The notes below the pieces were generated by a model. The model saw nothing but the letters and a program-made list of their open reading frames with translations. It was not told where the DNA came from and did not search any database. Below, piece by piece: positions 1 through 64,000 of a DNA stretch of 64,000 nt (within the stretch, counting starts at the first letter, position 1; each line of letters begins with the position of its first letter). Source of the stretch: Terriglobia bacterium (GTDB lineage Bacteria; Acidobacteriota; Terriglobia; 20CM-2-55-15); contig CAXWPJ010000009.1 of NCBI GenBank assembly GCA_963664115.2, positions 512,001 to 576,000 on the forward strand. Direction: 5' to 3'. A program made the position numbers and the translations under genes.

Positions 1-243
1 CGCACAACCCGTTATGACGAGCTTACGGTCCGGTTGCTCGGCCTTCCATACCCGGAGTCGGCCGATTTCAGAGAATGCCCGTTCCTCGGCGTGATGCCGA
101 ACGGTACAGGTGTTCATCAAATAGACGGTAGCTTCATCCGGATCTTCGGTAGCCACGAATCCGCGGTCGTTTAAATGACGACCCATTTCATCCGAGTCCG
201 CCACGTTCATCTGGCAGCCATATGTGCGCACGTAGTACTTCAT
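1..243 (-). CDS. miaB: tRNA methylthiotransferase MiaB, N-terminal part (runs off the window)
   Basis: Manual translation from ATG at 243: MKYYVRTYGCQMNVADSDEM...LMNTCTVRHHAEERA...LVITGCA, with the UPF0004 motifs TYGCQMN, NTCxVR and GC. Not in the ORF track. Confidence 0.88.
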   Translation of the reverse strand, partial: MKYYVRTYGCQMNVADSDEMGRHLNDRGFVATEDPDEATVYLMNTCTVRHHAEERAFSEIGRLRVWKAEQPDRKLVITGCA

Positions 244-343
244 TCCAGTCCGTTGATTCTAACCCAATTGATCTTGTCTTTAACTGCAGGTGCGATCACA
301 GACCGCACTTACGGTTTGGTCCTATCTGCGGTAGAGTCAGAAT

Positions 344-616
344 ATGCATGCGGTTCCGATCGAAGACACGATTGACCTGCACACCTTTCGACCGAAAGAA
401 GTGCGGGCCGTTGTGGAAGAGTACTTGTATCAGGCGATCCAGCGAGGTTTCGGAGAAGTTCGGATCATCCACGGAAAAGGAATCGGCGTTCAGAGAGAAA
501 TCGTCCACGCCATCCTCACGAAACACCCGGATGTCGCCGAGTTCAGGGACCTTGGCGATCGCGGCTCAACCGTCGCCCGACTACGCTCGAGCTCCCAGAC
601 TCTGACCGAAACGTAA
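344..616 (+). CDS. Stand-alone Smr (MutS2 C-terminal) domain protein
   Basis: IDLH...VRIIHGKGIG...GST motifs of the Smr domain. Confidence 0.9.
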   Translation: MHAVPIEDTIDLHTFRPKEVRAVVEEYLYQAIQRGFGEVRIIHGKGIGVQREIVHAILTKHPDVAEFRDLGDRGSTVARLRSSSQTLTET

Positions 617-773
617 CCCGAATCGCAGTTTCCGACGACTGATCTTGCCCGTCATTCATCACTTATCACTTTCCCCATGCTTGCAGATTGAACTTTCTAA
701 AGCCCTTTGCTAATCTCAGTGGGCTGCACCGCCGATGGAAAAGGTGCGGTCTTGTGCACACCCGTGCCGTTGG

Positions 774-846
774 TCCTCAGTAGCTCAATCGGTAGAGCAT
801 CCGGCTGTTAACCGGAGGGTTGTAAGTTCGAGTCTTACCTGAGGAG
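774..846 (+). tRNA. tRNA-Asn(GTT)
   Basis: Acceptor TCCTCAG/CTGAGGA, D arm GCTC..GAGC, anticodon arm TCCGG-CTGTTAA-CCGGA, T loop TTCGAGT, discriminator G; CCA not encoded. Confidence 0.96.
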
Positions 847-925
847 CTTTATTTTCAGTAAGTTGCAAGTCCTCATTTCCCTTCGATTTCTCACCGTGCC
901 TATTTTGTGCCTACCCTATTCCCTT

Positions 926-957
926 AAGAATCTGGAACTTCAAGAATCTAGAACTTC
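926..957. repeat. 16-bp tandem repeat x2 (AAGAATCT[G/A]GAACTTC) downstream of the tRNA
   Basis: Copies at 926-941 and 942-957 with one mismatch. Confidence 0.8.
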
Positions 958-1153
958 AACCGCACTAACAAGATAGTCAGGAGCCAAATGAGCGTACCGC
1001 TCAGTCATTTTACTGCTTCTATGACCAAGCAGCCGCTGCACCGCGAGCAAGGAAACACCCTTCATGACTGTAGCCCGTCAGAGCATTTCGTACGAAATAC
1101 CCTAAAAAACTAAGAGACACTTTTCTAATCAGAACGATCTGAAGGAGGATCGA

Positions 1154-1519
1154 ATGAGTGAGAAAGTGTCGGCAGAGAATCGGGTACGAGAGATTCGTCG
1201 AAAGACGCGCAAGAAGTACTCGTCTGAGGAGAAAGTGCGGATCGTGTTGGAAGGGTTGCGAGGCGAAGAGAGCATCGCAGAACTGTGCCGACGCGAAGGG
1301 ATTCCGTCAAATCTGTATTACCGGTGGAGCAAGGACTTCCTGGAGGCGGGGAAGAAACGGCTGGCTGGGGACACGAAGCGGGAAGCGACATCGAGCGAAG
1401 TCACCGAGTTGCGGCAGGAAAACGATCAGTTGAAGCAGGTCGTGGCCGAAATACTGCTAAAGAATCGTTTTCTGAAAAAAACGTTGAACGTAACGGACTC
1501 CGAGAGCATCGATATATGA
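1154..1519 (+). CDS. IS3-family transposase OrfA (HTH)
   Basis: RKKYSSEEKVRIVLEGL...IAELCRREGI..NLYYRW HTH followed by a zipper; A7 run at 1475-1481 is a candidate -1 frameshift site. Confidence 0.9.
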   Translation: MSEKVSAENRVREIRRKTRKKYSSEEKVRIVLEGLRGEESIAELCRREGIPSNLYYRWSKDFLEAGKKRLAGDTKREATSSEVTELRQENDQLKQVVAEILLKNRFLKKTLNVTDSESIDI

Positions 1520-2499
1520 GGCAATCGGGATCTGAGAAGCTGGAGACGATCCGAGTGGTGGAAGACTCGGAGTTGTCGGTGACAGCGACCCTCCGGGAGC
1601 TGGGCGTCCCCCGCAGCACGTTCTACGGTTGGTATCGACGATACAAAGAGCGTGGCGCAGCCGGCTTGTTAGATCGGCATTCCGGCCCCGGCTTCTGCTG
1701 GAACCGGATTCCGGGACCGGTGCGGGAACAGGTGGTCGAAACCGCGTTGAACCACCCGGAAGCCTCACCGCGGGAACTGGCCTGGCAGATCACCGACACC
1801 CAGGACTACTTCATCTCCGAATCCAGCGTGTATCGGATTCTGAAGAGATGCGACCTGATCACCAGTCCCGCATACATCGTGATGACGGCCAGCGATCACT
1901 TCCAGCAGCCAACCCGGCGTGTGAACGAACTCTGGCAAACTGATTTCACTTACTTCAGGGTCGTCGGTTGGGGTTGGTACTACCTGTCGACCGTGCTGGA
2001 CGATTACTCTCGCTACATCATCGCCTGGAAGCTCTTTCAAACCATGGCCGCATCTGACGTTCAGGACACGCTGGACGTTGCACTACAGGCGACAGATGTC
2101 GGACAAGTACAAGTCCGGCACCGACCGCGATTGTTGAGCGACAACGGCCCCTGCTACGTATCGCACGAACTCAAAGACTATTTACAACGTCGTGGTATGG
2201 AACACACCCGGGGTGCGCCCTATCACCCGATGACACAGGGCAAGATCGAACGCTATCACCGTTCGATGAAGAACGTGGTCAAGTTGGAACACTACTATTA
2301 TCCGTGGGAACTTGAGCAGGCGATCGCGCAATGGGTCGAACACTACAACCACCATCGGTATCACGAATCTCTGAACAACGTGACACCGGCTGACGTGTTC
2401 TTCGGGAGGGATCAGCAGATCCTTGCACGTCGTGACCAGATCAAAAGAAAAACGCTGGCTCGACGCAAAATCGAGAACCTTAGGATTGGAGTGGTATAA
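1285..2499 (+). CDS. IS3-family transposase OrfB (rve/DDE); functional part from about 1475-1516
   Basis: WQTDFTY...LDDYSR...LSDNG...GKIER integrase core; in the -1 frame relative to orfA. Confidence 0.92.
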   Translation: MPTRRDSVKSVLPVEQGLPGGGEETAGWGHEAGSDIERSHRVAAGKRSVEAGRGRNTAKESFSEKNVERNGLREHRYMRQSGSEKLETIRVVEDSELSVTATLRELGVPRSTFYGWYRRYKERGAAGLLDRHSGPGFCWNRIPGPVREQVVETALNHPEASPRELAWQITDTQDYFISESSVYRILKRCDLITSPAYIVMTASDHFQQPTRRVNELWQTDFTYFRVVGWGWYYLSTVLDDYSRYIIAWKLFQTMAASDVQDTLDVALQATDVGQVQVRHRPRLLSDNGPCYVSHELKDYLQRRGMEHTRGAPYHPMTQGKIERYHRSMKNVVKLEHYYYPWELEQAIAQWVEHYNHHRYHESLNNVTPADVFFGRDQQILARRDQIKRKTLARRKIENLRIGVV

Positions 2500-2558
2500 C
2501 TTCAAAACCGTCTCTTAGCTAAATGGTCTTTTTGTCCGAATTATTCTGACGACGTACA

Positions 2559-2823
2559 CGGTCGAAACCAACCACAAGGATCCATCCTCATCACTTTGAA
2601 TCTTGATGGCCACGCTGAGCCCCTTCAACTCCGACAACGGCATTTGAGCCCAGTCATGGCTACATCCAGAGAGCAGCGAGAGCAATTGCGACTTGTGCTC
2701 CTTGGCCAAGGCCATCACGTCAGCCGGTAGCGGTTCCAGCGCCCGGAATTTCAACTTGTCGCCCTGTGCGACTACGGAACCCCCTGCGTCGTGGATCCGC
2801 TCTAAGACTTCCTGCGCAGTCAT
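2559..2823 (-). pseudogene. Small TubC_N-like protein of satellite replication modules, C-terminally cut by the IS
   Basis: MTAQEVLERIHDAGGSVVAQGDKLKFRA...KEHKSQLLSLL; ATGA overlap with the upstream gene; frame runs into the IS end at 2558. Confidence 0.55.
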
Positions 2824-4304
2824 AATTCGTCCTCCCAAACAGTACCCTTTCCCTCGGATACCCCGTTCTCACACGTAACATGCGTAACATCGCTGATTTC
2901 ATGCGACTTGTCGTTTTCTGTACCCGTAACATTTGCTCCAATTGTTACGGGTTGAGAATCCTCCAAGCCATTTGTTTTGTTCGTTGTTACGGGTGTTACG
3001 GTTTTAAGGGGGAGGTAGCGGATAAAGGCATCCTCGAACCACGAGAGTTCGTAGCCTCTCGCCAATCCAGAACCGAAACGAATCGGCTTCGGGCGGATGC
3101 CGAACGGCTTCAGAAGCCTAGCAATTTGGAGCGACGTAATCGGATTCCCCTTTCTCCACTCCGGCCACGGATGTTCTTCTATTTTTCCCAAGTCCTCGAC
3201 AAGACTGGCAGATTCGATACGATCGACGGCGCGTTCTTTGAAGATTGCTTTGATGTCGGCAAGCAGTAGGGTTCGGGCAGACTCTTCGTCTTCACCTCGT
3301 GCGCCCGATAATTCCAAGGCAGCTATCCGCGCCAGTTGCGGCCATCTTCCGCCCGCGAAATCTGCGATAGAAAGCAACGGGCGCCAATTATCCTGTGCCC
3401 TGTCGTCCAGACTTTCGGGAACTGCGGGGTCAGACGATGTGATGTCCATGCGGTGATCGTCTGCCCATCGTGCAACCTTCCGCCGGATCGGTTCTAGTTC
3501 ATCGGATAAACGGTCAAACTGTATGCGATCCACGGACTCACTGGCAGTTCGTCGCCGCATGGAAATCGCAATGGACCTGTCCATCAAAGTCTCTGGCAAC
3601 TTGCCTATACAGGCGATGGCTTTTGGACACCACGTGCTAAACACCGTCGGGGTATGGTCGTCGCCCGTTGTGCGTAGGACTCTTGCTGTTGACTTCCTAT
3701 GGCCGCTGTTTAGGATGCCGCGCAGTTCATCATGGGAGCCTAGGAACGTGTCGGCCTCGTCAATTAACAATGTTGGCTTGAACACTTCTACTGCCCGGAA
3801 TATCGCCGCCGGAGTGCAATTACTAGTCGGTAATGGCCGCGCGACCAGCATTGATGTCAGTTCCAGGAGCGTCGTCTTGCCACATCTTTTTTCCGGACTC
3901 AGGATTCCGAGGTTAGGACAGACACCAAAGCTGTCGAAGATATAGGTGAGGAGTATCCACAGCGTGATCGCCGTAATGGACTCGTCAGACACGACGACGA
4001 AGCGGCGAATCGTTAGCGCGATCGTATTTAGGAGTTCGCCCAGGTTCACGGCATCCGGCCAAGGCTCCGGGTCCGTTAGCACTAGCCCTCCTTCTGTCTC
4101 TTCTGAATGTGACTTCGGACGACGTTTCAGCACCTCACCGTCGAGCGTTCCAACGCGGACACCGAGTCGCTTTGCAACCGATTCCCGGCGGCGGTCATAC
4201 TCGATGGGAGACAACAATGCGAGTCCTTCGAAGACATCCTCATCAGCCTGTGATAGGCACGCCAGTTCCGACATTTCTTCTGCTGTCGGTTCAGGCTGCT
4301 GCAT
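2820..4304 (-). CDS. DUF3631-domain replication protein (primase/helicase-type ATPase)
   Basis: Walker A SPEKRCGKTT, Walker B LLIDEAD, LRGILNSGH, DRAQDNWRPLLSIAD, PFGIRPK..RGY; AGGAGG RBS before ATG 4304. Confidence 0.85.
   Translation of the reverse strand: MQQPEPTAEEMSELACLSQADEDVFEGLALLSPIEYDRRRESVAKRLGVRVGTLDGEVLKRRPKSHSEETEGGLVLTDPEPWPDAVNLGELLNTIALTIRRFVVVSDESITAITLWILLTYIFDSFGVCPNLGILSPEKRCGKTTLLELTSMLVARPLPTSNCTPAAIFRAVEVFKPTLLIDEADTFLGSHDELRGILNSGHRKSTARVLRTTGDDHTPTVFSTWCPKAIACIGKLPETLMDRSIAISMRRRTASESVDRIQFDRLSDELEPIRRKVARWADDHRMDITSSDPAVPESLDDRAQDNWRPLLSIADFAGGRWPQLARIAALELSGARGEDEESARTLLLADIKAIFKERAVDRIESASLVEDLGKIEEHPWPEWRKGNPITSLQIARLLKPFGIRPKPIRFGSGLARGYELSWFEDAFIRYLPLKTVTPVTTNKTNGLEDSQPVTIGANVTGTENDKSHEISDVTHVTCENGVSEGKGTVWEDEL
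2874..3000. repeat. Symmetric heptamer array (3x CGTAACA, 3x TGTTACG), putative replication origin
   Basis: Copies start at 2874, 2883, 2925 and 2943, 2985, 2994 (spacing 9,42 | 42,9). Confidence 0.75.
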
Positions 4305-5043
4305 GTGCCACCTCCTTGTGCTCCCGCCATACATCAAGGTGCTGACCTGCGTCTTTCAGGCTCAGCCGGTCGAAGTCGTACTTCAGTGCCGTCGTCGTGT
4401 GATACGCAGTTGCCAGCGCAGTCCACGCAGTCTCCGAGTCCGGATCAATGGCGAGAAGGATGCCTGCGTCAGCGACCAGACTGTCGGTGCGCCTCATGGT
4501 GAGGCATACCTGCGTCAGAGTCCGCTGTCTCCAACGTTCGAGACCTATCAGGGCACGTTGCCTCCGTTCAGTCGCTGGGTCAGGTTTCTTAGCCACTTTA
4601 GGCGAATCGAAAAGATCTGAGAGCGTGAGGCCAACGGCTTTAACCATTTCTTCGGCCGTAGACCCACCGAAGTCGTGGAGGAGAAGTTTTCCGTGCTGCT
4701 CGTCGTACCTTGCCGATCCAGATGGGTGCTTGTCCTTACGTGTGGGCACGCTGAAGATCCAGCGGTTCCGTGCTACTTCTTTGAAGTAGTCGGTTCGGGA
4801 AAGAAACCGTTTGGCTGTAGTCACTGGGACGACTCGCTGAAGCGCTCGATCAGTTCGCGAATGTCCGAAACGCGTCAAGCTGTAGTTCGGGGGCCAAGCT
4901 TGACGGGTTTTGGGTATCGTCCGGCTCGAACGCCGTCCCACCAACTGGAACGGCCGACTGGGATGACCTGCAAGATTTGAGGAAGGCGTACAAATCCGAT
5001 TTCGGGGAGTGAGGTTTGGACCTTTTCGATTGTCATGGGCCAA
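4291..5043 (-). CDS. Primase zinc-binding-like domain protein lacking the cysteine ligands (true start probably downstream of 5043)
   Basis: VPTRKDKHPS...GKLLLHDFGGSTAEEMVKAVGLTLSDLF aligns by eye to the CPAHxDxxPS...LLHCFAGC...LGLxxxDLF motif. Confidence 0.6.
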   Translation of the reverse strand: MAHDNRKGPNLTPRNRICTPSSNLAGHPSRPFQLVGRRSSRTIPKTRQAWPPNYSLTRFGHSRTDRALQRVVPVTTAKRFLSRTDYFKEVARNRWIFSVPTRKDKHPSGSARYDEQHGKLLLHDFGGSTAEEMVKAVGLTLSDLFDSPKVAKKPDPATERRQRALIGLERWRQRTLTQVCLTMRRTDSLVADAGILLAIDPDSETAWTALATAYHTTTALKYDFDRLSLKDAGQHLDVWREHKEVAHAAA

Positions 5044-5075
5044 GGTTGGCCCACATGAGTCAGAAAATTAGTTAA

Positions 5076-5654
5076 TCAAATTGGACGAAGTTGCTTAACC
5101 GCCAAGGCAATACTCTCCTTCAGTTCGCCCTTTGGTCTGGTCAACTTCAGTCTGCGCAGTTCTCCCTTCAGGCGGTCATCATCCCATTCGACGGGAGGAT
5201 CGAAACACATAAGTAGCTCAAGAATTTCGCTGTTGCTTAGCATCATCAACCCAGATTCGAGTTCCGGGTTGAGGAGCGGTAACGGCCAATTCAAGAATAA
5301 GAACATCTTCGTTTGAAGACTCGATAGCAAGCGTTTGTCCAGTGAACGTTTGCTTTGTCCACACAGAGAACCCATGATTTCTCCAAGAAACCGCTGGTCG
5401 TCCTCTATGATGGCCGTTCTGCAGCGATCTTGGATCTTAGGATCCAGCCGCAGACAATCTGGAAACACAGATGCAATCTTGACCATCCCAGCGTCACCTT
5501 GATCGGTGATTTCATAGTGGCGCTGGCTGAACCTGAGGACGCAGAAAAAGTCGAGCAGCCTAAACGCTGTAATGCCACGGAGTGCGCTCGTGTCTAATCC
5601 ATTCCATCGTGCCGCCAGAACAATGTCGGCGAGTTGATCGAAAGTCTTGATCAT
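5076..5654 (-). CDS. Hypothetical protein translationally coupled to the integrase
   Basis: ATGA overlap with the integrase stop at 5651-5654; no recognisable motif. Confidence 0.5.
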   Translation of the reverse strand: MIKTFDQLADIVLAARWNGLDTSALRGITAFRLLDFFCVLRFSQRHYEITDQGDAGMVKIASVFPDCLRLDPKIQDRCRTAIIEDDQRFLGEIMGSLCGQSKRSLDKRLLSSLQTKMFLFLNWPLPLLNPELESGLMMLSNSEILELLMCFDPPVEWDDDRLKGELRRLKLTRPKGELKESIALAVKQLRPI

Positions 5655-6856
5655 GCGCGGATCCTCACAACCTTCGACTGCATTGCTGTCGCGAACGTTG
5701 CCCACGTCTCCATCAGATTGCGTCTCTTCTCGAACAAGTCTGTCCGGCGATAGGCCGCTTCAGTCTTGTCCTTCACAACGTGGGCGAGCGCTGCTTCAGT
5801 GGCGGTCCGCGGGTAGTTCGTGCGTTCTTCAGCCCAGTCCCGAAAACTCGACCGAAAGCCGTGGGCTGTAATATCGGCACGATCCATGCGCCTCAGTGTC
5901 ATCAAGAACGCCATGTTCGAGAGAGGCTTGTTCGGTGTCTGGCCGGGAAAGATCAGTTCACCTCCATCTGAAATCTGTTTTGCCGCTCTGAGTATTTCTA
6001 GGCATCGCAGGCTCAACGGTACGCGATGTTCTCGACCGGCCTTCATCCGGGAGGCAGGGATACGCCAGGTTTTTGTCTTCAAATCGATTTCGGGCCAGGT
6101 GGCGCTGATGACTTCGTTTGTCCGGGCAACCGTCAATATGAGAAATTCGAAGGCCAGCTTTACAGACTCACGGGAAGCGCTCTGACAAATGGCATCGATG
6201 AAAGTTGCAACCTCTTCGTAAGGCAGAGCGGAAAAGTGTCGTCGAGTGGTTGGTTGCTTCGGCAGCACCATTTTCAGACCATCTACCGGATTGTCGCCCG
6301 ACCGGAAGCCTGAGGCTTTGGCCCAATCGAAAACGGCCCTAATCCGCTGGCGCACCCGCCGCGCAGTTTCCGGCTTCGTCAACCAGAACGGTTCCAGCGT
6401 CTTCAGTACATCTGAAGTCTCTACGTCATCCAGTCGTTGATCGCCGAACATAGGAAACACGTAAACTCTCAGTGTGTTTATCCACTGCAAGGAGTGTTTC
6501 GAGTTCTTGAAAGATGGGGCCAAACGGGCGTGTACCTTTTTCGCTGCCTCCTCGAATGTAGGCACAACGCGGCGCTCCTTGCGACGTTCAGCCAGCGGAT
6601 CGCCGTTCGACCGGGCGATCTTTCTTAAGCGCGCGGCTTCTTCGCGAGCTGCAGCCAAGGGTGTGACCGACAGCCCACCCAACCCAATGTCGCGACGCTT
6701 TCCACGAACGATGGTCCGCAGTATCCATTGCTTGGATGAACCTTTAACAACAAGATAGAGTCCGTTGCCGTCAGCGTACCGACCTGGCTTGGAGACTGTG
6801 CGGACTCGAGTTGCGGAGAGCCCTTTTTCGATATGTTTGCCTTTGCTCTTTGGCAT
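5651..6856 (-). CDS. P4-like (IntA-type) tyrosine integrase
   Basis: Arm-binding N-terminus PGRYADGNGLYL; catalytic ARTNE, HGFRSSFRDW, LAH, AYRR. Confidence 0.95.
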   Translation of the reverse strand: MPKSKGKHIEKGLSATRVRTVSKPGRYADGNGLYLVVKGSSKQWILRTIVRGKRRDIGLGGLSVTPLAAAREEAARLRKIARSNGDPLAERRKERRVVPTFEEAAKKVHARLAPSFKNSKHSLQWINTLRVYVFPMFGDQRLDDVETSDVLKTLEPFWLTKPETARRVRQRIRAVFDWAKASGFRSGDNPVDGLKMVLPKQPTTRRHFSALPYEEVATFIDAICQSASRESVKLAFEFLILTVARTNEVISATWPEIDLKTKTWRIPASRMKAGREHRVPLSLRCLEILRAAKQISDGGELIFPGQTPNKPLSNMAFLMTLRRMDRADITAHGFRSSFRDWAEERTNYPRTATEAALAHVVKDKTEAAYRRTDLFEKRRNLMETWATFATAMQSKVVRIRA

Positions 6857-6860
6857 GCGA

Positions 6861-7011
6861 CCCCACATTCGGTCCCACATTTCTAGTGCGATTTCTTTGG
6901 ATTGTATCGGACGGTAGTAGACAGAAGAGGGGATAAAAAGTCCTAAAAATAGGGGTTTGTCGGATCTTTTCGGATATTATCGGATCTTAGGCAGGCGGAC
7001 TCTTCCTCCGC
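6861..7011. promoter_or_regulatory. Putative att site: arm-type repeats, 10-bp phased repeats and a palindromic core
   Basis: CCCACAT x2 (6862-6880), CGGATxTTxx x3 (6961-6990), GGCGGACTCTTCCTCCGC (6994-7011). Confidence 0.55.
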
Positions 7012-7020
7012 TTTGTTTCT

Positions 7021-7608
7021 TTAGTTTACTGCTGGGTGCTCGTCGGGCGTTTCCGGTGCCGGATCGGGCACTGTAGTGAAAACTGTAAGGACTTCTTTCA
7101 TTCCCGTGCGCTTTTCGGCTTGTTTCACCTTTTCTACTTCGGCGATTTCCTTGGCTGCATTGAAAGCTTCCAGGCGCTTCACTGTTTCAGCTTGGTGCTG
7201 CTCCTGAGGGTGGGCGTACCGCATAACCATATTGAGCTTGCTGTGACCTAGCAGAGCCGCCAGTGTCGTTAGGTCCACACCCGCCTCTGCCGCCCGTGTC
7301 GCCCAGGTGTGCCGACAGTCGTACAGTCGAAATGGGCGGACCTTGGAGTCTCTCAGTGCAGACTTGTGGCCCTTGTCAACGGTCGTGATGTATCGCTGAG
7401 GGTCTTTCCGGTGAGGAAACAGGTAACCGTCTTTCTGAGCTTCCATTCGCCGCTTCAGGACAGCGAGAGCGGTCGCTGTCAGCGGAATCCGCCTCCGGGC
7501 CGCTCTTGTCTTTCCGAAGCGTACAAAAACGTAGCCTTGGACAAGCTCGACGTTATCCACTCGAATCTTGTACACCTCTTCGGGGCGCATGCCCGTTTCA
7601 AGGATCAA
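7021..7608 (-). pseudogene. Tyrosine recombinase catalytic domain, N-terminally truncated
   Basis: ETGMRPEE, YDCRHTWATR, LLGHS, MRYAH motifs; no N-terminal domains upstream. Confidence 0.8.
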
Positions 7609-7715
7609 GGCCGCCGAAGTGGACTCATGGAAGGTTTCCGATCATCGTAAAATAAGGTTCAGCGACGACGGCTGGTGGGGTGTGGGTTGTTGTGATTTGT
7701 TGGGATTTCCGTTCT

Positions 7716-8314
7716 TCACTTCATGAAGGCAGGCCTGTCATCGGCAGGAGCCGGGAGTGCTGGGTCTTTTAGCGGCATGATCCAAGAAGCGGGCATCAGG
7801 GAACGCTCCACCGCGGCCAGGTCTATTTCTGGGTCAACCAACAGTTGCTTTTCTCTGCCCTGGAGGGACGCCTCCGCCAGTACCTGGACTTGAATTTGGT
7901 CGTAGCCCCGGCTACGAAATTCCTCAGCGATAAAGTGAGCGAATTCCCGAATCATATCCGGGTTAGAAGACATCTTGCGCTCCTGCCAGGAGGGAAGAAC
8001 CAGCCCGGGTACGACTCTGTAGGCCTTACGTTCGACCGGATCGACCGCAAAGAATTCCGTTGTCCTCTCCCGCTTGCTGCGAACCATCATGTGCCAGGAA
8101 AAGTTGTGACCTTCCTCGGTCCAACTCACGTTTCCCGGGTACAAAAAGTGGCGAAGTGGCACCAACAATTGCACGATAAGGTAAGGCCTTAGTGACCAAC
8201 AAAGAGCATCATGTGAATGTGCACTCCCGGGTTGTGGCACCAACAATTGAAGTAAAGTCACGAGCGAAGTCTGTTGTCTGCGAAGGTCGAGACCGGCGCT
8301 CAGAGTGCCCTACC
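7716..8314 (-). pseudogene. Vitamin K-dependent gamma-carboxylase-like (HTTM) protein, C-terminal part
   Basis: PLRHFLYPGNVSWTEEGHNFSWHMMVRSK...PDMIREFAHF...SLQGR..LLVDP; local 16-bp duplication at 8156-8171 and 8234-8249. Confidence 0.85.
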
Positions 8315-8318
8315 CTAG

Positions 8319-10167
8319 CCCCAAAACAAGCGCATAACCAGTCCGCCGAGGCCCAGTTCGCGCCGATAGAATTCGAGGCATAGAATCCCGTTCCCGGATG
8401 GCCTGTTCCAGGTATCGAGTTTCTGTTGAATCTGTTTCAGTTCAGCCTCGCTGGTGTTGGACGGTTGACAGAAACCGGGACCTCGATCGCCCGGGCTCAG
8501 AGTCATGATCGGGTCAACATCGCAGAGGCTGACGCAACACATCCACCCCGCGGAACAAGACCGGCAACCACCGGTTCCAGGCCAGGATCCGGAACAGAAT
8601 GCGCCGCCCGGTGCGCACGAGTTGGCACGGCACAAGCATGAAAGCGTTCAAGAAGGTTTTGAACTCCATGCGCAGCACGGTTTGCTTCTCAGCCTGATAT
8701 TTTTGGCCCCAACGTCCGGTTTCGGGAAGCAGCAATGCAAACCACGCTTTCAGTGTCCAGGCCAGTGACGCGATCACCATGTAGGCCCAGTTGCTGGTCT
8801 GATCTCCGACCGGCATCCGCAACGCCTGAACGCCGTTCTTCAACTGCTCAATGAGATTCTCCTGATTGCACCGTTGATTGGCACGCATCACAATCTGGTC
8901 GGCCGGATCCGAACGGTTGGTAATGTAGAAGAAGTACCGGATGTCGTCAAACAACACCTGCTCTCCTTTGGCCACCGACAGATTCTTCCGCACCACGACG
9001 ACACGGTAGTCCCGATCGCAGGCTCCGGGTCGATACCGAAACTCGGCCACATCCTCACCCTGCAAGCGGATATTGTCGAAACCGCGCTGCCGAACGATCT
9101 CTTCCTTCACGTTGTCGGGACGTTGGCGCGGTTCGGTCGCCACGTCGTATTTCGCGGGCCGTTCCAGGCGCTTCCACTGGCGCGGCTCCAGTTCATCGGC
9201 CCGGGCCTTCAGGTTCGCCATCGCGTCAATCCCGAATATGAAACCCACCTGCTGGTCGTCCCATCCGTCCAGATGCCGGGTCTGGCTGAAGTCCGTGTCC
9301 CCGCGCAGCAGGATCTGGCGAAACCCCGCATGCCGGCACAATGCGATGGCTTGGTCGAACCGGACCGCGGCTCCTTCATGCGACGGCCGGTTGCCGCTAC
9401 GATTGACCAGATACAGCGGTTCGGCGGTGTTGGCCAGCGAGATCATCAGCGGGTGATATCCCCACGTCCCGTCGTAGGCCACGTCCATCCCTTGCTTGCA
9501 TTCCCCCGTGGTTTCGGCCAGTGTCCCGTCCGCGTCCAACACCGCTTCTTCGAAAAACGCCGCCGGTTGCTGTCGCCAGACTCCGAGCCGGACTTGATTG
9601 GTTGCCTCCATCAGACACTCCACGTCGTCGGCCTCGAATCTCCGGCAGAAGTCTCCCGCCGTCGTCGGATCCGGAATCCGTTGCGCTCCCAGCGCATCCA
9701 GATACACCGCATCGTTGCGCCGCAGTTCGATGTCTTCCAGGCACGTTCCTCCGCTCAAGGCGTTGTAGGCGATGTTCAGCACGTGATCCGACTCGTGATA
9801 CGGCAGGTGCCGCTTCAACACATGCACGCCCTTGTCGATGGCTTCGATCAGCCCGGTCCGCCGCGCCACCAGTTGCATCGTCCCGATACCACCAACCGAT
9901 GTGCCCCGCGTCCGCTCTCCCATCTCGTACTGAATGTTGCTCGCCGAAAACATCGGCTCTACCTGATCCGTCCAATGCCGGTCCCCAAGCCGACGTTCGA
10001 TTCGCCGCTTGCGGTTCCTCATGTTCTTGCGCGTATAATCGTTCATCTGAAATGCCTCCTTTTCCGAAGAATCTGTTCAAGGTTTTTTTCGCACGGAGAC
10101 GGGGCATTTCGGGTACTTCCGCTCTTATTGCACTATCATTTCCTCGTCAATCACGCTTGTTCAGGGA
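8319..10167 (-). mobile_element. IS1380-family element, copy 1
   Basis: Ends CCCCAAAACAAGCG / CGCTTGTTCAGGGA, flanked by CTAG on both sides; near-identical copy at 28142-29985. Confidence 0.92.
8514..10046 (-). CDS. IS1380-family DDE transposase
   Basis: LDADGT, GYHPL, LRGDTDF, QRCNQENLIEQLK motifs. Confidence 0.92.
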   Translation of the reverse strand: MNDYTRKNMRNRKRRIERRLGDRHWTDQVEPMFSASNIQYEMGERTRGTSVGGIGTMQLVARRTGLIEAIDKGVHVLKRHLPYHESDHVLNIAYNALSGGTCLEDIELRRNDAVYLDALGAQRIPDPTTAGDFCRRFEADDVECLMEATNQVRLGVWRQQPAAFFEEAVLDADGTLAETTGECKQGMDVAYDGTWGYHPLMISLANTAEPLYLVNRSGNRPSHEGAAVRFDQAIALCRHAGFRQILLRGDTDFSQTRHLDGWDDQQVGFIFGIDAMANLKARADELEPRQWKRLERPAKYDVATEPRQRPDNVKEEIVRQRGFDNIRLQGEDVAEFRYRPGACDRDYRVVVVRKNLSVAKGEQVLFDDIRYFFYITNRSDPADQIVMRANQRCNQENLIEQLKNGVQALRMPVGDQTSNWAYMVIASLAWTLKAWFALLLPETGRWGQKYQAEKQTVLRMEFKTFLNAFMLVPCQLVRTGRRILFRILAWNRWLPVLFRGVDVLRQPLRC

Positions 10168-11114
10168 CTAGCGTGCCTCGAGGTGGTTCGGTCCCTCCGC
10201 AGTGCGGTTGTTCCTGAGCCAGACCGCATCCTCTTGAGAGGATTTTCCCGGAAAAAACGAACGAGCAACCGAGGCCAGTCAGGGCGGAAGAAGAGCATTG
10301 TGGCGGCAATCATGAACCAGGGGAAGATGCCGATGTCGAAAAGCCTCGCGTTGGTCACGTGAAAGGTTGTTGCTGCCACAAACGCCAATAACCGGGTTTT
10401 TCTCCAGAGCAGCAGGGGAACCACCAGCAGATCCAGTAACAACCCTCCATAGCTGAACAGGGAAACCATCCAACCTTGCGTGAAGTACGGCCCGATGATG
10501 GGGAAGTCGGTCCGACTGGCAAGGAGCTCCTGAATGGTGCCTGTTGAAAGCCAGTCGCTGTTGAGCTTGGCCAGTCCTCCGTAGAAATAGACGATTCCGA
10601 TCTGCGCTCGCAGCAGCCACAGGGACCAGGCCGGCGCTGTGTCAGAACGAATGCCGGACCGGCGCCACGCATCCAGTGAGAAAGCCCGCTGGGTCGGAAG
10701 GAAGATCAGTAGAAAACTGACAAGGCAGATGAGGTAGAAGTGATTCAGATAGCGGGCCTTTTCCAGCAGAAACATGTAGGTAAATGCCAGGAAAAACAGA
10801 GTGGCACTGACCCGGTAGAAGAGGCCCAGGGCGATCAAAACAGCCAATATGCCCAGGACGTAGAAATATAGGTACATCCCATCGCCGGGCAAGGGCTTGA
10901 CCCAGTCAAACCCCCAGTAGCTGAAGTGGAATCTGGGCTCGATCCAGATTAGGGAGATCCAATCGTGGCTGAAATAGCGCCACACTTCCCACACCATGAC
11001 GACGCCAAAGACAATGCGGAAGTAGACCAGGGAGGCAATATCCACGGGTGCCAAAAGACGTTCCCGGAAGCTGTGTGGAACGTTTTCGTTCCGGTTGTCA
11101 GGACCCTCTTTCAT
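10168..11114 (-). pseudogene. Vitamin K-dependent gamma-carboxylase-like (HTTM) protein, N-terminal part, interrupted by IS1380
   Basis: SLVYFRIVFG, YLNHFYL, VYFYGGLAKLNSDWL, FHVTN..LFDIGIFPW. Confidence 0.9.
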
Positions 11115-11184
11115 CTATTCCGAAACTGTGCCTTTTCAACGCCGCCGATCGCGTCCGGACAATCTCCATGGGCTTGGCGCGGGT

Positions 11185-11880
11185 CTAGGCAAGCTCCTTG
11201 ATTTTCACGTTGGCGAACAGAACCACACCGTTAGCATGGTGCTTCTGAAGGGCGATGTAGCCCGCCTCAGAATAGCGATTGTCAGGATCGATCCATTCCA
11301 GAGTCTTTTCGCGATTGATCCATTCTGTGATGTGCTGGTTTACGATTCGTGCCCGCTGTTGAATCCCTTTCCCTTCATGGACCTCAAAAAACGCCTTCGG
11401 ATTCCAGCCCCCTGTTGTCTCCACCAGCAGATCGCCGGTGGTCAGGCTGTCAATTCCACAAGTCGGCTTCTTGATATCGTCGGAATCGACCTGAAATTCG
11501 CACCCACGGGGGAAGTTTGTTATCGGTTCGATCGCACGCAGAAACACGCCGGAGTTCCCATAGCATTTCTTGGGAATAGACTCATCGTAGTCGCATACGG
11601 TCCAGGACAGCTCAAAGTTTTTGTAATTATTCTCGGTGAAGAGATGACCCGGCCCGTCGCGGGAAATGGCGATACCCTCCTTGACTCGCCGGTCTCCTTT
11701 CTCGGATTCCCAACTCTCAAGGTGATTTCCATTGAAAAGAAGCTTCCAACCTTCCCCTTTCTGCTGTGCAGTGAGAGTGTTCAAAGGATCCTGCGGAGCA
11801 TTGGTAGGAAACCGTGCAGCAGAGTGAGTCAGTCCGACGATGGCAAGGCCGAACACACTCAACATGAGTTTCTTCAGCAC
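11185..11880 (-). CDS. Secreted DUF1080 (3-keto-disaccharide hydrolase-like) protein
   Basis: Signal peptide; GWKLLFNG, NSGVFLR, EFQV, GYIALQ.H, FANVKIKEL. Confidence 0.88.
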   Translation of the reverse strand: MLKKLMLSVFGLAIVGLTHSAARFPTNAPQDPLNTLTAQQKGEGWKLLFNGNHLESWESEKGDRRVKEGIAISRDGPGHLFTENNYKNFELSWTVCDYDESIPKKCYGNSGVFLRAIEPITNFPRGCEFQVDSDDIKKPTCGIDSLTTGDLLVETTGGWNPKAFFEVHEGKGIQQRARIVNQHITEWINREKTLEWIDPDNRYSEAGYIALQKHHANGVVLFANVKIKELA

Positions 11881-11923
11881 GCCATCGATTCTAGCAATAA
11901 CGTTGTGGGAAAGGTGGCCATAT

Positions 11924-12110
11924 TGTGCGTCGTCAGAATAATGCGCACAAAAGCGCTGTTTTGCTAAGAGACGGTTTTCAAGTTATACCATTCCAGTCCA
12001 TGAAATTGGCGATCCGACGTTGGGTCAGCGTTCGGCGCTTGATTCTCTCCCTACGGAGAGGATTTCCTGCTGATGGCCAAAGAACACGTCCGTGGGCGTC
12101 ACTGTCGCTC
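11924..12110 (-). mobile_element. Degenerate right end of a relative of the IS3 element at 1069-2558
   Basis: TGTGCGTCGTCAGAATAAT...GCTAAGAGACGGTTTTCAAGTTATACCA matches rc of about 2490-2558; remnant peptide VTPTDVFFGHQQEIL resembles VTPADVFFGRDQQIL. Confidence 0.85.
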
Positions 12111-12552
12111 GAGGGAATGGGGACATATGGTATCGATTATCCTCGCGAGGTTGGGAACCAGGACGGAAAAGGCATTGCCTCGGCTGTGTTGACTTGAGCC
12201 AGAGTCGATCCGACGAAGACGAGTCAGACCAATCCCGCACACAGTCGCATTCGCATTGGAGACTCGTTTCGGTTCCCAATCCTTTCATAGGAAGAAGCAA
12301 AGCTCCAGAGCGTGGCAGGGGAGTGGTGGCACAGCGGGCACGCGCTCATATCGGCATGATGGGCCGTCAATATCCGTGCCCGACCACACGTTGCTGGTCT
12401 TTTGTGTCGCTCCACTGGAAACGGTCCCGGGATCTCGAATTCCCCGTCTTCCGTCCTTGTCTCTGGTCTCTTCTCGCTGAGACTGCGACAATGTGCTCTC
12501 GTATACTTCCGGCAGATGAGACGGAGGAGAAAATGCATACATATAAACGCTC

Positions 12553-13959
12553 ATGAATGATCGTAACCAAGCTGACTGTCTCATTCTCGATATCGATTGG
12601 CTGATTACGGTCGATGAGGAACGGCGCGTCATTCGCGATGCAGGCATCGCGATCGGCGACGGGCGGTTTCGGGCAGTCGGAAAGTCTGTGGATATTCGAG
12701 CATCATGGCAGGCGGATCAAATCGTTGATGCCAGCGGGATGGTGGGTCTGCCAGGGTTGATCGACAGTCACCTCCATTCTTCGTTTCAACTTTCCCGGGG
12801 TCTGGCGGACGAGGTGGCGACACGCGCGTTTCTCTTCGAGCACATGTTTCCCTATGAAGGCGTCATGTCCGAGGAAGATATCAACGTGAGTGCCCTCTTT
12901 GCCGCCATGGAACTTTTGCGCAATGGCGTAACGTGCTTCGTGGACCCGGGAAACTACTATCCGGTGGCTACAGGAAAGGCGGTTCTCGAGACCGGAATGC
13001 GGGCGGTTCTTGGGCGCAGTGCGTTTGATCGAACACAGGCTGTTGCCGGAATTCTTCCGGAAAGCATGATTGAGACCACAGAGCAGGCGCTCGACCGCAC
13101 TGAAGCGCTGATCGAATTCGTAAACCAGGACCAAAGCGGTCGATTGCGCGCCAGCGTTTCGTTTCGGGGCTTGACCAATTCAACCGACGGGTTGATAGAG
13201 GGATGTAAGGAGCTTTCCGATAAGTACTCATGCATTCTTCAGACGCATGCCTGCTTCAATTACTCCACGCACGACGACTCTGTCACCCACTTTGGGGTTT
13301 CGGAGATCGAGCGGCTTGAGAATCTGGGAGTGTTAGATGAGCGAATTCTGCTAGCCCATTCCGGGTGGTTGGAACCGCGGGAGGTCGCAATCATTGCTCG
13401 TCGGCGCCCTAATCTCGTGGCGGCTCCGAGTTCCAGTCTTCACAATGGCTACGGCAATTTTACCCGGGGACGCCTGCCGGAACTGATGGAGATGGGTGTC
13501 AATGTGGGCATCGGTTCCGATCACGCCTGTTCTGGGATCACCGACATCGTTCAGGAGATGCGCCTGTTTGCGGGTGTTTACAAGGAACTGGCCATCAATC
13601 CCCGTGTGGTTCCACCGGAGCAGGTGGTGGAAATGGCGACGGTCAACGGGGCGCGTTGCGCAGGCCTGGAGGGCGAAATCGGTAGCGTGGAAGTTGGAAA
13701 ACAGGCCGATTTCGTCTTGTTCGATACTCGCTGGCCCGAGTGGCGGCCACTCTACAATCCCGTTTCGAATCTCGTCTATTCGGCAACGGGCAACTCCGCC
13801 TCCGAAGTGTTCGTGACGGGTGAACGGGTCGTTACCAAGGGGCACTTGACGCGTGTCGATGAAGCGGAAATTGACGTCCAGGTTGAGAATTTCGTATCGC
13901 GCCTGAGCAGTAAGTTGGATGTGGCGCAGCTTGTCCACACGCGTTGGCCTGTGGTGTAG
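12553..13959 (+). CDS. Amidohydrolase superfamily protein (MtaD/AtzA/TrzA-like deaminase group)
   Basis: PGLIDSHLH, QTHA, LAHSGW, GIGSD, MATVNGA, GSVEVGKQAD. Confidence 0.9.
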   Translation: MNDRNQADCLILDIDWLITVDEERRVIRDAGIAIGDGRFRAVGKSVDIRASWQADQIVDASGMVGLPGLIDSHLHSSFQLSRGLADEVATRAFLFEHMFPYEGVMSEEDINVSALFAAMELLRNGVTCFVDPGNYYPVATGKAVLETGMRAVLGRSAFDRTQAVAGILPESMIETTEQALDRTEALIEFVNQDQSGRLRASVSFRGLTNSTDGLIEGCKELSDKYSCILQTHACFNYSTHDDSVTHFGVSEIERLENLGVLDERILLAHSGWLEPREVAIIARRRPNLVAAPSSSLHNGYGNFTRGRLPELMEMGVNVGIGSDHACSGITDIVQEMRLFAGVYKELAINPRVVPPEQVVEMATVNGARCAGLEGEIGSVEVGKQADFVLFDTRWPEWRPLYNPVSNLVYSATGNSASEVFVTGERVVTKGHLTRVDEAEIDVQVENFVSRLSSKLDVAQLVHTRWPVV

Positions 13960-14027
13960 CAGTCCGTGGCAGAAGTCTTGAGGGCCGCGTTACGGCCAAA
14001 CGGGCCCGGATCCAAATCCCAGACTAT

Positions 14028-14672
14028 TTATTCCCGCCGGTTGATCATCGACTCGTAGACAACAGATTCGTAGCGCTGCTCTGCGGTCGAAGGGTAGTCG
14101 CAGATCGCTTTGCTGCGGTCGTAGACCTTGGCCTGGAGGAGAGTGTCGTTCGGCCGGTAGCCGATGCCCTTGTCGTCGATGCCGGGCCTCTCGATCAGAT
14201 TCTCGATCGTAAAGAGTGTTTCGTTGCGGTCCCCGGCTGTGCGGTGGTGTTCCCGGCTCATGATGATGGCTTCTTCGGGACAGGCGTCCACGCAGAAGCC
14301 GCAGTAGATACACCGCAACATATCGATGTTGAATTGTTCGGGGAATTTTTCGATTTCCGGATTCGGATGTTCTCCGGCTTCGATGTAGATACACTCCGCC
14401 GGGCAGGCTGTCGCGCACATATAGCAGGCGACGCATTTCAAGCTGCCATCGTTCCTGACTGTCAGGATATGCGTTCCCCGAAAGCGATCCGAATACGGCC
14501 GGCTCTTTTCGGGGTATTCGATAATCGGGCTGTCACCTTTAAACAAACTGCGTAACAGGTGCCGCAGGGTGACACCAAAAGCCAGGAACGTCCGCCAAAT
14601 GGCAGAGGGCTCTGCCCCGGCCTGAGCGGTGACGTTAATGACAGGAACTTCGACAGCGTAAGGTCCACTCAT
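14028..14672 (-). CDS. nuoI: NADH-quinone oxidoreductase subunit I
   Basis: RFRGTH, CVACYMCATACP, CIYCGFCVDACP. Confidence 0.9.
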   Translation of the reverse strand: MSGPYAVEVPVINVTAQAGAEPSAIWRTFLAFGVTLRHLLRSLFKGDSPIIEYPEKSRPYSDRFRGTHILTVRNDGSLKCVACYMCATACPAECIYIEAGEHPNPEIEKFPEQFNIDMLRCIYCGFCVDACPEEAIIMSREHHRTAGDRNETLFTIENLIERPGIDDKGIGYRPNDTLLQAKVYDRSKAICDYPSTAEQRYESVVYESMINRRE

Positions 14673-16333
14673 CCCAGAACCTCTTCAGGCAGCTTAGCGG
14701 CCTCTTGTCCCGGACGTCCCACAGGAAGAGCGCCGAGCGGTCCGATCAAGTCATAATTCATTTCTGCATAGCGCGGAACGTCGCTTGCAATTGCCTCGAA
14801 TATGGCGGCAGGATCGTCCGCAACTCTCTCCCCGCTCAACCGCAACATTGTCGCCATCAGACGATGCAATGGCCAGATATTGCCCGTCGTTTTGATCCCA
14901 CAGTTAGCGATCTGAACGCGGCCAGCGTAGTTGGTGTACGTTCCGGTCTCTTCAGACCACGCGGCCATCGGTAACAGGATGGAAGCCTTACGCGCCCATT
15001 CAAAGTCAAATGGTGTGCTGACCACGCAGAATTCCACGCTTTCAAGAATCCGCGCAATCTTACTCGCGATCTCTTCCGGATCGGAATCAACCAACTGCGG
15101 GTGAAACGCGATCCAGATACCCCGGACGGTCTTCTTCTTCCGCCCGCGTGAGGAGCCCGTCCAGTCCTCCGAGTTCTGTATCCAGTCCGAGATCCGGAGC
15201 GCCTCGTGTGTTCGGGTGCTTGTCGCGACGCCGGAGCATGTCGTCCTGCTGGACTTCGTACAAGAGGGTCTCTTCGGCGAGTCGGAAATCGACGCGCCCT
15301 CGAAAATACTGCTTCATCAAATACAGTGCTTCGTTTGTGCTGATCGCGCTGCTCAGGCCGGCAAGCGATGTCTCACCGTGCGCCTCTCGTATTGCTCCGA
15401 ACCGGACGTGAGCCTCCTTGAGCGCGTCTTCGATTCCGAAGACCGCGCCTCCAACCGAGGCGTCCCTCAGGCGTGGCCAATTCTCAAGGGCATGGAAACT
15501 CAAGCGCCCTTCATCACACAGCCAACTTTGCTTGACTTCCGGATTGCGCCGTCCGACGGTTCGGTAGACGACACCGTCCGTTGCGGAATAGCCGGGAGTG
15601 CCCCCGCCCTGCGGGCGTGCGGAGTGATCGATGCGCAGGTTGCAGCCGGTGCTGCACCCGCCGCAGACCGATGGGGTTCCCCTGAGGAACCACGACCGGA
15701 CCTTAAACCGGAAATCAGAGCTTGTTAACGCACCGACCGGGCATACGTCGACGACGTTGATCGAATAGGGATTGTCCAGGGGTTTGTCCTGGTAGACAGC
15801 GATTTTGGAATTGTGGCCGCGTCCGAACACCTGGAGCTCCTCAGTTTTCGTCACGTTCCGCGTGAAACGTACACAACGGGTGCAGAGGATACAGCGCTCC
15901 TGATCGAGCTTTACGGTGGGTCCCAGATCAAAAGCTTTCATCCGGCGTGTCTTTTCGCCAAGCGGATAACGGCTGTCGTGTTCCCCGTGTTCCATGTAGT
16001 AGTCCTGCAGCCAGCACTCGCCGCTCTGGTCACATACGGGGCAATCGATGGGATGATGGAGCAACAGGAATTCCATCGCGTAGCGCACGGCTTGCTGAAC
16101 CCGCTCCGTGTCGGTTCGAACCACCATGCCGTCACGGATCGGCGTGGCGCAGGCAGGCATCAGTTTGGGCGCGCCCTCGGCTTCCATCAGACACATCCGG
16201 CAGCTACCCTCGATGCCGATATCAGGTGGTAGCAGTAACGGGGAATTCGGACGCCGACGTCATCCGCGACCTGGATGACCGTCTTGCCCTGATCGACCTC
16301 GTACTCCTCACCGTTGAGCGTGATCTTCGGCAT
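14669..16333 (-). CDS. nuoG: NuoG-like Fe-S protein, two apparent frameshifts (about 16225 and 15100)
   Basis: MPKITLNG...IPRYCYH / GSCRMCL, HPIDCPVCDQSGECWLQ, CILCTRCVR, CPVGAL, CGGCSTGC, WLCDEGR; C-terminal fragment LLPMAAWSEETGTYTNYAGRVQ. Confidence 0.82.
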
Positions 16334-16362
16334 GACCGTCTACATTAACATGGAGCAGCGAC

Positions 16363-17175
16363 TTATTTTTCGATGGGAAGCTCGGCCCGGTTGCCCCATT
16401 CTCCCCAGGATCCCAGATAGTTACGGACCCTTGGATAACCGATCAAACGCAGGGCCAGGTAGGTGTTGGCGGAACGATATCCCCCCTGACAATAAGGGAT
16501 GACCTCACGATCCGGAGTCACACCGATTTCTGCATATTGGGCCGAGAGATCTTCCCCAGCTTTGAACCTTCCGTCGGTGTTGAGGTTGTTTGTCCATTCC
16601 AGGTGCACGGCGCCGGGAATACGGCCACCGCGTGCCGATCGGACCAGTGTGGCATTGTGTTCGGCTTCGGTCCGGGCGTCCACAATGGCCGTTTCGTCCT
16701 TCCCCAGTCGTTCAAGAACATCGTCCGCCGTCGCGAGGAGATCGCGCTGGGTCTTGGCTTTGAAGTTTCCCCGCGCCGAAGCTTTCGCGTCCTGTGTCGT
16801 TTCCATTCCAGCTCCGGACCATGCCTGGAAACCCCCATTCAACAAGCGCACATTGGCATGGCCGAAGAACTCCAGAAACCAGAAAAGACGTGACGCGCGT
16901 TCGCCGCTGATACGGTCGTAAACCACCACGCGGCTATCGGTCGATACACCCTTGGCACCGATCAGGTGCTCGATAATCCAGAGGAACGCGGCCAAAGGAT
17001 CCGGGCGCGTGTCGATCAAGCTGATGCCGAAAATGTCCAGACTCCTCGCTCCTGGAATGTGTCCGTTGGCAAAGTCTTCTGGAGGTCGCAAGTCCAGCAC
17101 TACGAGGTCGGTGTCGGCCGCGCGCTTGTGCAGTTCCTCTGGTGAACAGATCAGATGGGCGTTTTGGTAGTCCAT
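16363..17175 (-). CDS. Two-domain sulfurtransferase (rhodanese)
   Basis: GHIPGA, LNGGF, GRIPGA, active loop YCQGGYRS, YLGSWGEW. Confidence 0.93.
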   Translation of the reverse strand: MDYQNAHLICSPEELHKRAADTDLVVLDLRPPEDFANGHIPGARSLDIFGISLIDTRPDPLAAFLWIIEHLIGAKGVSTDSRVVVYDRISGERASRLFWFLEFFGHANVRLLNGGFQAWSGAGMETTQDAKASARGNFKAKTQRDLLATADDVLERLGKDETAIVDARTEAEHNATLVRSARGGRIPGAVHLEWTNNLNTDGRFKAGEDLSAQYAEIGVTPDREVIPYCQGGYRSANTYLALRLIGYPRVRNYLGSWGEWGNRAELPIEK

Positions 17176-17195
17176 GGTCCTCGTGAAGTTAAGGT

Positions 17196-17957
17196 TTAAA
17201 GGTTAATCGCTTCCAGAATCGCCCTCAATTCTCCCAGCGAGCCAATCGTATAGCGGGGCTGAAAGTGTTGGGGGGTCCATTTCTGAAGGCCGGTATCGAT
17301 CCATACCGAATCCATGCCGACCCCCCCAGCTCCATCCACGTCGATGTCCAGCCGGTCCCCGATGAAAAGCGCATCAGCGGGAGCGATTTCCAGCCGTTTC
17401 AGGGTGACATTGAATATTTGCGGATGGGGTTTCCGCCAGCCGAGTTCGTCCGACACCGCAATGACCTCGAAGATATCGCGTAGGGCATGTCTTTCCAAGC
17501 ATTGGTAGAGCGTCGGCGAGTAATCAAAGTTGGATATCATCGCCAGCCGGTAACCTGCCTGAAGTGCCCATTCCAGCAGCTGGTGGTTCTCGGTGCGAAT
17601 TTCAAGCGCCGGCCCGAAGTGTTCCATGTGGGTTTCGGCCAGCCGCTCGGGAAAGTCCGGGGCAAATCCCGCGACATCCTTTCCGAGCAGTTCCAGCATG
17701 ATCCGGAACCGGTCGGCACTCGGAATCTCCCTGAGGTTTGCCTTGCGCCGACGGTAGGCTTCGGCCGAGCTTTCAAGAAATGCGTCTACAAAATCTTCGA
17801 ATCGGAGTTCTCCGTCTTCCTGCGTATAGACTTCATACACCTTGGGAGCTGTTGTGTGTACGATGGCTTCTCCGATATTGTGTCTGGGAAGCCGTTCCCT
17901 ATCGATGTGAATGACTGTATCGAAAGCATCGAATATCAAAGTTGAATAGTTTTTCAT
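17196..17957 (-). CDS. HAD-superfamily hydrolase (start reassigned to ATG 17957)
   Basis: IFDAFDT, ISNFD, RKPHPQIF, FIGDRLDIDVDGA. Confidence 0.9.
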   Translation of the reverse strand: MKNYSTLIFDAFDTVIHIDRERLPRHNIGEAIVHTTAPKVYEVYTQEDGELRFEDFVDAFLESSAEAYRRRKANLREIPSADRFRIMLELLGKDVAGFAPDFPERLAETHMEHFGPALEIRTENHQLLEWALQAGYRLAMISNFDYSPTLYQCLERHALRDIFEVIAVSDELGWRKPHPQIFNVTLKRLEIAPADALFIGDRLDIDVDGAGGVGMDSVWIDTGLQKWTPQHFQPRYTIGSLGELRAILEAINL

Positions 17958-18044
17958 TTTTTCGTTAGAATCGAGGGTCATTGTAGCAGCCTCAATCAGT
18001 CCGGATCCGGAGGGGCCAGAGCCTATTAAGCAAACGTCTTTTAT

Positions 18045-19085
18045 ATGATCAGCGTTCAAAATCTCACCAAACGTTACGACACGACGACAGCGATCGCTGA
18101 CGTCAGCTTCAGCGTCGAGGCCGGCGAGGTGCTTGGTTTCCTCGGTCCCAACGGTGCGGGAAAGACTACGATGATGCGGGCCATCACAGGTTTCCTCCCG
18201 CCATCGGCAGGCCGGATTACTGTCGATGGGTTTGATGTCTTTGAGGACCCACTGGAGGTACGCAGCCGCATCGGCTACCTCCCGGAAAGCCCGCCGCTCT
18301 ATCCGGAAATGACAGTTGAGGGTTACCTTCGCTTTGTCGCCAAGATCAAGGGAGTGGCCAGGATCGATATCGCTGACGAAGTGACCCGCGTCATGGACAC
18401 AGCGCGCGCCCTCGATGTCGCTCATCGGATTAATGGGCGTCTGTCCAAGGGATACAAACAACGGGTGGGCCTCGCCCAGGCGCTATTAAACGATCCTCCC
18501 GTTCTGATACTGGACGAGCCCACCGTTGGATTGGATCCCAACCAGATCCATGAAGTACGTGAGCTCATTAAGGAATGGTCGGGGGACCACACCGTTATTC
18601 TTTCGACGCATATTCTCCCGGAAGTGGAGCAGACTTGCAGCCGCGTCGTCATTATTGATCGCGGCCGGATCATCGCGATGGATACCCCGGAAAATCTGGT
18701 ACACCAGTTGAAGGGCGCTGAACTGACTCTTGTCGAAGTTGCGGGACCGCTGGACGATATCCTGGAACGGTTTCGAGCGATGGATGGCGTCGTCAGCGCT
18801 CGCGACATGGGTTCGTCCGACGCCCGGCATCGCATTCAGGTGGAGACAGATCTCCGGGTCGACATTCGACCGCGCCTGGCCCGGACGATCGTCGAGGGCG
18901 GATGGGGTCTATTCGAAATGCAATCGTCCCGAATGAGCCTGGAAGACATCTTCATCAAGCTGACGACCAGCGACGCGGAAGCCTCCCCGGTCCATGCCGA
19001 AGACGTGGCCGTTGCCCCAGAGCCTACTTCTGGCAACACTGAAGACTTTGGCGACTCGGAAAACGATACGGAGGCCGACGCATGA
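18045..19085 (+). CDS. ABC transporter ATP-binding protein (GldA-like)
   Basis: GPNGAGKTT, LSKGYKQR, LILDEPT, STH. Confidence 0.95.
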   Translation: MISVQNLTKRYDTTTAIADVSFSVEAGEVLGFLGPNGAGKTTMMRAITGFLPPSAGRITVDGFDVFEDPLEVRSRIGYLPESPPLYPEMTVEGYLRFVAKIKGVARIDIADEVTRVMDTARALDVAHRINGRLSKGYKQRVGLAQALLNDPPVLILDEPTVGLDPNQIHEVRELIKEWSGDHTVILSTHILPEVEQTCSRVVIIDRGRIIAMDTPENLVHQLKGAELTLVEVAGPLDDILERFRAMDGVVSARDMGSSDARHRIQVETDLRVDIRPRLARTIVEGGWGLFEMQSSRMSLEDIFIKLTTSDAEASPVHAEDVAVAPEPTSGNTEDFGDSENDTEADA

Positions 19086-19864
19086 AGAACATTCTTGCCA
19101 TCGTCGAGAGGGAGCTGCGGGCGTACTTCGCCTCCCCGGTCGCTTATGTAGTGCTCACGATCTTCGTTCTCTTGTCTGGAGTATTTTTCCAGACGATTCT
19201 GCGGCAGGTTGTCCAGATGGCCACCGTCAACGCGCTTCAGAGCCAGCAGTTTGGAGCCGCCTCTCAGCCGATAGACGTGCCGGGCCTGATCAGCCAGAGT
19301 TTCCTGGGAACTCTGAGCGTCGTGCTGCTGTTCATGTTGCCGATGATTACCATGGGACTGTTCTCGGAGGAGAAAAAGAGAGGGACAATTGAACTCCTGT
19401 TGACGGCTCCAATTACCGGTTTTCAAGTTGTCATGGGAAAGTATCTGGCGGCCGTTTCCTTTTACGCCATCATGCTGGCCACGACCTGGGTTCCGACCTC
19501 GGTGTTGTTCCTCTACGGGGATCCGGCCTGGGGTCCGATATTATCCGGCTATCTCGGACTGTTGCTCTACGGGGTAGCCCTGTTGGCCGTAGGCCTCTTC
19601 ATCTCGACGCTTACGGAGAATCAGATCGTTGCCGGGGTGTTGAGTTTTGGAACGATTCTCATGCTTTGGATGGTGGACGTTGTGGCGCAGAGCGCTACAG
19701 CGACCACGCGGGCCGTACTCGCCTACCTTTCGATATTGGGACACCTGGACGAATTCATACGCGGCGTCGTGACCACGTCACACGTCATCTTCTATCTGTC
19801 GCTCATGACGTTGGGCTTGTTCCTGACGTATCGATCGGTGGATTCCATGCGTTGGAGGGGTTGA
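19082..19864 (+). CDS. ABC-2 permease (GldF-like)
   Basis: RELRAYFASPVAY, EEKKRGTIELLLTAP, about 6 TM segments. Confidence 0.9.
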   Translation: MKNILAIVERELRAYFASPVAYVVLTIFVLLSGVFFQTILRQVVQMATVNALQSQQFGAASQPIDVPGLISQSFLGTLSVVLLFMLPMITMGLFSEEKKRGTIELLLTAPITGFQVVMGKYLAAVSFYAIMLATTWVPTSVLFLYGDPAWGPILSGYLGLLLYGVALLAVGLFISTLTENQIVAGVLSFGTILMLWMVDVVAQSATATTRAVLAYLSILGHLDEFIRGVVTTSHVIFYLSLMTLGLFLTYRSVDSMRWRG

Positions 19865-19867
19865 GCC

Positions 19868-21436
19868 TTGAAAGACTGGATTAGCAAGCTTGATCTGTTG
19901 GGACTGGTCGTGGTTGGGGCGGCGCTCATCAGTTATTCCGTGCGTACGATCTGGAGCGTTTACGAGACCCTGGCCCTGGCCCTCGGCGTGGTGCTGATCG
20001 TTACGGCGCTCGTTTCGAAACGTGAGCGAATCCAGGCAGGCATGCGGGGGCGACAGGCGCGTTACGGAGCCAACTCCTTGACTTCGGTTCTGCTCCTGGT
20101 GGCTGTCCTGGGTTTCGTGAATTACATCGGTTTTCAAAACGATCAACGTCTGGATCTGACCACTGAAAGAATCTATAACCTGTCCGATCAATCCGAGAGT
20201 GTGGCCGACCAACTCGAACAGGATATCCATATATGGGCTTTCTATCCGGGCGGGGATGATAGGGCGGTTCGCGAACTGCTGGATCTTTACCGCGGTCGCA
20301 GTTCTCGAATCACCTATGAATTTGTCGATCCCGACCGGCAACCGCAGTTGGCCGAGCAGTTTGATGTCACCGTCTACGGGACTTTCAACAACCAGTTCGC
20401 CGGAGCGAGTTTCAATTTCGGGACCGTCGTTCTGGAGACCCCCGGTTTCGAGGAGCGTATCGAGAAGCAATCCGAGCCCCTGCTTGAAGAAGATGTCACG
20501 AATGCGCTGATCAAATTGGTTAAAGGGGAGCAGAAGGCGATCTATTTCATCGAGGGCCATGGAGAGAAGCTCATTGCCGAAACCGAACGCAACGGGCTCG
20601 ACGCAGCCCGCAATTCACTGGAGAGGGAGAACTACATTGTCGAAAGTTTGAACCTGGTCCGGGTCGATGAAGTGCCTTCCGATGCTGCAGTGTTGATCTG
20701 GCCTGGACCGGAAACTGAACCCTTCCCGGAAGAAATGGACATGGTCGATGACTACCTGAACGCCGGGGGCAGCGTCATGGTCATGCTCGACCCGCCACCG
20801 GCCGCATCGCTTGGCGATCTCCTCGACCGGTGGGCCGTGTCTGCAGGTGACAACTTTGTCGTGGACGCCAGCGGTGTGGGTCGCTTGTTGGGAGCCGGCC
20901 CGGAGATCCCTTTGGTCTCACAATACGGCGTGCACCCGATCACCGACGGCTTCAACGTGATGACGTTCTTTCCGCTCGCTCGCTCGATAACTACAGCGGA
21001 AGCGGGTCCGGAAGGTTTGAGTGTCACCAACTTGCTGACCACCGGGAACAGCAGTTGGGGTGAAAGCGATCTGGACAGCTCCGAAGCCAGTTTCGATCCC
21101 GCGGTGGATCTCGGTGGGCCCGTGAACATTGGACTCGTCGTGACCCGGGATATCGGGTCGGAGGATTTGGCGCGATTCATTGTCATGGGTGATTCGGATT
21201 TCGCTTCCAACGGCTTCTTCAGTTTGCAGGGGAACGGCAATTTGTTTCTGAATGCAGTGAGCTGGCTGGCGGAGGACGAGAGCTTCATTTCCATCCGCCC
21301 GAGAGTACCCGAGGATAGACCGTTCAACCTGACGGAATCTCAGGGGCGTATCACCTATTACATATCGCTGGTGCTGTTGCCACTTTCCATTCTTGCGGCA
21401 GGGATTGCGGTATGGGTGAAGCGACGTAGTCAGTGA
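19868..21436 (+). CDS. GldG-family ABC auxiliary protein
   Basis: RLDLT..IYNLS, FVDPD, YFIEGHGE, VMGDSDF..N, GNLFLNAVSWL, C-terminal TM. Confidence 0.9.
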   Translation: MKDWISKLDLLGLVVVGAALISYSVRTIWSVYETLALALGVVLIVTALVSKRERIQAGMRGRQARYGANSLTSVLLLVAVLGFVNYIGFQNDQRLDLTTERIYNLSDQSESVADQLEQDIHIWAFYPGGDDRAVRELLDLYRGRSSRITYEFVDPDRQPQLAEQFDVTVYGTFNNQFAGASFNFGTVVLETPGFEERIEKQSEPLLEEDVTNALIKLVKGEQKAIYFIEGHGEKLIAETERNGLDAARNSLERENYIVESLNLVRVDEVPSDAAVLIWPGPETEPFPEEMDMVDDYLNAGGSVMVMLDPPPAASLGDLLDRWAVSAGDNFVVDASGVGRLLGAGPEIPLVSQYGVHPITDGFNVMTFFPLARSITTAEAGPEGLSVTNLLTTGNSSWGESDLDSSEASFDPAVDLGGPVNIGLVVTRDIGSEDLARFIVMGDSDFASNGFFSLQGNGNLFLNAVSWLAEDESFISIRPRVPEDRPFNLTESQGRITYYISLVLLPLSILAAGIAVWVKRRSQ

Positions 21437-21493
21437 GTTACACCGATAGCACGGATCCGATAGATCAATCCGTGTCATCCGCGCAGGTCATCT

Positions 21494-22849
21494 GTGTATA
21501 TGAAGTTTAAAGGCACGGTTGCACTGTTTGGCCTCCTGCTCGTTCTGGGCGGATGGGTCTATTGGACCGATATACGAGGCCGCGAGGGACGGGAACGCGC
21601 CGCCGAAGAGGCGGCCCTGGCCTTTCCAGCAGACTACGAAAGCATCCGCCGGATCCGGCTGGTCTATCCCGATCGTTCTATCGAAGGTGTCCGAATTGAC
21701 GACGGCTGGGAGTTCGTTGACCCTCCAGGTCTTGAAGCCGACCCGAGTGCGTGGGACTTGCTGGCGTCTAACGTCCCCAGGATAGTCAGGGAAGAGACGA
21801 TTGTTTCGGAGCCGACGGACTTGGAGACATTCGGCCTGGACAGCCCCGGTATCGAGCTTGCGGTCGAGTTAGACGACGGGCGCGAAGAAGAGATTATCTT
21901 TGGTCGGGAGAATCCCGGCGGGACGCACTATTACGCCAAGCTCGCCTCCAGTGACGAAATCTTTCTTGCACCGAGTTCGTGGATCTCAACAGTAACCAAG
22001 GAAGTCAACGATCTTCGCGACAAGTCCGTCCTTCGCTTTGAGCAGGATTCAATCGACCGTATCGAGATCAGCGGTGTAGCCAACGTGGCTCTCAGCCTCG
22101 AAGAAGATTGGTCGATTGTGACGCCCATCGAGTGGCCTGCGGATTTAGCCGAGGTGAATACGTTTCTCGGAACGGTCGGTTTTGCACGCGCAACCGGATT
22201 TGCCGGCGAGGATCTCACAGACGCAGACCTGGGCCTGGACATGCCCCGGCTTCGCATCGTTCTACACGACAAAGTAAGCGATGGGGATCGCGTCCTGCTC
22301 ATCGGCGGCCAACCCGACAATGAACCGGATCGGTATTTCGCGAAAGACGCATCACGAGACACGGTCTTCATCGTCGAAGGAAACATCGTAGAGACCAGCG
22401 AGCAGCCCATCTTCGAGTGGCGCGATAAGACAATCGCGGATTTTGATCGGCCCCGGGTTACGGCCGTCCGGTTTGAGAGAGAAGGTGACAACTTTGTACT
22501 GGCCATGGGTGGGGAGGGTTGGGAGTTGCCCGACCAGCGACCCGCCAGACTGGAGACAATCTCTCTCATGTTCAACGCTGTCGAGTTCGAGCGCGCCACA
22601 GCCATCGTCGATGCCCCCGGGCCTTTGGGAGGGTACGGCCTCGATCCACCCCGGCTCCGGGTCGTTTTCGAGGCGGACGGTGAGGAACTGTTGGCCTTTG
22701 GTTTCGGTAACGACACCGCCGATGGCGACGAGTTGTATTGGAAGTCAGAGACGGAAACACAAGTCAAGGTCGTGTCGAAGGACGTTTTTGACCGGTTTGA
22801 CGTCACGGCAGAGGATCTCCTTGATACCGATGCGCTAGCGGCGCCGTAA
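21494..22849 (+). CDS. DUF4340-repeat membrane-anchored protein
   Basis: N-terminal TM; three repeats with (F/L/Y)GLDxP and (L/W)RDK motifs; usual partner of GldAFG. Confidence 0.85.
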   Translation: MYMKFKGTVALFGLLLVLGGWVYWTDIRGREGRERAAEEAALAFPADYESIRRIRLVYPDRSIEGVRIDDGWEFVDPPGLEADPSAWDLLASNVPRIVREETIVSEPTDLETFGLDSPGIELAVELDDGREEEIIFGRENPGGTHYYAKLASSDEIFLAPSSWISTVTKEVNDLRDKSVLRFEQDSIDRIEISGVANVALSLEEDWSIVTPIEWPADLAEVNTFLGTVGFARATGFAGEDLTDADLGLDMPRLRIVLHDKVSDGDRVLLIGGQPDNEPDRYFAKDASRDTVFIVEGNIVETSEQPIFEWRDKTIADFDRPRVTAVRFEREGDNFVLAMGGEGWELPDQRPARLETISLMFNAVEFERATAIVDAPGPLGGYGLDPPRLRVVFEADGEELLAFGFGNDTADGDELYWKSETETQVKVVSKDVFDRFDVTAEDLLDTDALAAP

Positions 22850-22868
22850 ACTTCTGCTGCGGACTGAT

Positions 22869-23456
22869 ATGGCCATTTTTCGGAACGAGCCTGGTCCATC
22901 CCCAAGCACTTCAGGAGCGGAGCGCCGATCTCACCCATCCGAACTCGAATTCCGGGAGTCCTCGGTGAGAGGCCTGATAGCCGCCATCGCATCCAGCGTC
23001 GCGGAGGGCGTCCGCCAAAACAAATTGTCGACAGTCCTGGCACTGGCAGCACTTTTGGTTTTCATTCCGCTGATCGGGATTCGATACGATGAGCGGCCAC
23101 GGTATCGGCAGGTCATCCTTCCTGAAATCGAACGTCTTGAGGTGCTTTACCATGCGTCAATCGAGCGTTCCGAAGAGGGCCCGACCGACACGTGGCAACT
23201 CTACCACTTCATCGATGCTCACCGGAGAGCTGTGGACGTTCTTGATTACTTGAGAACGCGGAAGCCCGTGACCGGGCCGGGCATCCAGGCCCACGGAGAT
23301 CTAATCTTGTACTACGAGTTGGTCAACGAGCACTTTGCCATTCTCCGAACCGAGATGAGTCTGGCTCTGGACCTTGATTTTTTGGCCCGCTGGAAAGAGG
23401 TCGAACGGGCACTGAAGCCGATATACGATCGTTGGAGCGATTGGGTGCGCGGGTGA
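22869..23456 (+). CDS. Hypothetical single-TM protein
   Basis: 195-aa ORF with one hydrophobic segment, directly after the operon. Confidence 0.6.
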   Translation: MAIFRNEPGPSPSTSGAERRSHPSELEFRESSVRGLIAAIASSVAEGVRQNKLSTVLALAALLVFIPLIGIRYDERPRYRQVILPEIERLEVLYHASIERSEEGPTDTWQLYHFIDAHRRAVDVLDYLRTRKPVTGPGIQAHGDLILYYELVNEHFAILRTEMSLALDLDFLARWKEVERALKPIYDRWSDWVRG

Positions 23457-23573
23457 GGGAATTCCGCTCCACGTAACAGCCAGAATCCGCTGGCTTTGCC
23501 TAACGGGACCAAATTCCACCGTCCCGTTAGGCAGAAAATGTCCCGTTAGGCAGAAATTCAGGGGTAAGTTTTT

Positions 23574-23831
23574 TCACTTGCCAGCGCCGGTGGCGTCGCC
23601 GTCGATGGTGTTAAGAACGCCGATGAACGCAGATTCGGTAAGACCGGCTTCTTTCAAGGCGTAATTGATAATTTCGAAACTGGCGTAGTCGCCAATCTTC
23701 GGGAGGATGATCGTGGAATGTCCCCGCACCATAGCCCAGTTCATCTCGCTTTCGCGGTCAACTGTATATCCAATCTGATCTAATACTGCCTTGAGACGTT
23801 CCGGGGATTGCGGCGCGAGGGGCGTAGGCAA
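23574..23831 (-). CDS. HicA-fold toxin-like protein
   Basis: LKAVLDQIGYTVDRE...IILP...IINYALKEAGLTESAF pattern; immediately downstream of a hicB-like gene. Confidence 0.65.
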   Translation of the reverse strand: MPTPLAPQSPERLKAVLDQIGYTVDRESEMNWAMVRGHSTIILPKIGDYASFEIINYALKEAGLTESAFIGVLNTIDGDATGAGK

Positions 23832-23835
23832 TGAG

Positions 23836-24171
23836 CTATGCCGCCATTGTCATCGGCACATCGAATTCATATACCTGATATTGCTCGTCGACACCGACGA
23901 ATTCGCCCTCATCTGGAGCGTTGCTTGCGCCGCTGAATCCAAGGGCTTGTAGGGTGTCCTCAAAGAGTCCCCGGTCATACAGCGAACCAATATAAAGTTG
24001 GATCGCATCGACCAGTGATTCCTTCGCTTGATCTGCCGTCATCCCCTGGGAATAGATTCCCAATCTTGGGCAATACGAGACGAACACCTTTGCATCTTCG
24101 TCTTTGCGAATTCCGCCTTTCAAACTAAAACTAATCATCGCTGCACTCCTGCACCCCTCAGGTGCAAACAT
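23836..24171 (-). CDS. HicB-family antitoxin
   Basis: FVSYCPRLGIYSQGMTADQAKESLVDAIQLY. Confidence 0.8.
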   Translation of the reverse strand: MFAPEGCRSAAMISFSLKGGIRKDEDAKVFVSYCPRLGIYSQGMTADQAKESLVDAIQLYIGSLYDRGLFEDTLQALGFSGASNAPDEGEFVGVDEQYQVYEFDVPMTMAA

Positions 24172-24388
24172 ATTAGAGACTGGAAACCTTCAATTATATC
24201 CGACAAACACGAAAGCGCCAGACTCAAACACAAAGAAAGGCCAAACCTGCCATTCGGGAGGTTCAACTCCTTATTTATGTTAAATACGAGTCTTCGTCAA
24301 CCAAAATAAGTGAAATTTGTACGTTATACGGAAATGAGTTCTGAGAGCGTCTAGACATGATCTGTCAAACCTTTCTCCATCACCGGCG

Positions 24389-25639
24389 TTAACCAAATTC
24401 CCCATTGGGCAGAAAAGTTGGGTCGATCCCAAGCTCGAACATCTCGTGAATCAGGACAACAAGGTTGTGACATAGGATCTTGCACAGGGCCTCGTTGACC
24501 ATGGCCGTTTCTGACTTGGACCGAAGGCTGTCACCGAACTTCGCCTTTATCATGTGGAACGTAGTTTCGACATTGGATCGCTTGTGGTAGTGACTCAGGA
24601 ACTCATCCCGCCGGTACTGAAAGTAGTGATACATGCTCCGCCATGCCGCCGTTTTCGGCCAACCGTGCCGCTCCTCAGCACGCGGGAAGCTAATCGCACT
24701 GTTCTTCTTAAGGGCGATAAAGGGAGCGGCCCCCGCCTTCATCACTTGATAGACATTGTTGTAGGACAAATATCCTTTGTCGGCACTGACTTCCTCAACA
24801 TCAAACCCGCTGGTTGTTGTATCCAGAAGGCTCGGAAGCATGATTGAGTCGTGTGTGTTTCCGATCTCGACGGCGGTGACTATGTTTGTCTTCACGCCGC
24901 ACATGAGATGCGTCTTGATCCACTGGTGACGAAACCGCTCCTGTCCCCACTTGTGATCGAACCACCGCTCGAACTTCGATGTAGAGAAGCCCGAAGAATC
25001 CACTGCAAAGTCCGTTTCCACCGATGCCAGAGGAAGGGCTGAGGTTTCAATCAGCCGCTCTATGATGGGCCTCAGTTCCGGCTTTTCGAGGTAGTTGAAA
25101 ATGCTGTTGTAGTGTGGGACCTTCGAGATAAAGCCGTTTGCGTGAGACTGCCGAAGATCCGACATAAAGCGACGGCCCGATACGGTGCTGTAGACCTTGA
25201 ACGTCGCGGAAAAGATCGCGTCAGAGAGCGGGATACGGCGCTGTCCCTTGCCCGTCTGTGGGGGAGTCGGAACCAATTCACACAGGTTTCGAAGCAGCAC
25301 TTGGAACTGATCCTTCTCGTTTGTCTGAGCAGCGTTGTAGGACGGCCAGTCCTGCCGGTAAGTGGGCCGCTTGGTTGCGGTAACCGACTCAGGGATGGTT
25401 TTCGGCCCGTCCGGATTGTCCTGCCGTGCCCGGTAGATTTCGACTGCCAGCACGTGTTTGCACGGTTGCCGCCGTTCTTCGTAATCCAGGCACGTGCAAT
25501 GAGAGCTCTTCCCAAGGATCGTGACCGAGTATTTACCCGTCCCATACTGAGACGGAACCGACCATCGGCACTTATCCAGATTCGAGATACGAAACTTGTC
25601 GGCTATTTCGATAGCGTGTTGTTGTCTTACAGAGGTCAT
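24389..25639 (-). CDS. Transposase with N-terminal SWIM zinc finger and IS5-type DDE domain (intact)
   Basis: CTCLDY...PCKH; AVDSSGF, ADKGY, YHKRSNVETTFHMIK, CHNL. Confidence 0.9.
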   Translation of the reverse strand: MTSVRQQHAIEIADKFRISNLDKCRWSVPSQYGTGKYSVTILGKSSHCTCLDYEERRQPCKHVLAVEIYRARQDNPDGPKTIPESVTATKRPTYRQDWPSYNAAQTNEKDQFQVLLRNLCELVPTPPQTGKGQRRIPLSDAIFSATFKVYSTVSGRRFMSDLRQSHANGFISKVPHYNSIFNYLEKPELRPIIERLIETSALPLASVETDFAVDSSGFSTSKFERWFDHKWGQERFRHQWIKTHLMCGVKTNIVTAVEIGNTHDSIMLPSLLDTTTSGFDVEEVSADKGYLSYNNVYQVMKAGAAPFIALKKNSAISFPRAEERHGWPKTAAWRSMYHYFQYRRDEFLSHYHKRSNVETTFHMIKAKFGDSLRSKSETAMVNEALCKILCHNLVVLIHEMFELGIDPTFLPNGEFG

Positions 25640-25853
25640 TTAGCACTCAGCCTTTCTACGGGCCGTGCTAGAATTGACGTGGTTACCAAACCCGTCTTTC
25701 TGGCTTCGGCCTGAAGGATGCGCCCCGCTGACAGTTTGCGCTGCCAGTGGGGCTTTTTCTGTTTAACCATTACAATAAATCATTCTATGTTGACAATAAT
25801 ATTCTAGATCGTTACAATAAGTCAACCCAAATGGCTAAATACGGATAAAATTA

Positions 25854-26945
25854 ATGGCTCGAATGACTAAAAAGGAAAGGGAAGAGCTACGCGCTTTTAT
25901 CATTCAGAATGTCCGCGCCAACCCTGCGGATATTACGAACAAGATCACTGAGGCGTTCCCTATTTCACGGCAAACAGGGCACCGGCATCTCAATTACCTA
26001 GTGGAGGAAGGCATCCTTTCGGCCGTCGGACAAACCAAGGCCCGAAAATATGAACTCGTGTTGCTTGAATCATTTAGTGTTACCGCGGAGGTTACCGATG
26101 AACTTGAGGAGCATGTGGTGTTGCGAGACGCCGAGAAAACTCTGCTGGGAGTGCCGGAGAACGTGCGCAATATCTGTCGGCACGGTTTTACCGAAATGCT
26201 CAATAACGTGATTTCGCATTCTGGGTCTCAGGAGGCACGTATTGTCGTAGTAAGAACGGGGGCGGACATAACTATCTCAATCAAGGACACGGGAATCGGC
26301 ATTTTTCGCAAGATCCAGCAAGACTTTGATTTGCCAGATCCGCGCCAAGCACTCCTTGAACTCACCAAGGGAAAGCTCACTTCCGATTCCACAAAGCACA
26401 CTGGCGAAGGCATATTCTTCACGTCTCGAATGTTTGACGAGTTCATGATCGCTTCGGGCGAGCTTGATTTTTGTCGCTTCAACAAGCAAGACGACTGGTT
26501 CTTTCAGGTCGAGGAACGGAAAGAAATCTCCGGAACTTTAGTCTGGATGAGGATTGCCCTGACCGCGTCCCAAACAGACAAAGAAGTGTTCTTGCAATTC
26601 GCTCCCGAGGAAGCTGACTTCGGGTTTACAAGGACGCATGTTCCCATCAATTTAGCCGTCTATGAAGGCGAGAAACTAATATCGCGGTCTCAAGCTCGGC
26701 GTCTACTTGCACGTGTCGATAGATTCGCCGAAGTCATGTTGGATTTTCGAGGAGTCGCCAGCATTGGACAGCCGTTTGCTGACGAGACTTTCAGGGTATT
26801 CCAGAAGCAACATCCTGGAACACGACTCGTCCATATCAATGCCTCGGAAGATGTTGAGAATATGATCTCCCACGTGAAAGCAACGGAGGCGTTTGACGAA
26901 CTCCAAGCCACTCTCTTCGATGACACGTTGCATCCAGACGAATAG
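25854..26945 (+). CDS. HTH + HATPase + STAS-like (DUF4325) protein
   Basis: ISRQTGHRHL..LVEEG HTH; EMLNNVISHS, DTGIGI, GEGIFF; SRSQARR, LDFRGV..IGQPFADE.FRVF. Confidence 0.85.
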   Translation: MARMTKKEREELRAFIIQNVRANPADITNKITEAFPISRQTGHRHLNYLVEEGILSAVGQTKARKYELVLLESFSVTAEVTDELEEHVVLRDAEKTLLGVPENVRNICRHGFTEMLNNVISHSGSQEARIVVVRTGADITISIKDTGIGIFRKIQQDFDLPDPRQALLELTKGKLTSDSTKHTGEGIFFTSRMFDEFMIASGELDFCRFNKQDDWFFQVEERKEISGTLVWMRIALTASQTDKEVFLQFAPEEADFGFTRTHVPINLAVYEGEKLISRSQARRLLARVDRFAEVMLDFRGVASIGQPFADETFRVFQKQHPGTRLVHINASEDVENMISHVKATEAFDELQATLFDDTLHPDE

Positions 26946-26982
26946 GTGGCTTATTGAATTCCCGCAATGATCGCAAAAATGG

Positions 26983-27344
26983 GGTAGTGTCCTAATTTGA
27001 ATTCTCACCTTTGAAAGACAAGCCGACTTGCCGGCTCAGCTTAGGAAGGGAGGCTGGATATGGAAAATGTGACGGCTATTTTGACGCCAGAGGTAGTGGT
27101 AGCGGTTGTGTATATACTAACTCTCTTGGCAGCTTGGTGTTGGGCGGTCTATTTCCTAAAGGACAAGACTGACGCGCTCTCTGAAAGGTCATTGAATGTA
27201 GTCATCGCGTCCATGATCGGAGTTATAACCGCAGTTCTGGCGTTTGTGGGTGTGGTCGAAGGCGCGGCGATAATTGCTCTTCTATCGGCAATCGCTGGGT
27301 ATATTCTGGGTGCTTCAACCCGGAATCGAAATTAGGACACTACC
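26983..27344. mobile_element. Non-autonomous 362-bp MITE-like element with IS1-type ends and one passenger gene
   Basis: 16-bp perfect IR GGTAGTGTCCTAATTT; 8-bp DR AAAAATGG at 26975-26982 and 27345-27352. Confidence 0.9.
27060..27335 (+). CDS. Small 3-TM membrane protein
   Basis: GGAGG RBS; three hydrophobic helices ending LLSAIAGYILG; stop codon lies inside the right IR. Confidence 0.75.
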   Translation: MENVTAILTPEVVVAVVYILTLLAAWCWAVYFLKDKTDALSERSLNVVIASMIGVITAVLAFVGVVEGAAIIALLSAIAGYILGASTRNRN

Positions 27345-27380
27345 AAAAATGGCGATGCCAACGGTCGCAATGATCGGAAG

Positions 27381-27449
27381 AATCCCCCAGCGATGGAAGC
27401 GGGACTCACTGATCACGTTTGGACGCTGAACGAATTGATCGAGAGCTAA
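27381..27449 (+). pseudogene. C-terminal remnant of an IS1-related transposase
   Basis: Translates NPPAMEAGLTDHVWTLNELIES*, the TPAMxAGLTDHVW tail of that group. Confidence 0.7.
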
Positions 27450-27565
27450 AAAGCCCAACAGGTAGCGTTCGGCCCAATTCTAGCCACAATTAGTAGCACC
27501 GAACAAACATCGGGTATAATGCAAAAGGTCCCCCTGCCAGGGGACCTTTGAAAATCCGTCGAGGT

Positions 27566-27611
27566 CGGGAGATGGTAATTAGACTCTGACGGGAGATGGT
27601 AATTAGACTCT
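27566..27611. repeat. 22-bp direct repeat x2 (CGGGAGATGGTAATTAGACTCT), 24-bp period
   Basis: Exact copies at 27566-27587 and 27590-27611. Confidence 0.9.
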
Positions 27612-27721
27612 CCCATCATAGCGCCGTATGCGTGATCCCGTCAATCTCTTCTCTACCCGAAGTTCGCCCGGATCGCGCTGTGGTCTTAGTGCGGATGGGC
27701 TTTAATTAGGAAGACAGGAAA

Positions 27722-27994
27722 ATGAAACCTTATGAAGTTACTTACGATCTAAGAAAACCCGGACAGAACTATGATGGTCTGATTGAACGGCTACAGCAAT
27801 TGAAGGCTGTTCGAGTGGAGCAATCCACATGGCTAATGAGAAGCACTTCGCTTGCGCTTGATATAGCCAACGACCTGATGAGGTTTATGGACAAGAACGA
27901 CAGGCTTCTTGTCGCCGAGATCGTGCCGTCCAACACGGCATGGTACAACCTGCTGGTTACTAGTGATCAGATCAATCAGAAGCTCGCTTCCTGA
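27722..27994 (+). CDS. Small Cas2/VapD-like ferredoxin-fold protein (often labelled SinR family)
   Basis: YEVTYDL..PGQNY..L, QSTWL, MDKNDRLLV. Confidence 0.65.
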   Translation: MKPYEVTYDLRKPGQNYDGLIERLQQLKAVRVEQSTWLMRSTSLALDIANDLMRFMDKNDRLLVAEIVPSNTAWYNLLVTSDQINQKLAS

Positions 27995-28005
27995 TTCGAT
28001 CCGAA

Positions 28006-28036
28006 GGCCAGCGGGGGCTTCGGTCTTCGCTGGCCT
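28006..28036 (+). terminator. Hairpin after the Cas2-like gene
   Basis: AGGCCAGCGGGGGC-TTCG-GTCTTCGCTGGCCT stem-loop; no clear U tract. Confidence 0.55.
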
Positions 28037-28068
28037 GAAATCTTCGATGTTGTAAACATTCATTGAGT

Positions 28069-28100
28069 GTCTTATATCACAAGGGTCTTATATCACAAGG
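28069..28100. repeat. 16-bp tandem repeat x2 (GTCTTATATCACAAGG)
   Basis: Exact copies at 28069-28084 and 28085-28100. Confidence 0.85.
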
Positions 28101-28141
28101 GCCAATCTAGCGGACCATCACCGAGATTTCCCCCGATCTAG

Positions 28142-29985
28142 GCCCAAAACAAGCGCATAACCAGTCCGCCGAGGCCCAGTTCGCGCCGATAGAATTCGAG
28201 GCATAGAATCCCGTTCCCGGATGGCCTGTTCCAGGTATCGAGTTTCTGTTGAATCTGTTTCAGTTCAGCCTCGCTGGTGTTGGACGGTTGACAGAAACCG
28301 GGACCTCGATCGCCCGGGCTCAGAGTCATGATCGGGTCAACATCGCAGAGGCTGACGCAACACATCCACCCCGCGGAACAAGACCGGCAACCACCGGTTC
28401 CAGGCCAGGATCCGGAACAGAATGCGCCGCCCGGTGCGCACGAGTTGGCACGGCACAAGCATGAAAGCGTTCAAGAAGGTTTTGAACTCCATGCGCAGCA
28501 CGGTTTGCTTCTCAGCCTGATATTTTTGGCCCCAACGTCCGGTTTCGGGAAGCAGCAATGCAAACCACGCTTTCAGTGTCCAGGCCAGTGACGCGATCAC
28601 CATGTAGGCCCAGTTGCTGGTCTGATCTCCGACCGGCATCCGCAACGCCTGAACGCCGTTCTTCAACTGCTCAATGAGATTCTCCTGATTGCACCGTTGA
28701 TTGGCACGCATCACAATCTGGTCGGCCGGATCCGAACGGTTGGTAATGTAGAAGAAGTACCGGATGTCGTCAAACAACACCTGCTCTCCTTTGGCCACCG
28801 ACAGATTCTTCCGCACCACGACGACACGGTAGTCCCGATCGCAGGCTCCGGGTCGATACCGAAACTCGGCCACATCCTCACCCTGCAAGCGGATATTGTC
28901 GAAACCGCGCTGCCGAACGATCTCTTCCTTCACGTTGTCGGGACGTTGGCGCGGTTCGGTCGCCACGTCGTATTTCGCGGGCCGTTCCAGGCGCTTCCAC
29001 TGGCGCGGCTCCAGTTCATCGGCCCGGGCCTTCAGGTTCGCCATCGCGTCAATCCCGAATATGAAACCCACCTGCTGGTCGTCCCATCCGTCCAGATGCC
29101 GGGTCTGGCTGAAGTCCGTGTCCCCGCGCAGCAGGATCTGGCGAAACCCCGCATGCCGGCACAATGCGATGGCTTGGTCGAACCGGACCGCGGCTCCTTC
29201 ATGCGACGGCCGGTTGCCGCTACGATTGACCAGATACAGCGGTTCGGCGGTGTTGGCCAGCGAGATCATCAGCGGGTGATATCCCCACGTCCCGTCGTAG
29301 GCCACGTCCATCCCTTGCTTGCATTCCCCCGTGGTTTCGGCCAGTGTCCCGTCCGCGTCCAACACCGCTTCTTCGAAAAACGCCGCCGGTTGCTGTCGCC
29401 AGACTCCGAGCCGGACTTGATTGGTTGCCTCCATCAGACACTCCACGTCGTCGGCCTCGAATCTCCGGCAGAAGTCTCCCGCCGTCGTCGGATCCGGAAT
29501 CCGTTGCGCTCCCAGCGCATCCAGATACACCGCATCGTTGCGCCGCAGTTCGATGTCTTCCAGGCACGTTCCTCCGCTCAAGGCGTTGTAGGCGATGTTC
29601 AGCACGTGATCCGACTCGTGATACGGCAGGTGCCGCTTCAACACATGCACGCCCTTGTCGATGGCTTCGATCAGCCCGGTCCGCCGCGCCACCAGTTGCA
29701 TCGTCCCGATACCACCAACCGATGTGCCCCGCGTCCGCTCTCCCATCTCGTACTGAATGTTGCTCGCCGAAAACATCGGCTCTACCTGATCCGTCCAATG
29801 CCGGTCCCCAAGCCGACGTTCGATTCGCCGCTTGCGGTTCCTCATGTTCTTGCGCGTATAATCGTTCATCTGAAATGCCTCCTTTTCCGAAGAATCTGTT
29901 CAAGGTTTTTTTCGCACGGAGAGGGGGCATTTCGGGTACTTCCGCTCTTATTGCACTATCATTTCCTCGTCAATCACGCCAGGGT
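28142..29985 (-). mobile_element. IS1380-family element, copy 2, nested in transposon A
   Basis: CTAG on both flanks; near-identical to copy 1; right IR lacks 5 bp (TTGTT). Confidence 0.92.
28337..29869 (-). CDS. IS1380-family DDE transposase
   Basis: Same 510-aa translation as 8514-10046. Confidence 0.92.
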   Translation of the reverse strand: MNDYTRKNMRNRKRRIERRLGDRHWTDQVEPMFSASNIQYEMGERTRGTSVGGIGTMQLVARRTGLIEAIDKGVHVLKRHLPYHESDHVLNIAYNALSGGTCLEDIELRRNDAVYLDALGAQRIPDPTTAGDFCRRFEADDVECLMEATNQVRLGVWRQQPAAFFEEAVLDADGTLAETTGECKQGMDVAYDGTWGYHPLMISLANTAEPLYLVNRSGNRPSHEGAAVRFDQAIALCRHAGFRQILLRGDTDFSQTRHLDGWDDQQVGFIFGIDAMANLKARADELEPRQWKRLERPAKYDVATEPRQRPDNVKEEIVRQRGFDNIRLQGEDVAEFRYRPGACDRDYRVVVVRKNLSVAKGEQVLFDDIRYFFYITNRSDPADQIVMRANQRCNQENLIEQLKNGVQALRMPVGDQTSNWAYMVIASLAWTLKAWFALLLPETGRWGQKYQAEKQTVLRMEFKTFLNAFMLVPCQLVRTGRRILFRILAWNRWLPVLFRGVDVLRQPLRC

Positions 29986-30085
29986 CTAGGTTGACTCTTC
30001 CGTTGGGCAGATCGTTGTTTTGTTGGGCAAATTGCTCCCGTTAGGCAAAGCCGAATCCGCTGGCTTTGCCCGAAAAGTAAATAAG

Positions 30086-31303
30086 TCAGGCTTTTATTCG
30101 GGCAGCCGGGGTTTCTGCCCAGAAAATCGGCTCGACCCCTAGTTCGTGAGCTTCATGAATCAGGACTACAAGATTGTGACAAAGAATCTTGCACAGTGCT
30201 TCGTTGACCAGTGCGCGGTCGGTCTTCGACCGAAGCGAGTCTCCGAACTTCGCCTTAATCATGTGGAACGTGGTTTCGACGTTCGAGCGCTTGTGATAGT
30301 GCTCCAGAAACTCGTCGCGCTTCAACTGGAAGTAGTAGTACATGTCGTTCCAGACCTTGCTGCCGTTCCTGGCTGGCTGTTGGTCTTGAGCGCATGAATT
30401 GGCTCCAGCATTAGTCACCTTCTGCACGTTGTTCGCACTCAGGTAAGCTTGTCAGCGGAAACCTCACGCATCGTGAAGTTCTTGACGTAGATTCCAGCAT
30501 GTCGGGCAGCAACGGTGCATCGTGGGCCTCGCGGCCTCGGATCTCGACGGCTGTAACGATGTTGGTTTTGACGCCGCACATGATGTGGACCTTCACCCAG
30601 ATTCGCTTGAACCGATCGGCCGTGCTTGTGATCGAACCACCTCTCGAATCGGCAGGTGGAGAAGCCGGATGTCCACGGCGAAATCGCGCTCAACCGATTT
30701 CAGAGGAAGGCTCGACTCCGTAATCAGGTTCTCGAGAATCTGAGTCAACCCTGGGTTGTCCATCAAGCCGAAGATCGAGTTGTAGTGGGGAAGTTGGTTC
30801 AGAAACCCCGAAGCTTTGGCATTCCGAAGATCGCTCATGAACCGGCGACCGGAAACGGTCGAGTACCTTGAACGTTGCCGCAAATACCGAATCGGAAATC
30901 GGCAGCGCCGGTCGCCCGCGGCCTGTCCGCTTCGGCTGCTTCAATCCCTGACACAGGCCCCAGAGAAGCATCTGAAACTCGTCCTTCTCGTTGGTTTGCG
31001 CCGCGTTGTAGGCCGTCCAGTCCTGCTTGTAGGTTGGTCTCTTGGTAGCGTAGATGGCCTCTGTGACCTTTGGTCTGTGAGTCGGGCTTTCCTGTTGCAC
31101 TCTGAAGAACTCGACCGCCATGACATGCTTGCACGGCTGTCGGCGCTTCTCCCAGGCAGGTGCAGTGGGAGTTTTGGCCGAGGATCGTGACCGAATAGCG
31201 TCCAGTACCGTACTGCGAAGGAACCAGCCAGCGGCATGCGCCTGGGACTGATACGGAACTTATCCGCGATTTCGAGTGCGCGTTGTTTTCTGGGATTGTC
31301 CAC
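30086..31303 (-). pseudogene. SWIM+DDE transposase paralogue with multiple frameshifts
   Basis: Fragments WLVPSQYGTGRYSVTILG..SHCTCL, YNAAQTNEKDEF, VSGRRFMSDLR, FERWFDHK, HIMCGVKTNIVTAVE, YHKRSNVETTFHMIKAKFGD match 24389-25639. Confidence 0.9.
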
Positions 31304-31439
31304 GGTAGGTCTCCATACTTGATTCGCAAGGGCCGTGGACCTAAAATTGAGGTTGCTGGCCTGTACGGGTGTCACGAGCACCTTGCAGGTTTGTGGTCGC
31401 GCCGGATGCGCCAACATCCGGCGCGGCTATCTACAGGTT

Positions 31440-31527
31440 TGGCGGCGGGTGTGGGAATCGAACCCACGAGCCCCGAGGGACTACCCGGTTGTAAGCCGGG
31501 TCCGATAGACCTCTCTGGCAACCCGCC
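31440..31527 (-). tRNA. Class II (long variable arm) tRNA with anticodon TAC (Val) and a Ser-type body
   Basis: GGCGGGT-TG-CCAGAGAGGTCTATCGG-A-CCCGG-CTTACAA-CCGGG-TAGTCCCTCGGGGCTC-GTGGG-TTCGATT-CCCAC-ACCCGCC-G-CCA. Confidence 0.9.
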
Positions 31528-31546
31528 GTTAAACTCATTTCACTTC

Positions 31547-31951
31547 TCAGAACGGAAAGTCGTCGTCAGTGGCTTCCTTCACTATCCACTGGTAAAGAGT
31601 CTTGCCGGCTCTTTCGACTGGTTTGACCTCTCCCTGATCTTCCAGCCGTTTCAGCGTGGTGTGGATGACTGCAAGGGCGTTCTTGTATTTGTTGAGCGGA
31701 AACTCGCTGCTCTGCAGATGCCAAACGGTTGTGCTTGCAAGTAGGCTCTCTTTGAGCACCTCACGGATAGCATCAGTGATTGTCTCTTCTTCAAGGTCTT
31801 CACCTATGAGGCGCTCAGGCTGAGAACCGTCTTTCGCAAATCGCTTCGCTCCTGGTTTCTACAAGCCGAGCTGAGACTCTTCGTTCAGGAGTTCGTCGAG
31901 TTCAGATCTTGCGCCATCAAGTGTCTCTTCGTAATTGCGGTTGGCAGTCAT
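31547..31951 (-). CDS. Coiled-coil + winged-helix-like protein, apparently frameshifted
   Basis: MTANRNYEETLDGARSELDELL...ITDAIREVLKE...NALAVIHTTLKRLEDQGEV...GKTLYQW. Confidence 0.55.
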
Positions 31952-31970
31952 TATTTACATGGAATTTTAT

Positions 31971-32189
31971 ATGTCTGATACGAAAAAGTCAATGGAGGTT
32001 TTACATGGAGAATTACTTTTAAATCGTAATGTGTGTAAATGGAAGCAAGCCATTGAAGATGCAGAATTTATTGTTTTGGAACACCAAAGGAAAATTCGCG
32101 CATTAAGGCGGGCAATCCGTGTTTTTCGGGAAAATGCCGAAGAAGGAACTCCGTTGAGCGACCCGTTGGGCAGAAGCGCTAATCGTTAG
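31971..32189 (+). CDS. Small hypothetical coiled-coil protein at the right end of transposon B
   Basis: WKQAIEDAE...QRKIRALRRAIRVFRENAEEGTP; stop lies within the end repeats. Confidence 0.45.
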   Translation: MSDTKKSMEVLHGELLLNRNVCKWKQAIEDAEFIVLEHQRKIRALRRAIRVFRENAEEGTPLSDPLGRSANR

Positions 32190-32673
32190 GCAAATGGTTC
32201 CCGTTGGGCAAAGCCGAATCCGCTATGACGGACAACTTCTATGGATTTCGGTATTTCCTGCACCGCCGAGTCGGATAAACCACACATTTGATTGATAAAC
32301 TGATTTGGTATGGGATGTGCTCATTAAGGGCTGGGATGGCGACGAACCCGTTTGGCTGGTTAGCCAGGGAAGGCGTTCCGACACTCGGAGTCAGCATTTG
32401 AAGACGGGATGAGATGGGATGAAGATGATTGGAGGAGAGGGTGAGTGGGATGGTGGAGGCCTGATCAACTTATTCTCTCCCTTGTAGTTTATTAGCTAGA
32501 CCTGCCTTTTAGACCGGAATCTCAGTCCGGTCGGTTTCAGCAGATTCTTTAACAAACGCTTGCTGGCCTGCAATATAGTGTGTCGGTGGACGGCGCGCGA
32601 ATTCCGCAAGCGAAAGTCGCCCCGGCTTCCGTGGGGCATGTCCGCATGCAGCCAGTCAAACCCAGTTGAACGC

Positions 32674-32700
32674 GTAACTTCTTTGGAATCCGGGACGTAA
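32674..32700 (+). promoter_or_regulatory. ECF-type promoter, putatively autoregulatory
   Basis: GTAACT-N16-CGTAA directly upstream of the ECF sigma reading frame. Confidence 0.6.
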
Positions 32701-32707
32701 TATATTA

Positions 32708-33265
32708 ATAGAGATTGATCGCGAGCTTGTCGTTCGGGCAAAGCGTGGCGAAATCCAAGCGCATGAAGAACTTGTCGCCCAGCTAGCGCCTATGGTCTTT
32801 CGCTTGGCGGGCCGATTCTTTCGCTCCCGGGAGGACGTCGAAGATCTCTCTCAGGAGGCGTTTATCCGATTCTTCGATAAGATCGACCGGGTTCGCCCCG
32901 ACGACAACGTAGCCGGTTGGGTTTCCAGAGTGACGATCAACGTTTGTTACGATCGCCTCAGGAAGTTGCGGCGCGAGAAGCTGGCCTTTGAAGAGTACCG
33001 GGGCCAGCCGTCTCCTCCGAGCGCACCCGGGCCCGGCGACTACGAATGGGTGTGGTCTGCGGTTAATACACTGGATGCCAAGCTGCGGATACCTCTGCTA
33101 TTGAAGGAGGTCGAAGAGTTGTCAATCAAGGAAATCTCCGACATAATGGGCCTCAGTATTTCAAACGTCAAAATTCGCTTGTATCGTGCCCGTAAGAAAC
33201 TCGCAGTTATGCTGGGAGATCAGATTGTGGGTCCGATATCTTCAGCCCCGGAGCGTTCATCTTGA
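32708..33265 (+). CDS. ECF RNA polymerase sigma factor (frame extended upstream of ATG 32792)
   Basis: DRELVVRAKRGE, EDLSQEAF, WVSRVTINVCYDRLR, EISDIMGLSISNVKIRLYRAR. Confidence 0.92.
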   Translation: MEIDRELVVRAKRGEIQAHEELVAQLAPMVFRLAGRFFRSREDVEDLSQEAFIRFFDKIDRVRPDDNVAGWVSRVTINVCYDRLRKLRREKLAFEEYRGQPSPPSAPGPGDYEWVWSAVNTLDAKLRIPLLLKEVEELSIKEISDIMGLSISNVKIRLYRARKKLAVMLGDQIVGPISSAPERSS

Positions 33266-33609
33266 ATGAATTTCTTCCAAAAGGGTTTGTCGATCGTGAA
33301 CGTCGCCGCGCTTTCATCCCCGACGCGGATTTCGCGAAGCGCGTTGTCGCCGAGATCCGACCGGTAAACCAGTCGGCGGCTGCGGTTTGGGACTCTGTGC
33401 CGAGTTTCGCCCGTCCGATGATCGCCGTCATAACGTGCGTCCTGCTGATCATTCTCGGTGTTCAGGTGTTCCTGCCACAGTCACCCGAGGTCGGGATCAT
33501 CGACGCCTATCTGGAAATGGATCAGGGGCCCGCAGACCAGTGGCTTTATCGAAACGCCGAGCTGCCTGAAGGGCGCGATCTACTGGTTGAGATCAGCCTC
33601 GCGGAGTAA
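33262..33609 (+). CDS. Putative membrane anti-sigma factor
   Basis: Overlaps the sigma stop; PDADFAKRVVA followed by one TM. Confidence 0.6.
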   Translation: MNEFLPKGFVDRERRRAFIPDADFAKRVVAEIRPVNQSAAAVWDSVPSFARPMIAVITCVLLIILGVQVFLPQSPEVGIIDAYLEMDQGPADQWLYRNAELPEGRDLLVEISLAE

Positions 33610-33646
33610 TGCCGAGTAGTACTCGAGGACTAATAGTGGAGTAGCG

Positions 33647-34012
33647 ATGAAACGAACTGTACAAGCAAAAGTGTTGATTCTGGCTGTTTTCGTCGTTGGC
33701 CTTCTAACGGGTGCCATTCTGATGGACGTCTATGAGACGCGTGTTTTTAGCAGCGACGAGCGCGATCAGCGCGGCGTCTCCTATGTCGAGTATCTTCAGT
33801 TGACCGAAGAACAGGAAGCAGGCGTCGAAGTCATACTCGAAGGCACGCGCGAAGGCTTTCGTGAGCTGCGCAGGCAGACTCGACCGTTGTATGATCAGTT
33901 GAGCGAGAACACTCAAAACCAGATTCGGGAGTTATTGACCGAACCCCAACAGGTGCTCTATAGCGAGTGGATCGAAGACCTCCGCCGACGGCGAGGTCGG
34001 GACCGGGAATAG
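33647..34012 (+). CDS. Periplasmic Spy/CpxP-like helical protein
   Basis: N-terminal TM; LQLTEEQ and ELLTEPQ (LTxxQ) motifs. Confidence 0.7.
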   Translation: MKRTVQAKVLILAVFVVGLLTGAILMDVYETRVFSSDERDQRGVSYVEYLQLTEEQEAGVEVILEGTREGFRELRRQTRPLYDQLSENTQNQIRELLTEPQQVLYSEWIEDLRRRRGRDRE

Positions 34013-34211
34013 GCGTATCACATAGAGTTTTATTCCGGATGAAGAGGCGCGGATCCATCGGCGGGTTCCGCGCCATTTTTGTGACTAATATGTGTCTATA
34101 ATAACCGGTCAGGTAAGGGCCGGACACCTCCGTAGCGAGCCCTTTCAACAGCAGGTGCGGTCTGTATATGAGAAGACCCACGACCGACAGTTTCTGTGCC
34201 TTAATCGCCCT

Positions 34212-35447
34212 ATGGACTATTTCGAATACCACGATGACGTGCTGGCTTGCGAGGGCGTCGGGCTCGAAGCGATCGCTGAATCCGTAGGCACCCCGGTCTA
34301 CGTTTACAGTCAGGCGACGCTCCGGCGTCACGTGAACGTTCTTGACGCGGCCTTCGGTAAGACACCGCATCGCTTGTGTTACGCAGTCAAGGCAAATTCC
34401 AACTTGACCCTTCTAAGACGATTCGTGGAATGGGGAACCGGCTTTGAAGTCGTATCCGGAGGTGAGTTGTTTCGCGTGCTCGAGGCTGGCGCTTCGCCCT
34501 ATAGTGTCATTCTTTCGGGCGTCGGGAAGACACGGGATGAAATTCGTCATGCTTTGGATGCGGGCGTTCTTTTTCTGAGTGTCGAATCCCAACCGGAACT
34601 GGAGTTGATTTCAGAGATAGCCGTCGCGACCGGATGCTCCGCGCGCGTCGTTTTTCGAATTAATCCCGATGTGGACCCACGCACGCATCCGTACATATCG
34701 ACGGGCCTCAAACGAAACAAGTTCGGGATCAGTCTTTCCGATGCCTCTTCCGTCATTCATGCCGGAACCTCGTTGCCAGGTGTAACCATTGTGGGTATCG
34801 GTTGTCATATCGGCTCTCAGATCACGGAACTGGATCCGTTCGAAGAAGCGATTGCAGGCATCGTCGACCTGGCCCGTGATCTTGTCCGTCAGGGAATCGC
34901 TCTCGAGTATCTGGATGTAGGTGGGGGTCTCGGGATTTCGTATGACGCTGAGGAGCCGCCTTCGTTGGAAGCCTATGCCAGAACGGTTCGCAGCGTCAGC
35001 GAGGACCTCGGCTTGACCCTCATCCTGGAACCGGGACGTGTCATAGCGGGAAATGCAGGTATTCTGCTCTGCCGTGTGATCCGTAAAAAGACGCACGGAG
35101 ACAAACGTTTCGTGATTGTCGATGCGGGGATGAACGATCTGATCCGTCCCGCGCTCTACGATTCCTTTCACCGACTGATGCCGGTGCGCCCGAGAGAAGG
35201 AAAGGAAATCGTCGATGTCGTCGGTCCGATTTGCGAATCTGCGGATTTCATCGCACAGGATCGCGAAGTAAATTGTTTGGAGTCCGGTGATCTCGTGGCG
35301 GTCATGTCCGCCGGTGCCTATGGCTTTAGTCTGGCATCGAACTACAACTCGCGTCCCCGTCCTGCGGAGGTTCTCGTTGACGGTGACAGCTTTTCTGTCG
35401 TCCGTCGCCGCGAAACCTATGAAGATTTAATTCGTCTGGAAAGGTAG
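34212..35447 (+). CDS. lysA: Diaminopimelate decarboxylase
   Basis: GTPVYVYS, YAVKAN, HPYISTG..NKFG, HIGSQ, EPGR, GPICESAD, GAYG...SNYNSR. Confidence 0.97.
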   Translation: MDYFEYHDDVLACEGVGLEAIAESVGTPVYVYSQATLRRHVNVLDAAFGKTPHRLCYAVKANSNLTLLRRFVEWGTGFEVVSGGELFRVLEAGASPYSVILSGVGKTRDEIRHALDAGVLFLSVESQPELELISEIAVATGCSARVVFRINPDVDPRTHPYISTGLKRNKFGISLSDASSVIHAGTSLPGVTIVGIGCHIGSQITELDPFEEAIAGIVDLARDLVRQGIALEYLDVGGGLGISYDAEEPPSLEAYARTVRSVSEDLGLTLILEPGRVIAGNAGILLCRVIRKKTHGDKRFVIVDAGMNDLIRPALYDSFHRLMPVRPREGKEIVDVVGPICESADFIAQDREVNCLESGDLVAVMSAGAYGFSLASNYNSRPRPAEVLVDGDSFSVVRRRETYEDLIRLER

Positions 35448-35804
35448 ATGCAAACTAGACGCTAAGCAGACGACAAGAGGAGCGGAAGCCCCGGAATCGG
35501 AATCGTCGTCGACGGGAATTGAGTGAGAGCGCGTGTGGCGAGCTCACTTGGAAGTTCGAGACGTAAGATTTCGCTCGGTCGTTCAAACGGCCATCCTGGC
35601 CGAACGACCGGCGACCCTCACCATCATCCTGATGGCGAGGCCTATAGGGATCAACGGAATGTTCTTGGCCCTGGTCTTAGAATAACCCGCAGCGTTCCTC
35701 GCTGGGGGTGGACCCGGAGGCGGAGCCGGAGCGTTCCAGAAAAAGCTGCGCAGCCGAGGCGTCAGAGTAAGCAGATGATTGGATCGGCAAGACTAAACTA
35801 TCTA

Positions 35805-36955
35805 GTGGTCCCCGTTAAACAGACTGTAACTTATCAAGATTTCGCCGGCCGCGCTGGACTTTAGCAAGGATGTCGGAAGCCGTTGCAGTCCAGATGAAGG
35901 GTTTCGGGTCTTCATTGTGACGAGCGAGGTAGTCCTCCACGGCCTGGATCAACTCGGGGACCGAGCGGAAAACGCCACGCCGGAGTCGTTGCTCGGACAG
36001 ATCCCGGAAAAAGCGCTCGACCATGTTGAGCCACGACGCACTGGTTGGCGTGAAGTGCACATGAAAACGCTTGTTACGCTTGAGCCAGTTGACGACTTTC
36101 TGATGTTTGTGAGTCGCATAGTTGTCGCAAATAATGTGGATCTCCTTATCTTTCGGCATGGCGCGTTTGATCTGATTCAGAAACCGGATCCATTCCTGAT
36201 GGCGATGCTTTGGCATGCAGGTTCCGATGACCGAACCGTCCAGGATGTTGAGCGCGGCGAAAAGCGTGGTTGTCCCGTTACGTTTGTAATCGTGGGTCAT
36301 GGTGCCACACCGCCCCTTCTTCAGAGGTAACCCGGGTTGCGTGCGGTCCAGGGCCTGCATCTGGCTCTTCTCATCGCAGGACAAGACAATGGCGTTTTCC
36401 GGTGGGCTCAGATACAGACCGACCACATCCTCCAGCTTTTCGGCGAATCGTTTGTCGTTGGATAGTTTGAAGGTTCGTGACAGATGAGGCTTCAGTCCAT
36501 GGACCCGCCAGATTTTCCCGACCGTGGACTCGCTCACGCCAACGGCCTTCGCCATCGAGGCCCGACTCCAGTGCGTCGCGTTCGGGGGCTTCTCTTCCAG
36601 TGTCTTCTTGACGATCCGGGCTCGCTTCCGGCGACTGATCGTGGGAATCCGTCCGCTTCGCGGCGCATCCTTTTCGATCCCAGCCAAGCCCTGTTCCACA
36701 AAACGATTGCGCCAGCGGCCCGCTTTCTGGCGCGTGATCTCCAAGCGGGCGGCGATCTCATAATTGTTCCGACCTTCAGCGGCCAGTAATACAATTCGGG
36801 ATCGTTCCGCCAACCGGACCGATGTACTCCGGCTTCGACTCAGTCGCTCCAACTCCATCCGCTGCTTGTCATCCAATTCAATGGTCGGTGCTTTCCTCAT
36901 TCTCTATTGGACGTTGGAAAGCTATTTTAGTTACATTACTTCGAGCGGGGTACAC
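35805..36955 (-). mobile_element. IS630-family element
   Basis: TA duplication within CTAG; IRs GTGGTCCCCG / GTGTACCCCG(rc). Confidence 0.9.
35815..36900 (-). CDS. IS630-family transposase
   Basis: SCDEKSQ, HDYKRNGT, ICDNYATHK, SASWLNMVERFF. Confidence 0.95.
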   Translation of the reverse strand: MRKAPTIELDDKQRMELERLSRSRSTSVRLAERSRIVLLAAEGRNNYEIAARLEITRQKAGRWRNRFVEQGLAGIEKDAPRSGRIPTISRRKRARIVKKTLEEKPPNATHWSRASMAKAVGVSESTVGKIWRVHGLKPHLSRTFKLSNDKRFAEKLEDVVGLYLSPPENAIVLSCDEKSQMQALDRTQPGLPLKKGRCGTMTHDYKRNGTTTLFAALNILDGSVIGTCMPKHRHQEWIRFLNQIKRAMPKDKEIHIICDNYATHKHQKVVNWLKRNKRFHVHFTPTSASWLNMVERFFRDLSEQRLRRGVFRSVPELIQAVEDYLARHNEDPKPFIWTATASDILAKVQRGRRNLDKLQSV

Positions 36956-38260
36956 TAGCGCGGCCGGCAGCAGATCCCTGTAGAACGCCGAGATCCGGCT
37001 GAGCGGGGCCACTTCCAACGTCGCCATTCCCAGCGTCGTCCCATCCGGCTGTAGTATGTAAAACTCTGCGGTGGCGTCCCCTTCGGTCGGGTTCACCAAT
37101 GCCAGGGCTGTAAAGAACCCATCCCCTTCGGCCAGTTTCTGGTACACATTCAGCTGGGCGCCTTCGGTCTCTTCCACTCCCGGGACCACCCAAAACGACG
37201 GCGTGTTCGTGTACCCCTGTCCCACATAGCTGGCAATCCGACCCACCAGGGACTCCACCTCAATCCAGCCACTTTCCAGCTCTTCGGTGCCGGCCACACT
37301 GAACAACTCCGCCACCGTTCCCCGCCAGCCCCCATTGGCCGGCAAGGTCACTGTTTTCGGGTTCTCGGCAAACGCCAACACACTGCCGTCATTGCCCCGC
37401 GCGGTCAACGTTACCGTCTGTAGGGTCTCGGCTGTGTTCACCAATCCCACCACCGACACCCAGCCGCCGCCGGTCACAAACTGGTTCAACACCTGCCGCT
37501 CGGCCCCACTGGGCGCCTGTCCCAGGATCACGCCCGACTCCCGCCCCAAATCGCTGCCCGATATCTTGAAGTCGGCGACCAACTCCTGGGCCGCGACCGG
37601 CCGGTCCGCTCCCACCTGAACGTGGGACGCTCCCTCCAGCGCCGCATTCGGGAACAAGCCTTCCAGCGTCTGCCGCAATATAGCTTTCGGCTCCAAAACC
37701 ACATCGGTCACTTCCAGGCTCTCGCCTTCGAACCCGTACAACACCAAGCCCACATTAGCGGCCTCGTCTCCCACGTTCACCACTGTCACTTCCGTCTTCG
37801 TCGACCCATCCTCCGCCGCCAGCGGCAGAACGAAGCGCACGCCCGAAACCGCCGCCAGACCCCCATCCAGGTCTGTTCCTGCCCCATTCCGGTTCAGCCC
37901 GAATCCGGTCAGTCCACGCGTCGCCGATGTCACCCGTACCCAGCCGTTGAAGTCTGCGCTTCCGAACAACTCCACATAGGAAAGGGCTTCCTGGCCCCCC
38001 GCCAGTATCGTCCGCGTCGTCGGGTTCTCCACCCCAACCACCAGACTCCCGTTCGCTTCAAACGCCGCATACGTCACCGTCACCGTCACCGCACTCGGAT
38101 TCACCACCACGAGTTCGGTCGTCACCTGATCACTCGATATCACTCGGGGAAAGTTCAGGACCGATTGGGCTGTCGCTACTGCCGGCGTCAGCAGGGCTGC
38201 CAGCACAGTCAGGGCCAATAGGCGGGTCGGACGGAATCTCATATGCGCCTTGCTTATCAA
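36956..38260 (-). pseudogene. Secreted repeat-domain protein truncated by IS630
   Basis: Signal peptide ending ATA-Q; four FP/LP...T.(L/V)..VN beta repeats; frame enters the IS at 36955. Confidence 0.75.
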
Positions 38261-38575
38261 AATCGACTAAGTGCTTGGAACTGGCAGGTTATCGTCAGGC
38301 CTCGTTTGTGTAAAGCGCATTCTTATCTTATGACGACTATCGCTTAGAGGCGATCGTAGCAGACCCGGCACGGGCAAAACTCACCCCCCGGCGCCACAAT
38401 GGGGAGGCATCCTGCCTTGTACAGGTATTCTCTACAGTGTGGCTCACGCCTCCGTGGTAAAAGAAGGAGTTGGCGCTGCGGCAAATCTGCCGGAAGGGCA
38501 GCCTTACACTCCAGGGGCGAAAGCAGTGATAAGACACAGACACGAAAAACGTTTCCTAATCGGAAAAGAGTGACT

Positions 38576-39091
38576 ATGAGACTACGTCGACTTTTAATCC
38601 TGATTTTTCTCTTCGCGTTTCCTCTGCACGCCGCGACGGTCCTACGTCTGGATTTGGATGGATTGGTATCGACCGCCCAGACCATCGTCGTCGGAAAGGT
38701 CAGGGACTCGGATACCTATTGGAGCGCCGATGGCCGTCTGATACTGACCCGGCATACGATCGAAGTAGCGGAAACCCTTAAGGGCTTTAACGATGAGACT
38801 GTTGAAATAACAACGATCGGCGGGACGATTGGCGATTTAACGCTATATGTTGCCGGAATGCCTGTCTTCGAGCCGGGCGAGGATACGGTTGTGTTCCTAG
38901 AGGCTGCGGGTCCTTACCGGACCGTCGTCGGTTTGGGCCAGGGAAAGTTCACGGTTGCCGACGACTTTGTGTCCAACAGTGTCTCGAGTCTGGAATTTGC
39001 TGACACGAGTCCCGGCCGCGTGACGCGGATGCAGTTCGCTCGATTCAAGAACGCTATCCGAGAACGGCTTGAAACAGGGAACGCGCGTTGA
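38576..39091 (+). CDS. Secreted small beta protein (TIMP/NTR-like pattern) coupled to the matrixin gene
   Basis: Signal peptide; LV..AQTIVVGKV...VAETLKG...GG..G...V.G.PVF..GE..VVFL. Confidence 0.65.
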   Translation: MRLRRLLILIFLFAFPLHAATVLRLDLDGLVSTAQTIVVGKVRDSDTYWSADGRLILTRHTIEVAETLKGFNDETVEITTIGGTIGDLTLYVAGMPVFEPGEDTVVFLEAAGPYRTVVGLGQGKFTVADDFVSNSVSSLEFADTSPGRVTRMQFARFKNAIRERLETGNAR

Positions 39092-42000
39092 GCAAACACT
39101 TCGCGTTGCTGATCCTGATGTTAATTCCCTGGCAATCTCTGTCCGGCTATATACGGATCACGACTTCCCTGGGCGCGACGCCGCGATGGGCCGAAACCGC
39201 AATTCCATACTCCGTCAGCGAGGCCGGGTCACCCCAGATACCGAATGGAAGCGAGTTTGGGGCGGTTGCCGCCGCCTTTGACGCGTGGGAAGGGGTTGCT
39301 GGCACCACGGTCGATTTCGAATTCCAGGGGACGACGCCCATACGCACCGCCGGCCGTGACGGAACGAACCTCGTCACCTTCGTGGATGACAGCGGCATGG
39401 GAGCTCTACTGGGAACGACGACGCTGGCGGCTACGTTTTCGTTCTTCAACAGGGTGGGAGGGGCACTCGTTTTCGAGGAATCCGACATCGCCTTCAATCC
39501 GTCTCACTCTCTCACAACCAGTGGCGAGCCTGACCGATTCGACATCCAGAGTGTTTTGACCCACGAAGTGGGACACCTGCTGGGACTCGATCACAGTGGT
39601 CTGATTTCCTCAGTGATGGCGCCGTTTGCCATTCAGGACCAGACCGATCAGCGGGTGTTGCTCTACGACGATATTGCCGGCGTCATCGAGATTTACCCGG
39701 ACGAGACCGCAACACCGGAGGTCGGCGTGATTCAGGGGACGGTCACCTTGAACGGGGCTGGGGTCTTCGGAGCCCACGTCGTAGCGATGGATTCCAAGGG
39801 AACGGTTATGACGTCCACGATGTCAGCGAGGGACGGCACCTACACCGTTCGATTTCTTCCCGTGGGCAATTACCGCGTGTATGCGGAGCCGCTGGATAAG
39901 CCCGTGTCGTCTCAACACCTTCCCGGTTTTTTCTCCGATCTGAATGTGGACTTTGGAACCACTTACTTTGGGGACACGCGGGTTCTCAGTGACGCCAGCA
40001 CCGTGGCGGCAACCTCCGGGGGGACGACCGGGGGCATTGATATCCATGTCCTGCCGGCGTCGATATCCGACTTCAATCTGACCCGGCCGGTATTCGCTCC
40101 ACGGATCAGTTCAGGAAGCCCGGAGACTCTTCGTGTCGGTGGTGAGAACGTCGTGGCTGGAGTTTCGTTCTCTGTGTCGACCCCTCTTATTCGTTTCGAC
40201 AGCATCAAATTCGGTGGTCGTCTCTCGACAACCGCGCCCACGAGCGCAACGCTGGAAACCGTGATCGATCCGGCCACACCCATCGGCCCCAAGAACGTGA
40301 GCGGGGCCTCGGGCTCTGACACCTCGGTGCTCAGCGGTGGGATCGTCGTTACGAATACTCCCCCTACCAACATCGAGGTGTCTCCATCCTCGGGCTTTTT
40401 TGAAGGCGGAATCCCCGTGACAATCAGAGGCCGGGACTTCCGTCCCGGAATTCGGGTGTTCTTTGCTGGGCTACCGGCAGAAAACGTCGCGTTCCTGAAT
40501 TCCGGCTTGCTCCAGGCAACAGTTCCAGCCAACTCTCCGGGACCGGCCAACCTTCAGTTGTTCAACACCGACGGTACCTCCGGCCTGCTCCTGAACGCCT
40601 TCAGCTATACGGCCCCACCTCCAACGGTTACCGATATCCAGCCCGGGAGCGGTCCTCCCGCAACATTGGTCATCATCGACGGCACTAACTTCGACACGCG
40701 CCCTCAAAACATTGTCGTGCGCTTTAACGGCTCCCGCGCACGAACGCTGAGCTCGACGCGAACCCGGATTGAGACCGTGGTGCCCTTCGGAGCGACTACT
40801 GGCCCGCTGACCGTGTCGGTGTTTGGCGTCGATACCGATGCGGGAACATTTACGGTGACCGCGCCCGAGCCGAGCGAGAATGTCGCGCCTGCCTTTGTGG
40901 AATTTTTGGATGCCTCAGTAGGGGCGGGTGGGACCGCGGCGAACTTTCCAGCTCAACCGCGGAATGGGTGCGAGAACAGTCGTGACGATGGCATCTATTT
41001 TCAGGATTTGCCTTTCAGCTTCAGCCTCTTTACTGACACGTTCATCGGCGGCACACCCGTCTCGATCGCGACCAACGGCTGGATTAGCCTGGACGGGACG
41101 TCCTTCTCCGAATTCCAGAATGCAGGCCTTCCCGCCGAGACCGTCATCCGGCCCAGCGGAGAGGATGGCGTCATTCCGCCGGCGTTGATTGCGCCCTTCT
41201 TTGACGACCTGATTCTCTGTGGAGGCGCTTCGGTCACGACCCGGATTAGGGGAAGCGCGCCGAATCGCAGTTTCGTTATTCAATGGTCGGGGCTATCGAT
41301 TCTGGACGAAGTTGGCGAGAACCTGGATGCCGATCTGACTTTCGAGTTGATCCTCTACGAGGGATCGAATGACGTCCGTTTTGTCTATGGAACTATGGCG
41401 GGCGCCCGGTCGGACGGATCCAGCGCAACCGTCGGAATGCAGAACGTTCGACGGGATCAGGCGGTTCAGGCGGGCTTCGATGAGAGCATTGTTGAATCCG
41501 GCATGGCCCTCACCTATAGGTTCGACGGGGGTGCCTATGTTGAGGAACGGACCGACGCCTCACGGCCAGGAAGACCTGTTGTTTCCGACGGCGGCGCCCG
41601 AACGGCCAGTCTTTCGGAACTTTTAGCGTCGTGGATCGCAGACCGGTTGGAGACCTCGATAGTCGAGTTCGAATACGCAATCGGTACGACGCCCGGTGGT
41701 AGCGATGTGCGTGGGTTCACGGCGGTTCAAAGCAACTCTATCGTTGTGACCGGACTATCGCTTGAAGAAGGCGCAATCTATTACTTTGCCGTGCGTGCGA
41801 AAAACGCGACAGGGCTCGCGAGTGAAGTGGGTGTGTCTGACGGAATCCTCATCGACACCTCCTTCATTCCGTCAACGTCAATTTTTCCCTCCCTACCGCA
41901 TAGCGCGACAAGTTTCGGAGGACTCGCGTTGATCGCCGAGCAGGATACCGACGTCGTACTCCGAGCGCTTGACTCGGACGGGTCCTTAGCGACGGGCTTA

Positions 42001-43044
42001 GGGATTCGGAACCCGACCCTGATCCACCTCCAGGCCGGAGAACAGTGGGTTCAGCTCATACCAGAGCTTTTCGGTCTGCTCTCCTTCACCGGATGGATCG
42101 AGTTGGAAGCGTCCCAAGCCAACCTGAAAGCTTATATGGCGACTGGCGCCAATGACTTCGATCAATTCGACGGCGTCGGGGCCGCGATTCCATCAAACGA
42201 TTTCTTCCTTCTCCACGACGGCGCCACCGGCATCCTCGTCAACCCTGGCACGGAATCGGTCACAGCCACGGTCACCGATCTCGACACAGATACGAGCCAG
42301 TTTTTGGAAATTCCGGCCCGGTCGCAAAGGACGACCCCACTGACGGGTCCGGTACGCATCACCGCGCCGGGAGCGATTGCGGCCGTTGAGCATTTTGGCT
42401 CCGAGCGGAAGTTGGCGATCGGGACAGCGGTTTCGGGCCCACAGTCGACACTGGTATTTCCATTTGCGGCGGTTGGCGGCGGTTTCCGTTCCTGGATCAC
42501 GCTCGTGAACACTTCGAGCAGTCCAGTAGGCGTATCGGTTGCGTTTAGAGGTTTGACGGAGTCCCTCCGGCTTGCCGGCCGGGCATACACACGCTTCCGA
42601 TTGTCCGAATTGTTCCCCATGTCCGCCGGGGTTCCCGAGTCTGGCGTCGTTCGCGTGACAGCTCTCTTCTCTGGGTCCCTCGTAGGAAGTATCGACATCG
42701 AAACAGATACGTCGCTGGTGACACTGGCGGCGGGCCAGGGAAGCACCCAGGTCGTGCTGCCCTATGTCGCCAACGGATATGGATTCTTCACTGGAGTCGC
42801 CGTGACAGCGGGCCGGTTGGGGGCGACAGTCACCGTTGAGGTTCTCTCAGCTTCAGGAAACGTCATTGCAACGGGCACCTTGAACGTTCCGGCGGAGGGC
42901 CACTTGGCAGATTTCCTCCCCAAGTTGATTCCCGGGTTTACAGATCAGATTGGCGGCTACATCCGCTTGCAGTCGGACCGACGGCTATGGGCATGGGAGA
43001 TCTACGGAACTGAGGTCTCCATGGGGTCGGGTCCACCGTTATAG
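39088..43044 (+). CDS. Secreted matrixin (M10) metalloprotease with IPT/TIG, NIDO-like, Fn3-like and C-terminal repeat domains
   Basis: HEVGHLLGLDHS plus Met-turn SSVMAP; GG.PVTIRG.DF and PGSGP....VIIDGTNF; IAPFFDDL; YYFAVRAKN. Confidence 0.9.
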   Translation: MSKHFALLILMLIPWQSLSGYIRITTSLGATPRWAETAIPYSVSEAGSPQIPNGSEFGAVAAAFDAWEGVAGTTVDFEFQGTTPIRTAGRDGTNLVTFVDDSGMGALLGTTTLAATFSFFNRVGGALVFEESDIAFNPSHSLTTSGEPDRFDIQSVLTHEVGHLLGLDHSGLISSVMAPFAIQDQTDQRVLLYDDIAGVIEIYPDETATPEVGVIQGTVTLNGAGVFGAHVVAMDSKGTVMTSTMSARDGTYTVRFLPVGNYRVYAEPLDKPVSSQHLPGFFSDLNVDFGTTYFGDTRVLSDASTVAATSGGTTGGIDIHVLPASISDFNLTRPVFAPRISSGSPETLRVGGENVVAGVSFSVSTPLIRFDSIKFGGRLSTTAPTSATLETVIDPATPIGPKNVSGASGSDTSVLSGGIVVTNTPPTNIEVSPSSGFFEGGIPVTIRGRDFRPGIRVFFAGLPAENVAFLNSGLLQATVPANSPGPANLQLFNTDGTSGLLLNAFSYTAPPPTVTDIQPGSGPPATLVIIDGTNFDTRPQNIVVRFNGSRARTLSSTRTRIETVVPFGATTGPLTVSVFGVDTDAGTFTVTAPEPSENVAPAFVEFLDASVGAGGTAANFPAQPRNGCENSRDDGIYFQDLPFSFSLFTDTFIGGTPVSIATNGWISLDGTSFSEFQNAGLPAETVIRPSGEDGVIPPALIAPFFDDLILCGGASVTTRIRGSAPNRSFVIQWSGLSILDEVGENLDADLTFELILYEGSNDVRFVYGTMAGARSDGSSATVGMQNVRRDQAVQAGFDESIVESGMALTYRFDGGAYVEERTDASRPGRPVVSDGGARTASLSELLASWIADRLETSIVEFEYAIGTTPGGSDVRGFTAVQSNSIVVTGLSLEEGAIYYFAVRAKNATGLASEVGVSDGILIDTSFIPSTSIFPSLPHSATSFGGLALIAEQDTDVVLRALDSDGSLATGLGIRNPTLIHLQAGEQWVQLIPELFGLLSFTGWIELEASQANLKAYMATGANDFDQFDGVGAAIPSNDFFLLHDGATGILVNPGTESVTATVTDLDTDTSQFLEIPARSQRTTPLTGPVRITAPGAIAAVEHFGSERKLAIGTAVSGPQSTLVFPFAAVGGGFRSWITLVNTSSSPVGVSVAFRGLTESLRLAGRAYTRFRLSELFPMSAGVPESGVVRVTALFSGSLVGSIDIETDTSLVTLAAGQGSTQVVLPYVANGYGFFTGVAVTAGRLGATVTVEVLSASGNVIATGTLNVPAEGHLADFLPKLIPGFTDQIGGYIRLQSDRRLWAWEIYGTEVSMGSGPPL

Positions 43045-43243
43045 CTGCTGACGGAATCACGTCCAGAGGATGATCGTATCGTCGTCATCAGCACAGCCCA
43101 AGGCTTTAAATTGAGGGACTTCGAAATAAAATCACACCGGACAAGGTACGGAACGTTCTCGATGGCAAGCTACCTGCTTGACAATCATATACAACTGGAA
43201 GCTATACTTTTTTCAATAAGTTAGCGTTGTTCGAAGGTGTCGT

Positions 43244-46200
43244 GTGGTCAAAATGAACACATTGTTGCGACTTTTGTGCGCATTACTGGCGGTCACGTGT
43301 GTGGCCCTGCCGCTATCGGCCCAGTCTGTGTTCCATTTTCCCCGTGTCGCGGCCGGGGCCGGTTCGGTCACGAATTTGACCATCACGAACCTCTCACCGT
43401 CCCCAGCTGAGGTCGAGTTCGAGCTATTCGCATTGGACGGGCGCTTGGCGCCGTTGGCCATCAACCCCGTGCGCTACCGCATTGAATCAGACAGCGTTCT
43501 GTCGATGAGCACCGACACAATATTCGCGACGTCCGAGGCTGCGGGTTGGATTCGCGTCAGTAGCGAACAGTCAGGGTTAACCGCCCGGCTTCTGACAGGT
43601 GATTTGGTCTCGCGCCTGGAGGGCATTGGGGGCACTTCTCCGATAGGGGACCAACTTGTCGTTGTCCCGATAGATGATCCACTCGTAGTACGTGAGCTGC
43701 GGGTGGTCAATCCTTCGGAAGGTCTCGCTGGGGTCAACGTGACCGTTTTCGATAGCCAGGGGAACGCTATCGGGACAATCCCCGTGGCCTTGGAAGCCCA
43801 TGCCGGCGCCGACCTGAATCTTGCGCCGTTTCCAACTGGGGTGGCCGCACGGATCAGTGCAAGTCGACCCATTTTAGCGCAGGCTGTTCTTAGCGCGAAC
43901 AGTAGTCTAATGTTACTGAATGGCCAGGCCGCGTCTGAACTTGCCGCGCCGTTTCGAGTTGCGCCACACGCCGTAATCGGCAACGGTTTCGAATCAACGC
44001 TTATCTTGTCGAATCCCACCGGACAGTCTATCAACGTGTTTGCTACGTACTTCAGCGAGACAGGCTCCGGGCTTGATCCATCCCAGAGTGCGCCACCCAG
44101 GCAGCGCTTGAGTATTCCTGCAAACGGCAGCGTGTCGGTCGGCGTTGGAGAGCTCACCGGACTCGGGTTCAATCCTCCCTCAAGTGGCTGGATTGAGATC
44201 GAGTCTCCAAATGTTCCGCTGGTGGGTGCACTCGTTGTTTCCGGGGGAACAAATCGGACGGCACATCGACTACAGACTGAGCCACGAGCGGATATGTTGT
44301 ATTCAAACGCGGCTGATTTTGAAGTCGAATCTGTCGAACTGGTGCTGAGCAATTTGGAGTTTGTGGACGCGGAATTGGAGCTTTTGGCTATAGACGAGAA
44401 CGGATTCGTGATCACTACCGCGTCGGCTGTCGTCGGGGGACGTTCCAAGCAGACGTTGCGTGTTAGAGACCTGCTTCCGCGTTTTGATCTGAATCATGCC
44501 GGATTTCTTGCGGTGAAAAGTTCGGCACCGATTTTCAGCGTTGGGGTGCTCACCGGAATAAATTCTAGGGGCCTTGAGGGATTCGAGCCGGAGGTTTTGG
44601 CGGAGCCTTTCGAACCCCTTATCGCTCCGATCCGGCCCAGGATAACGTCCGTCGAGCCACAAGAGGTTCGACCTGGAGACAGCCTGCAAATTTTGACGGG
44701 ACGACTGGATTTGGGGAGTTCGTTGCTGTTTAGCGACGGTGTCATAGACTCTGATCCTTTCGTTGCTTTCGGTATTACTGTCTTCAACATTGAGGTTCCT
44801 TCCCACTCGCCGGGATTCGTCGATATCCGGATTCGTTCCTCGGATGGAACCGAATCCGCGCCCCATACGATCTTAGTGCTTCCATCCGATCAAACGCCCC
44901 TTCGCGAAGTACGCGGTCGAGCCTTTTACGAGAAAATCGACCTCGGACCAGATGGGCTCGATCTGTCGCAACCGGTCATGGTTCCGATTCGTGAAGCACG
45001 AATCGATGTGTTCGACCCATTGACCGGTGAAGTGTTTTCAGTTGGAGGTACCGATCGACATGGGAACTTCCGGGCGGTTCTCCCTTTCGGTTCAGACAGC
45101 ATTTTGCGCGCCTTGAGTCAATCGTCGGATTCTGTCCTCACGGTAGCGGACAACACGCGTGGCGGCGCGATCTACTTCGTAAGCACCGAGATCGATGCTG
45201 AAGTGTCACCCCTGTTGGTCGCGTCGGACGCGACCCGCGCTTCGGGCGCCTTCAATATCCTGGAAGTTGTCCGACAGGGAAACGATTTTCTCCTCGAGAT
45301 CGATCCGGACCTGCGCGTGCCAAACCTGAACGTCTTCTGGAGCCCAAATAATAGAGCGGTGGCGGGTAACATCGAGGCAGGTCAAATCGGTGGTACGTTC
45401 TTCAACGCAGAAACGAATACGGCCTTCATGTTGGGAGACCGCGCGACGGATTCCGATGAGTTTGACGACTCCGTCATTCTCCACGAATATGCACACCTGC
45501 TGGCAACCCAGTTCTCCAGAGACGATTCGCCCGGCGGCGCCCATTTACTGGGCGATGTACTCGATCCGAGAGTGGCCTGGTCGGAGGGATGGGCGAATTT
45601 CTTTTCTGCTTGGGTTCGAGACAATCCGATTTACAGAGATTCTCTTGGCTTTGGTGGGGAGTCGGTTCTGGAGCACAACCTTGAAGACAACGTGATTATC
45701 GGGGACCAACCCGGCTACTGGAGTGAGTTTTCCATCCATTCGATCCTATGGGATCTAGCGGACTCGAGCCCGGACACCGGAGATAATTTCCAGGTTCCAT
45801 TTGATGCTATTTGGGAAGCATTCCTCCAGTTGAGCGATGACAGTTTCGTCTACGTTCCGTCGTTCCTGGATCGTCTGACATCGTTGTTGCCAGCAGAAGC
45901 ATTCGGAATCGAGCAGCTTGCGCGCTTCGGTTCCATCGACTATGTCGCCTCGGCCGAACCTAGCGTGTCGAATCCTTTCCCGCGTTTCGTGCCAGCAACC
46001 GGAGCGGTCACCGGCGAGGTGGATTCGCTTTCAAGAAGGCGTGCCAACCTGGCGCAATCCGCACACCTCTATGTTTTCGATGTGAGTGATGGGGCTGTCT
46101 CCATACGCCTGGACATTACAGGGTTGGGCCCGGGCCAAAATCCAAACGCAAACGATCTGGATCTGTTCTTGTTAGATTCCCAGGGTCGGGTTCTGGCACG

Positions 46201-46444
46201 ATCGGACCGCGGGCTCAACGGGCAATCCGAGCTGATCTCGAGGTCCCTTCCCGCCGGCCGCTATGTTGTTGAGATCCGGAGTTTCTATACTCAGGGAGAG
46301 ACCGGAACGTTCGTCTTTAATTCCGGTTCTTACAACTTGCGGATAGCGGTTCAGTGGGTGACATTCCCAAATGAATCAGGAAGCCGTGTGGTAGGAACCC
46401 AGAGCGCCGCCGTCGATGCCGTCGAGCGCCTTCAGGGTGTCTAG
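43244..46444 (+). CDS. Secreted zinc metallopeptidase (gluzincin-like) with N-terminal repeat domains and C-terminal PPC domain
   Basis: ILHEYAH plus downstream AWSEGWANF; DLDLFLLDSQG...E.I...LPAGRYVVEI. Confidence 0.85.
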   Translation: MVKMNTLLRLLCALLAVTCVALPLSAQSVFHFPRVAAGAGSVTNLTITNLSPSPAEVEFELFALDGRLAPLAINPVRYRIESDSVLSMSTDTIFATSEAAGWIRVSSEQSGLTARLLTGDLVSRLEGIGGTSPIGDQLVVVPIDDPLVVRELRVVNPSEGLAGVNVTVFDSQGNAIGTIPVALEAHAGADLNLAPFPTGVAARISASRPILAQAVLSANSSLMLLNGQAASELAAPFRVAPHAVIGNGFESTLILSNPTGQSINVFATYFSETGSGLDPSQSAPPRQRLSIPANGSVSVGVGELTGLGFNPPSSGWIEIESPNVPLVGALVVSGGTNRTAHRLQTEPRADMLYSNAADFEVESVELVLSNLEFVDAELELLAIDENGFVITTASAVVGGRSKQTLRVRDLLPRFDLNHAGFLAVKSSAPIFSVGVLTGINSRGLEGFEPEVLAEPFEPLIAPIRPRITSVEPQEVRPGDSLQILTGRLDLGSSLLFSDGVIDSDPFVAFGITVFNIEVPSHSPGFVDIRIRSSDGTESAPHTILVLPSDQTPLREVRGRAFYEKIDLGPDGLDLSQPVMVPIREARIDVFDPLTGEVFSVGGTDRHGNFRAVLPFGSDSILRALSQSSDSVLTVADNTRGGAIYFVSTEIDAEVSPLLVASDATRASGAFNILEVVRQGNDFLLEIDPDLRVPNLNVFWSPNNRAVAGNIEAGQIGGTFFNAETNTAFMLGDRATDSDEFDDSVILHEYAHLLATQFSRDDSPGGAHLLGDVLDPRVAWSEGWANFFSAWVRDNPIYRDSLGFGGESVLEHNLEDNVIIGDQPGYWSEFSIHSILWDLADSSPDTGDNFQVPFDAIWEAFLQLSDDSFVYVPSFLDRLTSLLPAEAFGIEQLARFGSIDYVASAEPSVSNPFPRFVPATGAVTGEVDSLSRRRANLAQSAHLYVFDVSDGAVSIRLDITGLGPGQNPNANDLDLFLLDSQGRVLARSDRGLNGQSELISRSLPAGRYVVEIRSFYTQGETGTFVFNSGSYNLRIAVQWVTFPNESGSRVVGTQSAAVDAVERLQGV

Positions 46445-46567
46445 TCTGGGTACCAGCCACTATGAGGCGATGGTAAATGGATATACAATGATTCCGAAAG
46501 CGCTACGGCCTGAACGTTGCGGCAAAGTGGTTTCGCTGAGAATCAACTCAAATTTATGGAGTGAGCC

Positions 46568-48886
46568 GTGAACCGAAGGAGTCCCACCAAGGTCATCATC
46601 GTCTTGCTTGCTGCAATCGCGGCTTTTCTGGTTCCAGCCTTTCCGACCGCTGCTCAGGCTGTATTTGGTCTCAGCAGCAGCACAGCCACGGTCACAGAGA
46701 CGGGTCATGCGGAACTGCTGGGAACGATTAACGCAACGATCAGCTCGGGTACGTCGGCCGCGGGAACGCTGGAAGTCAGCATCGCGCCGGCCACGCTCGT
46801 CACCGACGAAACGAGCGGCGTGACGGTAACGGGAACGGGAGGACTTGCTGGAGCATCGGTTGCAAACGTGATTGAAAGCTTGGGACTTGTCGTTATCGAC
46901 ATCCCTGCCGCCGCGGGCGCCGGCTCCACTCTGACCCTGACAGGAATGCGCATCTCAATTCCCGAAACCGATGTTGAGAATTTCAACACAGTACTCTCCG
47001 TCAACAATAACTTCCTGCAGGCTGGCCAGAGCGGCATTTCGCTTATAGCAGACACTGTGGCAGGACTTGTCGTTGACGACGACGCGGATGTAATCTTCAG
47101 CATTGTGAACCGGACCATCGTCGACGACATGGAAGCCTTCAAGTTCCGTGAAGGCTGGGACGGCGCCTTTTCCGACAAGGTCGGTATACTGGGGCAAACT
47201 GCCCCCACCGAAGTCATATTCGAAATTGATGGCATCCCGGCAAACGTCACGGTCACATTTCCGGACACGATCAACAGCAAGACCACAGGAGCCACTTTGA
47301 CGACGGAGAGTGGCGATCCCGAAGAGTTCACCAGCAGCAGCGAACCCCAACGCGTTGCTTACGAATTCACGGACGATCTGCCGTCAAGCGATGAAGAGGT
47401 AGATATTTTCGAGGTGACTCCCACCTTGACGCTCGGATCTTCCGTCGAGAACGGGACCGCCTTGATCCGGGCCACGCTGGGCCCGATCGGGGCCGCAACT
47501 CCCAGCACCGAATTCCCCTTGACGGACCTTCCCCGGTTTGATGAGGAGTTGTTGCCAGCCCTTGCCCTACCCGGAAGCTCGTCCACCACCCTGCTGCACT
47601 TCCTAATTTCCAACGCGTCGTCCCAGAGCCAGCTTGCCCTCGGGAACACCGGCAGCGGGGGTGCGCAGTTGGAGATCCGGGCCCTCGGGGAGGATGGCGC
47701 CATTCTCGACGATGGAAGTGCTGTAACGTCCCAAACTCTTCAGGGACACGAAACGTTGGTGTCTTCGCTCGACGAACTTTTCGGTGATTCTCTGTCGAGC
47801 GACATCGCCTCAGTAGAGGTCGAAGTCGTCAATCCGAACGTGATTGGAACCGTGACGGGAACGGGAAGTGCGGGGCGGTTCTCAACACCTGAAATCAAAG
47901 ACCGGAAGAAATTGTACCTACCTTTCGATCGCGCCCTGGCCACGGATGACCCAACCCTGGTGATCAACAACGCGAACGAAGATCCCATCGAGGTGACTCT
48001 GAGGGTCCGCGACAGCCTGGGAACCACAATCGAGACGATCACAGAATCGATCGACGCGGCAGCCACGCTCCGCTCTCCGCTGACAACGCTCTTCGATCTG
48101 GAAGCGGGCGCCCTTCCGATGAAGGGCTATGTCAGGCTGACAGCTGCGGACAACTTTCGCGCGAGTTTGGTCGATACTCCTGATGGGTTTTCCGAAGAAG
48201 TCCCCGGTCTTGGGCCGTTCGGCCAGAGCCGACACATTTTCCCCGCTTTTCTTTTCGGCGAGGGCTGGCGGACAACCCTAACGCTTGTCAGCGCCGCAAC
48301 CTTTTCGGCAAACGTGACCGTAACGCTCCGGGACGCTACGGGTGAAGTCGTTACCGGCACCGCACCCCTCGTAATCAGCGTGGCCACCGATGAACGCGTA
48401 GACCTGGACCTGGAAGCGCTCTTCGGCACCGGAACGCTGACTCTCGGGTACATCGACATTCAATTTCAGGGCCTGCCGCTTCTGGGCAGCCCCGATTTCG
48501 CTGGCATGGTCCGAATCGGAAGGGCGAACTTTTCGGCGACGACGGCCCTTCCTACGAATCCAGACACTGAATTTTTCCTCGTGCCAACAGCTCAATCGGA
48601 ATCGGAGTTTACGGCTTTGGCCATCTTCAATTTTTCAAGTTCCGTAACGGAAGTGACGGTGGAAGTCTTCGACAGTGATGGCACAAACCTCGGCGCGAAT
48701 ACCTTCGAGCTGGACCCACGGGCAGTGGATATCCGGCTCGTTCGAGATCACGTGAATGAAATTCTGGACAGCGAAGACCGCTTGATCCGAGTGACAGCGG
48801 AAGGCGGAACAGTTGAGATGGTTGCCTATCGCGGCACGATGACCTTGGAGGAAATGTTCAACATCCCGGTTCAGGCTCCGCAATAA
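46568..48886 (+). CDS. Secreted acidic protein: S-layer-like N-terminal half plus repeat domains
   Basis: Signal peptide; N-half resembles 50169-51695; FP...GEGW.TTLTLV and FTALAIFN repeats. Confidence 0.7.
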   Translation: MNRRSPTKVIIVLLAAIAAFLVPAFPTAAQAVFGLSSSTATVTETGHAELLGTINATISSGTSAAGTLEVSIAPATLVTDETSGVTVTGTGGLAGASVANVIESLGLVVIDIPAAAGAGSTLTLTGMRISIPETDVENFNTVLSVNNNFLQAGQSGISLIADTVAGLVVDDDADVIFSIVNRTIVDDMEAFKFREGWDGAFSDKVGILGQTAPTEVIFEIDGIPANVTVTFPDTINSKTTGATLTTESGDPEEFTSSSEPQRVAYEFTDDLPSSDEEVDIFEVTPTLTLGSSVENGTALIRATLGPIGAATPSTEFPLTDLPRFDEELLPALALPGSSSTTLLHFLISNASSQSQLALGNTGSGGAQLEIRALGEDGAILDDGSAVTSQTLQGHETLVSSLDELFGDSLSSDIASVEVEVVNPNVIGTVTGTGSAGRFSTPEIKDRKKLYLPFDRALATDDPTLVINNANEDPIEVTLRVRDSLGTTIETITESIDAAATLRSPLTTLFDLEAGALPMKGYVRLTAADNFRASLVDTPDGFSEEVPGLGPFGQSRHIFPAFLFGEGWRTTLTLVSAATFSANVTVTLRDATGEVVTGTAPLVISVATDERVDLDLEALFGTGTLTLGYIDIQFQGLPLLGSPDFAGMVRIGRANFSATTALPTNPDTEFFLVPTAQSESEFTALAIFNFSSSVTEVTVEVFDSDGTNLGANTFELDPRAVDIRLVRDHVNEILDSEDRLIRVTAEGGTVEMVAYRGTMTLEEMFNIPVQAPQ

Positions 48887-48902
48887 CCGTAACCGGAGAG
48901 TC

Positions 48903-50024
48903 TCACCGCGAAACTGGCTGACCGATATCGCGCAGAAGCCGCTCAAAATCTTCTTGTCGGAGTGAATCCGAAGGGCTCTCTCTCAGGTATTCGATCGGAA
49001 TGTTCAGGCGTTCACGGCCGAAAACCTCAGGATCAACCTCGATGTCAACAGAAGTACGTCGGCGACGGTCGTGGGCCTGGAACCGGACGATAACTTGAGC
49101 CACATCCCCCGGGGCCAAAATTTCCGGACCCTGGAACTCGACTTCGTACTCCTCGTTTCGGCCTGTGACACGCGGTATTCGGAAAGGCTCTGCGGCCAGA
49201 TTCTCTATAACGATTTCCAGTTCGCCATCCACGCCAAGATCGACGACTTCCGGAATCTGCGAAAATCGGATACGGCCGTCAACGTGACCAATAAACTCCA
49301 ATGTCGCAGCGGTTTCCAGGCCACCTCTCCTAATAGTAAACGAAATTGGCTGGCGCACGTCGGAAGATGTCAGCAAGGTGTCCCAGGAGTAGCTCATACG
49401 GCCTCTTGTCTCATCGATCCACACGGGCCGGCCAAAACGCAGACCTTTGGGCAGGCTCCGCGTGGAAGTCAACACGGTACGGATGCGGCGCGGGTCACCA
49501 CTGAACTCAACAAAGCCTTCAACAGTCTCTCCCTGAGTGATCGGGCCCACCTCCAGACTGGACGCCAGGAACTCAAACTCTAAGGACTCCTCACCCCCAC
49601 TAGACTCGGATTGCGATGCCCCGCTCGTTGCAACGCCGAAGGGACCGGCCCCAACGTCATCCATCCGATAGAACCAATCTCCTTCTGTCCAGATCCATCG
49701 GTCCGCAGACGTCACCTCAATTTCTCCCAGCCCCGGAATCTGCAGGTGTAATCGCGTAGGTACGTTGACGGCTGTGTTGTCGCCAGTGAACTCCAAACCA
49801 GTGATGTCGGCTCGTAGGATCTGATCACTCTGCCCCTGAAGGAAGCGTTCGCGGTCCGCCGGGAGGACATAGTCCAGGGCTGAAAGCTGGTTTCCAGCCA
49901 CTCTGGCGATCCAGTACTCATCGATTCGCACCCGCAGCTGGTCCAAGTCCTGAGCCAAGCCGGTCCCACAAGTAAACAGACTAAGCAGAGTGAGGCAGAG
50001 GGCCACTCGGCTCATGATGGGCAC
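48903..50024 (-). CDS. Secreted hypothetical protein with Ig-like domains
   Basis: Signal peptide; LRVRIDEYW...W....DWF N-domain; VGPITQGE and LAPGD..QV.V.F motifs. Confidence 0.6.
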   Translation of the reverse strand: MPIMSRVALCLTLLSLFTCGTGLAQDLDQLRVRIDEYWIARVAGNQLSALDYVLPADRERFLQGQSDQILRADITGLEFTGDNTAVNVPTRLHLQIPGLGEIEVTSADRWIWTEGDWFYRMDDVGAGPFGVATSGASQSESSGGEESLEFEFLASSLEVGPITQGETVEGFVEFSGDPRRIRTVLTSTRSLPKGLRFGRPVWIDETRGRMSYSWDTLLTSSDVRQPISFTIRRGGLETAATLEFIGHVDGRIRFSQIPEVVDLGVDGELEIVIENLAAEPFRIPRVTGRNEEYEVEFQGPEILAPGDVAQVIVRFQAHDRRRRTSVDIEVDPEVFGRERLNIPIEYLRESPSDSLRQEDFERLLRDIGQPVSR

Positions 50025-50072
50025 CTATCATCGAAACTCAACAGATCTTCGATTGTCAAGATTCCAAACCTT

Positions 50073-50103
50073 AAAAAAGGGGGAGTGAATTCACTCCCCC
50101 TTT
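50073..50103 (-). terminator. Strong intrinsic terminator
   Basis: Perfect palindrome AAAGGGGGAGTGAATTCACTCCCCCTTT, with a T6 tail on the minus strand. Confidence 0.85.
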
Positions 50104-50168
50104 ATGGACATGGTGACTATGTCAAGCCACCATATTTTTAGTTATACAGAGATTCGCCACTACCCGGG

Positions 50169-51695
50169 TCACGGCCGCTGAGTACCCGGGTTCGGGACCA
50201 CCAGAACATCGGCGGCCGCCGTAATACCAGCCAAGTTGGTGATATAACCCACACCGCGCGCATGAGTGAAGTTGGTCTCGACGAACACGTAGCCGGTGAA
50301 CGAGGCCGCATCGTCAGATTCGGCGGCGGTCAGGATGTCAGCGATCGATACCAAATAGGTATTACCCGAAACCAACACACCGTCGTCGTCCAAACCACTG
50401 CCCACGGTTGGGTCCGCATCAGTCGACCACATAACCATATCCCCACCGCTCGGGAACAGCCAGAACGTCAGCGTTCCGGCTGCCCCACCTGCGCCATCGT
50501 CACCGAAGGGGTCGGCCGTGGTGTTGGAAATGCCCATGATGCTGGCCAGGCCTTCGGTTGACACGAAGGGCATCAGCAGCGTCGTCGTCGCCGGAACGAT
50601 GTCGATGAGATCGATGGCGTCGGTAAAGGTTTCAACATAACGGGGAATGGCGCCGTCGGCTGTGTCGCTTCCGATAACGTCGTCATCCTCATCGAGTGCG
50701 TCGCCATCCGGAGAGAGCGAAACCCGCACCGAGATCGTCGCCGGAGCAAACGGGAGTTCGTCGTCATCAACTACGATCCCGTCACAGCCGACCGTTATAT
50801 CGCTTATAGCAGTCGTTGTTGCCATACCCATCAGTTCGAGAATTTCCCTATCATTATCGACATCAAACGTGACTTCGGCGACATCCGCAAAATCAGCGTC
50901 AGTCAGATTGGTGGTTGCGGTGACGGCTTACAATTAAAAGTCAGACCATCCGGAATACCGATCATCTCGACCACAACGGTAACGCCTTTATCGGTGGCAC
51001 CCGAGAACTGACTTCCATCTTTGAACAGGTCGATGAAGTTCTCGGTAATTGTGAAATCAGCCATATCATCGGCGATCGTACCGTCTGTGAAGAGCCTTGC
51101 TTCATTACCGTCCAATTCATCGAGGCCAGCAACAACGGCCGTGACGACTCGGGCAACGTTCTGGCCTGCCGTGATGAGATAACCACTTCCGGAAGTAACA
51201 GAAATATTGGCATCCAACATTGAGAACCCACTTCCGGCAACGGATACCAGGACATTCTCAAGCGTGAACGTACCCGTGTCACCGTCGACGGCGGCACCGG
51301 TTCCCCCCAACGTAATGACAACAATTCCGCTCTTGTTGTTGACTGAGGCAAAGGTGGGAACGCCCACAGCAGTCCAAAGCCTGTTCATGTCACCAGCGTC
51401 CGCGTCCACGGTAATGTCCTCATCGCCTGAACTATCACCATCGTCATTCGTGTCACCGTCGTTCGTAATGAGGACGCCGCCGAAATCGACCGTTCATCGA
51501 CCCACCTAAGGGAGTAAAGCTCGACTGCGCCTCGCAGATAAAAGTCAGGTCGCCCACCGGCTCGGTGTGCCCGGATAAAGTCGCCCGGCTGACCGGCGAG
51601 CTCGCTACCGAGCACGTGATCTGAGCGTAGGCCGCGTTGGACATCCCCATGATCAGGAACAGCGCCATCAGCGGCACGAACAGTTTGAATCTCAA
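50169..51695 (-). CDS. Putative S-layer/major surface protein (about 505 aa), split by two apparent frameshifts
   Basis: AAGGAG RBS, signal peptide AAYA-Q, Asp/Thr/Gly/Val-rich sequence; contiguous fragments 51453-51695, 50903-51409 and 50169-50831; TTLLMPFV, ISNTTADPFG, FTGYVFVETNFTHARG. Confidence 0.6.
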
Positions 51696-52193
51696 TTGTA
51701 TCCTAGTCTCCTTTAGAAGAAATTTTTGCTCACTGTGTAGTTAACAAATCAGAAAGTTTCTGGTTCAAGACTTCGGTTGCGGTCAAACGTTTTTCACGCC
51801 GGACGGCCAACCGGTCATCCCCGATTGTTAAACCTCTCGTAAAAAGCTCCACCCCAAAACGCGGGCTAACCGTCGATAAGCTAACATTAGTGCAATAACG
51901 TGTCAACACTAATGATTCCAAGAGCTTCCCCGCCTGCAGGCAATTCGGTGAGGCCCTCGTCACCCTCGCGGTTCATTCTGCTAAGGCATTCGACAGGCCA
52001 AAAAGACTCAAAGGCAAATTATAGAGAATAAAGGACCGCGGCTGGATGAGACGGTCATCGATACGCACGTTTGCCTCACGACGGACCGGATCGTGTTTAA
52101 TTTCGACTCATGCGGAGCGCTATCGAGAAATTAGGGACCGAGGAATCCTGTGTGTCCTGATCACTGAGCCGCTTTCTAATCATCGAGCCGTTC

Positions 52194-53228
52194 TTAATTA
52201 GTGAGCCGGACCTCGGCAAACTCAGGGAATACGTTTCGTTCGATGCGGGCGAGGGCAGTCCTTCGTTCGAAGAAACCCGTCGCGGGGTTCAGTCGGTTCG
52301 TGGAGTGATAGACCCTCCGGAGGGAGCGGCGCGTGCCGCTGCCTTCTATTGCATGCCCAACGGCCAAAACAGCTGTCGCATCGCCACGAGCGAATTGAAG
52401 GTAATCCAGTAAGGGGGCGGTATCTGGTAAACCCACCCTCGATGCGAACTCGGCAGAACTTCCGAAAAGGATGCGGGCACGTTCCTCGATGATGCGCTCG
52501 ACCCGCGGCGGGTCCAGACCTGGAACTGCTTCCAGGACCCAGCGCGAGGCGAAGTTGGGATTCACACGGGCACCCACCGGGGAAGTGGTCAAGTATTGGT
52601 CTAAGCGTCCACGAAAAACTCGACCGTCACGGGTTTCCATAAGGCTCGGACGGAGATCCTCGAGCCGTATACCCCGGATCAAGGGAAGATCTGAGATCCC
52701 GGGCTGTCCGTTTCTCGGTGCGTAGCCCGAGCCGAGATAAGCGAGGGCCTCGGCCCCAAGCAAACGGGGCGTTTCGTCTGGATCCGTCCAATCCTGAAAT
52801 GCCTGGGTGAGCCTCTCGCCCTCCCGCGGGTCTCGGGTCCAATTGGAAAAAAAGCTCCGGAGCAAGATCTCTGGAGCCGTCAGGGGATTAATCTTTCCAT
52901 TATCGCCCTCGAAAAACAGGTCCACGGAGCCTTCAGGAAAACCGATCCTGTAGTGGAAGCCTTCATCCATGATTTCAATGGGAAGACCCGCCAGGTCTTC
53001 CTGGGCGCTACCGAGCCCACGGACTTCGAGGTAGGGCGCCATCTCCAATCCTGCCATCGCCAGCCGTTCGGCACCGAGGGCTTCCCGCTCGTTGGCGGCA
53101 ATGCGCGCCTCGACGCCTGCGGCCGCCGTCAAACTCAAAGCAATGGACGAAACGATGATGAGAACCCAAAGGACGGTCAACAGTGCAAAGCCCCGCTCGA
53201 CCCTCATCGAAGCACCAGCCCATCCCAA
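52194..53228 (-). CDS. gspK: Type II secretion minor pseudopilin GspK
   Basis: RGFALLTVLWVL, GKINP, DWTDPD, PRNG, VNPN.A...L..VPG. Confidence 0.88.
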   Translation of the reverse strand: MGWAGASMRVERGFALLTVLWVLIIVSSIALSLTAAAGVEARIAANEREALGAERLAMAGLEMAPYLEVRGLGSAQEDLAGLPIEIMDEGFHYRIGFPEGSVDLFFEGDNGKINPLTAPEILLRSFFSNWTRDPREGERLTQAFQDWTDPDETPRLLGAEALAYLGSGYAPRNGQPGISDLPLIRGIRLEDLRPSLMETRDGRVFRGRLDQYLTTSPVGARVNPNFASRWVLEAVPGLDPPRVERIIEERARILFGSSAEFASRVGLPDTAPLLDYLQFARGDATAVLAVGHAIEGSGTRRSLRRVYHSTNRLNPATGFFERRTALARIERNVFPEFAEVRLTN

Positions 53229-53854
53229 TTCGTTTGGGCGTAATCCAAGGGAAGCAAAATCTGGCGCGGTCGTTCACCTTCGAAACCAATCACGATACGA
53301 ACCGCGGCAGGCAGTTCCCTGCCCTCCTCACCCTGCCAGGCGTCAATCCATTCGGCATCGCGTCCGAGCCTCGGGCGCCGCAGGTAGGCGATATCTAAGG
53401 ACTCCACGCCCGACAAATAAAGTGTGTCATAGGGCTCCATTTCGGCAGAATTATCTGGAGAAAGAACGCGGCGTTCTTCAATGGCGAGACGCGGATCGAC
53501 GGCATCTCTGTCCCAGTAGATCCGAATCCAACGTGGGACAGAGTCCGGCCGTCGGAAACTCTTCGGTGACACAAGGTCGAGGCGGGCTGCGGAACCCACA
53601 AAACCCAATCGCTCGCCGTCTTGGGTTCGGAAGGCGAGAGGCAACGCCGATTGAATCTGATCGCGAAGAACAGCCACACTCGTATTCCGCTCGCGCGATT
53701 GGTCTATGCGCTCATAGCCCGTCGACCACATCGTCAACGAGCTGCCTAGAGCTGAAAACGCGACCGTCACGACGAGACCCAGTATAGAAAACGCAACGAC
53801 GAGTTCGATGAGTGTAAAACCCCTGTCTCGCACTTGATTCTCAGCCGAGGGCAT
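53204..53854 (-). CDS. gspJ: Type II secretion pseudopilin GspJ-like
   Basis: RGFTLIELVVA prepilin motif; C-terminal W...W.....LPAAVRI. Confidence 0.8.
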   Translation of the reverse strand: MPSAENQVRDRGFTLIELVVAFSILGLVVTVAFSALGSSLTMWSTGYERIDQSRERNTSVAVLRDQIQSALPLAFRTQDGERLGFVGSAARLDLVSPKSFRRPDSVPRWIRIYWDRDAVDPRLAIEERRVLSPDNSAEMEPYDTLYLSGVESLDIAYLRRPRLGRDAEWIDAWQGEEGRELPAAVRIVIGFEGERPRQILLPLDYAQTNWDGLVLR

Positions 53855-54278
53855 TGAGCTGCTCCGCCAGAGGTCGAGGCTCCTCAGGAGCTGGGGCTAA
53901 GACCCGATAGCTATGGATCGTCCAGGTTCGAACACCCGAGCGGCCGTCCCACTGGAGTTCGAGCGCGATCCGAACGACGGCTAAATTACCGAACCGCGTG
54001 TCGGGAGCGATATAGGGCAGGATTTCAATGCGCCAAGCAACATCGTCATCGGACCTGCCGGATGCGGTATCGCCAATCCGCAGCGTAGGCACAAGGTCGA
54101 TTTGGGCCAGTTTCAGGCGGGCAAAATCCATGCGCCGCTGGGCCCCTTCCGTTTCCACGGTCGTCCGCAATGAAGTCGACATCCCATTCATAACGACTGA
54201 AAAAGATATGGCCAGTATAGCGACGGCAACCATCACCTCCAGAAGAGTGAATCCTCCCTGCGTACTGCCTGTTTTCAA
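53841..54278 (-). CDS. gspI: Type II secretion pseudopilin GspI-like
   Basis: GGFTLLEVMVAVAIL; position in H-I-J-K order. Confidence 0.8.
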   Translation of the reverse strand: MKTGSTQGGFTLLEVMVAVAILAISFSVVMNGMSTSLRTTVETEGAQRRMDFARLKLAQIDLVPTLRIGDTASGRSDDDVAWRIEILPYIAPDTRFGNLAVVRIALELQWDGRSGVRTWTIHSYRVLAPAPEEPRPLAEQLNALG

Positions 54279-54739
54279 CGTTCTCCCTCTACAAAACGGG
54301 CTTCATAGCCGTCAATGACGATCGCTCCGCTTCGCCCGCTGCTGCTGGTCAGATCGAGGCGCTGGGGACCCAGAATGTGGCCGGAACGCGACACGACATA
54401 AACGCCGTCATAAGCTCCGTCCCTGGCCGAACCTGCGGAAACACCGGCCGGTAAAACAATTTCTTCGAGGATTGCTTCCCCACGGTCAAAGACGACCAAG
54501 CGATCCGAGTTGAGAGCGATGAAGTGTTCTTCTTGCGCGAGCCGGGACTGGGCCTGAGCCCTACGGAAGCTATGCTGCAGCTGCCGGCCAAAAGTCCGGA
54601 AGCGCAGGTTATCCACGGTGTTCCCGACAGCGGGCCCGACGAGAGTCATGGCCAGAGCCAACAAGGCCAACACGACCATCAGTTCGATCAATGTAATACC
54701 GCGGGATCGGGGTTTGAAATTCTGTGAGCGGAGACGCAC
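54275..54739 (-). CDS. gspH: Type II secretion pseudopilin GspH/FimT-like
   Basis: RGITLIELMVVLAL; first gene of the H-I-J-K run. Confidence 0.75.
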   Translation of the reverse strand: MRLRSQNFKPRSRGITLIELMVVLALLALAMTLVGPAVGNTVDNLRFRTFGRQLQHSFRRAQAQSRLAQEEHFIALNSDRLVVFDRGEAILEEIVLPAGVSAGSARDGAYDGVYVVSRSGHILGPQRLDLTSSSGRSGAIVIDGYEARFVEGER

Positions 54740-54889
54740 GGAGATCCTCCTGCTAAGTCAAGACGCATCCTCAGCGAAAAAAGACGAATTTCAGGGAAGC
54801 GTTTGGGTGCTGAGGCGTTCAAAGCTCGTCCAGCCCGCCAGAAGCGGTACCGGCGGCATCTGACGCCTCCGTTCTACATTTATCTCTTT

Positions 54890-55285
54890 TTATCTTCGGA
54901 TGCGATTAAGCTGCAAGGCAGATTCCGCACGTTCGGCGATGCCACACCCCTCTTGTTCGGGAACGATACGGGACGTCACACCGAGGATTCGCTGCGGATC
55001 CGCGAGGACGATTCGCCATTCGGTATCGAATCGGCACTCCCGCCCGTCCCCGAGCAGGGCGACAAAGTAACCACTCCCTTCGTAGCTGTTGAGTTCAGTC
55101 CACGAAAGATCGACTTCGTATTCTACGAACTGCGCGTGATCGGCGCCGAGACTGACATGAATACCCGTGTCTGTGCGTACAAGCCGGTAGTGTGTGTCCT
55201 TGTCGACGACTTCCCAAAGGCCGGAAGGATTGAAAGTCTGCTGAGTGAATCCAAGGCTTAGAAGTAGTAGCAACGCTTTCATCAT
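54890..55285 (-). CDS. Small secreted beta-barrel-like hypothetical protein
   Basis: Short signal peptide, SGLWE motif, two Cys. Confidence 0.55.
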   Translation of the reverse strand: MMKALLLLLSLGFTQQTFNPSGLWEVVDKDTHYRLVRTDTGIHVSLGADHAQFVEYEVDLSWTELNSYEGSGYFVALLGDGRECRFDTEWRIVLADPQRILGVTSRIVPEQEGCGIAERAESALQLNRIRR

Positions 55286-55419
55286 GTTTCGAATAGTACG
55301 AACAGAGGGCTGAACCCGTCAAGAGGCTTCCGCCACCCGGTATTCAAGCTGGCCTCCTGAACTTTTGAATCGAGGCGTTGACCGCCCAGAAAGAGTTCAA
55401 ATAGACTTGGCCCTGACCG

Positions 55420-56571
55420 ATGAAAAATTCTGACCTCGCCCTCGCCCTCATAGTCTTAGCAATGACGAGTGCTCTCGTCGACACCGCCTACGCGCAAGAC
55501 GCCGCTCCTGCCATAGCGGCGAACGGTTCTCAAGTCACCACACATATAACTCAAATTGTTGACCTTTCATTAACTGTCGAGATCGAGGCGGGAAGCAGTG
55601 TTGGCGAAAATGGCGACTGGTGGCTTGTCGCGGAAACACCCTCCGGCTGGTATAGCTACGACATCCATGACCGGGCATGGAAGCCGGGCTTTTTTGTGAG
55701 CTATCAGGGTCCGTTGATCGATCTGCCTTCTTTTGGGGTGTCGTCTCTGACAGGTCTACCCATCGGGACGTATACGTTCTATTTTGGCGTCGATCTTCTC
55801 ATGAACGGCAGCTTGGATACAGGACGCTTGTTCTACCGCAGTGTGGCGGTCCATGTCGACGATATCTGGCAACCCGCACCGGGCGCCCACTGGCAGTGGC
55901 AGCTGAGCGGCACGATCGACACCTCGTTTGTGACCCAGATGTACGACATTGACCTCTTTGAAGTCGCGCCAGGGGTGATTGACCAGCTCCACGCCGATGG
56001 ACGCGTGGTGATCTGCTATTTCAGCGCCGGCAGTTGGGAAGACTGGCGGCCTGATGCGGCCACGTTTCCCGCCGCCGTACGGGGGGAGCCTCTCGAAGAC
56101 TTTCCTGACGAGACTTGGCTGGACATTCGCCAGCTCGACGGCCTGGGCCCCATCATGAGGGCACGTCTAGATCTGGCTGTGGAGAAGGGCTGCGATGGCG
56201 TGGAACCGGATAACGTGGACGGCTATGTGAACGAGACCGGCTTTGGGCTCACCGCCCAGGATCAGCTCAACTACAACCTCTGGTTGAGCGTCGAAGCACA
56301 CGCCCGGGGGCTGTCTGTTGGCCTGAAAAACGACCTGGACCAGGTCGCTGACCTCGTCCCGTTCTTCGACTGGGCCTTGAACGAACAGTGTTTTCAGTTC
56401 AACGAGTGCGCGTCGTTGCTCCCGTTCGTTGAGGCTGGCAAGGCGGTGTTCGGAGTCGAGTACGAGGGGAACCCAGAGACGTTCTGCCCCGAGGCCAATG
56501 TCCTAGGCTATTCCTGGCTCCAAAAACGTCTGGAGCTGGATGCCTGGAGGTTCGACTGCAGCGACAACTGA
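55420..56571 (+). CDS. Endo-alpha-1,4-polygalactosaminidase (GH114) with an extra N-terminal domain
   Basis: WQWQL, YDIDLF, ICYFSAGSWEDWRPD, GCDGVEPDNVD, GLKND, NEQC. Confidence 0.92.
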   Translation: MKNSDLALALIVLAMTSALVDTAYAQDAAPAIAANGSQVTTHITQIVDLSLTVEIEAGSSVGENGDWWLVAETPSGWYSYDIHDRAWKPGFFVSYQGPLIDLPSFGVSSLTGLPIGTYTFYFGVDLLMNGSLDTGRLFYRSVAVHVDDIWQPAPGAHWQWQLSGTIDTSFVTQMYDIDLFEVAPGVIDQLHADGRVVICYFSAGSWEDWRPDAATFPAAVRGEPLEDFPDETWLDIRQLDGLGPIMRARLDLAVEKGCDGVEPDNVDGYVNETGFGLTAQDQLNYNLWLSVEAHARGLSVGLKNDLDQVADLVPFFDWALNEQCFQFNECASLLPFVEAGKAVFGVEYEGNPETFCPEANVLGYSWLQKRLELDAWRFDCSDN

Positions 56572-56651
56572 GGGATCGTCGCTACCATCACTACACGAGC
56601 ATCAAGCAACGGCATAGCGAAAGCCCTCGACATTGATCCTGACATCGATCC

Positions 56652-57914
56652 TCACATCTTTGATTCCGCAGTGAGACGAGAATCGGCCTCTCGAATCAAG
56701 CGATACGCTCTTTCGTATGCGTAAGCCTCCTCCTCGATCGTAGGTATCGCGGCGCCGTTCATGCCGTCACGGAGGGAATCCAGAACGGTCGGATCGTCCA
56801 CAGCCGCTCGCATCAAATCCCTCAGTTGACTCGAATCCCCCATTCTAAAAAGAAATCCGTTCACTCCATCTTCGAGCTTTTCCCCAATCCCACCTACATC
56901 TGCCGCCATGACGGGGACTTGACACGCCAAAGCCTCAGCCAGAGTGAACGGGCAGTTTTCGTACCACAAAGACGGGATAACCACCACGTCAACATTACTA
57001 AGAATCCCAGCTACCTGGTCTTCACCGAATACTCCGCGAAACTCAATTCTCTTGTCTCCGGCGGCCATGGCCATGAGGCTCTCGATATAGGTAGGATCTG
57101 GACCGGAACCGTAAATCTTAAGCGACGCGCTTTCTGCCCTTAAGCCCTGAAACGCCTCTATCAGGATGTGAACACCCTTATGCGGGTTGAGAGATCCCGC
57201 ATAGCAGAAGGTAAGCCCGCGATCGATACCGTTTCGCTGACCGTTCATCTTCAGTTCCTCATACTTGAGTCCATGAGGGATGACCCTGACGTCCAGGTTT
57301 TCAAACTCCCTTCGGAAAAGTTCGGCCAGAAACCGGGAGGGAGACACCACAAGCCCCGCATTCGACAAGATCTGTTCGGTCCTCTCCAGTCGTCGAGCAA
57401 TATGATCCACGGGAAGCTCACTACAGGAACGCGCGCATCGCTCACCTTTCTCCGGTCCTTCACACAAACTATTCTCTGAAGTAATGAGATTGACCTTGGG
57501 GCAGAGCAGAAAATAGTCCGTCAGGGTAACGACATAAGGGATCTGGAGGGTCAAGAGGGCCGAGACAAATTCCGCCTGCCTCATGCAATGGACGATGTGT
57601 GCAACATCGGGCTTTTCCCGCTTGATCAGCTCGCGGGCAAGCCCTCGGAGCGGATCCGGGTCGATCACATGACCGAGATCAGCGGGGGCGTTCTCGTGTC
57701 TGAATGCCAGAACGGGTATCCCTTTGTAAATAAATTCCTTATATAAAACATTCCCGATCTTTCGATCGTAGGAGGAAGCCTCGTAAAAGCTGTAGGTGAA
57801 GACCTTCACCGTGTGCCCGCACTTCTGCATCATGGTGGCCAGGTGCAGGACGACTTTTTCGGTGCCGGTGTAGTGTTCAGGATAGAATTGATGTACGAGA
57901 TAGACGATCTTCAC
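56652..57914 (-). CDS. GT4 glycosyltransferase
   Basis: GTE, VTLTDY..LCP, HKGVH, PSLWYENCP..LAEA. Confidence 0.92.
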   Translation of the reverse strand: MKIVYLVHQFYPEHYTGTEKVVLHLATMMQKCGHTVKVFTYSFYEASSYDRKIGNVLYKEFIYKGIPVLAFRHENAPADLGHVIDPDPLRGLARELIKREKPDVAHIVHCMRQAEFVSALLTLQIPYVVTLTDYFLLCPKVNLITSENSLCEGPEKGERCARSCSELPVDHIARRLERTEQILSNAGLVVSPSRFLAELFRREFENLDVRVIPHGLKYEELKMNGQRNGIDRGLTFCYAGSLNPHKGVHILIEAFQGLRAESASLKIYGSGPDPTYIESLMAMAAGDKRIEFRGVFGEDQVAGILSNVDVVVIPSLWYENCPFTLAEALACQVPVMAADVGGIGEKLEDGVNGFLFRMGDSSQLRDLMRAAVDDPTVLDSLRDGMNGAAIPTIEEEAYAYERAYRLIREADSRLTAESKM

Positions 57915-57916
57915 TC

Positions 57917-60900
57917 TTAGACACCCTGGATCAGCTCGCTGTTCATTGCTTCGAGTTTCGCTCGCTCATCGCCTTCCACCTGCAAAAAGCAGTGAGCCAG
58001 TTGAGCCCCACATTGATAAGCATAGAGCTTGTAGAGGGACGAACTGAAATCGTCACGAATATGCGCATCCACCCTTTCGTAGGTCTCGTGCATGTAGGCC
58101 AGCATCATCTGGGTAAAGCTCAGCACAGCGTCAATAAGTTTCCCATCGTGAGCGCCATCCTTGTGCTCTCCAGAGTAGCTCCCATTCGCGACACGGTCGA
58201 GAAACGAAGCGAACTCGGCATCGACAATGCTGGATTCATCGGGTCGGAAGTGACGGGAAGATCCGTTCTTTAGCGCTTGTTCGAAACTCTCAGTAACACG
58301 GACGGAAAGTTCCTCGACCGAGCAGGGGTAAACGATTCTTTCGAGCGTTTCTTGGACGACAGATTGCACAGCCCCAAGAGTAAACAGAATGTCGGGGAAA
58401 AGCACATCCGGGCTTAGGGCAAGCAATGGGATGTCGGGAAACATCCGCGGCAGGAACAGATTATCCACATAACCCCTCCTCAGGTAGTAATAGGGGGCGC
58501 GATTGTGGGCATGGATCACCCGTGTTGAGCTCAAAAAAGCAATCTTGTGGTCATCCCGGATCAGCCTTAACCCCAAATCGAGATCTTCCGCATAATCGGT
58601 CTCGTACCGATACCTTAAAAAATCATCCCGTCTTATCAGACAGGCCAGATCAGACAATTGTGCGTTCTTCCGCAGGCTCGTGTGGTCTTGCTCGGCCGGT
58701 CTGCTCATGATTCGGTCCCGGCCGTCAACTTCTAGAAACTTATAGTGATTCCACGAAATGGCCCTGTAGAAAAGGTCCGCGTCTGAGGTAGGAAACTCGG
58801 CGCAGGATACGGCAATAACACTGTTGGATTTCATGGCACTGAAGAGTTCATGAAGCCACGAATCCGAAGAGGGGAGCGCATCCTGTACGGTGAACAAAAG
58901 ATACTCTCCCGAGCTGTGATCGGCCCCCAGGTTCCTGGCGTAAGCATGGGAAAATTCTTCTGGGAGAATTTCTATAATCTTTGCGCCAATACCCTTTGCT
59001 ACCTCCAGGGTCCCATCCGTGCTTCCAGAATCGACGACGACGATCTCCAGGTTCCGGAAGCCTTTCTGATTTCTGATCGCCGAAACGATGTGTCTAAAAC
59101 GCTCGCCCGCGTTTTTTGTCGGAATCACCACGGAAACGCTGACTTCTTCGAGTGGAATTGGCCTCTCTCCCACCGCAATATTTTTCAGAGTCGGGTGAGG
59201 CCGTTTTGCCACAAGCTCGGGAGCAAGTGCGGTCGGCTCCAGGCGGCTCCGGGATTGGGCACCCTCTAGGTGATCGGGCCGAGCGGACACCGACAACTGG
59301 CGTCGCAAGTTTATTCGGCGAGTTTTCAACACTGTTACGATCCAGTCGTATAGTGCTCTCCGTCTGGCGCCCGGAGCTAGAAAGCGATCGCGTGCATTCC
59401 AGTATCGGCTGAGCACACGCCAGCCGAAGCTGCCATACACTTGCCTAAGTTCATCCTGATAACCCTTATAACGGCCCAGTTCTTCTTCTTGCGCCGAAAG
59501 CCGCCGTTCTCCTACATCGAGAGCGTCCTGCAGTTGGTCAATTCGATTATTCTGCTCCCGTAACGACTGCTCCTGAGCTTGTGTCTTTGCCTGGTACCCG
59601 CCTAATTCCTGGTTGAGGGCCGCGTGAGCATCCCAGAGTTGTTGGCGCTGGGCCGCAATGAGATCCCGTTCGTGTGTAATGAGATCCCGTTCGTGTGTGA
59701 GGGCGCGATGAGCCCCCAGCAGGTCCTGGTATCGCTGGTGATCGGGAAAACGATCGACCAAAGCAAGGTAGTCCGCAGACTCCGGCCAAGATACAGTGAT
59801 CTTGCAGACTCCACCGTCGCTCAATCGCTGGAGTCTCTTTTTAGGAACAGGCAACTCAAACTGCGGATCGTCACCCGCAAGCAAGGCTGTGATTCCTTCG
59901 ATCCCGTCGTCCCGATCGGCGAATACGATTTGCTGCCCGTGCCCGGCTGCTTCCAAAGTGCTCGCCTTCCCATCCCAAACCCAGATTGCACCTCCCTGCG
60001 GATCATAGAGGGCGATCGAATAGAGACGCATCAGGCCCGGCCGATCGGAAGGGTCCAGGCGCAACGAGCTTAGAGCTCCGCTCCGCGCCGGAATCTCGAT
60101 CTCAATTTCTTGTCTTTCGACCCCCATACCCGCAAACACTACCGAGCTCCTGGACTCCTCATATTCAGAATGCTCTTGTCGCCAAAACAGCCCCACACTG
60201 TAGCGAAGTTCCGGAGTGGATGGGCCTGTTCGTATCTCCAGGTCCGTCAGTCCTACTGTTGCCGAATGCCCCTCAGCGGTGGGAACGACCTCCACTACGA
60301 ATTGATACGTCAAGCTTTCAGGCAAAGCCCGGAGATAGCTCCGTATCCTTGGTGGAAAAGCCTGAAGATGGCGCAAGCGATACTCGGAGTTGCCGAGATC
60401 CATGACGCGGTCAAGTTTGATGGGAGTCAGGCCGTGGGACTCCAAGAGCTCCACCAAACTCTTGCGAGTAAAAAAACGTAAATGAGTCTCGTCCAAAAGC
60501 CCCTCCGGCCGATATTGAAACTCTCCGGCCAGGAGGTTCGCAACCAATCCCATATGGGCAACGTTAGGAATCGATAAGAGGATGGAACCGTCTTCGGCGA
60601 GAAGTGAGGGCAGCTGATCGAGGACATCACCTGGGACTCGAAGGTGCTCGAGGATGTCAGCGCAAACGATGGTGTCGTAAAGACCCTCAGTAAAGAGGGT
60701 GGCAAGCTTTACGAGTTCGAGATCCGCGACCTGAAGCTTCCGATAATGGGGCGCCGCTCGTTTTGCCCGCTCGCTGGATAACTCAATCCCATCGACAATA
60801 CAACTTTTTTCTGAGGATAAGTACTGGCCTAAAGCTCCGTTTCCCGTGCCGAGATCCAATACTTTACTGCCGGAAGCGACCCATCGGGCGATTTTCGCTA

Positions 60901-60976
60901 AAGAGTCATCCCCCGTTGGATCCAGGAGCCGATCGTAGCGATGTTCGACGGTGTTAGCCATGTTCAACTTCCACAA
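57917..60976 (-). CDS. Multidomain SAM methyltransferase - beta domain - coiled coil - GT2 glycosyltransferase
   Basis: VLDLGTGNG, DILEHL, GLLDETHLRFFT; RLDP; heptad region ending SFGWR; SVVIPTKN, VDSGSTD, TVQDA, AED. Confidence 0.9.
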   Translation of the reverse strand: MWKLNMANTVEHRYDRLLDPTGDDSLAKIARWVASGSKVLDLGTGNGALGQYLSSEKSCIVDGIELSSERAKRAAPHYRKLQVADLELVKLATLFTEGLYDTIVCADILEHLRVPGDVLDQLPSLLAEDGSILLSIPNVAHMGLVANLLAGEFQYRPEGLLDETHLRFFTRKSLVELLESHGLTPIKLDRVMDLGNSEYRLRHLQAFPPRIRSYLRALPESLTYQFVVEVVPTAEGHSATVGLTDLEIRTGPSTPELRYSVGLFWRQEHSEYEESRSSVVFAGMGVERQEIEIEIPARSGALSSLRLDPSDRPGLMRLYSIALYDPQGGAIWVWDGKASTLEAAGHGQQIVFADRDDGIEGITALLAGDDPQFELPVPKKRLQRLSDGGVCKITVSWPESADYLALVDRFPDHQRYQDLLGAHRALTHERDLITHERDLIAAQRQQLWDAHAALNQELGGYQAKTQAQEQSLREQNNRIDQLQDALDVGERRLSAQEEELGRYKGYQDELRQVYGSFGWRVLSRYWNARDRFLAPGARRRALYDWIVTVLKTRRINLRRQLSVSARPDHLEGAQSRSRLEPTALAPELVAKRPHPTLKNIAVGERPIPLEEVSVSVVIPTKNAGERFRHIVSAIRNQKGFRNLEIVVVDSGSTDGTLEVAKGIGAKIIEILPEEFSHAYARNLGADHSSGEYLLFTVQDALPSSDSWLHELFSAMKSNSVIAVSCAEFPTSDADLFYRAISWNHYKFLEVDGRDRIMSRPAEQDHTSLRKNAQLSDLACLIRRDDFLRYRYETDYAEDLDLGLRLIRDDHKIAFLSSTRVIHAHNRAPYYYLRRGYVDNLFLPRMFPDIPLLALSPDVLFPDILFTLGAVQSVVQETLERIVYPCSVEELSVRVTESFEQALKNGSSRHFRPDESSIVDAEFASFLDRVANGSYSGEHKDGAHDGKLIDAVLSFTQMMLAYMHETYERVDAHIRDDFSSSLYKLYAYQCGAQLAHCFLQVEGDERAKLEAMNSELIQGV
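59657..59698. repeat. 21-bp in-frame tandem duplication (THERDLI x2)
   Basis: AATGAGATCCCGTTCGTGTGT x2. Confidence 0.92.
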
Positions 60977-61079
60977 TCATCCACGCGCGGGATCACTGGA
61001 TGCTTAAGTTTTGGGGTATAGCTCTGACTGCTCATAGATAGCTTAGTTCGACTCAAGGTCAGCAGTCCGGGGCGGAAGT

Positions 61080-63083
61080 TTACCGGATCCGACTGAGGGC
61101 CCGGCTTCCACTCGCCAAGAGCGCACGCGCCCGGGCGCCAACCGTGCGCGCCAACTGAACAGCTGCCCGCAGGGGAGCCGTCAGCTTCCATGACTTCGAA
61201 CGCGTAATACTGTCGATCTGATCATTCAATTGGGCGATACAGCCGGCCCTTTGGGTGTCTGCACGCATCCAGTATAGCTGGCGCTCTTGCACTTTGATCC
61301 GCTCACGCAATTCTTTTATCTCGGTAGAGGAGAAAGCACGACCGTTCTCCAATAGCGGCGGGTGCGGTATTGATTGCGTCAGAAAATCCTCCAGCGGCGG
61401 CACTCGCATTTGGCCTGTGAACAAGAATCCAGGTTCCTCCAAAGCCAGCGTGGGAACGTATTCGATATCGTCCTGTATCGCCACAGACCAGCGCTGGGTC
61501 ATGCGCTCGCATTCATCGCGTGCCCGTAGCGACGAATGCGCATTCGGACCCCGACTCACCGATTCGTGGTGTATCAATCGGACATGGGGACAAAACAGAA
61601 CCCGAAAGCCAGAAGACTTCAGTTTCAGACAGTAATCAACGTCGTTGTAATCCACTGCCAGGTTCTCATCTAAACCACCCACCGCATCAAACGCTTTACG
61701 ATTTGTCGCCATGCAGGCCGCCGTCACAGCGGAGACATTCTGCACTCCTTGGCCCAATGTGGTGTCTTCTAGCCAAGCCTCCGGCATATTGACGCCGAGG
61801 TGTCCTGCTATGCCGCCCCTCGCACCAAGAACAATGCCGGCGTGTTGGATACTGCGGTCCGGATAGAGCAACAGCGCCCCTACCGCGCCCACTCCCGGCT
61901 GCAACACTTCACGCACCATCGCTAATAGCCAGTCCGGTTCTATGATTTCTACGTCATTGTTCAAGAGCAGGAGGACGTCGCCCGAACTGTGTTCGACGGC
62001 CAGGTTATTCAGAGCCGAAAAATTGAAGGGCGTATCGCTTCTGAGCACCGTTACATCGGGCCGTTGTTTCGCTTCGTCGAGAAAGTCCAGAGTTTCCTGC
62101 TCCCGGCTGCCATTGTCGACGATTATGGTCTCGATGAAAGCGTAGTTCGTGTCGTTCCACAATCCATCACACACGCGGCCGAGATGTGACAAACAATCGC
62201 GCGTCGGGATAATCACCGAAACCTTGGGCCAGGCTGAGGCCTCAAAGTCGATCGACCGCCGTCCTTTAGTCGTCTCTCGCACCGACCCGCTCTGATGTGT
62301 TTCCGAAAGAAAGTGTCGGACCTGTTGCGCTTCATCCCCAGCGCGCTCGACGCTGGGCGTGCGTCCATCTTGACAAAACAACACGTAGGGGAGATGCACC
62401 ACCTGAACTGGGGACAGCGCCCGCGCAGTGTGAATCAACAGGCCGTACGGCCACGCCAGATTGTCCAGCGCTAAATGGCCAGCATTTTCTACACAGTCGG
62501 CTCGGGTCGCAAACGCATACCCCACGTAGTTCGATGCCAATATCAAACGCGGGTCCCAACCCTTCTTCAGCAGCGGTGAAAGAGTACCCTCTCCGTCAAG
62601 AGCTTCTTCGTCGAAATAAACGACGCCTGTATCCGCACACTGATTCCATTGCAGCAACAGAGTGTTCAGAAGAACTTTGGAGCATCGGCCGGGCGTCGCC
62701 ACAAACAGCAACAATTCTTCATTTCGCAAGCCGATCCGGACTGACACGTCATGCCACGTCATGCCCTGCTGTACTTGGACCGTCTCGACGGCACTCCGCT
62801 TGTCCCCCGCTTCATCCCAGATACTTCCTATAGTGTCGTCGTGGGATGTGTCGTACAGCACACAGATCTCGAAAGAACGGTAAAGCTGATTATCGAGACT
62901 GTGAAGGACTGTGCGGAGGCTGGCCCTAGGATCGCGAAACGCACGCACATCGATAATTACGCGAAAGTTCAACTGCTGGGACAAACCCACTGTGCGCTCC
63001 ATTATCAGCGTGTGCGCGCAAGACACGGACCGATCGGATTCCTCAGCCCAGCGGCTATATATGGATTCGGGCGCGTTATTCAT
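61080..63083 (-). CDS. Double-GT2 glycosyltransferase with C-terminal coiled coil
   Basis: VSVIIPTRD, VDNGS, FNFSALNN, LLNND, IQHAG, SAVTAAC, YNDVD, HHES.SRG; SKSWKLTAPLR. Confidence 0.92.
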   Translation of the reverse strand: MNNAPESIYSRWAEESDRSVSCAHTLIMERTVGLSQQLNFRVIIDVRAFRDPRASLRTVLHSLDNQLYRSFEICVLYDTSHDDTIGSIWDEAGDKRSAVETVQVQQGMTWHDVSVRIGLRNEELLLFVATPGRCSKVLLNTLLLQWNQCADTGVVYFDEEALDGEGTLSPLLKKGWDPRLILASNYVGYAFATRADCVENAGHLALDNLAWPYGLLIHTARALSPVQVVHLPYVLFCQDGRTPSVERAGDEAQQVRHFLSETHQSGSVRETTKGRRSIDFEASAWPKVSVIIPTRDCLSHLGRVCDGLWNDTNYAFIETIIVDNGSREQETLDFLDEAKQRPDVTVLRSDTPFNFSALNNLAVEHSSGDVLLLLNNDVEIIEPDWLLAMVREVLQPGVGAVGALLLYPDRSIQHAGIVLGARGGIAGHLGVNMPEAWLEDTTLGQGVQNVSAVTAACMATNRKAFDAVGGLDENLAVDYNDVDYCLKLKSSGFRVLFCPHVRLIHHESVSRGPNAHSSLRARDECERMTQRWSVAIQDDIEYVPTLALEEPGFLFTGQMRVPPLEDFLTQSIPHPPLLENGRAFSSTEIKELRERIKVQERQLYWMRADTQRAGCIAQLNDQIDSITRSKSWKLTAPLRAAVQLARTVGARARALLASGSRALSRIR

Positions 63084-63101
63084 CCATCACAGGCCGACAC
63101 G

Positions 63102-63746
63102 TCAATTACGCATCAAAAAACCGCCCGGCCCGAAGGTAAAGCCAAAACGCGTCTCACGGCGCACGTCCCGCCGATAGTCGTCCGGGTATTCCCGCATATA
63201 GGCCTCCATGGCTTCCTTCGGGCCTTCACCCCAACCCGGGAGAACCGGGTGTCCGTTGATATTGGAGTCCTCCACAACCATGTAGTCCCCTCTATCTGTA
63301 ACGGCCCGCAACAGTTTCATCTCGGCGATCACGTGGTCCTTGCTGTGGTCACTGTCGAGGATGGAGAAGATCGGCCCGCTGTATTGTTTCCTCAAATCCA
63401 CAATTCTGTCAGCAACGCTGGAATCAGTGGATGAGCACATCATGAATTCGATGTCGCGGTCTTGTTTCGCGGCATCCGGGACCAGGCTGTGGTCCACGTC
63501 TACAGTCAATATATGGTGCGGGCTAACAATCTGGCGCAAGATGACAGAGAAAAACAAGGCTGAACCACCCGCGTGAGTACCGAATTCAACGAGCAGTTGT
63601 GGTTTCAATTCATGAAGTATTTCCTGATAATTCCACAGATCACTGACTGATTTCTGTACCGAAACACCCAGAAATTCGGTTGTTTTCCACACTTCCGAAT
63701 CGTAATACCAATGGTGATATGCTTCGCATACATCCGCGTCCCGCAT
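63102..63746 (-). CDS. CmcI-family (rhamnosyl O-)methyltransferase
   Basis: FLGV..QK..SDLWNYQE, VEFGT..GGS, LDSDH, YMVVED, GP; GGAG RBS before ATG 63746. Confidence 0.88.
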   Translation of the reverse strand: MRDADVCEAYHHWYYDSEVWKTTEFLGVSVQKSVSDLWNYQEILHELKPQLLVEFGTHAGGSALFFSVILRQIVSPHHILTVDVDHSLVPDAAKQDRDIEFMMCSSTDSSVADRIVDLRKQYSGPIFSILDSDHSKDHVIAEMKLLRAVTDRGDYMVVEDSNINGHPVLPGWGEGPKEAMEAYMREYPDDYRRDVRRETRFGFTFGPGGFLMRN

Positions 63747-63774
63747 TGTTTCTCCTGCTCTAAGTAATCCGCAA

Positions 63775-64000
63775 CTATTTACTGGCCGTCCAAAAAGCGG
63801 GAAATGAGTTCCAAAGCCACCACTGGCCGGGTTGGGCAAGAACCCTTTCCTCGAGCGGCGCCAAGAGCTTTCCAAATGCCTGTTCCTCATCAAGGGCGTC
63901 GATGTTTACAGGTGGCAGGAACTCCCCAACCAGGCGCTGGCGTTCTTCGATCCCGAAATATGGAATAAGCGTGGCGCCGGTTGTTTGCGCGATCCGAACA
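63775..64000 (-). CDS. LpxL/HtrB-type acyltransferase, C-terminal part (enters from outside the window)
   Basis: Manual translation ...RIAQTTGATLIP...LEERVLAQPGQWWLW...*. Confidence 0.6.
   Translation of the reverse strand, partial: VRIAQTTGATLIPYFGIEERQRLVGEFLPPVNIDALDEEQAFGKLLAPLEERVLAQPGQWWLWNSFPAFWTASK

Follow-up and report, generated by a model that had tools for sequence, protein, structure and literature searches.

Two gene-carrying transposons, here called A and B, stand in tandem in the 64,000-nucleotide stretch of DNA that was analysed (the window), and both are members of one widespread IS903-like cargo family with a SWIM-DDE transposase. The locus comprises the following features.

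23483..23491 (+): target duplication copy 1, GAATCCGCT; a single copy stands at the equivalent place in four congeners
23492..30052 (−): element A, IS903-like SWIM-DDE cargo transposon and older resident; ends match at 22/24; A-only allele in short-read contigs X6, X7, and X12
23492..23555 (+): end of A on the downstream side of its transposase; GGCTTTGCC with TGCCYAA-type subterminal sites in inverted orientation (+36, +55), a layout common to the family
23574..23831 (−): 85-aa ORF that may be a HicA-like partner (weak; no better than E 0.001, to a HicA protein, by Pfam, of the same genome)
23836..24171 (−): 111-aa HicB-like/antitoxin-like ORF (PHD_like E 1.5e-4, below cut-off)
24389..25639 (−): intact 416-aa transposase A, with N-terminal SWIM zinc finger and DDE_Tnp_1
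25854..26945 (+): A cargo, 363 aa, HTH, HATPase_c, and DUF4325 (STAS-like); phrog_3364
27060..27335 (+): A cargo, 91-aa hydrophobic protein without family (ORF and domain search)
27722..27994 (+): A cargo, 90-aa phrog_1090 protein of unknown function (E 1e-22)
28143..29984 (−): IS1380-family IS within A; transposase 28337-29869 (NF033539, 285.9 bits)
30003..30052 (−): end of A on the upstream side of its transposase; TGCCYAA in direct orientation three times (+6, +24, and +44)
30053..30061 (+): target duplication copy 2, the A/B junction spacer; contigs X2 and X3 cross it from 30032 into B
30062..32215 (−): element B, younger polymorphic cargo transposon; 2154 bp assembled, ~2227 bp in short-read contigs
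30086..31303 (−): transposase B, frameshifted in the assembly, probably intact (homologue gaps, short-read contigs)
31440..31527 (−): 7/5 tRNA gene of B; anticodon UAC (Val), long variable arm, G73, encoded CCA, serine-type body
31547..31951 (−): coiled-coil and winged-helix gene, immediately upstream of the tRNA gene and interrupted in the assembly
31935..32189 (+): small divergent helical ORF, common to six family elements (cargo comparison)
32166..32215 (−): end of B on the upstream side of its transposase; TGCCYAA in direct orientation three times
32216..32224 (+): third copy of the target duplication (GAATCCGCT match)
32225..32321 (+): host block kept in congeners, candidate landmark; starts at the duplication and ends in a sigma54-like −24/−12 motif (32306-32321)

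The window contains the 9-mer GAATCCGCT at exactly three places (23483, 30053, and 32216), each directly beside a GGCTTTGCC end (the exact ends being 23492+, 30044−, 30062+, and 32207−), bearing out the first-pass annotation, which had read the locus as one 9-bp target in triplicate flanking A and B. The count alone is weak, as three or more copies arose in 7 of 100 shuffles. The same annotation was right that A and B share one orientation (each transposase is encoded on the minus strand), that the A-left and B-right inverted repeats agree (16 of 17 bases), and that the elements are related but non-identical with distinct cargo, their DNA identity being only 66–77%. The sizes it gave, 6561 bp for A and 2154 bp for B, hold for the assembly, but B is probably ~2227 bp long and A includes an IS1380 of ~1.85 kb.

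Transposase A matched PF01609 (E 5.6e-20), scored 105 bits against the curated IS5 model NF033579, under its cut-off of 140, and shared 27% identity with IS903B; the transposase structure model was poor (pLDDT 58.6). The 85-aa ORF at 23574..23831 had no Pfam match, the 111-aa ORF at 23836..24171 matched the neighbour of a Pfam HicA gene at 32% over 65 aa, and PADLOC returned no convincing match for the cargo. The IS1380-family insertion is bounded by a 6-bp TCTAGG duplication (28137-28142 and 29985-29990) and has 81 BLAST matches in the genome. Tandem duplications of 21 bp (27566) and 16 bp (28069) in A were missing from all four runs and probably arose in assembly.

In short-read contigs B is longer by 73 letters than its copy in the window, and because the short-read insertions shown fall at the positions of gaps against homologues, B is probably intact at ~2227 bp, with frameshifts that look like assembly errors. 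Contigs from RNA runs X17 and X19 left B uncovered, a result that does not bear on expression, as B may be absent from those samples. Its closest copy (87% identical) lies unstacked at another site in a congener of another species (G003), amid repeats that we take to be DnaA-box-like; other family flanks carry what are presumably NrdR-box-like and DnaA-box-like motifs. The model of a homologue of B's winged-helix protein (pLDDT 87.8) gave Fur/BlaI-type wHTH matches, none of its structural matches reaching E ≤ 0.001, and no named family was found for the protein, HARE-HTH being a lead at 0.87.

The tRNA gene in B had been overlooked by the earlier annotation. It has a single A12-C23 mismatch in the D stem, no differences are listed for it in contig X2, and with the anticodon masked its best host match was Ser at 78 versus Leu at 77. 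None of 20 family tRNAs best matched the isotype of its own anticodon, compared with 31 of 38 in a leave-one-out control, and four of the 20 isotype calls, B's included, were near ties. Element-specific recoding, sought as the tRNA's codons at columns conserved for the body amino acid, was absent from 11 of 13 transposases tested (one was missing from the set, and B's frameshifted copy was left out), with a partial signal in L016 and L029 only. We tentatively propose, at somewhat less than even odds, that the winged-helix gene and the serine-bodied UAC tRNA form a self-repressed module acting in addiction or abortive defence; once derepressed, the tRNA is predicted to misread, inserting serine where GUA codes for valine.

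The locus was seen at three stages: empty in congeners, with A only, and with both A and B. The empty allele that had been predicted was present in all four congeners, in which only the right flank is conserved, and the predicted single-element allele appeared as an A-only joint of 30043 to 32207 in short-read contigs from three studies (X6, X7, and X12). Given that the A-only allele exists, B arrived second, at A's edge, and the order was A then B. Contigs X2 and X3, from two studies, start at 30032 in A's own end and continue through the spacer and all of B; they hold 30 letters on the A side, one under the 31-letter bridging rule.

All family ends have a GGCTTTG start, GGCTTTGC, and TGCCYAA arrays. 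Elements range from ~1.8 to 11 kb including cargo, MITEs and stacks occur, and duplications are 9 bp in most of 53 rows, 10 bp in seven, and 8 bp in one. A common accessory target-selector gene was not found in 75 elements, and the largest cargo cluster, transposase and overlapping frames aside, was present in 14 of them. Tandem stacking, which the first-pass annotation had proposed to seek in other copies, was found at 9 of 79 transposase loci, and 33 of 71 end-to-end junctions in 151 genomes had a 9-bp spacer, other lengths occurring about twice each. In viral contigs, 62 junction-like stretches, none with a transposase nearby, were set aside as chance or hairpins. Judged from these comparisons, stacking is a habit of the family in which position, not sequence, is re-used, and GAATCCGCT recurs because each insertion re-duplicates whatever 9 bases occupy the fixed position. 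Relatives also hold scar arrays of 7–9 bp repeats, which imply repeated cycles at one position. It had further been suggested that the whole 8.7 kb could move as a unit; the ends would allow this, but none of the arrays combined a fresh outer duplication with an inner spacer of another sequence, and no stack moved as a unit was found among the family loci examined, the outer flanks of L291 being unmatched.

The sigma54 −24/−12 consensus is GG-N10-GC, and the strict sigma54-like motif is matched 45 times in the genome. B sits on the side of the putative promoter, at 90 bp from this motif, which is 81 bp from the block start in three congeners and similar in the fourth; the gap from the upstream gene to the conserved block is only ~35 bp, and the flank motif had only weak matches elsewhere in the genome. 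Seven genomes carry an array at one subtilase-gene promoter, with differing 9-mers, six of the arrays being 223–229 bp from a sigma54-like motif. A dif-like site, mostly single, was detected in 107 of 151 genomes; a family end lay 7–8 bp past dif (16 bp in one case, with a scar) at 3 of 30 sampled dif loci, and a family end at such a distance past dif was also found at 7 of 79 transposase loci. Insertion at a fixed offset beside dif characterises one clade of relatives on the family tree used, a quick tree, and there is no dif-like motif beside the A/B locus. By sequence position, then, relatives land at a fixed offset from dif and from one putative sigma54-type promoter. In landmark arrays with at least two transposases (n = 10), the proximal one was full-length in all ten, the distal one was broken in five, and none was reversed, consistent with relatives accumulating beside dif and sigma54-type promoters with the newest nearest the landmark. 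Neither sigma54 nor −35 motifs proved enriched across family sites in general; a sigma54-like motif lay within 300 bp of 2 of 31 single-site full elements (one being that of the window) and 1 of 20 MITE sites.

We favour, with a probability of roughly 50%, the reading that B inserted flush to A through docking of the transposase at a fixed position by a protein-bound host landmark, here the sigma54-type promoter block. Docking would take place through a DNA-bound protein or bend, for which the N-terminal SWIM finger is the candidate contact, and the chemistry would be cut-and-paste with a 9-bp stagger. The putative promoter block would survive each insertion, and a cut at its upstream edge would let the newcomer enter between landmark and resident, so that arrays would be youngest at the landmark end; 7–9 bp scar repeats like those of relatives would remain after excision. 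Lasting stacks would consist of different elements because tandems of identical elements would collapse by recombination. Several observations count against landmark docking: sigma54-like motifs are not general at family sites, A and B ends occur at other sites, B's closest copy is unstacked, and the gap of ~35 bp is such that selection alone could place A near the edge.

Possible, though less probable than not, is that insertion was directed by the resident end, the incoming transpososome pairing with that end, or being recruited by transposase on it, and landing one duplication length outside, whatever site the first element had taken; this may act together with landmark docking. The arrays are common to all family ends, and in G031 seven MITE tandems (~22 MITE sites examined) lie at seven unrelated 9-mers without a common flank motif, which fits end-targeting better than docking. 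Their partners were different MITE types in five of six pairs tested, each with near copies elsewhere (mostly 97–99%) and dissimilar to its neighbour, and all five junctions in G010 join different MITEs. Under end-targeting, B's side would be a coin toss, a further point against reading a landmark into it. However, G113, G153, G185, and G062, with 39–64 end-like matches each, have zero 9-bp junctions, the five junctions of G010 stand against 318 ends, partly in hairpin repeats, and end-targeting leaves unexplained the first insertions at dif and at the subtilase promoter as well as the polarity of the arrays.

It is improbable that the locus reflects only a few tolerated spots and chance, that is, loosely preferential insertion, selection for intergenic sites, and coincidence; the short intergenic gap, the many unrelated single sites, and a weak C/G bias beside the duplication would suit it, whereas the base-exact recurrence, with its 33 of 71 junctions at 9 bp, and the repeated cycles implied by scar arrays do not. 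Collapse of A-only and B-only alleles into a false tandem by the assembler is more improbable still: B is polymorphic, lower in depth than A, and error-rich in the assembly, and no contig covers the whole locus, but X2 and X3 link A's end, the spacer, and B, no joint of the left flank to B is listed in the short-read contigs, and comparable tandems are common in the family. The first-pass annotation had inferred an IS5-type gene-carrying family that re-uses an exact target; the cargo family and its sequential accretion at one site stand, and re-use of an exact sequence does not. Recognition of GAATCCGCT or a short consensus by the transposase, for which the three identical copies and a few orthologous sites with similar 9-mers (L002/L006, L018/L022) might speak, is very improbable in view of 56 distinct 9-mers in 57 family sites (best match to GAATCCGCT 5/9), of 81 occurrences of GAATCCGCT in the genome with one site occupied, of the right ends of A and B that also join other 9-mers, and of one element at three different sites in G199. 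Least credible of all is local duplication of a single element between its duplications followed by divergence, since shared orientation and related transposases are outweighed by 66–77% DNA identity and different cargo beside three perfect 9-mers, by B's 87% identity to a copy in another species, and by the A-only allele.

Should landmark docking hold, a single small transposase can build a genomic island, the landing position being regenerated with each insertion so that cargo accumulates at a harmless spot. With its three stages, the locus is a natural setting in which to tell landmark docking and end-targeting apart, and a transposase directable to promoter edges or dif would be useful for targeted integration. 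B would represent a compact regulator-plus-tRNA module, and the family supplies a carrier of the irregular Acidobacteria tRNAs, a class whose function has been in question since 2017. A broader and rather unlikely extension is that the SWIM finger docks on DNA-bound complexes (the sigma54 enhancer, Xer at dif, its own ends), building polarised, self-renewing defence islands without Tn7-style helpers, and that a large branch spreads repressor-controlled mistranslating tRNAs as RNA toxins.

The family resembles IS903 and IS903B in its GGCTTTG ends (L331), and these are its best named transposase relatives (25–27% identity); the top plasmid matches of transposase A were IS5/IS903B at 24–27%. IS903 makes a 9-bp duplication, and the copy compared here shows none. 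Unlike IS903B (1,057 bp, one 18-bp repeat per end, no cargo), the family has the SWIM finger, subterminal arrays, cargo, MITEs, and stacks, and no published description of an IS903-like SWIM-DDE cargo family was found in the literature searched. Resident ends direct targeted insertion in IS911 and IS30, which form end-spacer-end junctions with a duplication-length spacer by copy-out/paste-in; unlike these dimers of the same IS, neighbours in the present family are different cargo-bearing IS5-type elements. Tn7 islands at attTn7, where the landmark survives and polarised cargo accretion follows, use TnsABC and TnsD. In contrast, no accessory gene is common to the 75 family elements, and neither A nor B has an ORF identified as TnsC or TnsD (TniQ).

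Allo-tRNAs and irregular polycistronic tRNAs of Acidobacteria have a long variable arm and G73 with non-serine anticodons, and include G-1 His-type bodies with Thr anticodons as well as Leu-type UUA tRNAs; such tRNAs occur close to toxin-antitoxin genes, and E. coli was killed by two allo-tRNAs that inserted Ser (Mukai et al., PMC5389517; PMC7609411). The part of PMC5389517 drawn on here mentions a transposon-related ORF once and describes neither a carrier family nor a winged-helix partner. B's tRNA shares the long variable arm, G73, and non-serine anticodon with allo-tRNAs, but has a canonical 7/5 cloverleaf rather than 8/4 or 9/3. A precedent in landing behaviour is the ISAba32/ISAjo2 group of the IS1202 family, which inserts at a fixed offset by dif/xrs whatever the local sequence, has one transposase, and forms successive tandems parted by one duplication, with XerC/XerD contact proposed (PMC10132070, bioRxiv 10.1101/2022.12.17.520857). 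Whereas the IS1202 family has a TnsB/Mu-like enzyme, TGT...ACA ends, and a 5-bp duplication, and lies on the XerC side in one orientation (PMC10132070), the family described here has an IS5-type enzyme and 9–10 bp duplications, lies on the TTATGT arm side of dif in both orientations, and has landmarks beyond dif.

The three copies of the 9-bp duplication GAATCCGCT claimed in the first-pass annotation are present in the window, at 23483, 30053 and 32216, each abutting a GGCTTTGCC element end, and the stacked pair of transposons that they delimit is a real feature. The reported match of 16 of 17 bases between the left end of A and the right end of B was likewise obtained on re-comparison.

Features of the stacked pair (window coordinates)
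23492-30052, element A, bounded by GAATCCGCT copies and GGCTTTGCC ends
30062-32215, element B, bounded by GAATCCGCT copies and GGCTTTGCC ends
31440-31527, tRNA gene in B

The two ends of A agree at 22 of 24 bases and those of B at 12 of 17, and each end of both elements contains further TGCCYAA-type sites. Transposase A, intact and 416 aa long, combines a DDE_Tnp_1 domain with a SWIM finger at its N-terminus. Against the IS5 model NF033579 it reaches 105 bits, below the cut-off of 140, and it is 27% identical to the IS903B transposase. The cargo of A comprises an HTH-HATPase-STAS protein, a small membrane protein, a phrog_1090 protein and, by weak likeness, a HicA/HicB-like pair. B encodes a related transposase (A and B DNA are 66-77% identical over aligned parts), together with a coiled-coil/winged-helix gene and a small divergent ORF. 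The 4.89-Mb, 12-contig assembly (G000, of which the window is C9:512001-576000) contains no family transposases other than these two. A lone subterminal-site motif at 24399-24416, by the 3' end of the transposase gene of A, occupies the position that the element end has in B and may be an older end of A predating capture of the HicAB-like cargo. Both transposase genes are closely preceded by a GC-rich hairpin (25722-25753 and 31397-31428), as are those of several relatives, and an intact IS630-family transposase (35815-36900) lies 3.6 kb rightward of B. An IS1380 element (28143-29984) accounts for about 1.85 kb of A and has 81 near-identical hits across the genome, its insertion sites being CTAG-centred 6-mers. 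In one copy (C4:40122-42866), about 900 bp of cargo from A lies downstream of the IS1380 transposase, with no matching outer duplication seen, which may represent ISEcp1-like capture or rearrangement. Tandem duplications in A of 21 bp (27566) and 16 bp (28069) are missing from all four runs compared and are likely assembly errors.

The empty and single-element alleles predicted in the first-pass annotation were both recovered. The site is empty, with one similar 9-mer, in four congeners (G001, G002, G003 and G004), among which the right flank is conserved and the bases immediately left of the site are not. Among 8 of 23 listed sequencing runs, all compared as short-read Logan contigs, an end of A is joined directly to the right flank in X6, X7 and X12, from three studies, which is the allele with A alone. 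B is present in X1, X2 and X3, from two studies, at lower depth than A (11.1 versus 19.9 and 4.5 versus 15.3, depth being a rough guide); X1 and X2 may be the source sample. Contigs of X2 and X3 begin at 30032 in the end of A, cross the spacer and cover the whole of B, their A-side overlap of 30 letters being 1 below the bridging criterion. In X2, the right end of A also runs into another flank, assembled at C10:458550, as does the right end of B into another flank, and G003 holds an unstacked 87% copy of B at an unrelated site with a different tRNA. Given these alleles, flanks and the G003 copy, A arrived first and B second, and both use other 9-mers besides GAATCCGCT. The short-read contig of B is 73 letters longer than B in the window; because its insertions, those shown, coincide with gaps seen against homologues, the frameshifts in B are probably assembly errors. 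At C10:458550 (L101:6551), the second copy of A's right end, also in short-read contigs of X2, lies beside IS1380 and is followed by a different 9-mer, with no matching left end in the assembly.

The genome scan yielded 79 family loci, confirmed from the best 80 of 120, mainly in Acidobacteriota and also in Alphaproteobacteria, Chloroflexota, Eremiobacterota and DPANN archaea. Those elements that are flanked by duplications measure about 1.8 to 11 kb; most of the duplications are 9 bp long, with 7 of 53 rows at 10 bp. End-to-end junctions of 9 bp occur at 8 of the 79 loci, a ninth having a junction full of repeated duplication scars, and stacks occur in both orientations. Across 151 genomes of the family of G031, the spacer is 9 bp at 33 of 71 junctions; the remaining 38 spread over 20 other lengths, with 7 at 17 bp, three of which are visibly a duplication plus a scar. 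Counts over these 151 genomes include five flagged unpublished (G052, G067, G145, G163 and G178), on which nothing else here depends, and one of the 9-bp junction regions examined, L286, showed no element ends, so a 9-bp match need not be an element junction. Scar arrays of 7-9 bp duplication copies, up to about five units (L001:6746-6784, L064:5902-5934, L067, L073, L096 and L202), suggest repeated insertion and excision at one position. Five loci (L061, L065, L069, L072 and L051), mainly of the dif-associated clade, carry a second, convergent transposase-like gene without a SWIM region, and six (L004, L007, L010, L036, L041 and L053) carry restriction-modification-like cargo, in L004 an N6 methylase with an HsdR N-terminus.

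We give about an even chance to landmark docking, insertion at a fixed position beside a host site, as what set the position at this locus, and rank it above attraction by resident ends. A conserved block here has the duplication at its start and a sigma54-like motif at its far end. The motif is 90 bp from the end of B and has the same offset in congeners, and B entered on the side of this block. Elsewhere, seven genomes have arrays at one subtilase-gene promoter. Each array has a 9-mer of its own, and six lie 223-229 bp from a sigma54-like motif; a second promoter of this kind has two further arrays or elements. A dif-like site with two arms and a variable centre, judged against the dif sequence in PMC10132070, is found in 107 of the 151 genomes, mostly singly. 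A family end lies just past such a site at 3 of 30 sampled sites and at 7 of the 79 loci, these seven falling in one transposase clade, and at least five elements adjoin it in G031. In ten landmark arrays with at least two transposases, the proximal gene is full-length in all ten, the distal one is broken in five, and the reverse occurs in none. Against landmark docking, few family sites overall have a sigma54-like motif: 2 of 31 full elements, of which this window is one, and 1 of 20 MITE sites.

That resident family ends themselves draw new insertions is a less probable account. The approximately 22 MITE sites examined in G031 include 7 tandems whose 9-mers are unrelated, and in 5 of 6 pairs tested the partners belong to different MITE types, as attraction by ends would predict; however, four genomes with 39-64 end-like hits each have no 9-bp junctions, and G010 has 5 junctions for 318 ends. 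The two may be one habit, landing beside a bound protein. Exact re-use of one target sequence is rejected because 56 of 57 family sites have distinct 9-mers, none agreeing with GAATCCGCT at more than 5 bases, and the GAATCCGCT 9-mer occurs 81 times in this genome; thus, of the IS5-type gene-carrying family first proposed to build an accreting island in this way, the family and its stacking stand and the exact target does not. In G010 (L335, L363-L369) a 108-bp family MITE is present in about 160 copies; its duplications are 10-11 bp, several copies lie within hairpin repeats, and no transposase was found there with the family query used. Different elements also occupy the same or similar regulatory sites (L008, L009, L013, L017; L018, L020, L022, L024; L053, L062; L021, L025, L028, L037), which we tentatively take to be a TTGACA among the duplicated bases, a palindrome in front of an lpxC-like gene, a -35 box at a distance of 17-18 bp and an NrdR-box-like motif.

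In 14 of 75 elements, including B, a coiled-coil/winged-helix gene is followed by a tRNA and then the transposase; a homologue of the protein has a confident predicted fold of a long helix and a winged helix, and the winged-helix profile matched 17 loci, distributed over 13 of 301 phylum genomes; a family transposase adjoins 8 of these loci. Among 108 transposase upstream regions we found 20 distinct tRNA genes, none of which, with anticodons masked, best matched the host isotype of its own anticodon (control, 31 of 38); four isotype calls, that of B among them, are near ties. Eight of the 20 are of serine type and combine a long arm with G73, features named as serine identity elements in PMC5389517 and PMC7609411. 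The tRNA of B is a 7/5 cloverleaf with a UAC anticodon, G73 and a single mismatch in the D stem. An ordinary tRNA-Val(UAC) is encoded elsewhere in the host genome, where GTA makes up about 10% of Val codons. Two allo-tRNAs inserted serine and killed E. coli, as described in PMC5389517, and among the family tRNAs those of L022 and L296 look similar, by eye, to two classes in its supplement, the G-1 His-type and the UUA Leu-type. The best reading, a tentative prediction from sequence, is that the module would act as a repressed mistranslating toxin. An element-specific genetic code was not supported by codon usage of the transposases. Two further places in G000 hold unusual tRNAs. At L103:4104-4178 (C9:320103), a short-armed tRNA with a GCU (Ser) anticodon and an Arg-like body sits between a toxin-antitoxin-like pair and a transposase start broken by another element, presumably, from sequence likeness, IS1-like and IS256-like, respectively. 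At L104:4781-4945 (C9:454781-454944), two irregular tRNAs lie in tandem just after a selD-like gene and 2 kb from a HicB/HicA pair, the second of them long-armed, with G73 and a UAG (Leu) anticodon.

In the full-text literature, with most subscription papers and ISfinder/TnCentral outside the scope, we met no description of an IS903-like cargo family with a SWIM-DDE transposase, of its stacking or of its tRNA module. IS903B is the closest named element. In behaviour, Tn7 is among the closest systems. So are the IS1202/ISAba32 elements, whose tandem insertions at xrs sites are described in PMC10132070. The locus contributes an allelic series, a sequence target rejected on the evidence of A and B themselves, and, as a candidate landmark in bacteria, a sigma54 promoter.

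Follow-up and report, generated by a model that had tools for sequence, protein, structure and literature searches.

Few cases of natural mistranslating bacterial tRNAs have been described, and their purpose is treated as open (PMC5389517, PMC11415595). The closest described counterparts of the tRNA gene examined below are the allo-tRNAs and the irregular tRNAs encoded as polycistrons (PMC5389517, Mukai et al., Nucleic Acids Res 45:2776; review, PMC7609411). In the accessible parts of the primary paper, these mismatched serine-type tRNAs are defined by 8/4 or 9/3 folds, combine a long variable arm and G73 with a non-serine anticodon, have predicted or demonstrated serine insertion, and occur in Acidobacteria near toxin-antitoxin genes; a single pseudogene there overlaps an ORF related to transposons, and possible missense suppression is also raised for irregular 7/5 tRNAs (PMC5389517). 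A second natural system is tRNA-ProX with its synthetase ProRSx in Streptomyces and Kitasatospora (PMC10404621, PMC11415595); it is of 7/5 type, its body and anticodon disagree, and it mistranslates and is toxic in E. coli, but its body is that of a proline tRNA, its anticodons start with A34, and a dedicated synthetase goes with it. Finally, the chemistry of a serine body under a foreign anticodon is shared with missense-suppressor tRNA-Ser, according to reports on Pro-to-Ser suppression in yeast (cited in PMC9976931) and Val-to-Ser suppression in Drosophila (PMC13643807); such engineered or mutant suppressors are laboratory constructs, whereas the tRNA considered here is natural, mobile and conserved.

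This tRNA gene lies within a bounded transposon, element B (Table 1), in the window, i.e., the whole 64,000-nt stretch of DNA that was analysed. ARAGORN called it tRNA-Val(TAC), and it matched Rfam family RF00005 at 48.6 bits (cut-off 29; E 2.4e-7); because its cloverleaf is ordinary, annotation tools report it as a plain tRNA-Val. Read from the sequence, the acceptor forms 7/7 pairs, among them G1:C72, G2:C71, C3:G70 and G4:C69, and both the anticodon stem and the T stem form 5/5, which makes a 7/5 branch with all 12 pairs; the D stem is weak (C10:G25, C11:G24, an A12xC23 mismatch, G13:U22). The anticodon loop is CU-UAC-AA, the variable arm (AGUCC/GGGCU, 5 bp) abuts C48, which pairs with G15, and the 3' end is G73-CCA. 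The first-pass annotation had drawn this cloverleaf correctly, from the stems, anticodon and 5-bp arm to the CCA, acceptor pairs and C11:G24, and had interpreted it as a serine-type body with a UAC anticodon, carried as transposon cargo and resembling allo-tRNAs; these parts have stood, whereas its decoy function is weakened at the family level and codon-level control of the transposase is unsupported, and its feature list lacked the atypical C3:G70, the partner winged-helix gene and the exchangeability of the tRNA slot.

Table 1. Features of element B and its target site, in window positions.
Feature	Coordinates	Strand	Remarks
Whole element B	30062..32215	.	ends are imperfect inverted repeats that start with GGCTTTGCCC
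9-bp target duplication, left copy	30053..30061	+	common to the upstream composite element
9-bp target duplication, right copy	32216..32224	+	
SWIM zinc-finger + DDE_Tnp_1 transposase	30086..31303	-	assembly has frameshifts at places where, by the short-read contigs, it lacks bases
12-bp GC-rich hairpin, no U-tract	31398..31425	-	between tRNA and transposase, z -4.5
tRNA gene, 7/5 cloverleaf, serine-type body, encoded CCA	31440..31527	-	anticodon UAC at 31491-31493
Coiled-coil + winged-helix gene	31547..31951	-	ends 19 nt before the tRNA; break near 31860 probably an assembly error
Sigma-70-like promoter match	31964..31992	-	10/12, 17-nt spacer, upstream of winged-helix gene; consensus match only
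Small divergent helical ORF, ~65 aa	31992..32189	+	conserved in tRNA-bearing elements

The tRNA shares with the allo-tRNAs the long arm, the discriminator (G73, where allo-tRNAs have G73 or U73) and a non-serine anticodon; it departs from them in its 7/5 branch and in its D arm, which is of the ordinary tRNA-Ser type (G18G19, weak stem) and not the tRNA-Sec-like long D stem with tetraloop. The supplement table of PMC5389517 contains UAC 13 times, always as a codon and never as an anticodon, and none of three short motifs of the window tRNA; the accessible text of that paper describes neither a winged-helix cassette nor a defined family of transposons, and its figures S5-S6 may show related loci. 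Transposons are likewise not mentioned in the accessible portions of PMC10404621 and PMC11415595, and no paper on mismatched 7/5 tRNAs as SWIM-DDE cargo was found in a search that covered subscription journals thinly. What appears new against the literature searched is therefore the canonical 7/5 version within a winged-helix cassette that is exchangeable and belongs to a family of bounded transposons.

The tRNA gene is single-copy in the host genome and lies at least 620 nt from either end of element B; it is thus cargo, and an att-site reading is ruled out. The ordinary tRNA set of the host is full, with Val(TAC), Val(GAC) and Val(CAC), five Leu, four Ser and a Sec tRNA, so that the transposon-borne gene is an extra; since only 1/47 ordinary host tRNAs has an encoded CCA in a regular-expression search, the CCA of the window tRNA also looks foreign.

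The anticodon was compared with short-read contigs. Those of runs X1 and X3, which may be the source of the window assembly, span element B in 2257 nt and are 73 nt longer than the assembly, which has 73 gap letters against them; assembly errors concentrate in this interval, and in the 12 indel rows listed, of 32, the insertions coincide with frame changes of the transposase. The apparent pseudogenes of element B are therefore probably artefacts, and its transposase, judged from these contigs, is probably intact. Between 31330 and 31720, by contrast, the X1 and X3 contigs show neither substitutions nor gaps. Run X5, from another study and a different strain, has 27 substitutions over 30062-31541 and diverges from the window just upstream of the tRNA; it covers the tRNA, where none of its three listed differences falls, a fourth, unlisted one being probably at a contig end. 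All three runs read UAC, and the TAA or TAG that would have made this a leucine anticodon was found in none, which rules out a sequencing error in the anticodon. That the gene is a functionless, decaying captured tRNA-Ser or a product of sequencing error is hardly credible and largely refuted: an error-rich assembly and one D-stem mismatch speak for it, but the same sequence occurs in the short-read contigs and in a second strain, pairing is complete in the acceptor, anticodon and T stems, relative L174 has the A12xC23 mismatch too, and the whole arrangement recurs across the family.

C11:G24 and the absence of an unpaired base before C48 are features of bacterial tRNA-Ser, and the window tRNA has both, together with the long arm, G1:C72, G2:C71 and G73. 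With anticodons masked, nearest-neighbour scoring against reference tRNAs gave best scores of Ser 108, Leu 78, Tyr 71, Sec 59.5 and Val 50, and 8/8 nearest references were tRNA-Ser; the reference set is Ser-rich and was pulled partly with the window tRNA itself, and its leave-one-out placement (42/43 Ser and 9/9 Leu correct, 120/165 overall) is reliable for long-arm and weak for short-arm tRNAs. In the part of PMC9976931 consulted, serine identity resides mainly in the variable arm and not in the anticodon, the serine set includes the long variable arm, G1:C72, G2:C71 and G73, and G73 blocks LeuRS and TyrRS; where tRNA-Leu has A73, the window tRNA thus carries a LeuRS antideterminant. Position 3 is the exception to the serine pattern: ordinary tRNA-Ser has A3 (37/40 parsed) or U3 (3/40), paired with U70 or A70, and never C3:G70 (0/40). 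The C3:G70 pair is shared with 7/55 kept metagenome relatives (among the matches listed), so it is the mark of a subgroup and not of recent decay; with the D-stem mismatch, it means that serylation may be poor.

Could the tRNA in practice serve valine, its odd body merely supplementing the decoding of rare GUA codons? Valine identity comprises A35, C36, A73, G3:C70 and U4:A69 in the same partial source (PMC9976931), and the main ValRS determinants A35 and C36 are present; GUA makes up just 9% of the valine codons of the host (GUA 7.2 and GUG 24.8 per 1000 codons), and two further UAC serine-body tRNAs exist, one before a DUF3800 gene (L213) and one before an IS1-like transposase (L220). Nothing else fits valine, since G73, C3:G70, G4:C69 and the long arm stand where tRNA-Val has A73, G3:C70, U4:A69 and a short loop, and the anticodon loop has A38 against C38 in the host tRNA-Val. 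As the host already owns a tRNA-Val(UAC), and as the same body elsewhere carries Leu, Tyr, Ile, Cys, Trp and stop anticodons, this explanation is very improbable.

Six-frame translation of element B yielded the transposase, the winged-helix protein and the small ORF only; in having no synthetase and a winged-helix partner, the element differs from the tRNA-ProX system. The small ORF had no family match, and no plasmid match was found. The best NCBIfam match of the transposase family is NF033579 (IS5 family), reached by three intact members with 105-125 bits against a cut-off of 140. Complete elements could be delimited at 29/86 transposase loci; they measure 1.8-5.3 kb, carry varied cargo, and have GGCTTTG ends and 9-bp duplications. 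The ends and duplication of element B are akin to those of the IS903 group of the IS5 family, with which the DDE_Tnp_1 transposase is also shared; the sub-threshold NF033579 match, the extra N-terminal SWIM zinc finger and the varied cargo, tRNA cassettes included, set the family apart. Most family members transpose without a tRNA, and the cargo of tRNA-less members includes an RmrTA toxin-antitoxin system and methyltransferases.

Element B has a tandem neighbour with the same 9-bp duplication, the composite element 23492-30052, which is preceded by a third copy of the target 9-mer (23483-23491) and holds an intact SWIM-DDE transposase, an ATPase/DUF4325 gene, an IS1380 transposase and remnants of IS1-like elements; the right 1.9 kb of this neighbour has a 99.7% copy on contig C10, and a putative HicAB-like pair lies at 23574-24171. 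Adjoining the IS1-like remnants, a 362-nt unit (26983-27344), in which inverted repeats of 22 nt enclose a small membrane ORF, looks like a non-autonomous cassette. Another tandem array of two SWIM-DDE elements (L271, G231:C26:14000-24000) has a target 9-mer resembling that of the window, which suggests a target preference; its second element carries a CGC-anticodon tRNA without G3:U70.

The tRNA cassette was followed along three routes of entry. Starting from the window tRNA, blastn in 401 genomes recovered L003, which has the same body with anticodon TAA, and L015, with TAT, both in the same gene order, and a search pattern describing serine-type bodies whose middle anticodon base is A or T matched 4/401 genomes (three of them next to this transposase), 26 viral loci and at least 120 places in metagenomes. 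Of these, 80 were listed and 55 kept, the 25 dropped rows being 10 ordinary or loop-deleted Ser-TGA tRNAs, 6 misparsed, 1 Tyr-like and 8 phage-array cases. Among these listed matches, a transposase lay within 812 nt at 15/55 kept loci (IS1-like 8, IS1595 5, SWIM 2; eight of the 15 were themselves search seeds, named by Pfam), compared with 1/25 dropped and 0/26 ordinary tRNA loci; the other 40/55, many of them on short contigs, had none of these transposases. The 26 viral loci showed neither a SWIM transposase nor a winged-helix match. Starting from the transposase, blind to the anticodon, 11 CCA-ending tRNAs were found upstream on the same strand at 10/78 loci and none downstream (0/83); ARAGORN and Rfam (Rfam on 20 loci) raised the tRNA-bearing loci to 14, of the lowered-threshold ARAGORN calls, which are mostly noise, only upstream same-strand ones with clean folds being kept. 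The homologues next to SWIM-DDE transposases whose search the first-pass annotation had suggested thus exist. A winged-helix profile, seeded solely from loci found through their tRNA, matched 12/14 tRNA-bearing but 1/62 other transposase loci, these being kin and not independent. The third route, which started from the winged-helix profile, gave 25 loci in 17/301 genomes. At all eight that have this transposase (six known, two new) a tRNA lies between the genes, the new ones carrying a Leu-type ochre tRNA and a Ser-type CCA tRNA; at two others the transposase is missing but a mismatched tRNA is present (in one case detected by relaxed ARAGORN alone), at another two the tRNA is unrelated or on the opposite strand, and at the remaining 13 no tRNA was detected.

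Variable arms of ~30-45 nt occur in the cassette or pattern tRNAs of L034, L040, L055, L146, L147 and L301, which default ARAGORN missed. Serine-body tRNAs with Leu, Phe, Ile or Tyr anticodons, mostly lone, were seen on phage or prophage contigs (L120-L122, L125, L129, L131, L134, L140-L143), and in the phage tRNA arrays L119, L124, L132, L136 and L137 there is a tRNA with a long variable arm, a GTT anticodon and G73, whose sequence would allow either a genuine Asn tRNA or charging with serine.

The partner of the tRNA belongs to a large protein family (2753 clusters at E <= 1e-10) that has no NCBIfam or PADLOC family and scattered single-member Pfam matches only. In the AlphaFold2 model of a homologue (pLDDT 85.8), a helix of 50 residues leads into a winged helix; Foldseek returned no match at E <= 0.001 for the model, the nearest solved folds being Fur/Zur/PerR-type DNA-binding domains and others with weak E-values. 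From fold and position, the protein is predicted to be an autorepressor of the cassette. No operator repeat stood out: a 10-nt repeat in the window was equalled by 15/100 shuffles, and seven relatives yielded nothing. Sigma-70-like sites number 3 against 0.6 expected, and the candidate promoter in Table 1 is predicted from its sequence to drive the winged-helix gene, the tRNA and perhaps the transposase.

Disagreement between body and anticodon runs through the family: in 23/24 parsed cassette tRNAs the anticodon is at odds with the isotype assigned by nearest neighbour, a test that is weak for the short-arm ones. At the same time, the fold is maintained. Among 20 transposase-linked serine-body relatives (of 21 tried), paired cells amount to 139/140 in the acceptor, 92/100 in the anticodon stem and 100/100 in the T stem, with part of the T arm and positions 71-73 fixed by the search pattern, and acceptor double changes are compensatory in 49/49 cases; these alignments point to selection on the fold. 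What occupies the slot changes readily. A quick tree built from 76 transposases requires 10 changes of the tRNA label, and different bodies sit on sister enzymes; an element of the same genus, 86.75% identical to element B over 1434 nt, has a short-arm U73 tRNA with CGU instead, and the anticodons of the window tRNA and L174 differ at all three positions. The related loci are not independent, and the GCA-anticodon cases come from one or two clades. The genome G015 holds three copies of a UAU element, and the two examined differ in their 9-bp duplication; such tRNAs therefore move with their element.

The position of the gene invites an explanation without translation, in which the tRNA is a processing or insulating signal of a winged-helix/tRNA/transposase transcript: RNase P and 3' trimming would cut the transcript, the hairpin would protect or block the transposase part, and the tRNA itself, poorly charged, would be free to drift in its anticodon. 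The tRNA does follow the winged-helix stop by 19 nt and precedes a hairpin that recurs with other sequence at the same place in two relatives (z -5.6 in L003, -4.5 in L174); the stems stay conserved where anticodon and body do not, both C3:G70 and the weak D stem are unusual, and some allo-tRNAs are translation-inactive in the accessible text of PMC5389517. Yet drift from a serine ancestor should leave some cognates behind, and none of the long-arm cassette tRNAs that were found blind to the anticodon has a serine anticodon; serine anticodons are confined to short-arm bodies (L065, L269, L313). Cassette anticodon loops also mostly keep seven bases, U33 and a purine at 37, and most of the family transposes without any tRNA. 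We regard a processing role as a minor possibility.

A decoy or rescue function against anticodon nucleases or tRNA-targeting toxins, already raised in the first-pass annotation, would have the tRNA soak up the nuclease or keep ribosomes moving at valine codons with the wrong amino acid. Fast anticodon change, such as that between the window tRNA and L174, is in its favour, as are toxin-antitoxin genes beside relatives (Gp49/RelE-like genes flanking L196 and L220, NYN at L184) and the rarity of A34 (4/55 among the matches listed), as in natural tRNA sets. At the family level, however, ochre UUA and UAU are among the commonest anticodons (8/55 each, among the matches listed), and to our knowledge both are absent from ordinary bacterial tRNAs, so that they would mimic none. 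With no nuclease gene found in element B, and with A38 unlike the host tRNA-Val it would have to imitate, a decoy is unlikely.

The explanation we consider probable, by a modest degree, is that the tRNA is a serine-charged missense suppressor, kept down by its winged-helix neighbour and thus a conditional proteotoxic cargo. The winged-helix gene, the tRNA and perhaps the transposase would be co-transcribed and the tRNA then processed; the host SerRS would charge it with serine, perhaps weakly given C3:G70 and A12xC23; and the serylated tRNA would place serine at GUA and GUG valine codons, serine insertion at valine codons being what we infer as the best account of the window tRNA. At the frequency these two codons have in the host, their decoding would probably be harmful unless expression or charging is limited. 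The winged-helix protein may keep the tRNA off most of the time, and derepression in a new host, under stress or during phage infection could release errors across the whole proteome in a burst, slowing or killing the cell or raising its stress response. For this end any disagreement between body and anticodon would do, which explains the swapping in the slot, and a mismatch kept with any body and any anticodon, stops included, fits an error-making tRNA that is checked by its neighbour. Precedents, as far as the accessible text goes, point both ways: two Ser-identity allo-tRNAs with Leu anticodons inserted serine in E. coli and killed cells, and six allo-tRNA(UAU) species gave no suppression there (PMC5389517). 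General mistranslation is reported to induce an early SOS response in E. coli (10.1101/650846, preprint abstract), one possible benefit for the transposon. The purpose of the tRNA is the least certain step; that it is toxin-like cargo is plausible, somewhat short of an even chance. More tentatively still, at least three IS families may carry an exchangeable module in which a winged-helix repressor is joined to a tRNA selected to be wrong, akin to toxin-antitoxin or abortive-infection systems with a mistranslating tRNA as effector; the derepressed tRNA would be the toxin that corrupts the code of cell or phage, and anticodon swapping would diversify it. The cassette proteins matched no PADLOC defence model.

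If serine is inserted at the codons of the anticodon, the element's own genes might be attuned to it, either through a private code, with serine written as a valine codon, or through self-limiting damage at retained rare codons. The GCA-anticodon relatives would indeed strike the invariant SWIM cysteines, but private recoding is rejected: across nine transposases (L003 and L174 left out), 0/99 cells in serine-consensus columns hold the amino acid of the anticodon. Columns that track the anticodon do so for at best 2 anticodons in the transposases (shuffles 1-4) and 2-3 in the winged-helix genes (shuffles 1-5). Codon avoidance showed no consistent trend in 15 transposases or 26 winged-helix genes, and target codons are not significantly avoided in the element's own genes (36 vs 44.7 +/- 7.1, P 0.11). 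Element B and a sister with another anticodon use valine codons equally (GTA 1/1, GTG 6/6, over 400 codons), and the lone GTA of the element B transposase falls in a column that is valine in just 37% of rows. For codon-level regulation of the transposase by the tRNA there is thus neither a recoded column, nor one that tracks the anticodon beyond the shuffles, nor a difference in valine codon use, and the idea that the tRNA tunes its own enzyme is quite unlikely.

Should the serine-charged suppressor and its repressor prove to form such a module, it would be a natural, mobile source of codon ambiguity and a route for its sideways spread, which bears on genetic-code change and on codon-swap firewalls. 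With their ordinary cloverleaf, such mismatched tRNA genes are probably hidden in many genomes, given at least 120 metagenome and 26 viral matches to a narrow pattern. The compact 2.2-kb size of the bounded element and its defined partner gene make it testable in E. coli what a mobile element gains from a wrong tRNA.

Some further odd tRNAs deserve mention. Among the 55 kept loci, within the matches listed, the 1:72 pair is broken in 10/19 serine-body tRNAs with G34, which read common codons, and in 1/26 with U34 (P 0.0002, largely one clade); this is possibly an attenuation of the more harmful ones, to judge by sequence. The host genome itself has two more. At L268:3360-3445 (G000:C9:454859-454944), a tRNA with long variable arm, G73 and anticodon TAG lacks an encoded CCA, and 2-3 kb downstream lie putative HicB/HicA-like ORFs and an IS1-like transposase. 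At L269:3104-3178 (G000:C9:320103-320177), a short-arm body with the serine anticodon GCT sits just upstream of an IS1-like transposase that is split by another IS, with a divergent RelE-like/HTH pair, in a layout like that of L220.

Follow-up and report, generated by a model that had tools for sequence, protein, structure and literature searches.

Organisation of the locus

The window, a stretch of 64,000 nucleotides from a contig of a Terriglobia bacterium, contains on its reverse strand a gene (50138..51695) for a secreted protein of ~ 515 residues, here called the major protein. It consists of a signal peptide of the Sec type, read by eye, two Ig-like domains (D1 and D2) and a C-terminal hub of predicted ASRAH fold (D3, from ~ 50590 to the gene end, same strand); it is all-beta in the model of an orthologue and has no membrane anchor. 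The assembled gene is interrupted by three frame breaks, at ~ 51493, 50925–50928 and 50178–50180, and once these are counted the stop is at 50138 instead of 50169. The breaks at ~ 50928 and ~ 50180 are missing in all four DNA runs and that at ~ 51493 in three of the four; because the other run, X1, has the same 51493 break as the assembly, the gene may be genuinely broken in the source strain. A programmed frameshift is unlikely, since the extra bases are absent from the read contigs. The sponge-metagenome runs contain small shares only; a sponge habitat is a lead, and the bacterium is a probable sponge associate.

A Shine–Dalgarno sequence, AAGGAGA (51707..51713, reverse strand), lies 11 nt 5′ of the TTG start. 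Two hairpins follow the stop (50070..50135, reverse strand), in a region whose folding (z = −5.8) was equalled in stability by none of 200 shuffles, and the second of them (50076–50103), with a 12-bp stem and a U-run, is an intrinsic terminator, which a simple terminator scan did not pick up. A promoter scan upstream of the gene found none, and the folding of its 5′ region is no more stable than that of shuffled sequence (z = −0.7). The three pieces of the gene hold 77 D/E against 11 K/R, and the median net acidity of 113 full-length homologues is 1.3%. The acidic secreted gene with strong ribosome-binding site and terminator of the preliminary description is thus present in all three respects, but its end was misplaced at 50169 and its acidity is not family-wide. 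RNA contigs of all four runs overlap parts of the major gene, a coverage that gives no gene ranking; the protease genes described below are scarcely covered, in runs that were picked with 48900–52200 and likewise provide no ranking.

The gene at 48903..50024 (reverse strand) encodes a further secreted protein, the companion, whose Ig domains are of the DUF1573/HYDIN type (51% and 11% of the first-hit cluster). Beyond it, on the forward strand, lies the hybrid gene (46568..48886), in which a D1–D2 arm (46655–47575) is followed by four tandem ASRAH repeats (47576–48883). Two large protease genes on the same strand have intact zinc motifs, as had been described. In one (43244..46444) an N-terminal four-repeat module (~ 43319–44640) accompanies a PPC domain and an HEXXH motif at 45482 with a downstream Glu; searches of Pfam and NCBIfam matched no catalytic family, and it is a candidate gluzincin-type protease. 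The other (39088..43044) is of the M10 matrixin type (PF00413, 54.5 bits against a cut-off of 24), with HEXXHXXGXXH at 39562, TIG domains and a C-terminal four-repeat module (~ 41863–43041). A small secreted partner gene (38576..39091, forward strand) overlaps its start; on contig C10 a paralogue of this partner lies before a further M10 gene. The gene at the left edge (36959..38242, reverse strand), described earlier as an Ig-like secreted protein, has a signal peptide and four repeats, and proves to be the N-terminal part of a larger gene that an IS630-type element (35802..36958, reverse strand; with 31 genomic matches longer than 1000 nt) interrupts within repeat 4. Its best orthologues are open frames of 870–5115 residues.

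On the other side of the major gene, profile families type the minor pseudopilin genes gspH, I, J and K (52194..54739, reverse strand), as had been noted, and the remainder of the type II secretion system (T2SS) is found 3–13 kb past the right end of the window. There, lipid A acyltransferase, wzt and wzm genes are followed by gspD, C, M, L, G, F and E and an ECF sigma factor gene (G000:C9:575800-588800), with gspC–G, L and M at most 37 kb from the major gene. A complete T2SS cluster therefore adjoins the major gene, which stands at the end of the T2SS operon. The source genome has three further secretins. A small unnamed secreted gene (54890..55285, reverse strand) is near the locus in five of ten relatives. 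The glycan genes reported next to the T2SS are present (56652..63893, reverse strand; GT4, methyltransferase-GT2, GT2 and CmcI-type), but they make up the distal stretch of an O-polysaccharide cluster of the Wzm/Wzt type, which runs on past the window. Judged from gene content, this set and the lipid A acyltransferase point to an LPS anchor and not to the S-layer glycosylation suggested before.

The major-protein family and its conservation

The major protein, annotated at source as a hypothetical protein, belongs to an unnamed family of 3,054 clusters in the Acidobacteriota. Neither Pfam nor NCBIfam supplies a name for it, S-layer families were matched by none of 17 members and none of eight D3 pieces, a PDB sequence search with the family alignment returned nothing at E ≤ 1, and no match was found in plasmids and phages. 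Among near-identical strains, variation is 3.7% inside the gene and 0.5% outside it. Only 5 of the 55 listed changes in the gene are synonymous, against 25% expected; the differences are mostly amino-acid changes, located in the Ig-like arms, a bias that points to exposure outside the cell.

The family and its synteny with the T2SS and the companion are shown by comparison of genomes. A T2SS lies within ~ 10 kb of the major gene in 13 of the 20 same-family genomes carrying the gene and in all four genomes of family f50, the companion gene lies within the same distance in 18 of the 20, and the hybrid is within 25 kb in 10 of the 20; a hybrid keeping one whole subunit is found in 15 of 24 genomes. 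This linkage supports the earlier suggestion that the major protein is secreted, tied to the T2SS and S-layer-like, with a paralogue as adaptor. No linked T2SS was found in G036 (75 kb), G168 (60 kb), G028 (39 kb) or G006 and G016 (40 kb), and only 1 of 14 Bryobacterales/Terriglobia-type loci has one within 8 kb. In some lineages a hub-only gene of ~ 200 residues adjoins the T2SS, again followed by the companion gene, so that the arms are dispensable there. The synteny expected of the proteases did not hold: their catalytic domains occur in none of ten 40-kb regions of relatives, and genome-wide an M10 gene lies no more than 25 kb from the major gene in none of 17 carriers and a gene for the second protease in 1 of 22, many of the contigs being short. 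Downstream in relatives is a membrane-plus-TPR protein that presumably resembles a TMTC-type O-mannosyltransferase; for its membrane part, none of three Pfam matches was meaningful and the PDB gave no sequence match.

The hub domain and the four-repeat modules

Both models of the major protein were built from an orthologue and not from the protein of the window. That of the G013 orthologue (pLDDT 91.5, pTM 0.84) predicts three domains, two Ig-like arms and a C-terminal domain of the TM1070/ASRT (ASRAH) fold. Of 48,161 chains compared, TM1070 is the closest to D3 (Z 11.3, rmsd 2.1, 103 aligned residues), and ASRT matches with Z 8.1 and rmsd 2.9 over 94. D1–D2 resemble the adhesin/pilin Ig folds of PrgB (Z 10.1, rmsd 4.7) and SpaP (Z 9.6, rmsd 4.7). 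The proposed check by structure model and Foldseek thus delivered a three-domain fold from the orthologue, but in Foldseek the orthologue and module models matched only multi-domain structures, at low TM (0.35 or less).

With four copies of D3 the prediction is a ring, scoring 0.94 against 0.00 for the best control, on a mark that 20 of 30 solved pairs reached, as did 1 of 23 single chains, in a calibration on two copies, not four. The four-copy runs have at least 95% of contacts in common, with pLDDT of at least 90; the contacts are head-to-tail and the near-invariant Y442 is among the best-placed pairs. The model may have reproduced the ring from known TM1070/ASRT tetramer structures. The predicted self-association covers one symmetry axis of the major protein, that of the ring. 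The conserved Asn that ends strand 2 in ASRAH domains is present in D3 (N365, invariant in 123 sequences, closing model strand 357–365) and in the module (N24, N132, N239 and N352, kept at ≥ 90%), the equivalence being judged by position. The D3 consensus, DTGIAIAN, does not contain the His/Cys ligand motif of the ASRT family.

Each of the four genes described above as repeat carriers (the hybrid, both proteases and the IS-truncated gene) contains four tandem homologues of D3. This homology is shown at the level of sequence profiles: HHalign relates D3 to module repeats 1–4 with 94–96%, against 0.1–0.4% for D1 or D2. The hybrid is one whole major subunit plus three additional hubs. The profile of the family's N-part matches its residues 30–328 (E = 7e−34), and alignments of family and hybrid match across 402 columns with 99.9%, which takes the paralogy well outside anything expected by chance. 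The four motif pairs on which it was proposed are all present (51572/46703, 50956/47234, 50648/47528 and 50585/47585). In a word-index search the hybrid matched only itself and one relative.

The model of the module (pLDDT 93.7, pTM 0.92) predicts rigid packing of the four repeats, and its best structural match is again TM1070 (Z 13.7, rmsd 2.2, 105 aligned). A threefold module of three repeats was abandoned after the four repeats were resolved. Four copies occur in 10 of the 18 repeat-bearing frames of the source genome, and the module is placed at either end of unrelated cargo; of 143 stored D3 proteins, 139 have one copy and four have exactly four. The sole match in a PDB sequence search with the module was ASRT (E = 0.03). 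At E ≤ 0.1, 31 of 40 module sequences matched DUF5719 in Pfam and 10 of 40 ASRT (PF07100), whose best score in the source genome (13.6) is below the cut-off of 25; six of the 40 matched Slr4 (best E 2e−6, one above cut-off). Module-bearing genes are found in all 24 same-family genomes, the major gene in only 20 of the 24; G025 and G033, class relatives with clear modules, gave no match to the major gene.

A candidate square S-layer

We think it probable that the product of the gene at 50138–51695 is the building block of a square (p4) S-layer and is exported by the T2SS. The T2SS encoded around the locus would export the major protein, four D3 domains would close into a ring forming the fourfold node of the lattice, and the Ig-like arms would point outward and join neighbouring rings. 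The companion, likely a chaperone or assembly factor, may chaperone the hub, and the ABC-exported O-antigen may tether the layer. Single-chain four-repeat modules could mimic the shape of the ring, such that proteases and giant surface proteins would replace a node or use the same anchor; this docking of cargo at fourfold nodes we put forward tentatively, at a little below an even chance. It would offer a concrete mechanism for the enzyme display proposed in the preliminary description, but synteny of the proteases with the system is not supported. Taken as a whole, with subunit, export, ring node and docking modules together, the explanation is in our judgement slightly favoured.

An alternative is a secreted, tetrameric, sugar-binding adhesin without a lattice, with modules that bind glycans independently and so anchor enzymes to LPS or to polysaccharide of the matrix. 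ASRAH domains have been proposed to bind sugars in clefts to which the dimer interface contributes, and the Chloroflexi amidase tetrads need no S-layer (PMC2739507); D1–D2 resemble the adhesin and pilin folds of PrgB and SpaP, modules exist in genomes where the major gene was not found, and diversifying selection fits an adhesin too. What makes us consider an adhesin unlikely is the position of the major gene as the last gene of a complete T2SS operon, with a strong ribosome-binding site and terminator of its own, the link to Slr4 and a layout common to three proven S-layer loci, and the conserved hybrid with one whole subunit (15 of 24 genomes), which is more easily a part of a lattice.

The ring might instead be mainly an export tag, where T2SS and companion recognise the folded tetramer and the cargo copies that tetramer but ends up outside any lattice. 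T2SS substrates are recognised in the folded state, hub and companion remain next to the T2SS even without arms, and the module occurs at either end of unrelated cargo. Such a tag would leave the retained arm of the hybrid unexplained, module and major gene exist in genomes without a linked T2SS, and there are the three other secretins of the source genome; we regard it as improbable. An export tag is compatible with an S-layer. Least credible, and very improbable, is a filament or periplasmic-scaffold subunit served by a PapD-like chaperone: the DUF1573/HYDIN-type Ig domains of the companion and the likeness of D2 to pilin-like folds (Z 6–7.7) would suit it, but those Z values fall within what the tool states as background, no usher or sortase gene is among the typed neighbours, D3 is predicted to form a closed ring, and the amino-acid-biased variation suggests exposure outside the cell.

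The square S-layer, if correct, provides a named S-layer candidate for the Acidobacteriota, within a family of 3,054 clusters, and a testable role for DUF5719-like modules. To our knowledge, little is known of enzyme display by Gram-negative S-layers; a pseudo-symmetric single-chain node, if true, would add a new mechanism of display and could serve directly as a tag in the engineering of protein lattices, and the strong amino-acid variation makes the arms a likely surface for phage or host interaction. More speculatively, and with rather less than even confidence, several Acidobacteriota lineages may have an undescribed square S-layer with an ASRAH-tetramer node, in which DUF5719-like modules are single-chain copies of the node that arose more than once and serve as plug-in tags, through which the lattice takes up proteases and adhesins as long as 5,000 residues. 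Slr4 would then end in the same hub, and the T2SS-exported tetragonal S-layers would be united as one superfamily.

Comparison with known systems

A 2024 survey, in the part available to us, describes it as ambiguous whether Acidobacteriota have S-layers (bioRxiv 10.1101/2024.05.28.596244), and the accessible part of a review of S-layer structures does not treat Acidobacteria, Aeromonas or Slr4. The solo protein TM1070 is tetrameric, and in secreted proteins ASRAH domains occur as dyads or tetrads; the families described are intracellular solo proteins, Chloroflexi amidase tetrads and actinobacterial lipoprotein dyads (PMC2739507). Our hub and modules share the fold of this superfamily (TM1070; ASRT, PF07100; DUF5719, PF18986) and, by prediction, its tetramer or tetrad form. 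None of the three families is an arm-bearing, T2SS-linked protein with a single hub, and ASRT proper has a His/Cys signature in strand 2 that D3 does not share.

The vapA, slr4 and npdA genes each adjoin a T2SS cluster, so that Slr4 of Pseudoalteromonas (PF19526), which forms a proven square lattice, and NpdA of Paracidovorax/Delftia are, like the major protein, encoded beside a T2SS. Module repeats match Slr4 profile positions 268–325 of 370, in a stretch of 41–55 residues, and there is a weak atlas lead to Slr4 at 0.87; the major protein itself, unlike Slr4, has no PF19526 match, and none of 21 genomes reaches the cut-off in a six-frame search. In the sections consulted, the Aeromonas layer is described as tetragonal and LPS-tethered, with a Sec-secreted subunit of ~ 500 residues, and T2SS and vapA of A. 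salmonicida as interleaved with wzm/wzt (PMC4483657); a table gives its symmetry as p4 (PMC11410804). The companion, the hybrid and the four-repeat cargo modules are not described in those sections. Compared by layout and description, the sps T2SS with vapA/ahsA/avsA, set within an O-antigen cluster of the ABC type, corresponds to our locus, where a full T2SS and wzm/wzt likewise flank a secreted subunit of ~ 500 residues, and AvsA has been modelled, as the orthologue of the major protein is here, as two Ig-like domains followed by a third beta-sandwich.

Sequence and variation of the major gene

The genes listed in the preliminary description are all present in the window, and the ribosome-binding site claimed for the major gene, a good one, was found ahead of a TTG start at 51695, as was a strong terminator 3' of the gene end. 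The extent proposed there, 50169–51695, stands at the start but not at the end, which lies at 50138 in the contig-implied frame. The gene is fragmented in this assembly. Extra bases at 50925–50928 and 50178–50180 are absent from the contigs of all four DNA runs (four studies), and an extra base at 51493 is absent in 3/4 DNA runs and 4/4 RNA runs, run X1 having the same base; thus, the first two breaks are probably assembly errors, whilst that at 51493 may be real in this population. The protein has the predicted C-terminal tail E-x-L-x-x, shared by 79 of the 113 full-length homologues.

Variation was counted over the listed RNA contig pieces, excluding IS pieces and those below 20 nt. Inside the major gene 120 of 3,248 bases differ, against 14 of 2,889 outside. 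Of the single-base differences listed, 5/55 are synonymous where 24.9% is expected (binomial P 0.003, the sites not being independent), as are 0/18 of the isolated ones. The C-terminal hub, D3, holds 2 of the 33 differences in run X4. A conserved hub with variable arms is compatible with an exposed coat. Five relatives (G006, G016, G022, G168 and G015) carry the gene in two or three copies, in tandem in G015, possibly for antigenic variation.

Predicted structure of the major protein

The intact orthologue from relative G013 (46% identical across the C-terminal piece; 123 sequences in the alignment) was modelled with pLDDT 91.5 and pTM 0.84. D1 (1–155) and D2 (156–341) have Ig-like folds, matching adhesins and pilins at rmsd ~ 3–5. 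D3 (343–475) resembles TM1070 (Z 11.3) and ASRT (Z 8.1) and is, in this model, an ASRAH fold. Excerpts of PMC2739507 describe TM1070, a solo form, as a tetramer and secreted ASRAH domains as dyads or tetrads. Four copies of D3 are predicted to form a complex with a score of 0.94 (best control 0.00); the mark applied to this score is reached by 20/30 solved pairs and 1/23 single chains. The runs have ≥ 95% of contacts in common at pLDDT ≥ 90, and every copy contacts two neighbours through differing faces in a ring-like arrangement. Since a similar tetramer is already solved, the prediction may reflect likeness rather than binding.

Two of the top matches to the major protein, P0098 and P0128, have two D1–D2 arms and lack the hub; the arms are therefore also reused independently.

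The four-repeat module

A region of ~ 430 residues with four repeats is common to the hybrid gene (46568–48886), the zinc protease genes 43244 and 39088, and the IS630-cut gene at 36959–38242. In profile alignments D3 matches the individual repeats at 94–96%, against 0.1–0.4% for D1 or D2. The module is modelled as a single rigid unit (pLDDT 93.7, pTM 0.92) whose best structural match is again TM1070 (Z 13.7). In the hybrid, D1, D2 and repeat 1 align to the complete major protein (402 columns, 99.9%), so that the gene corresponds to a subunit with three extra hubs.

D3 occurs in 143 of the 152 proteins compared, as one copy in 139 and exactly four in 4, three of which are fused to cargo; this set was chosen by score and is biased against two or three copies, though not against five. 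Of the 18 frames in this genome that bear the repeat, 10 hold four copies; three copies, two copies and a single copy occur in 3, 2 and 3 frames, respectively, as counted with a profile partly derived from these modules themselves. The module was found in 24/24 same-family genomes, in frames of up to 5,115 codons. Pfam matches among module sequences are to DUF5719 (31/40), ASRT (10/40) and Slr4, an established square S-layer family (6/40; best 2e-6, profile positions 268–325).

Distribution and genomic context

Matches to the C-terminal piece of the major protein were found in 19 of the 24 same-family genomes, a twentieth being located later, mostly in open frames of ~ 530–640 codons. The profile search returned 3,054 clusters at 50% identity, for which atlas and source labels indicate Acidobacteriota; 26 of 301 genomes in a phylum sample have matches. 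Four families carry the full-length form and several others a hub-only form of ~ 200 aa. No Pfam or NCBIfam family gives the protein a name. Separately, 48/77 homologues sit on contigs ≤ 2.3 kb, many of 1.8–2.0 kb, a length close to that of one transcript.

Beyond the window, a lipid A acyltransferase, wzt, wzm, gspD, C, M, L, G, F, E and an ECF sigma factor lie on the same strand as gspH–K (52194–54739) and the major gene. Two relatives (G017, G018) have the order gspE to D, major gene, companion, GT2, membrane-TPR protein, GT4. Linkage was counted by hand in the 20 same-family genomes carrying the major gene: T2SS genes lie within ~ 10 kb in 13, were not found nearby in 3, and in 4 the contigs are too short to judge. 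The companion (48903–50024 here) lies within ~ 5 kb in 18 and the hybrid within 25 kb in 10. The two proteases occur, scattered, in 17/24 and 22/24 genomes, and their distance to the major gene is 25 kb or less in 0 and 1 of these. The proposed synteny is thus borne out for T2SS, companion and hybrid and fails for the proteases, whose position here is not conserved and whose tie to the system rests on the shared module. Elsewhere, T2SS linkage is 4/4 in family f50, 3/5 for hub-only genes (two of these then followed by a companion-like gene) and, within 8 kb, 1/14 in Bryobacterales/Terriglobia-type loci; no T2SS was found in the 39–75 kb examined around the gene in G036, G168 and G028. In G021, all that was found of the major gene between gspK and the hybrid is a short remnant (L047:19504–19617), and no companion was found in that interval.

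The hub-only secreted genes of other families (L158:9631–10233, L159:9472–10089, L160:10219–10878 and 14518–15120; ~ 200 aa) lie beside T2SS genes and an ECF sigma factor, behind an unnamed ~ 550 aa gene with weak FG-GAP matches, and could represent a minimal S-layer.

In at least nine relatives (L040:828–3715, L033:15412–18290, L104–L108, L112, L113) a GT2 of 224 aa, whose best NCBIfam matches (AglJ and dolichyl-phosphate hexose transferase) fall below cut-off, comes after the companion, together with one to three membrane-plus-TPR genes. The products of the latter have no family match and, we presume, resemble TMTC O-mannosyltransferases; these genes may be the actual protein-glycosylation set. 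This genome has distant matches only, located elsewhere. A GH114 glycoside hydrolase gene (55420–56571) separates gspH from the glycan genes and lies on the opposite strand to them; it was not found in the regions of 10 relatives. The window also holds a vitamin K-dependent gamma-carboxylase-like gene (7716–11114; HTTM and lumenal domains), split by a transposase with a twin at 28337–29869, and an ABC transporter cluster (18045–23456) including DUF7088, DUF4350 and DUF4340 genes, which we take to be of the Gld type.

Proposed assembly and comparison with known S-layers

The system is real, conserved and unnamed. We propose that the subunit would cross the inner membrane by Sec, fold with the companion and be exported by its own T2SS, whereupon it would form rings through D3, with the arms joining these into a square lattice that O-antigen would hold in place. 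The four-repeat module would be this ring copied in a single chain, so that cargo could occupy a node or be held by the same anchor. The hybrid, which has a single arm where a ring has four, may belong at an edge or a defect or serve in nucleation. Three rival explanations can be set against this lattice: a lectin outside any lattice, the anchors being independent; a tag for export; and a filament.

A literature search, mostly of papers outside subscription, returned nothing linking an Acidobacteria S-layer protein to type II secretion, nothing on DUF5719 and nothing joining a sensory rhodopsin transducer to an S-layer; by title it gave no acidobacterial S-layer protein, and PMC5900883 has one incidental passage. 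A 2024 survey (bioRxiv 10.1101/2024.05.28.596244) calls Acidobacteriota S-layers ambiguous.

In the portions consulted of the respective sources, T2SS clusters adjoin vapA, slr4 and npdA (PMC10765051; PMC7821379), and in A. salmonicida the T2SS and vapA lie between wzm and wzt and the layer is tetragonal and LPS-tethered (PMC4483657; PMC11410804). We liken the locus to the vapA, slr4 and npdA systems in the way it would work. The major protein falls outside Slr4, whose profile gives no match to it; its three-domain plan is the same as that of the AvsA model in bioRxiv 10.1101/2025.04.15.648961. The locus is a candidate new form of T2SS-exported S-layer, with a display mechanism that is possibly new.
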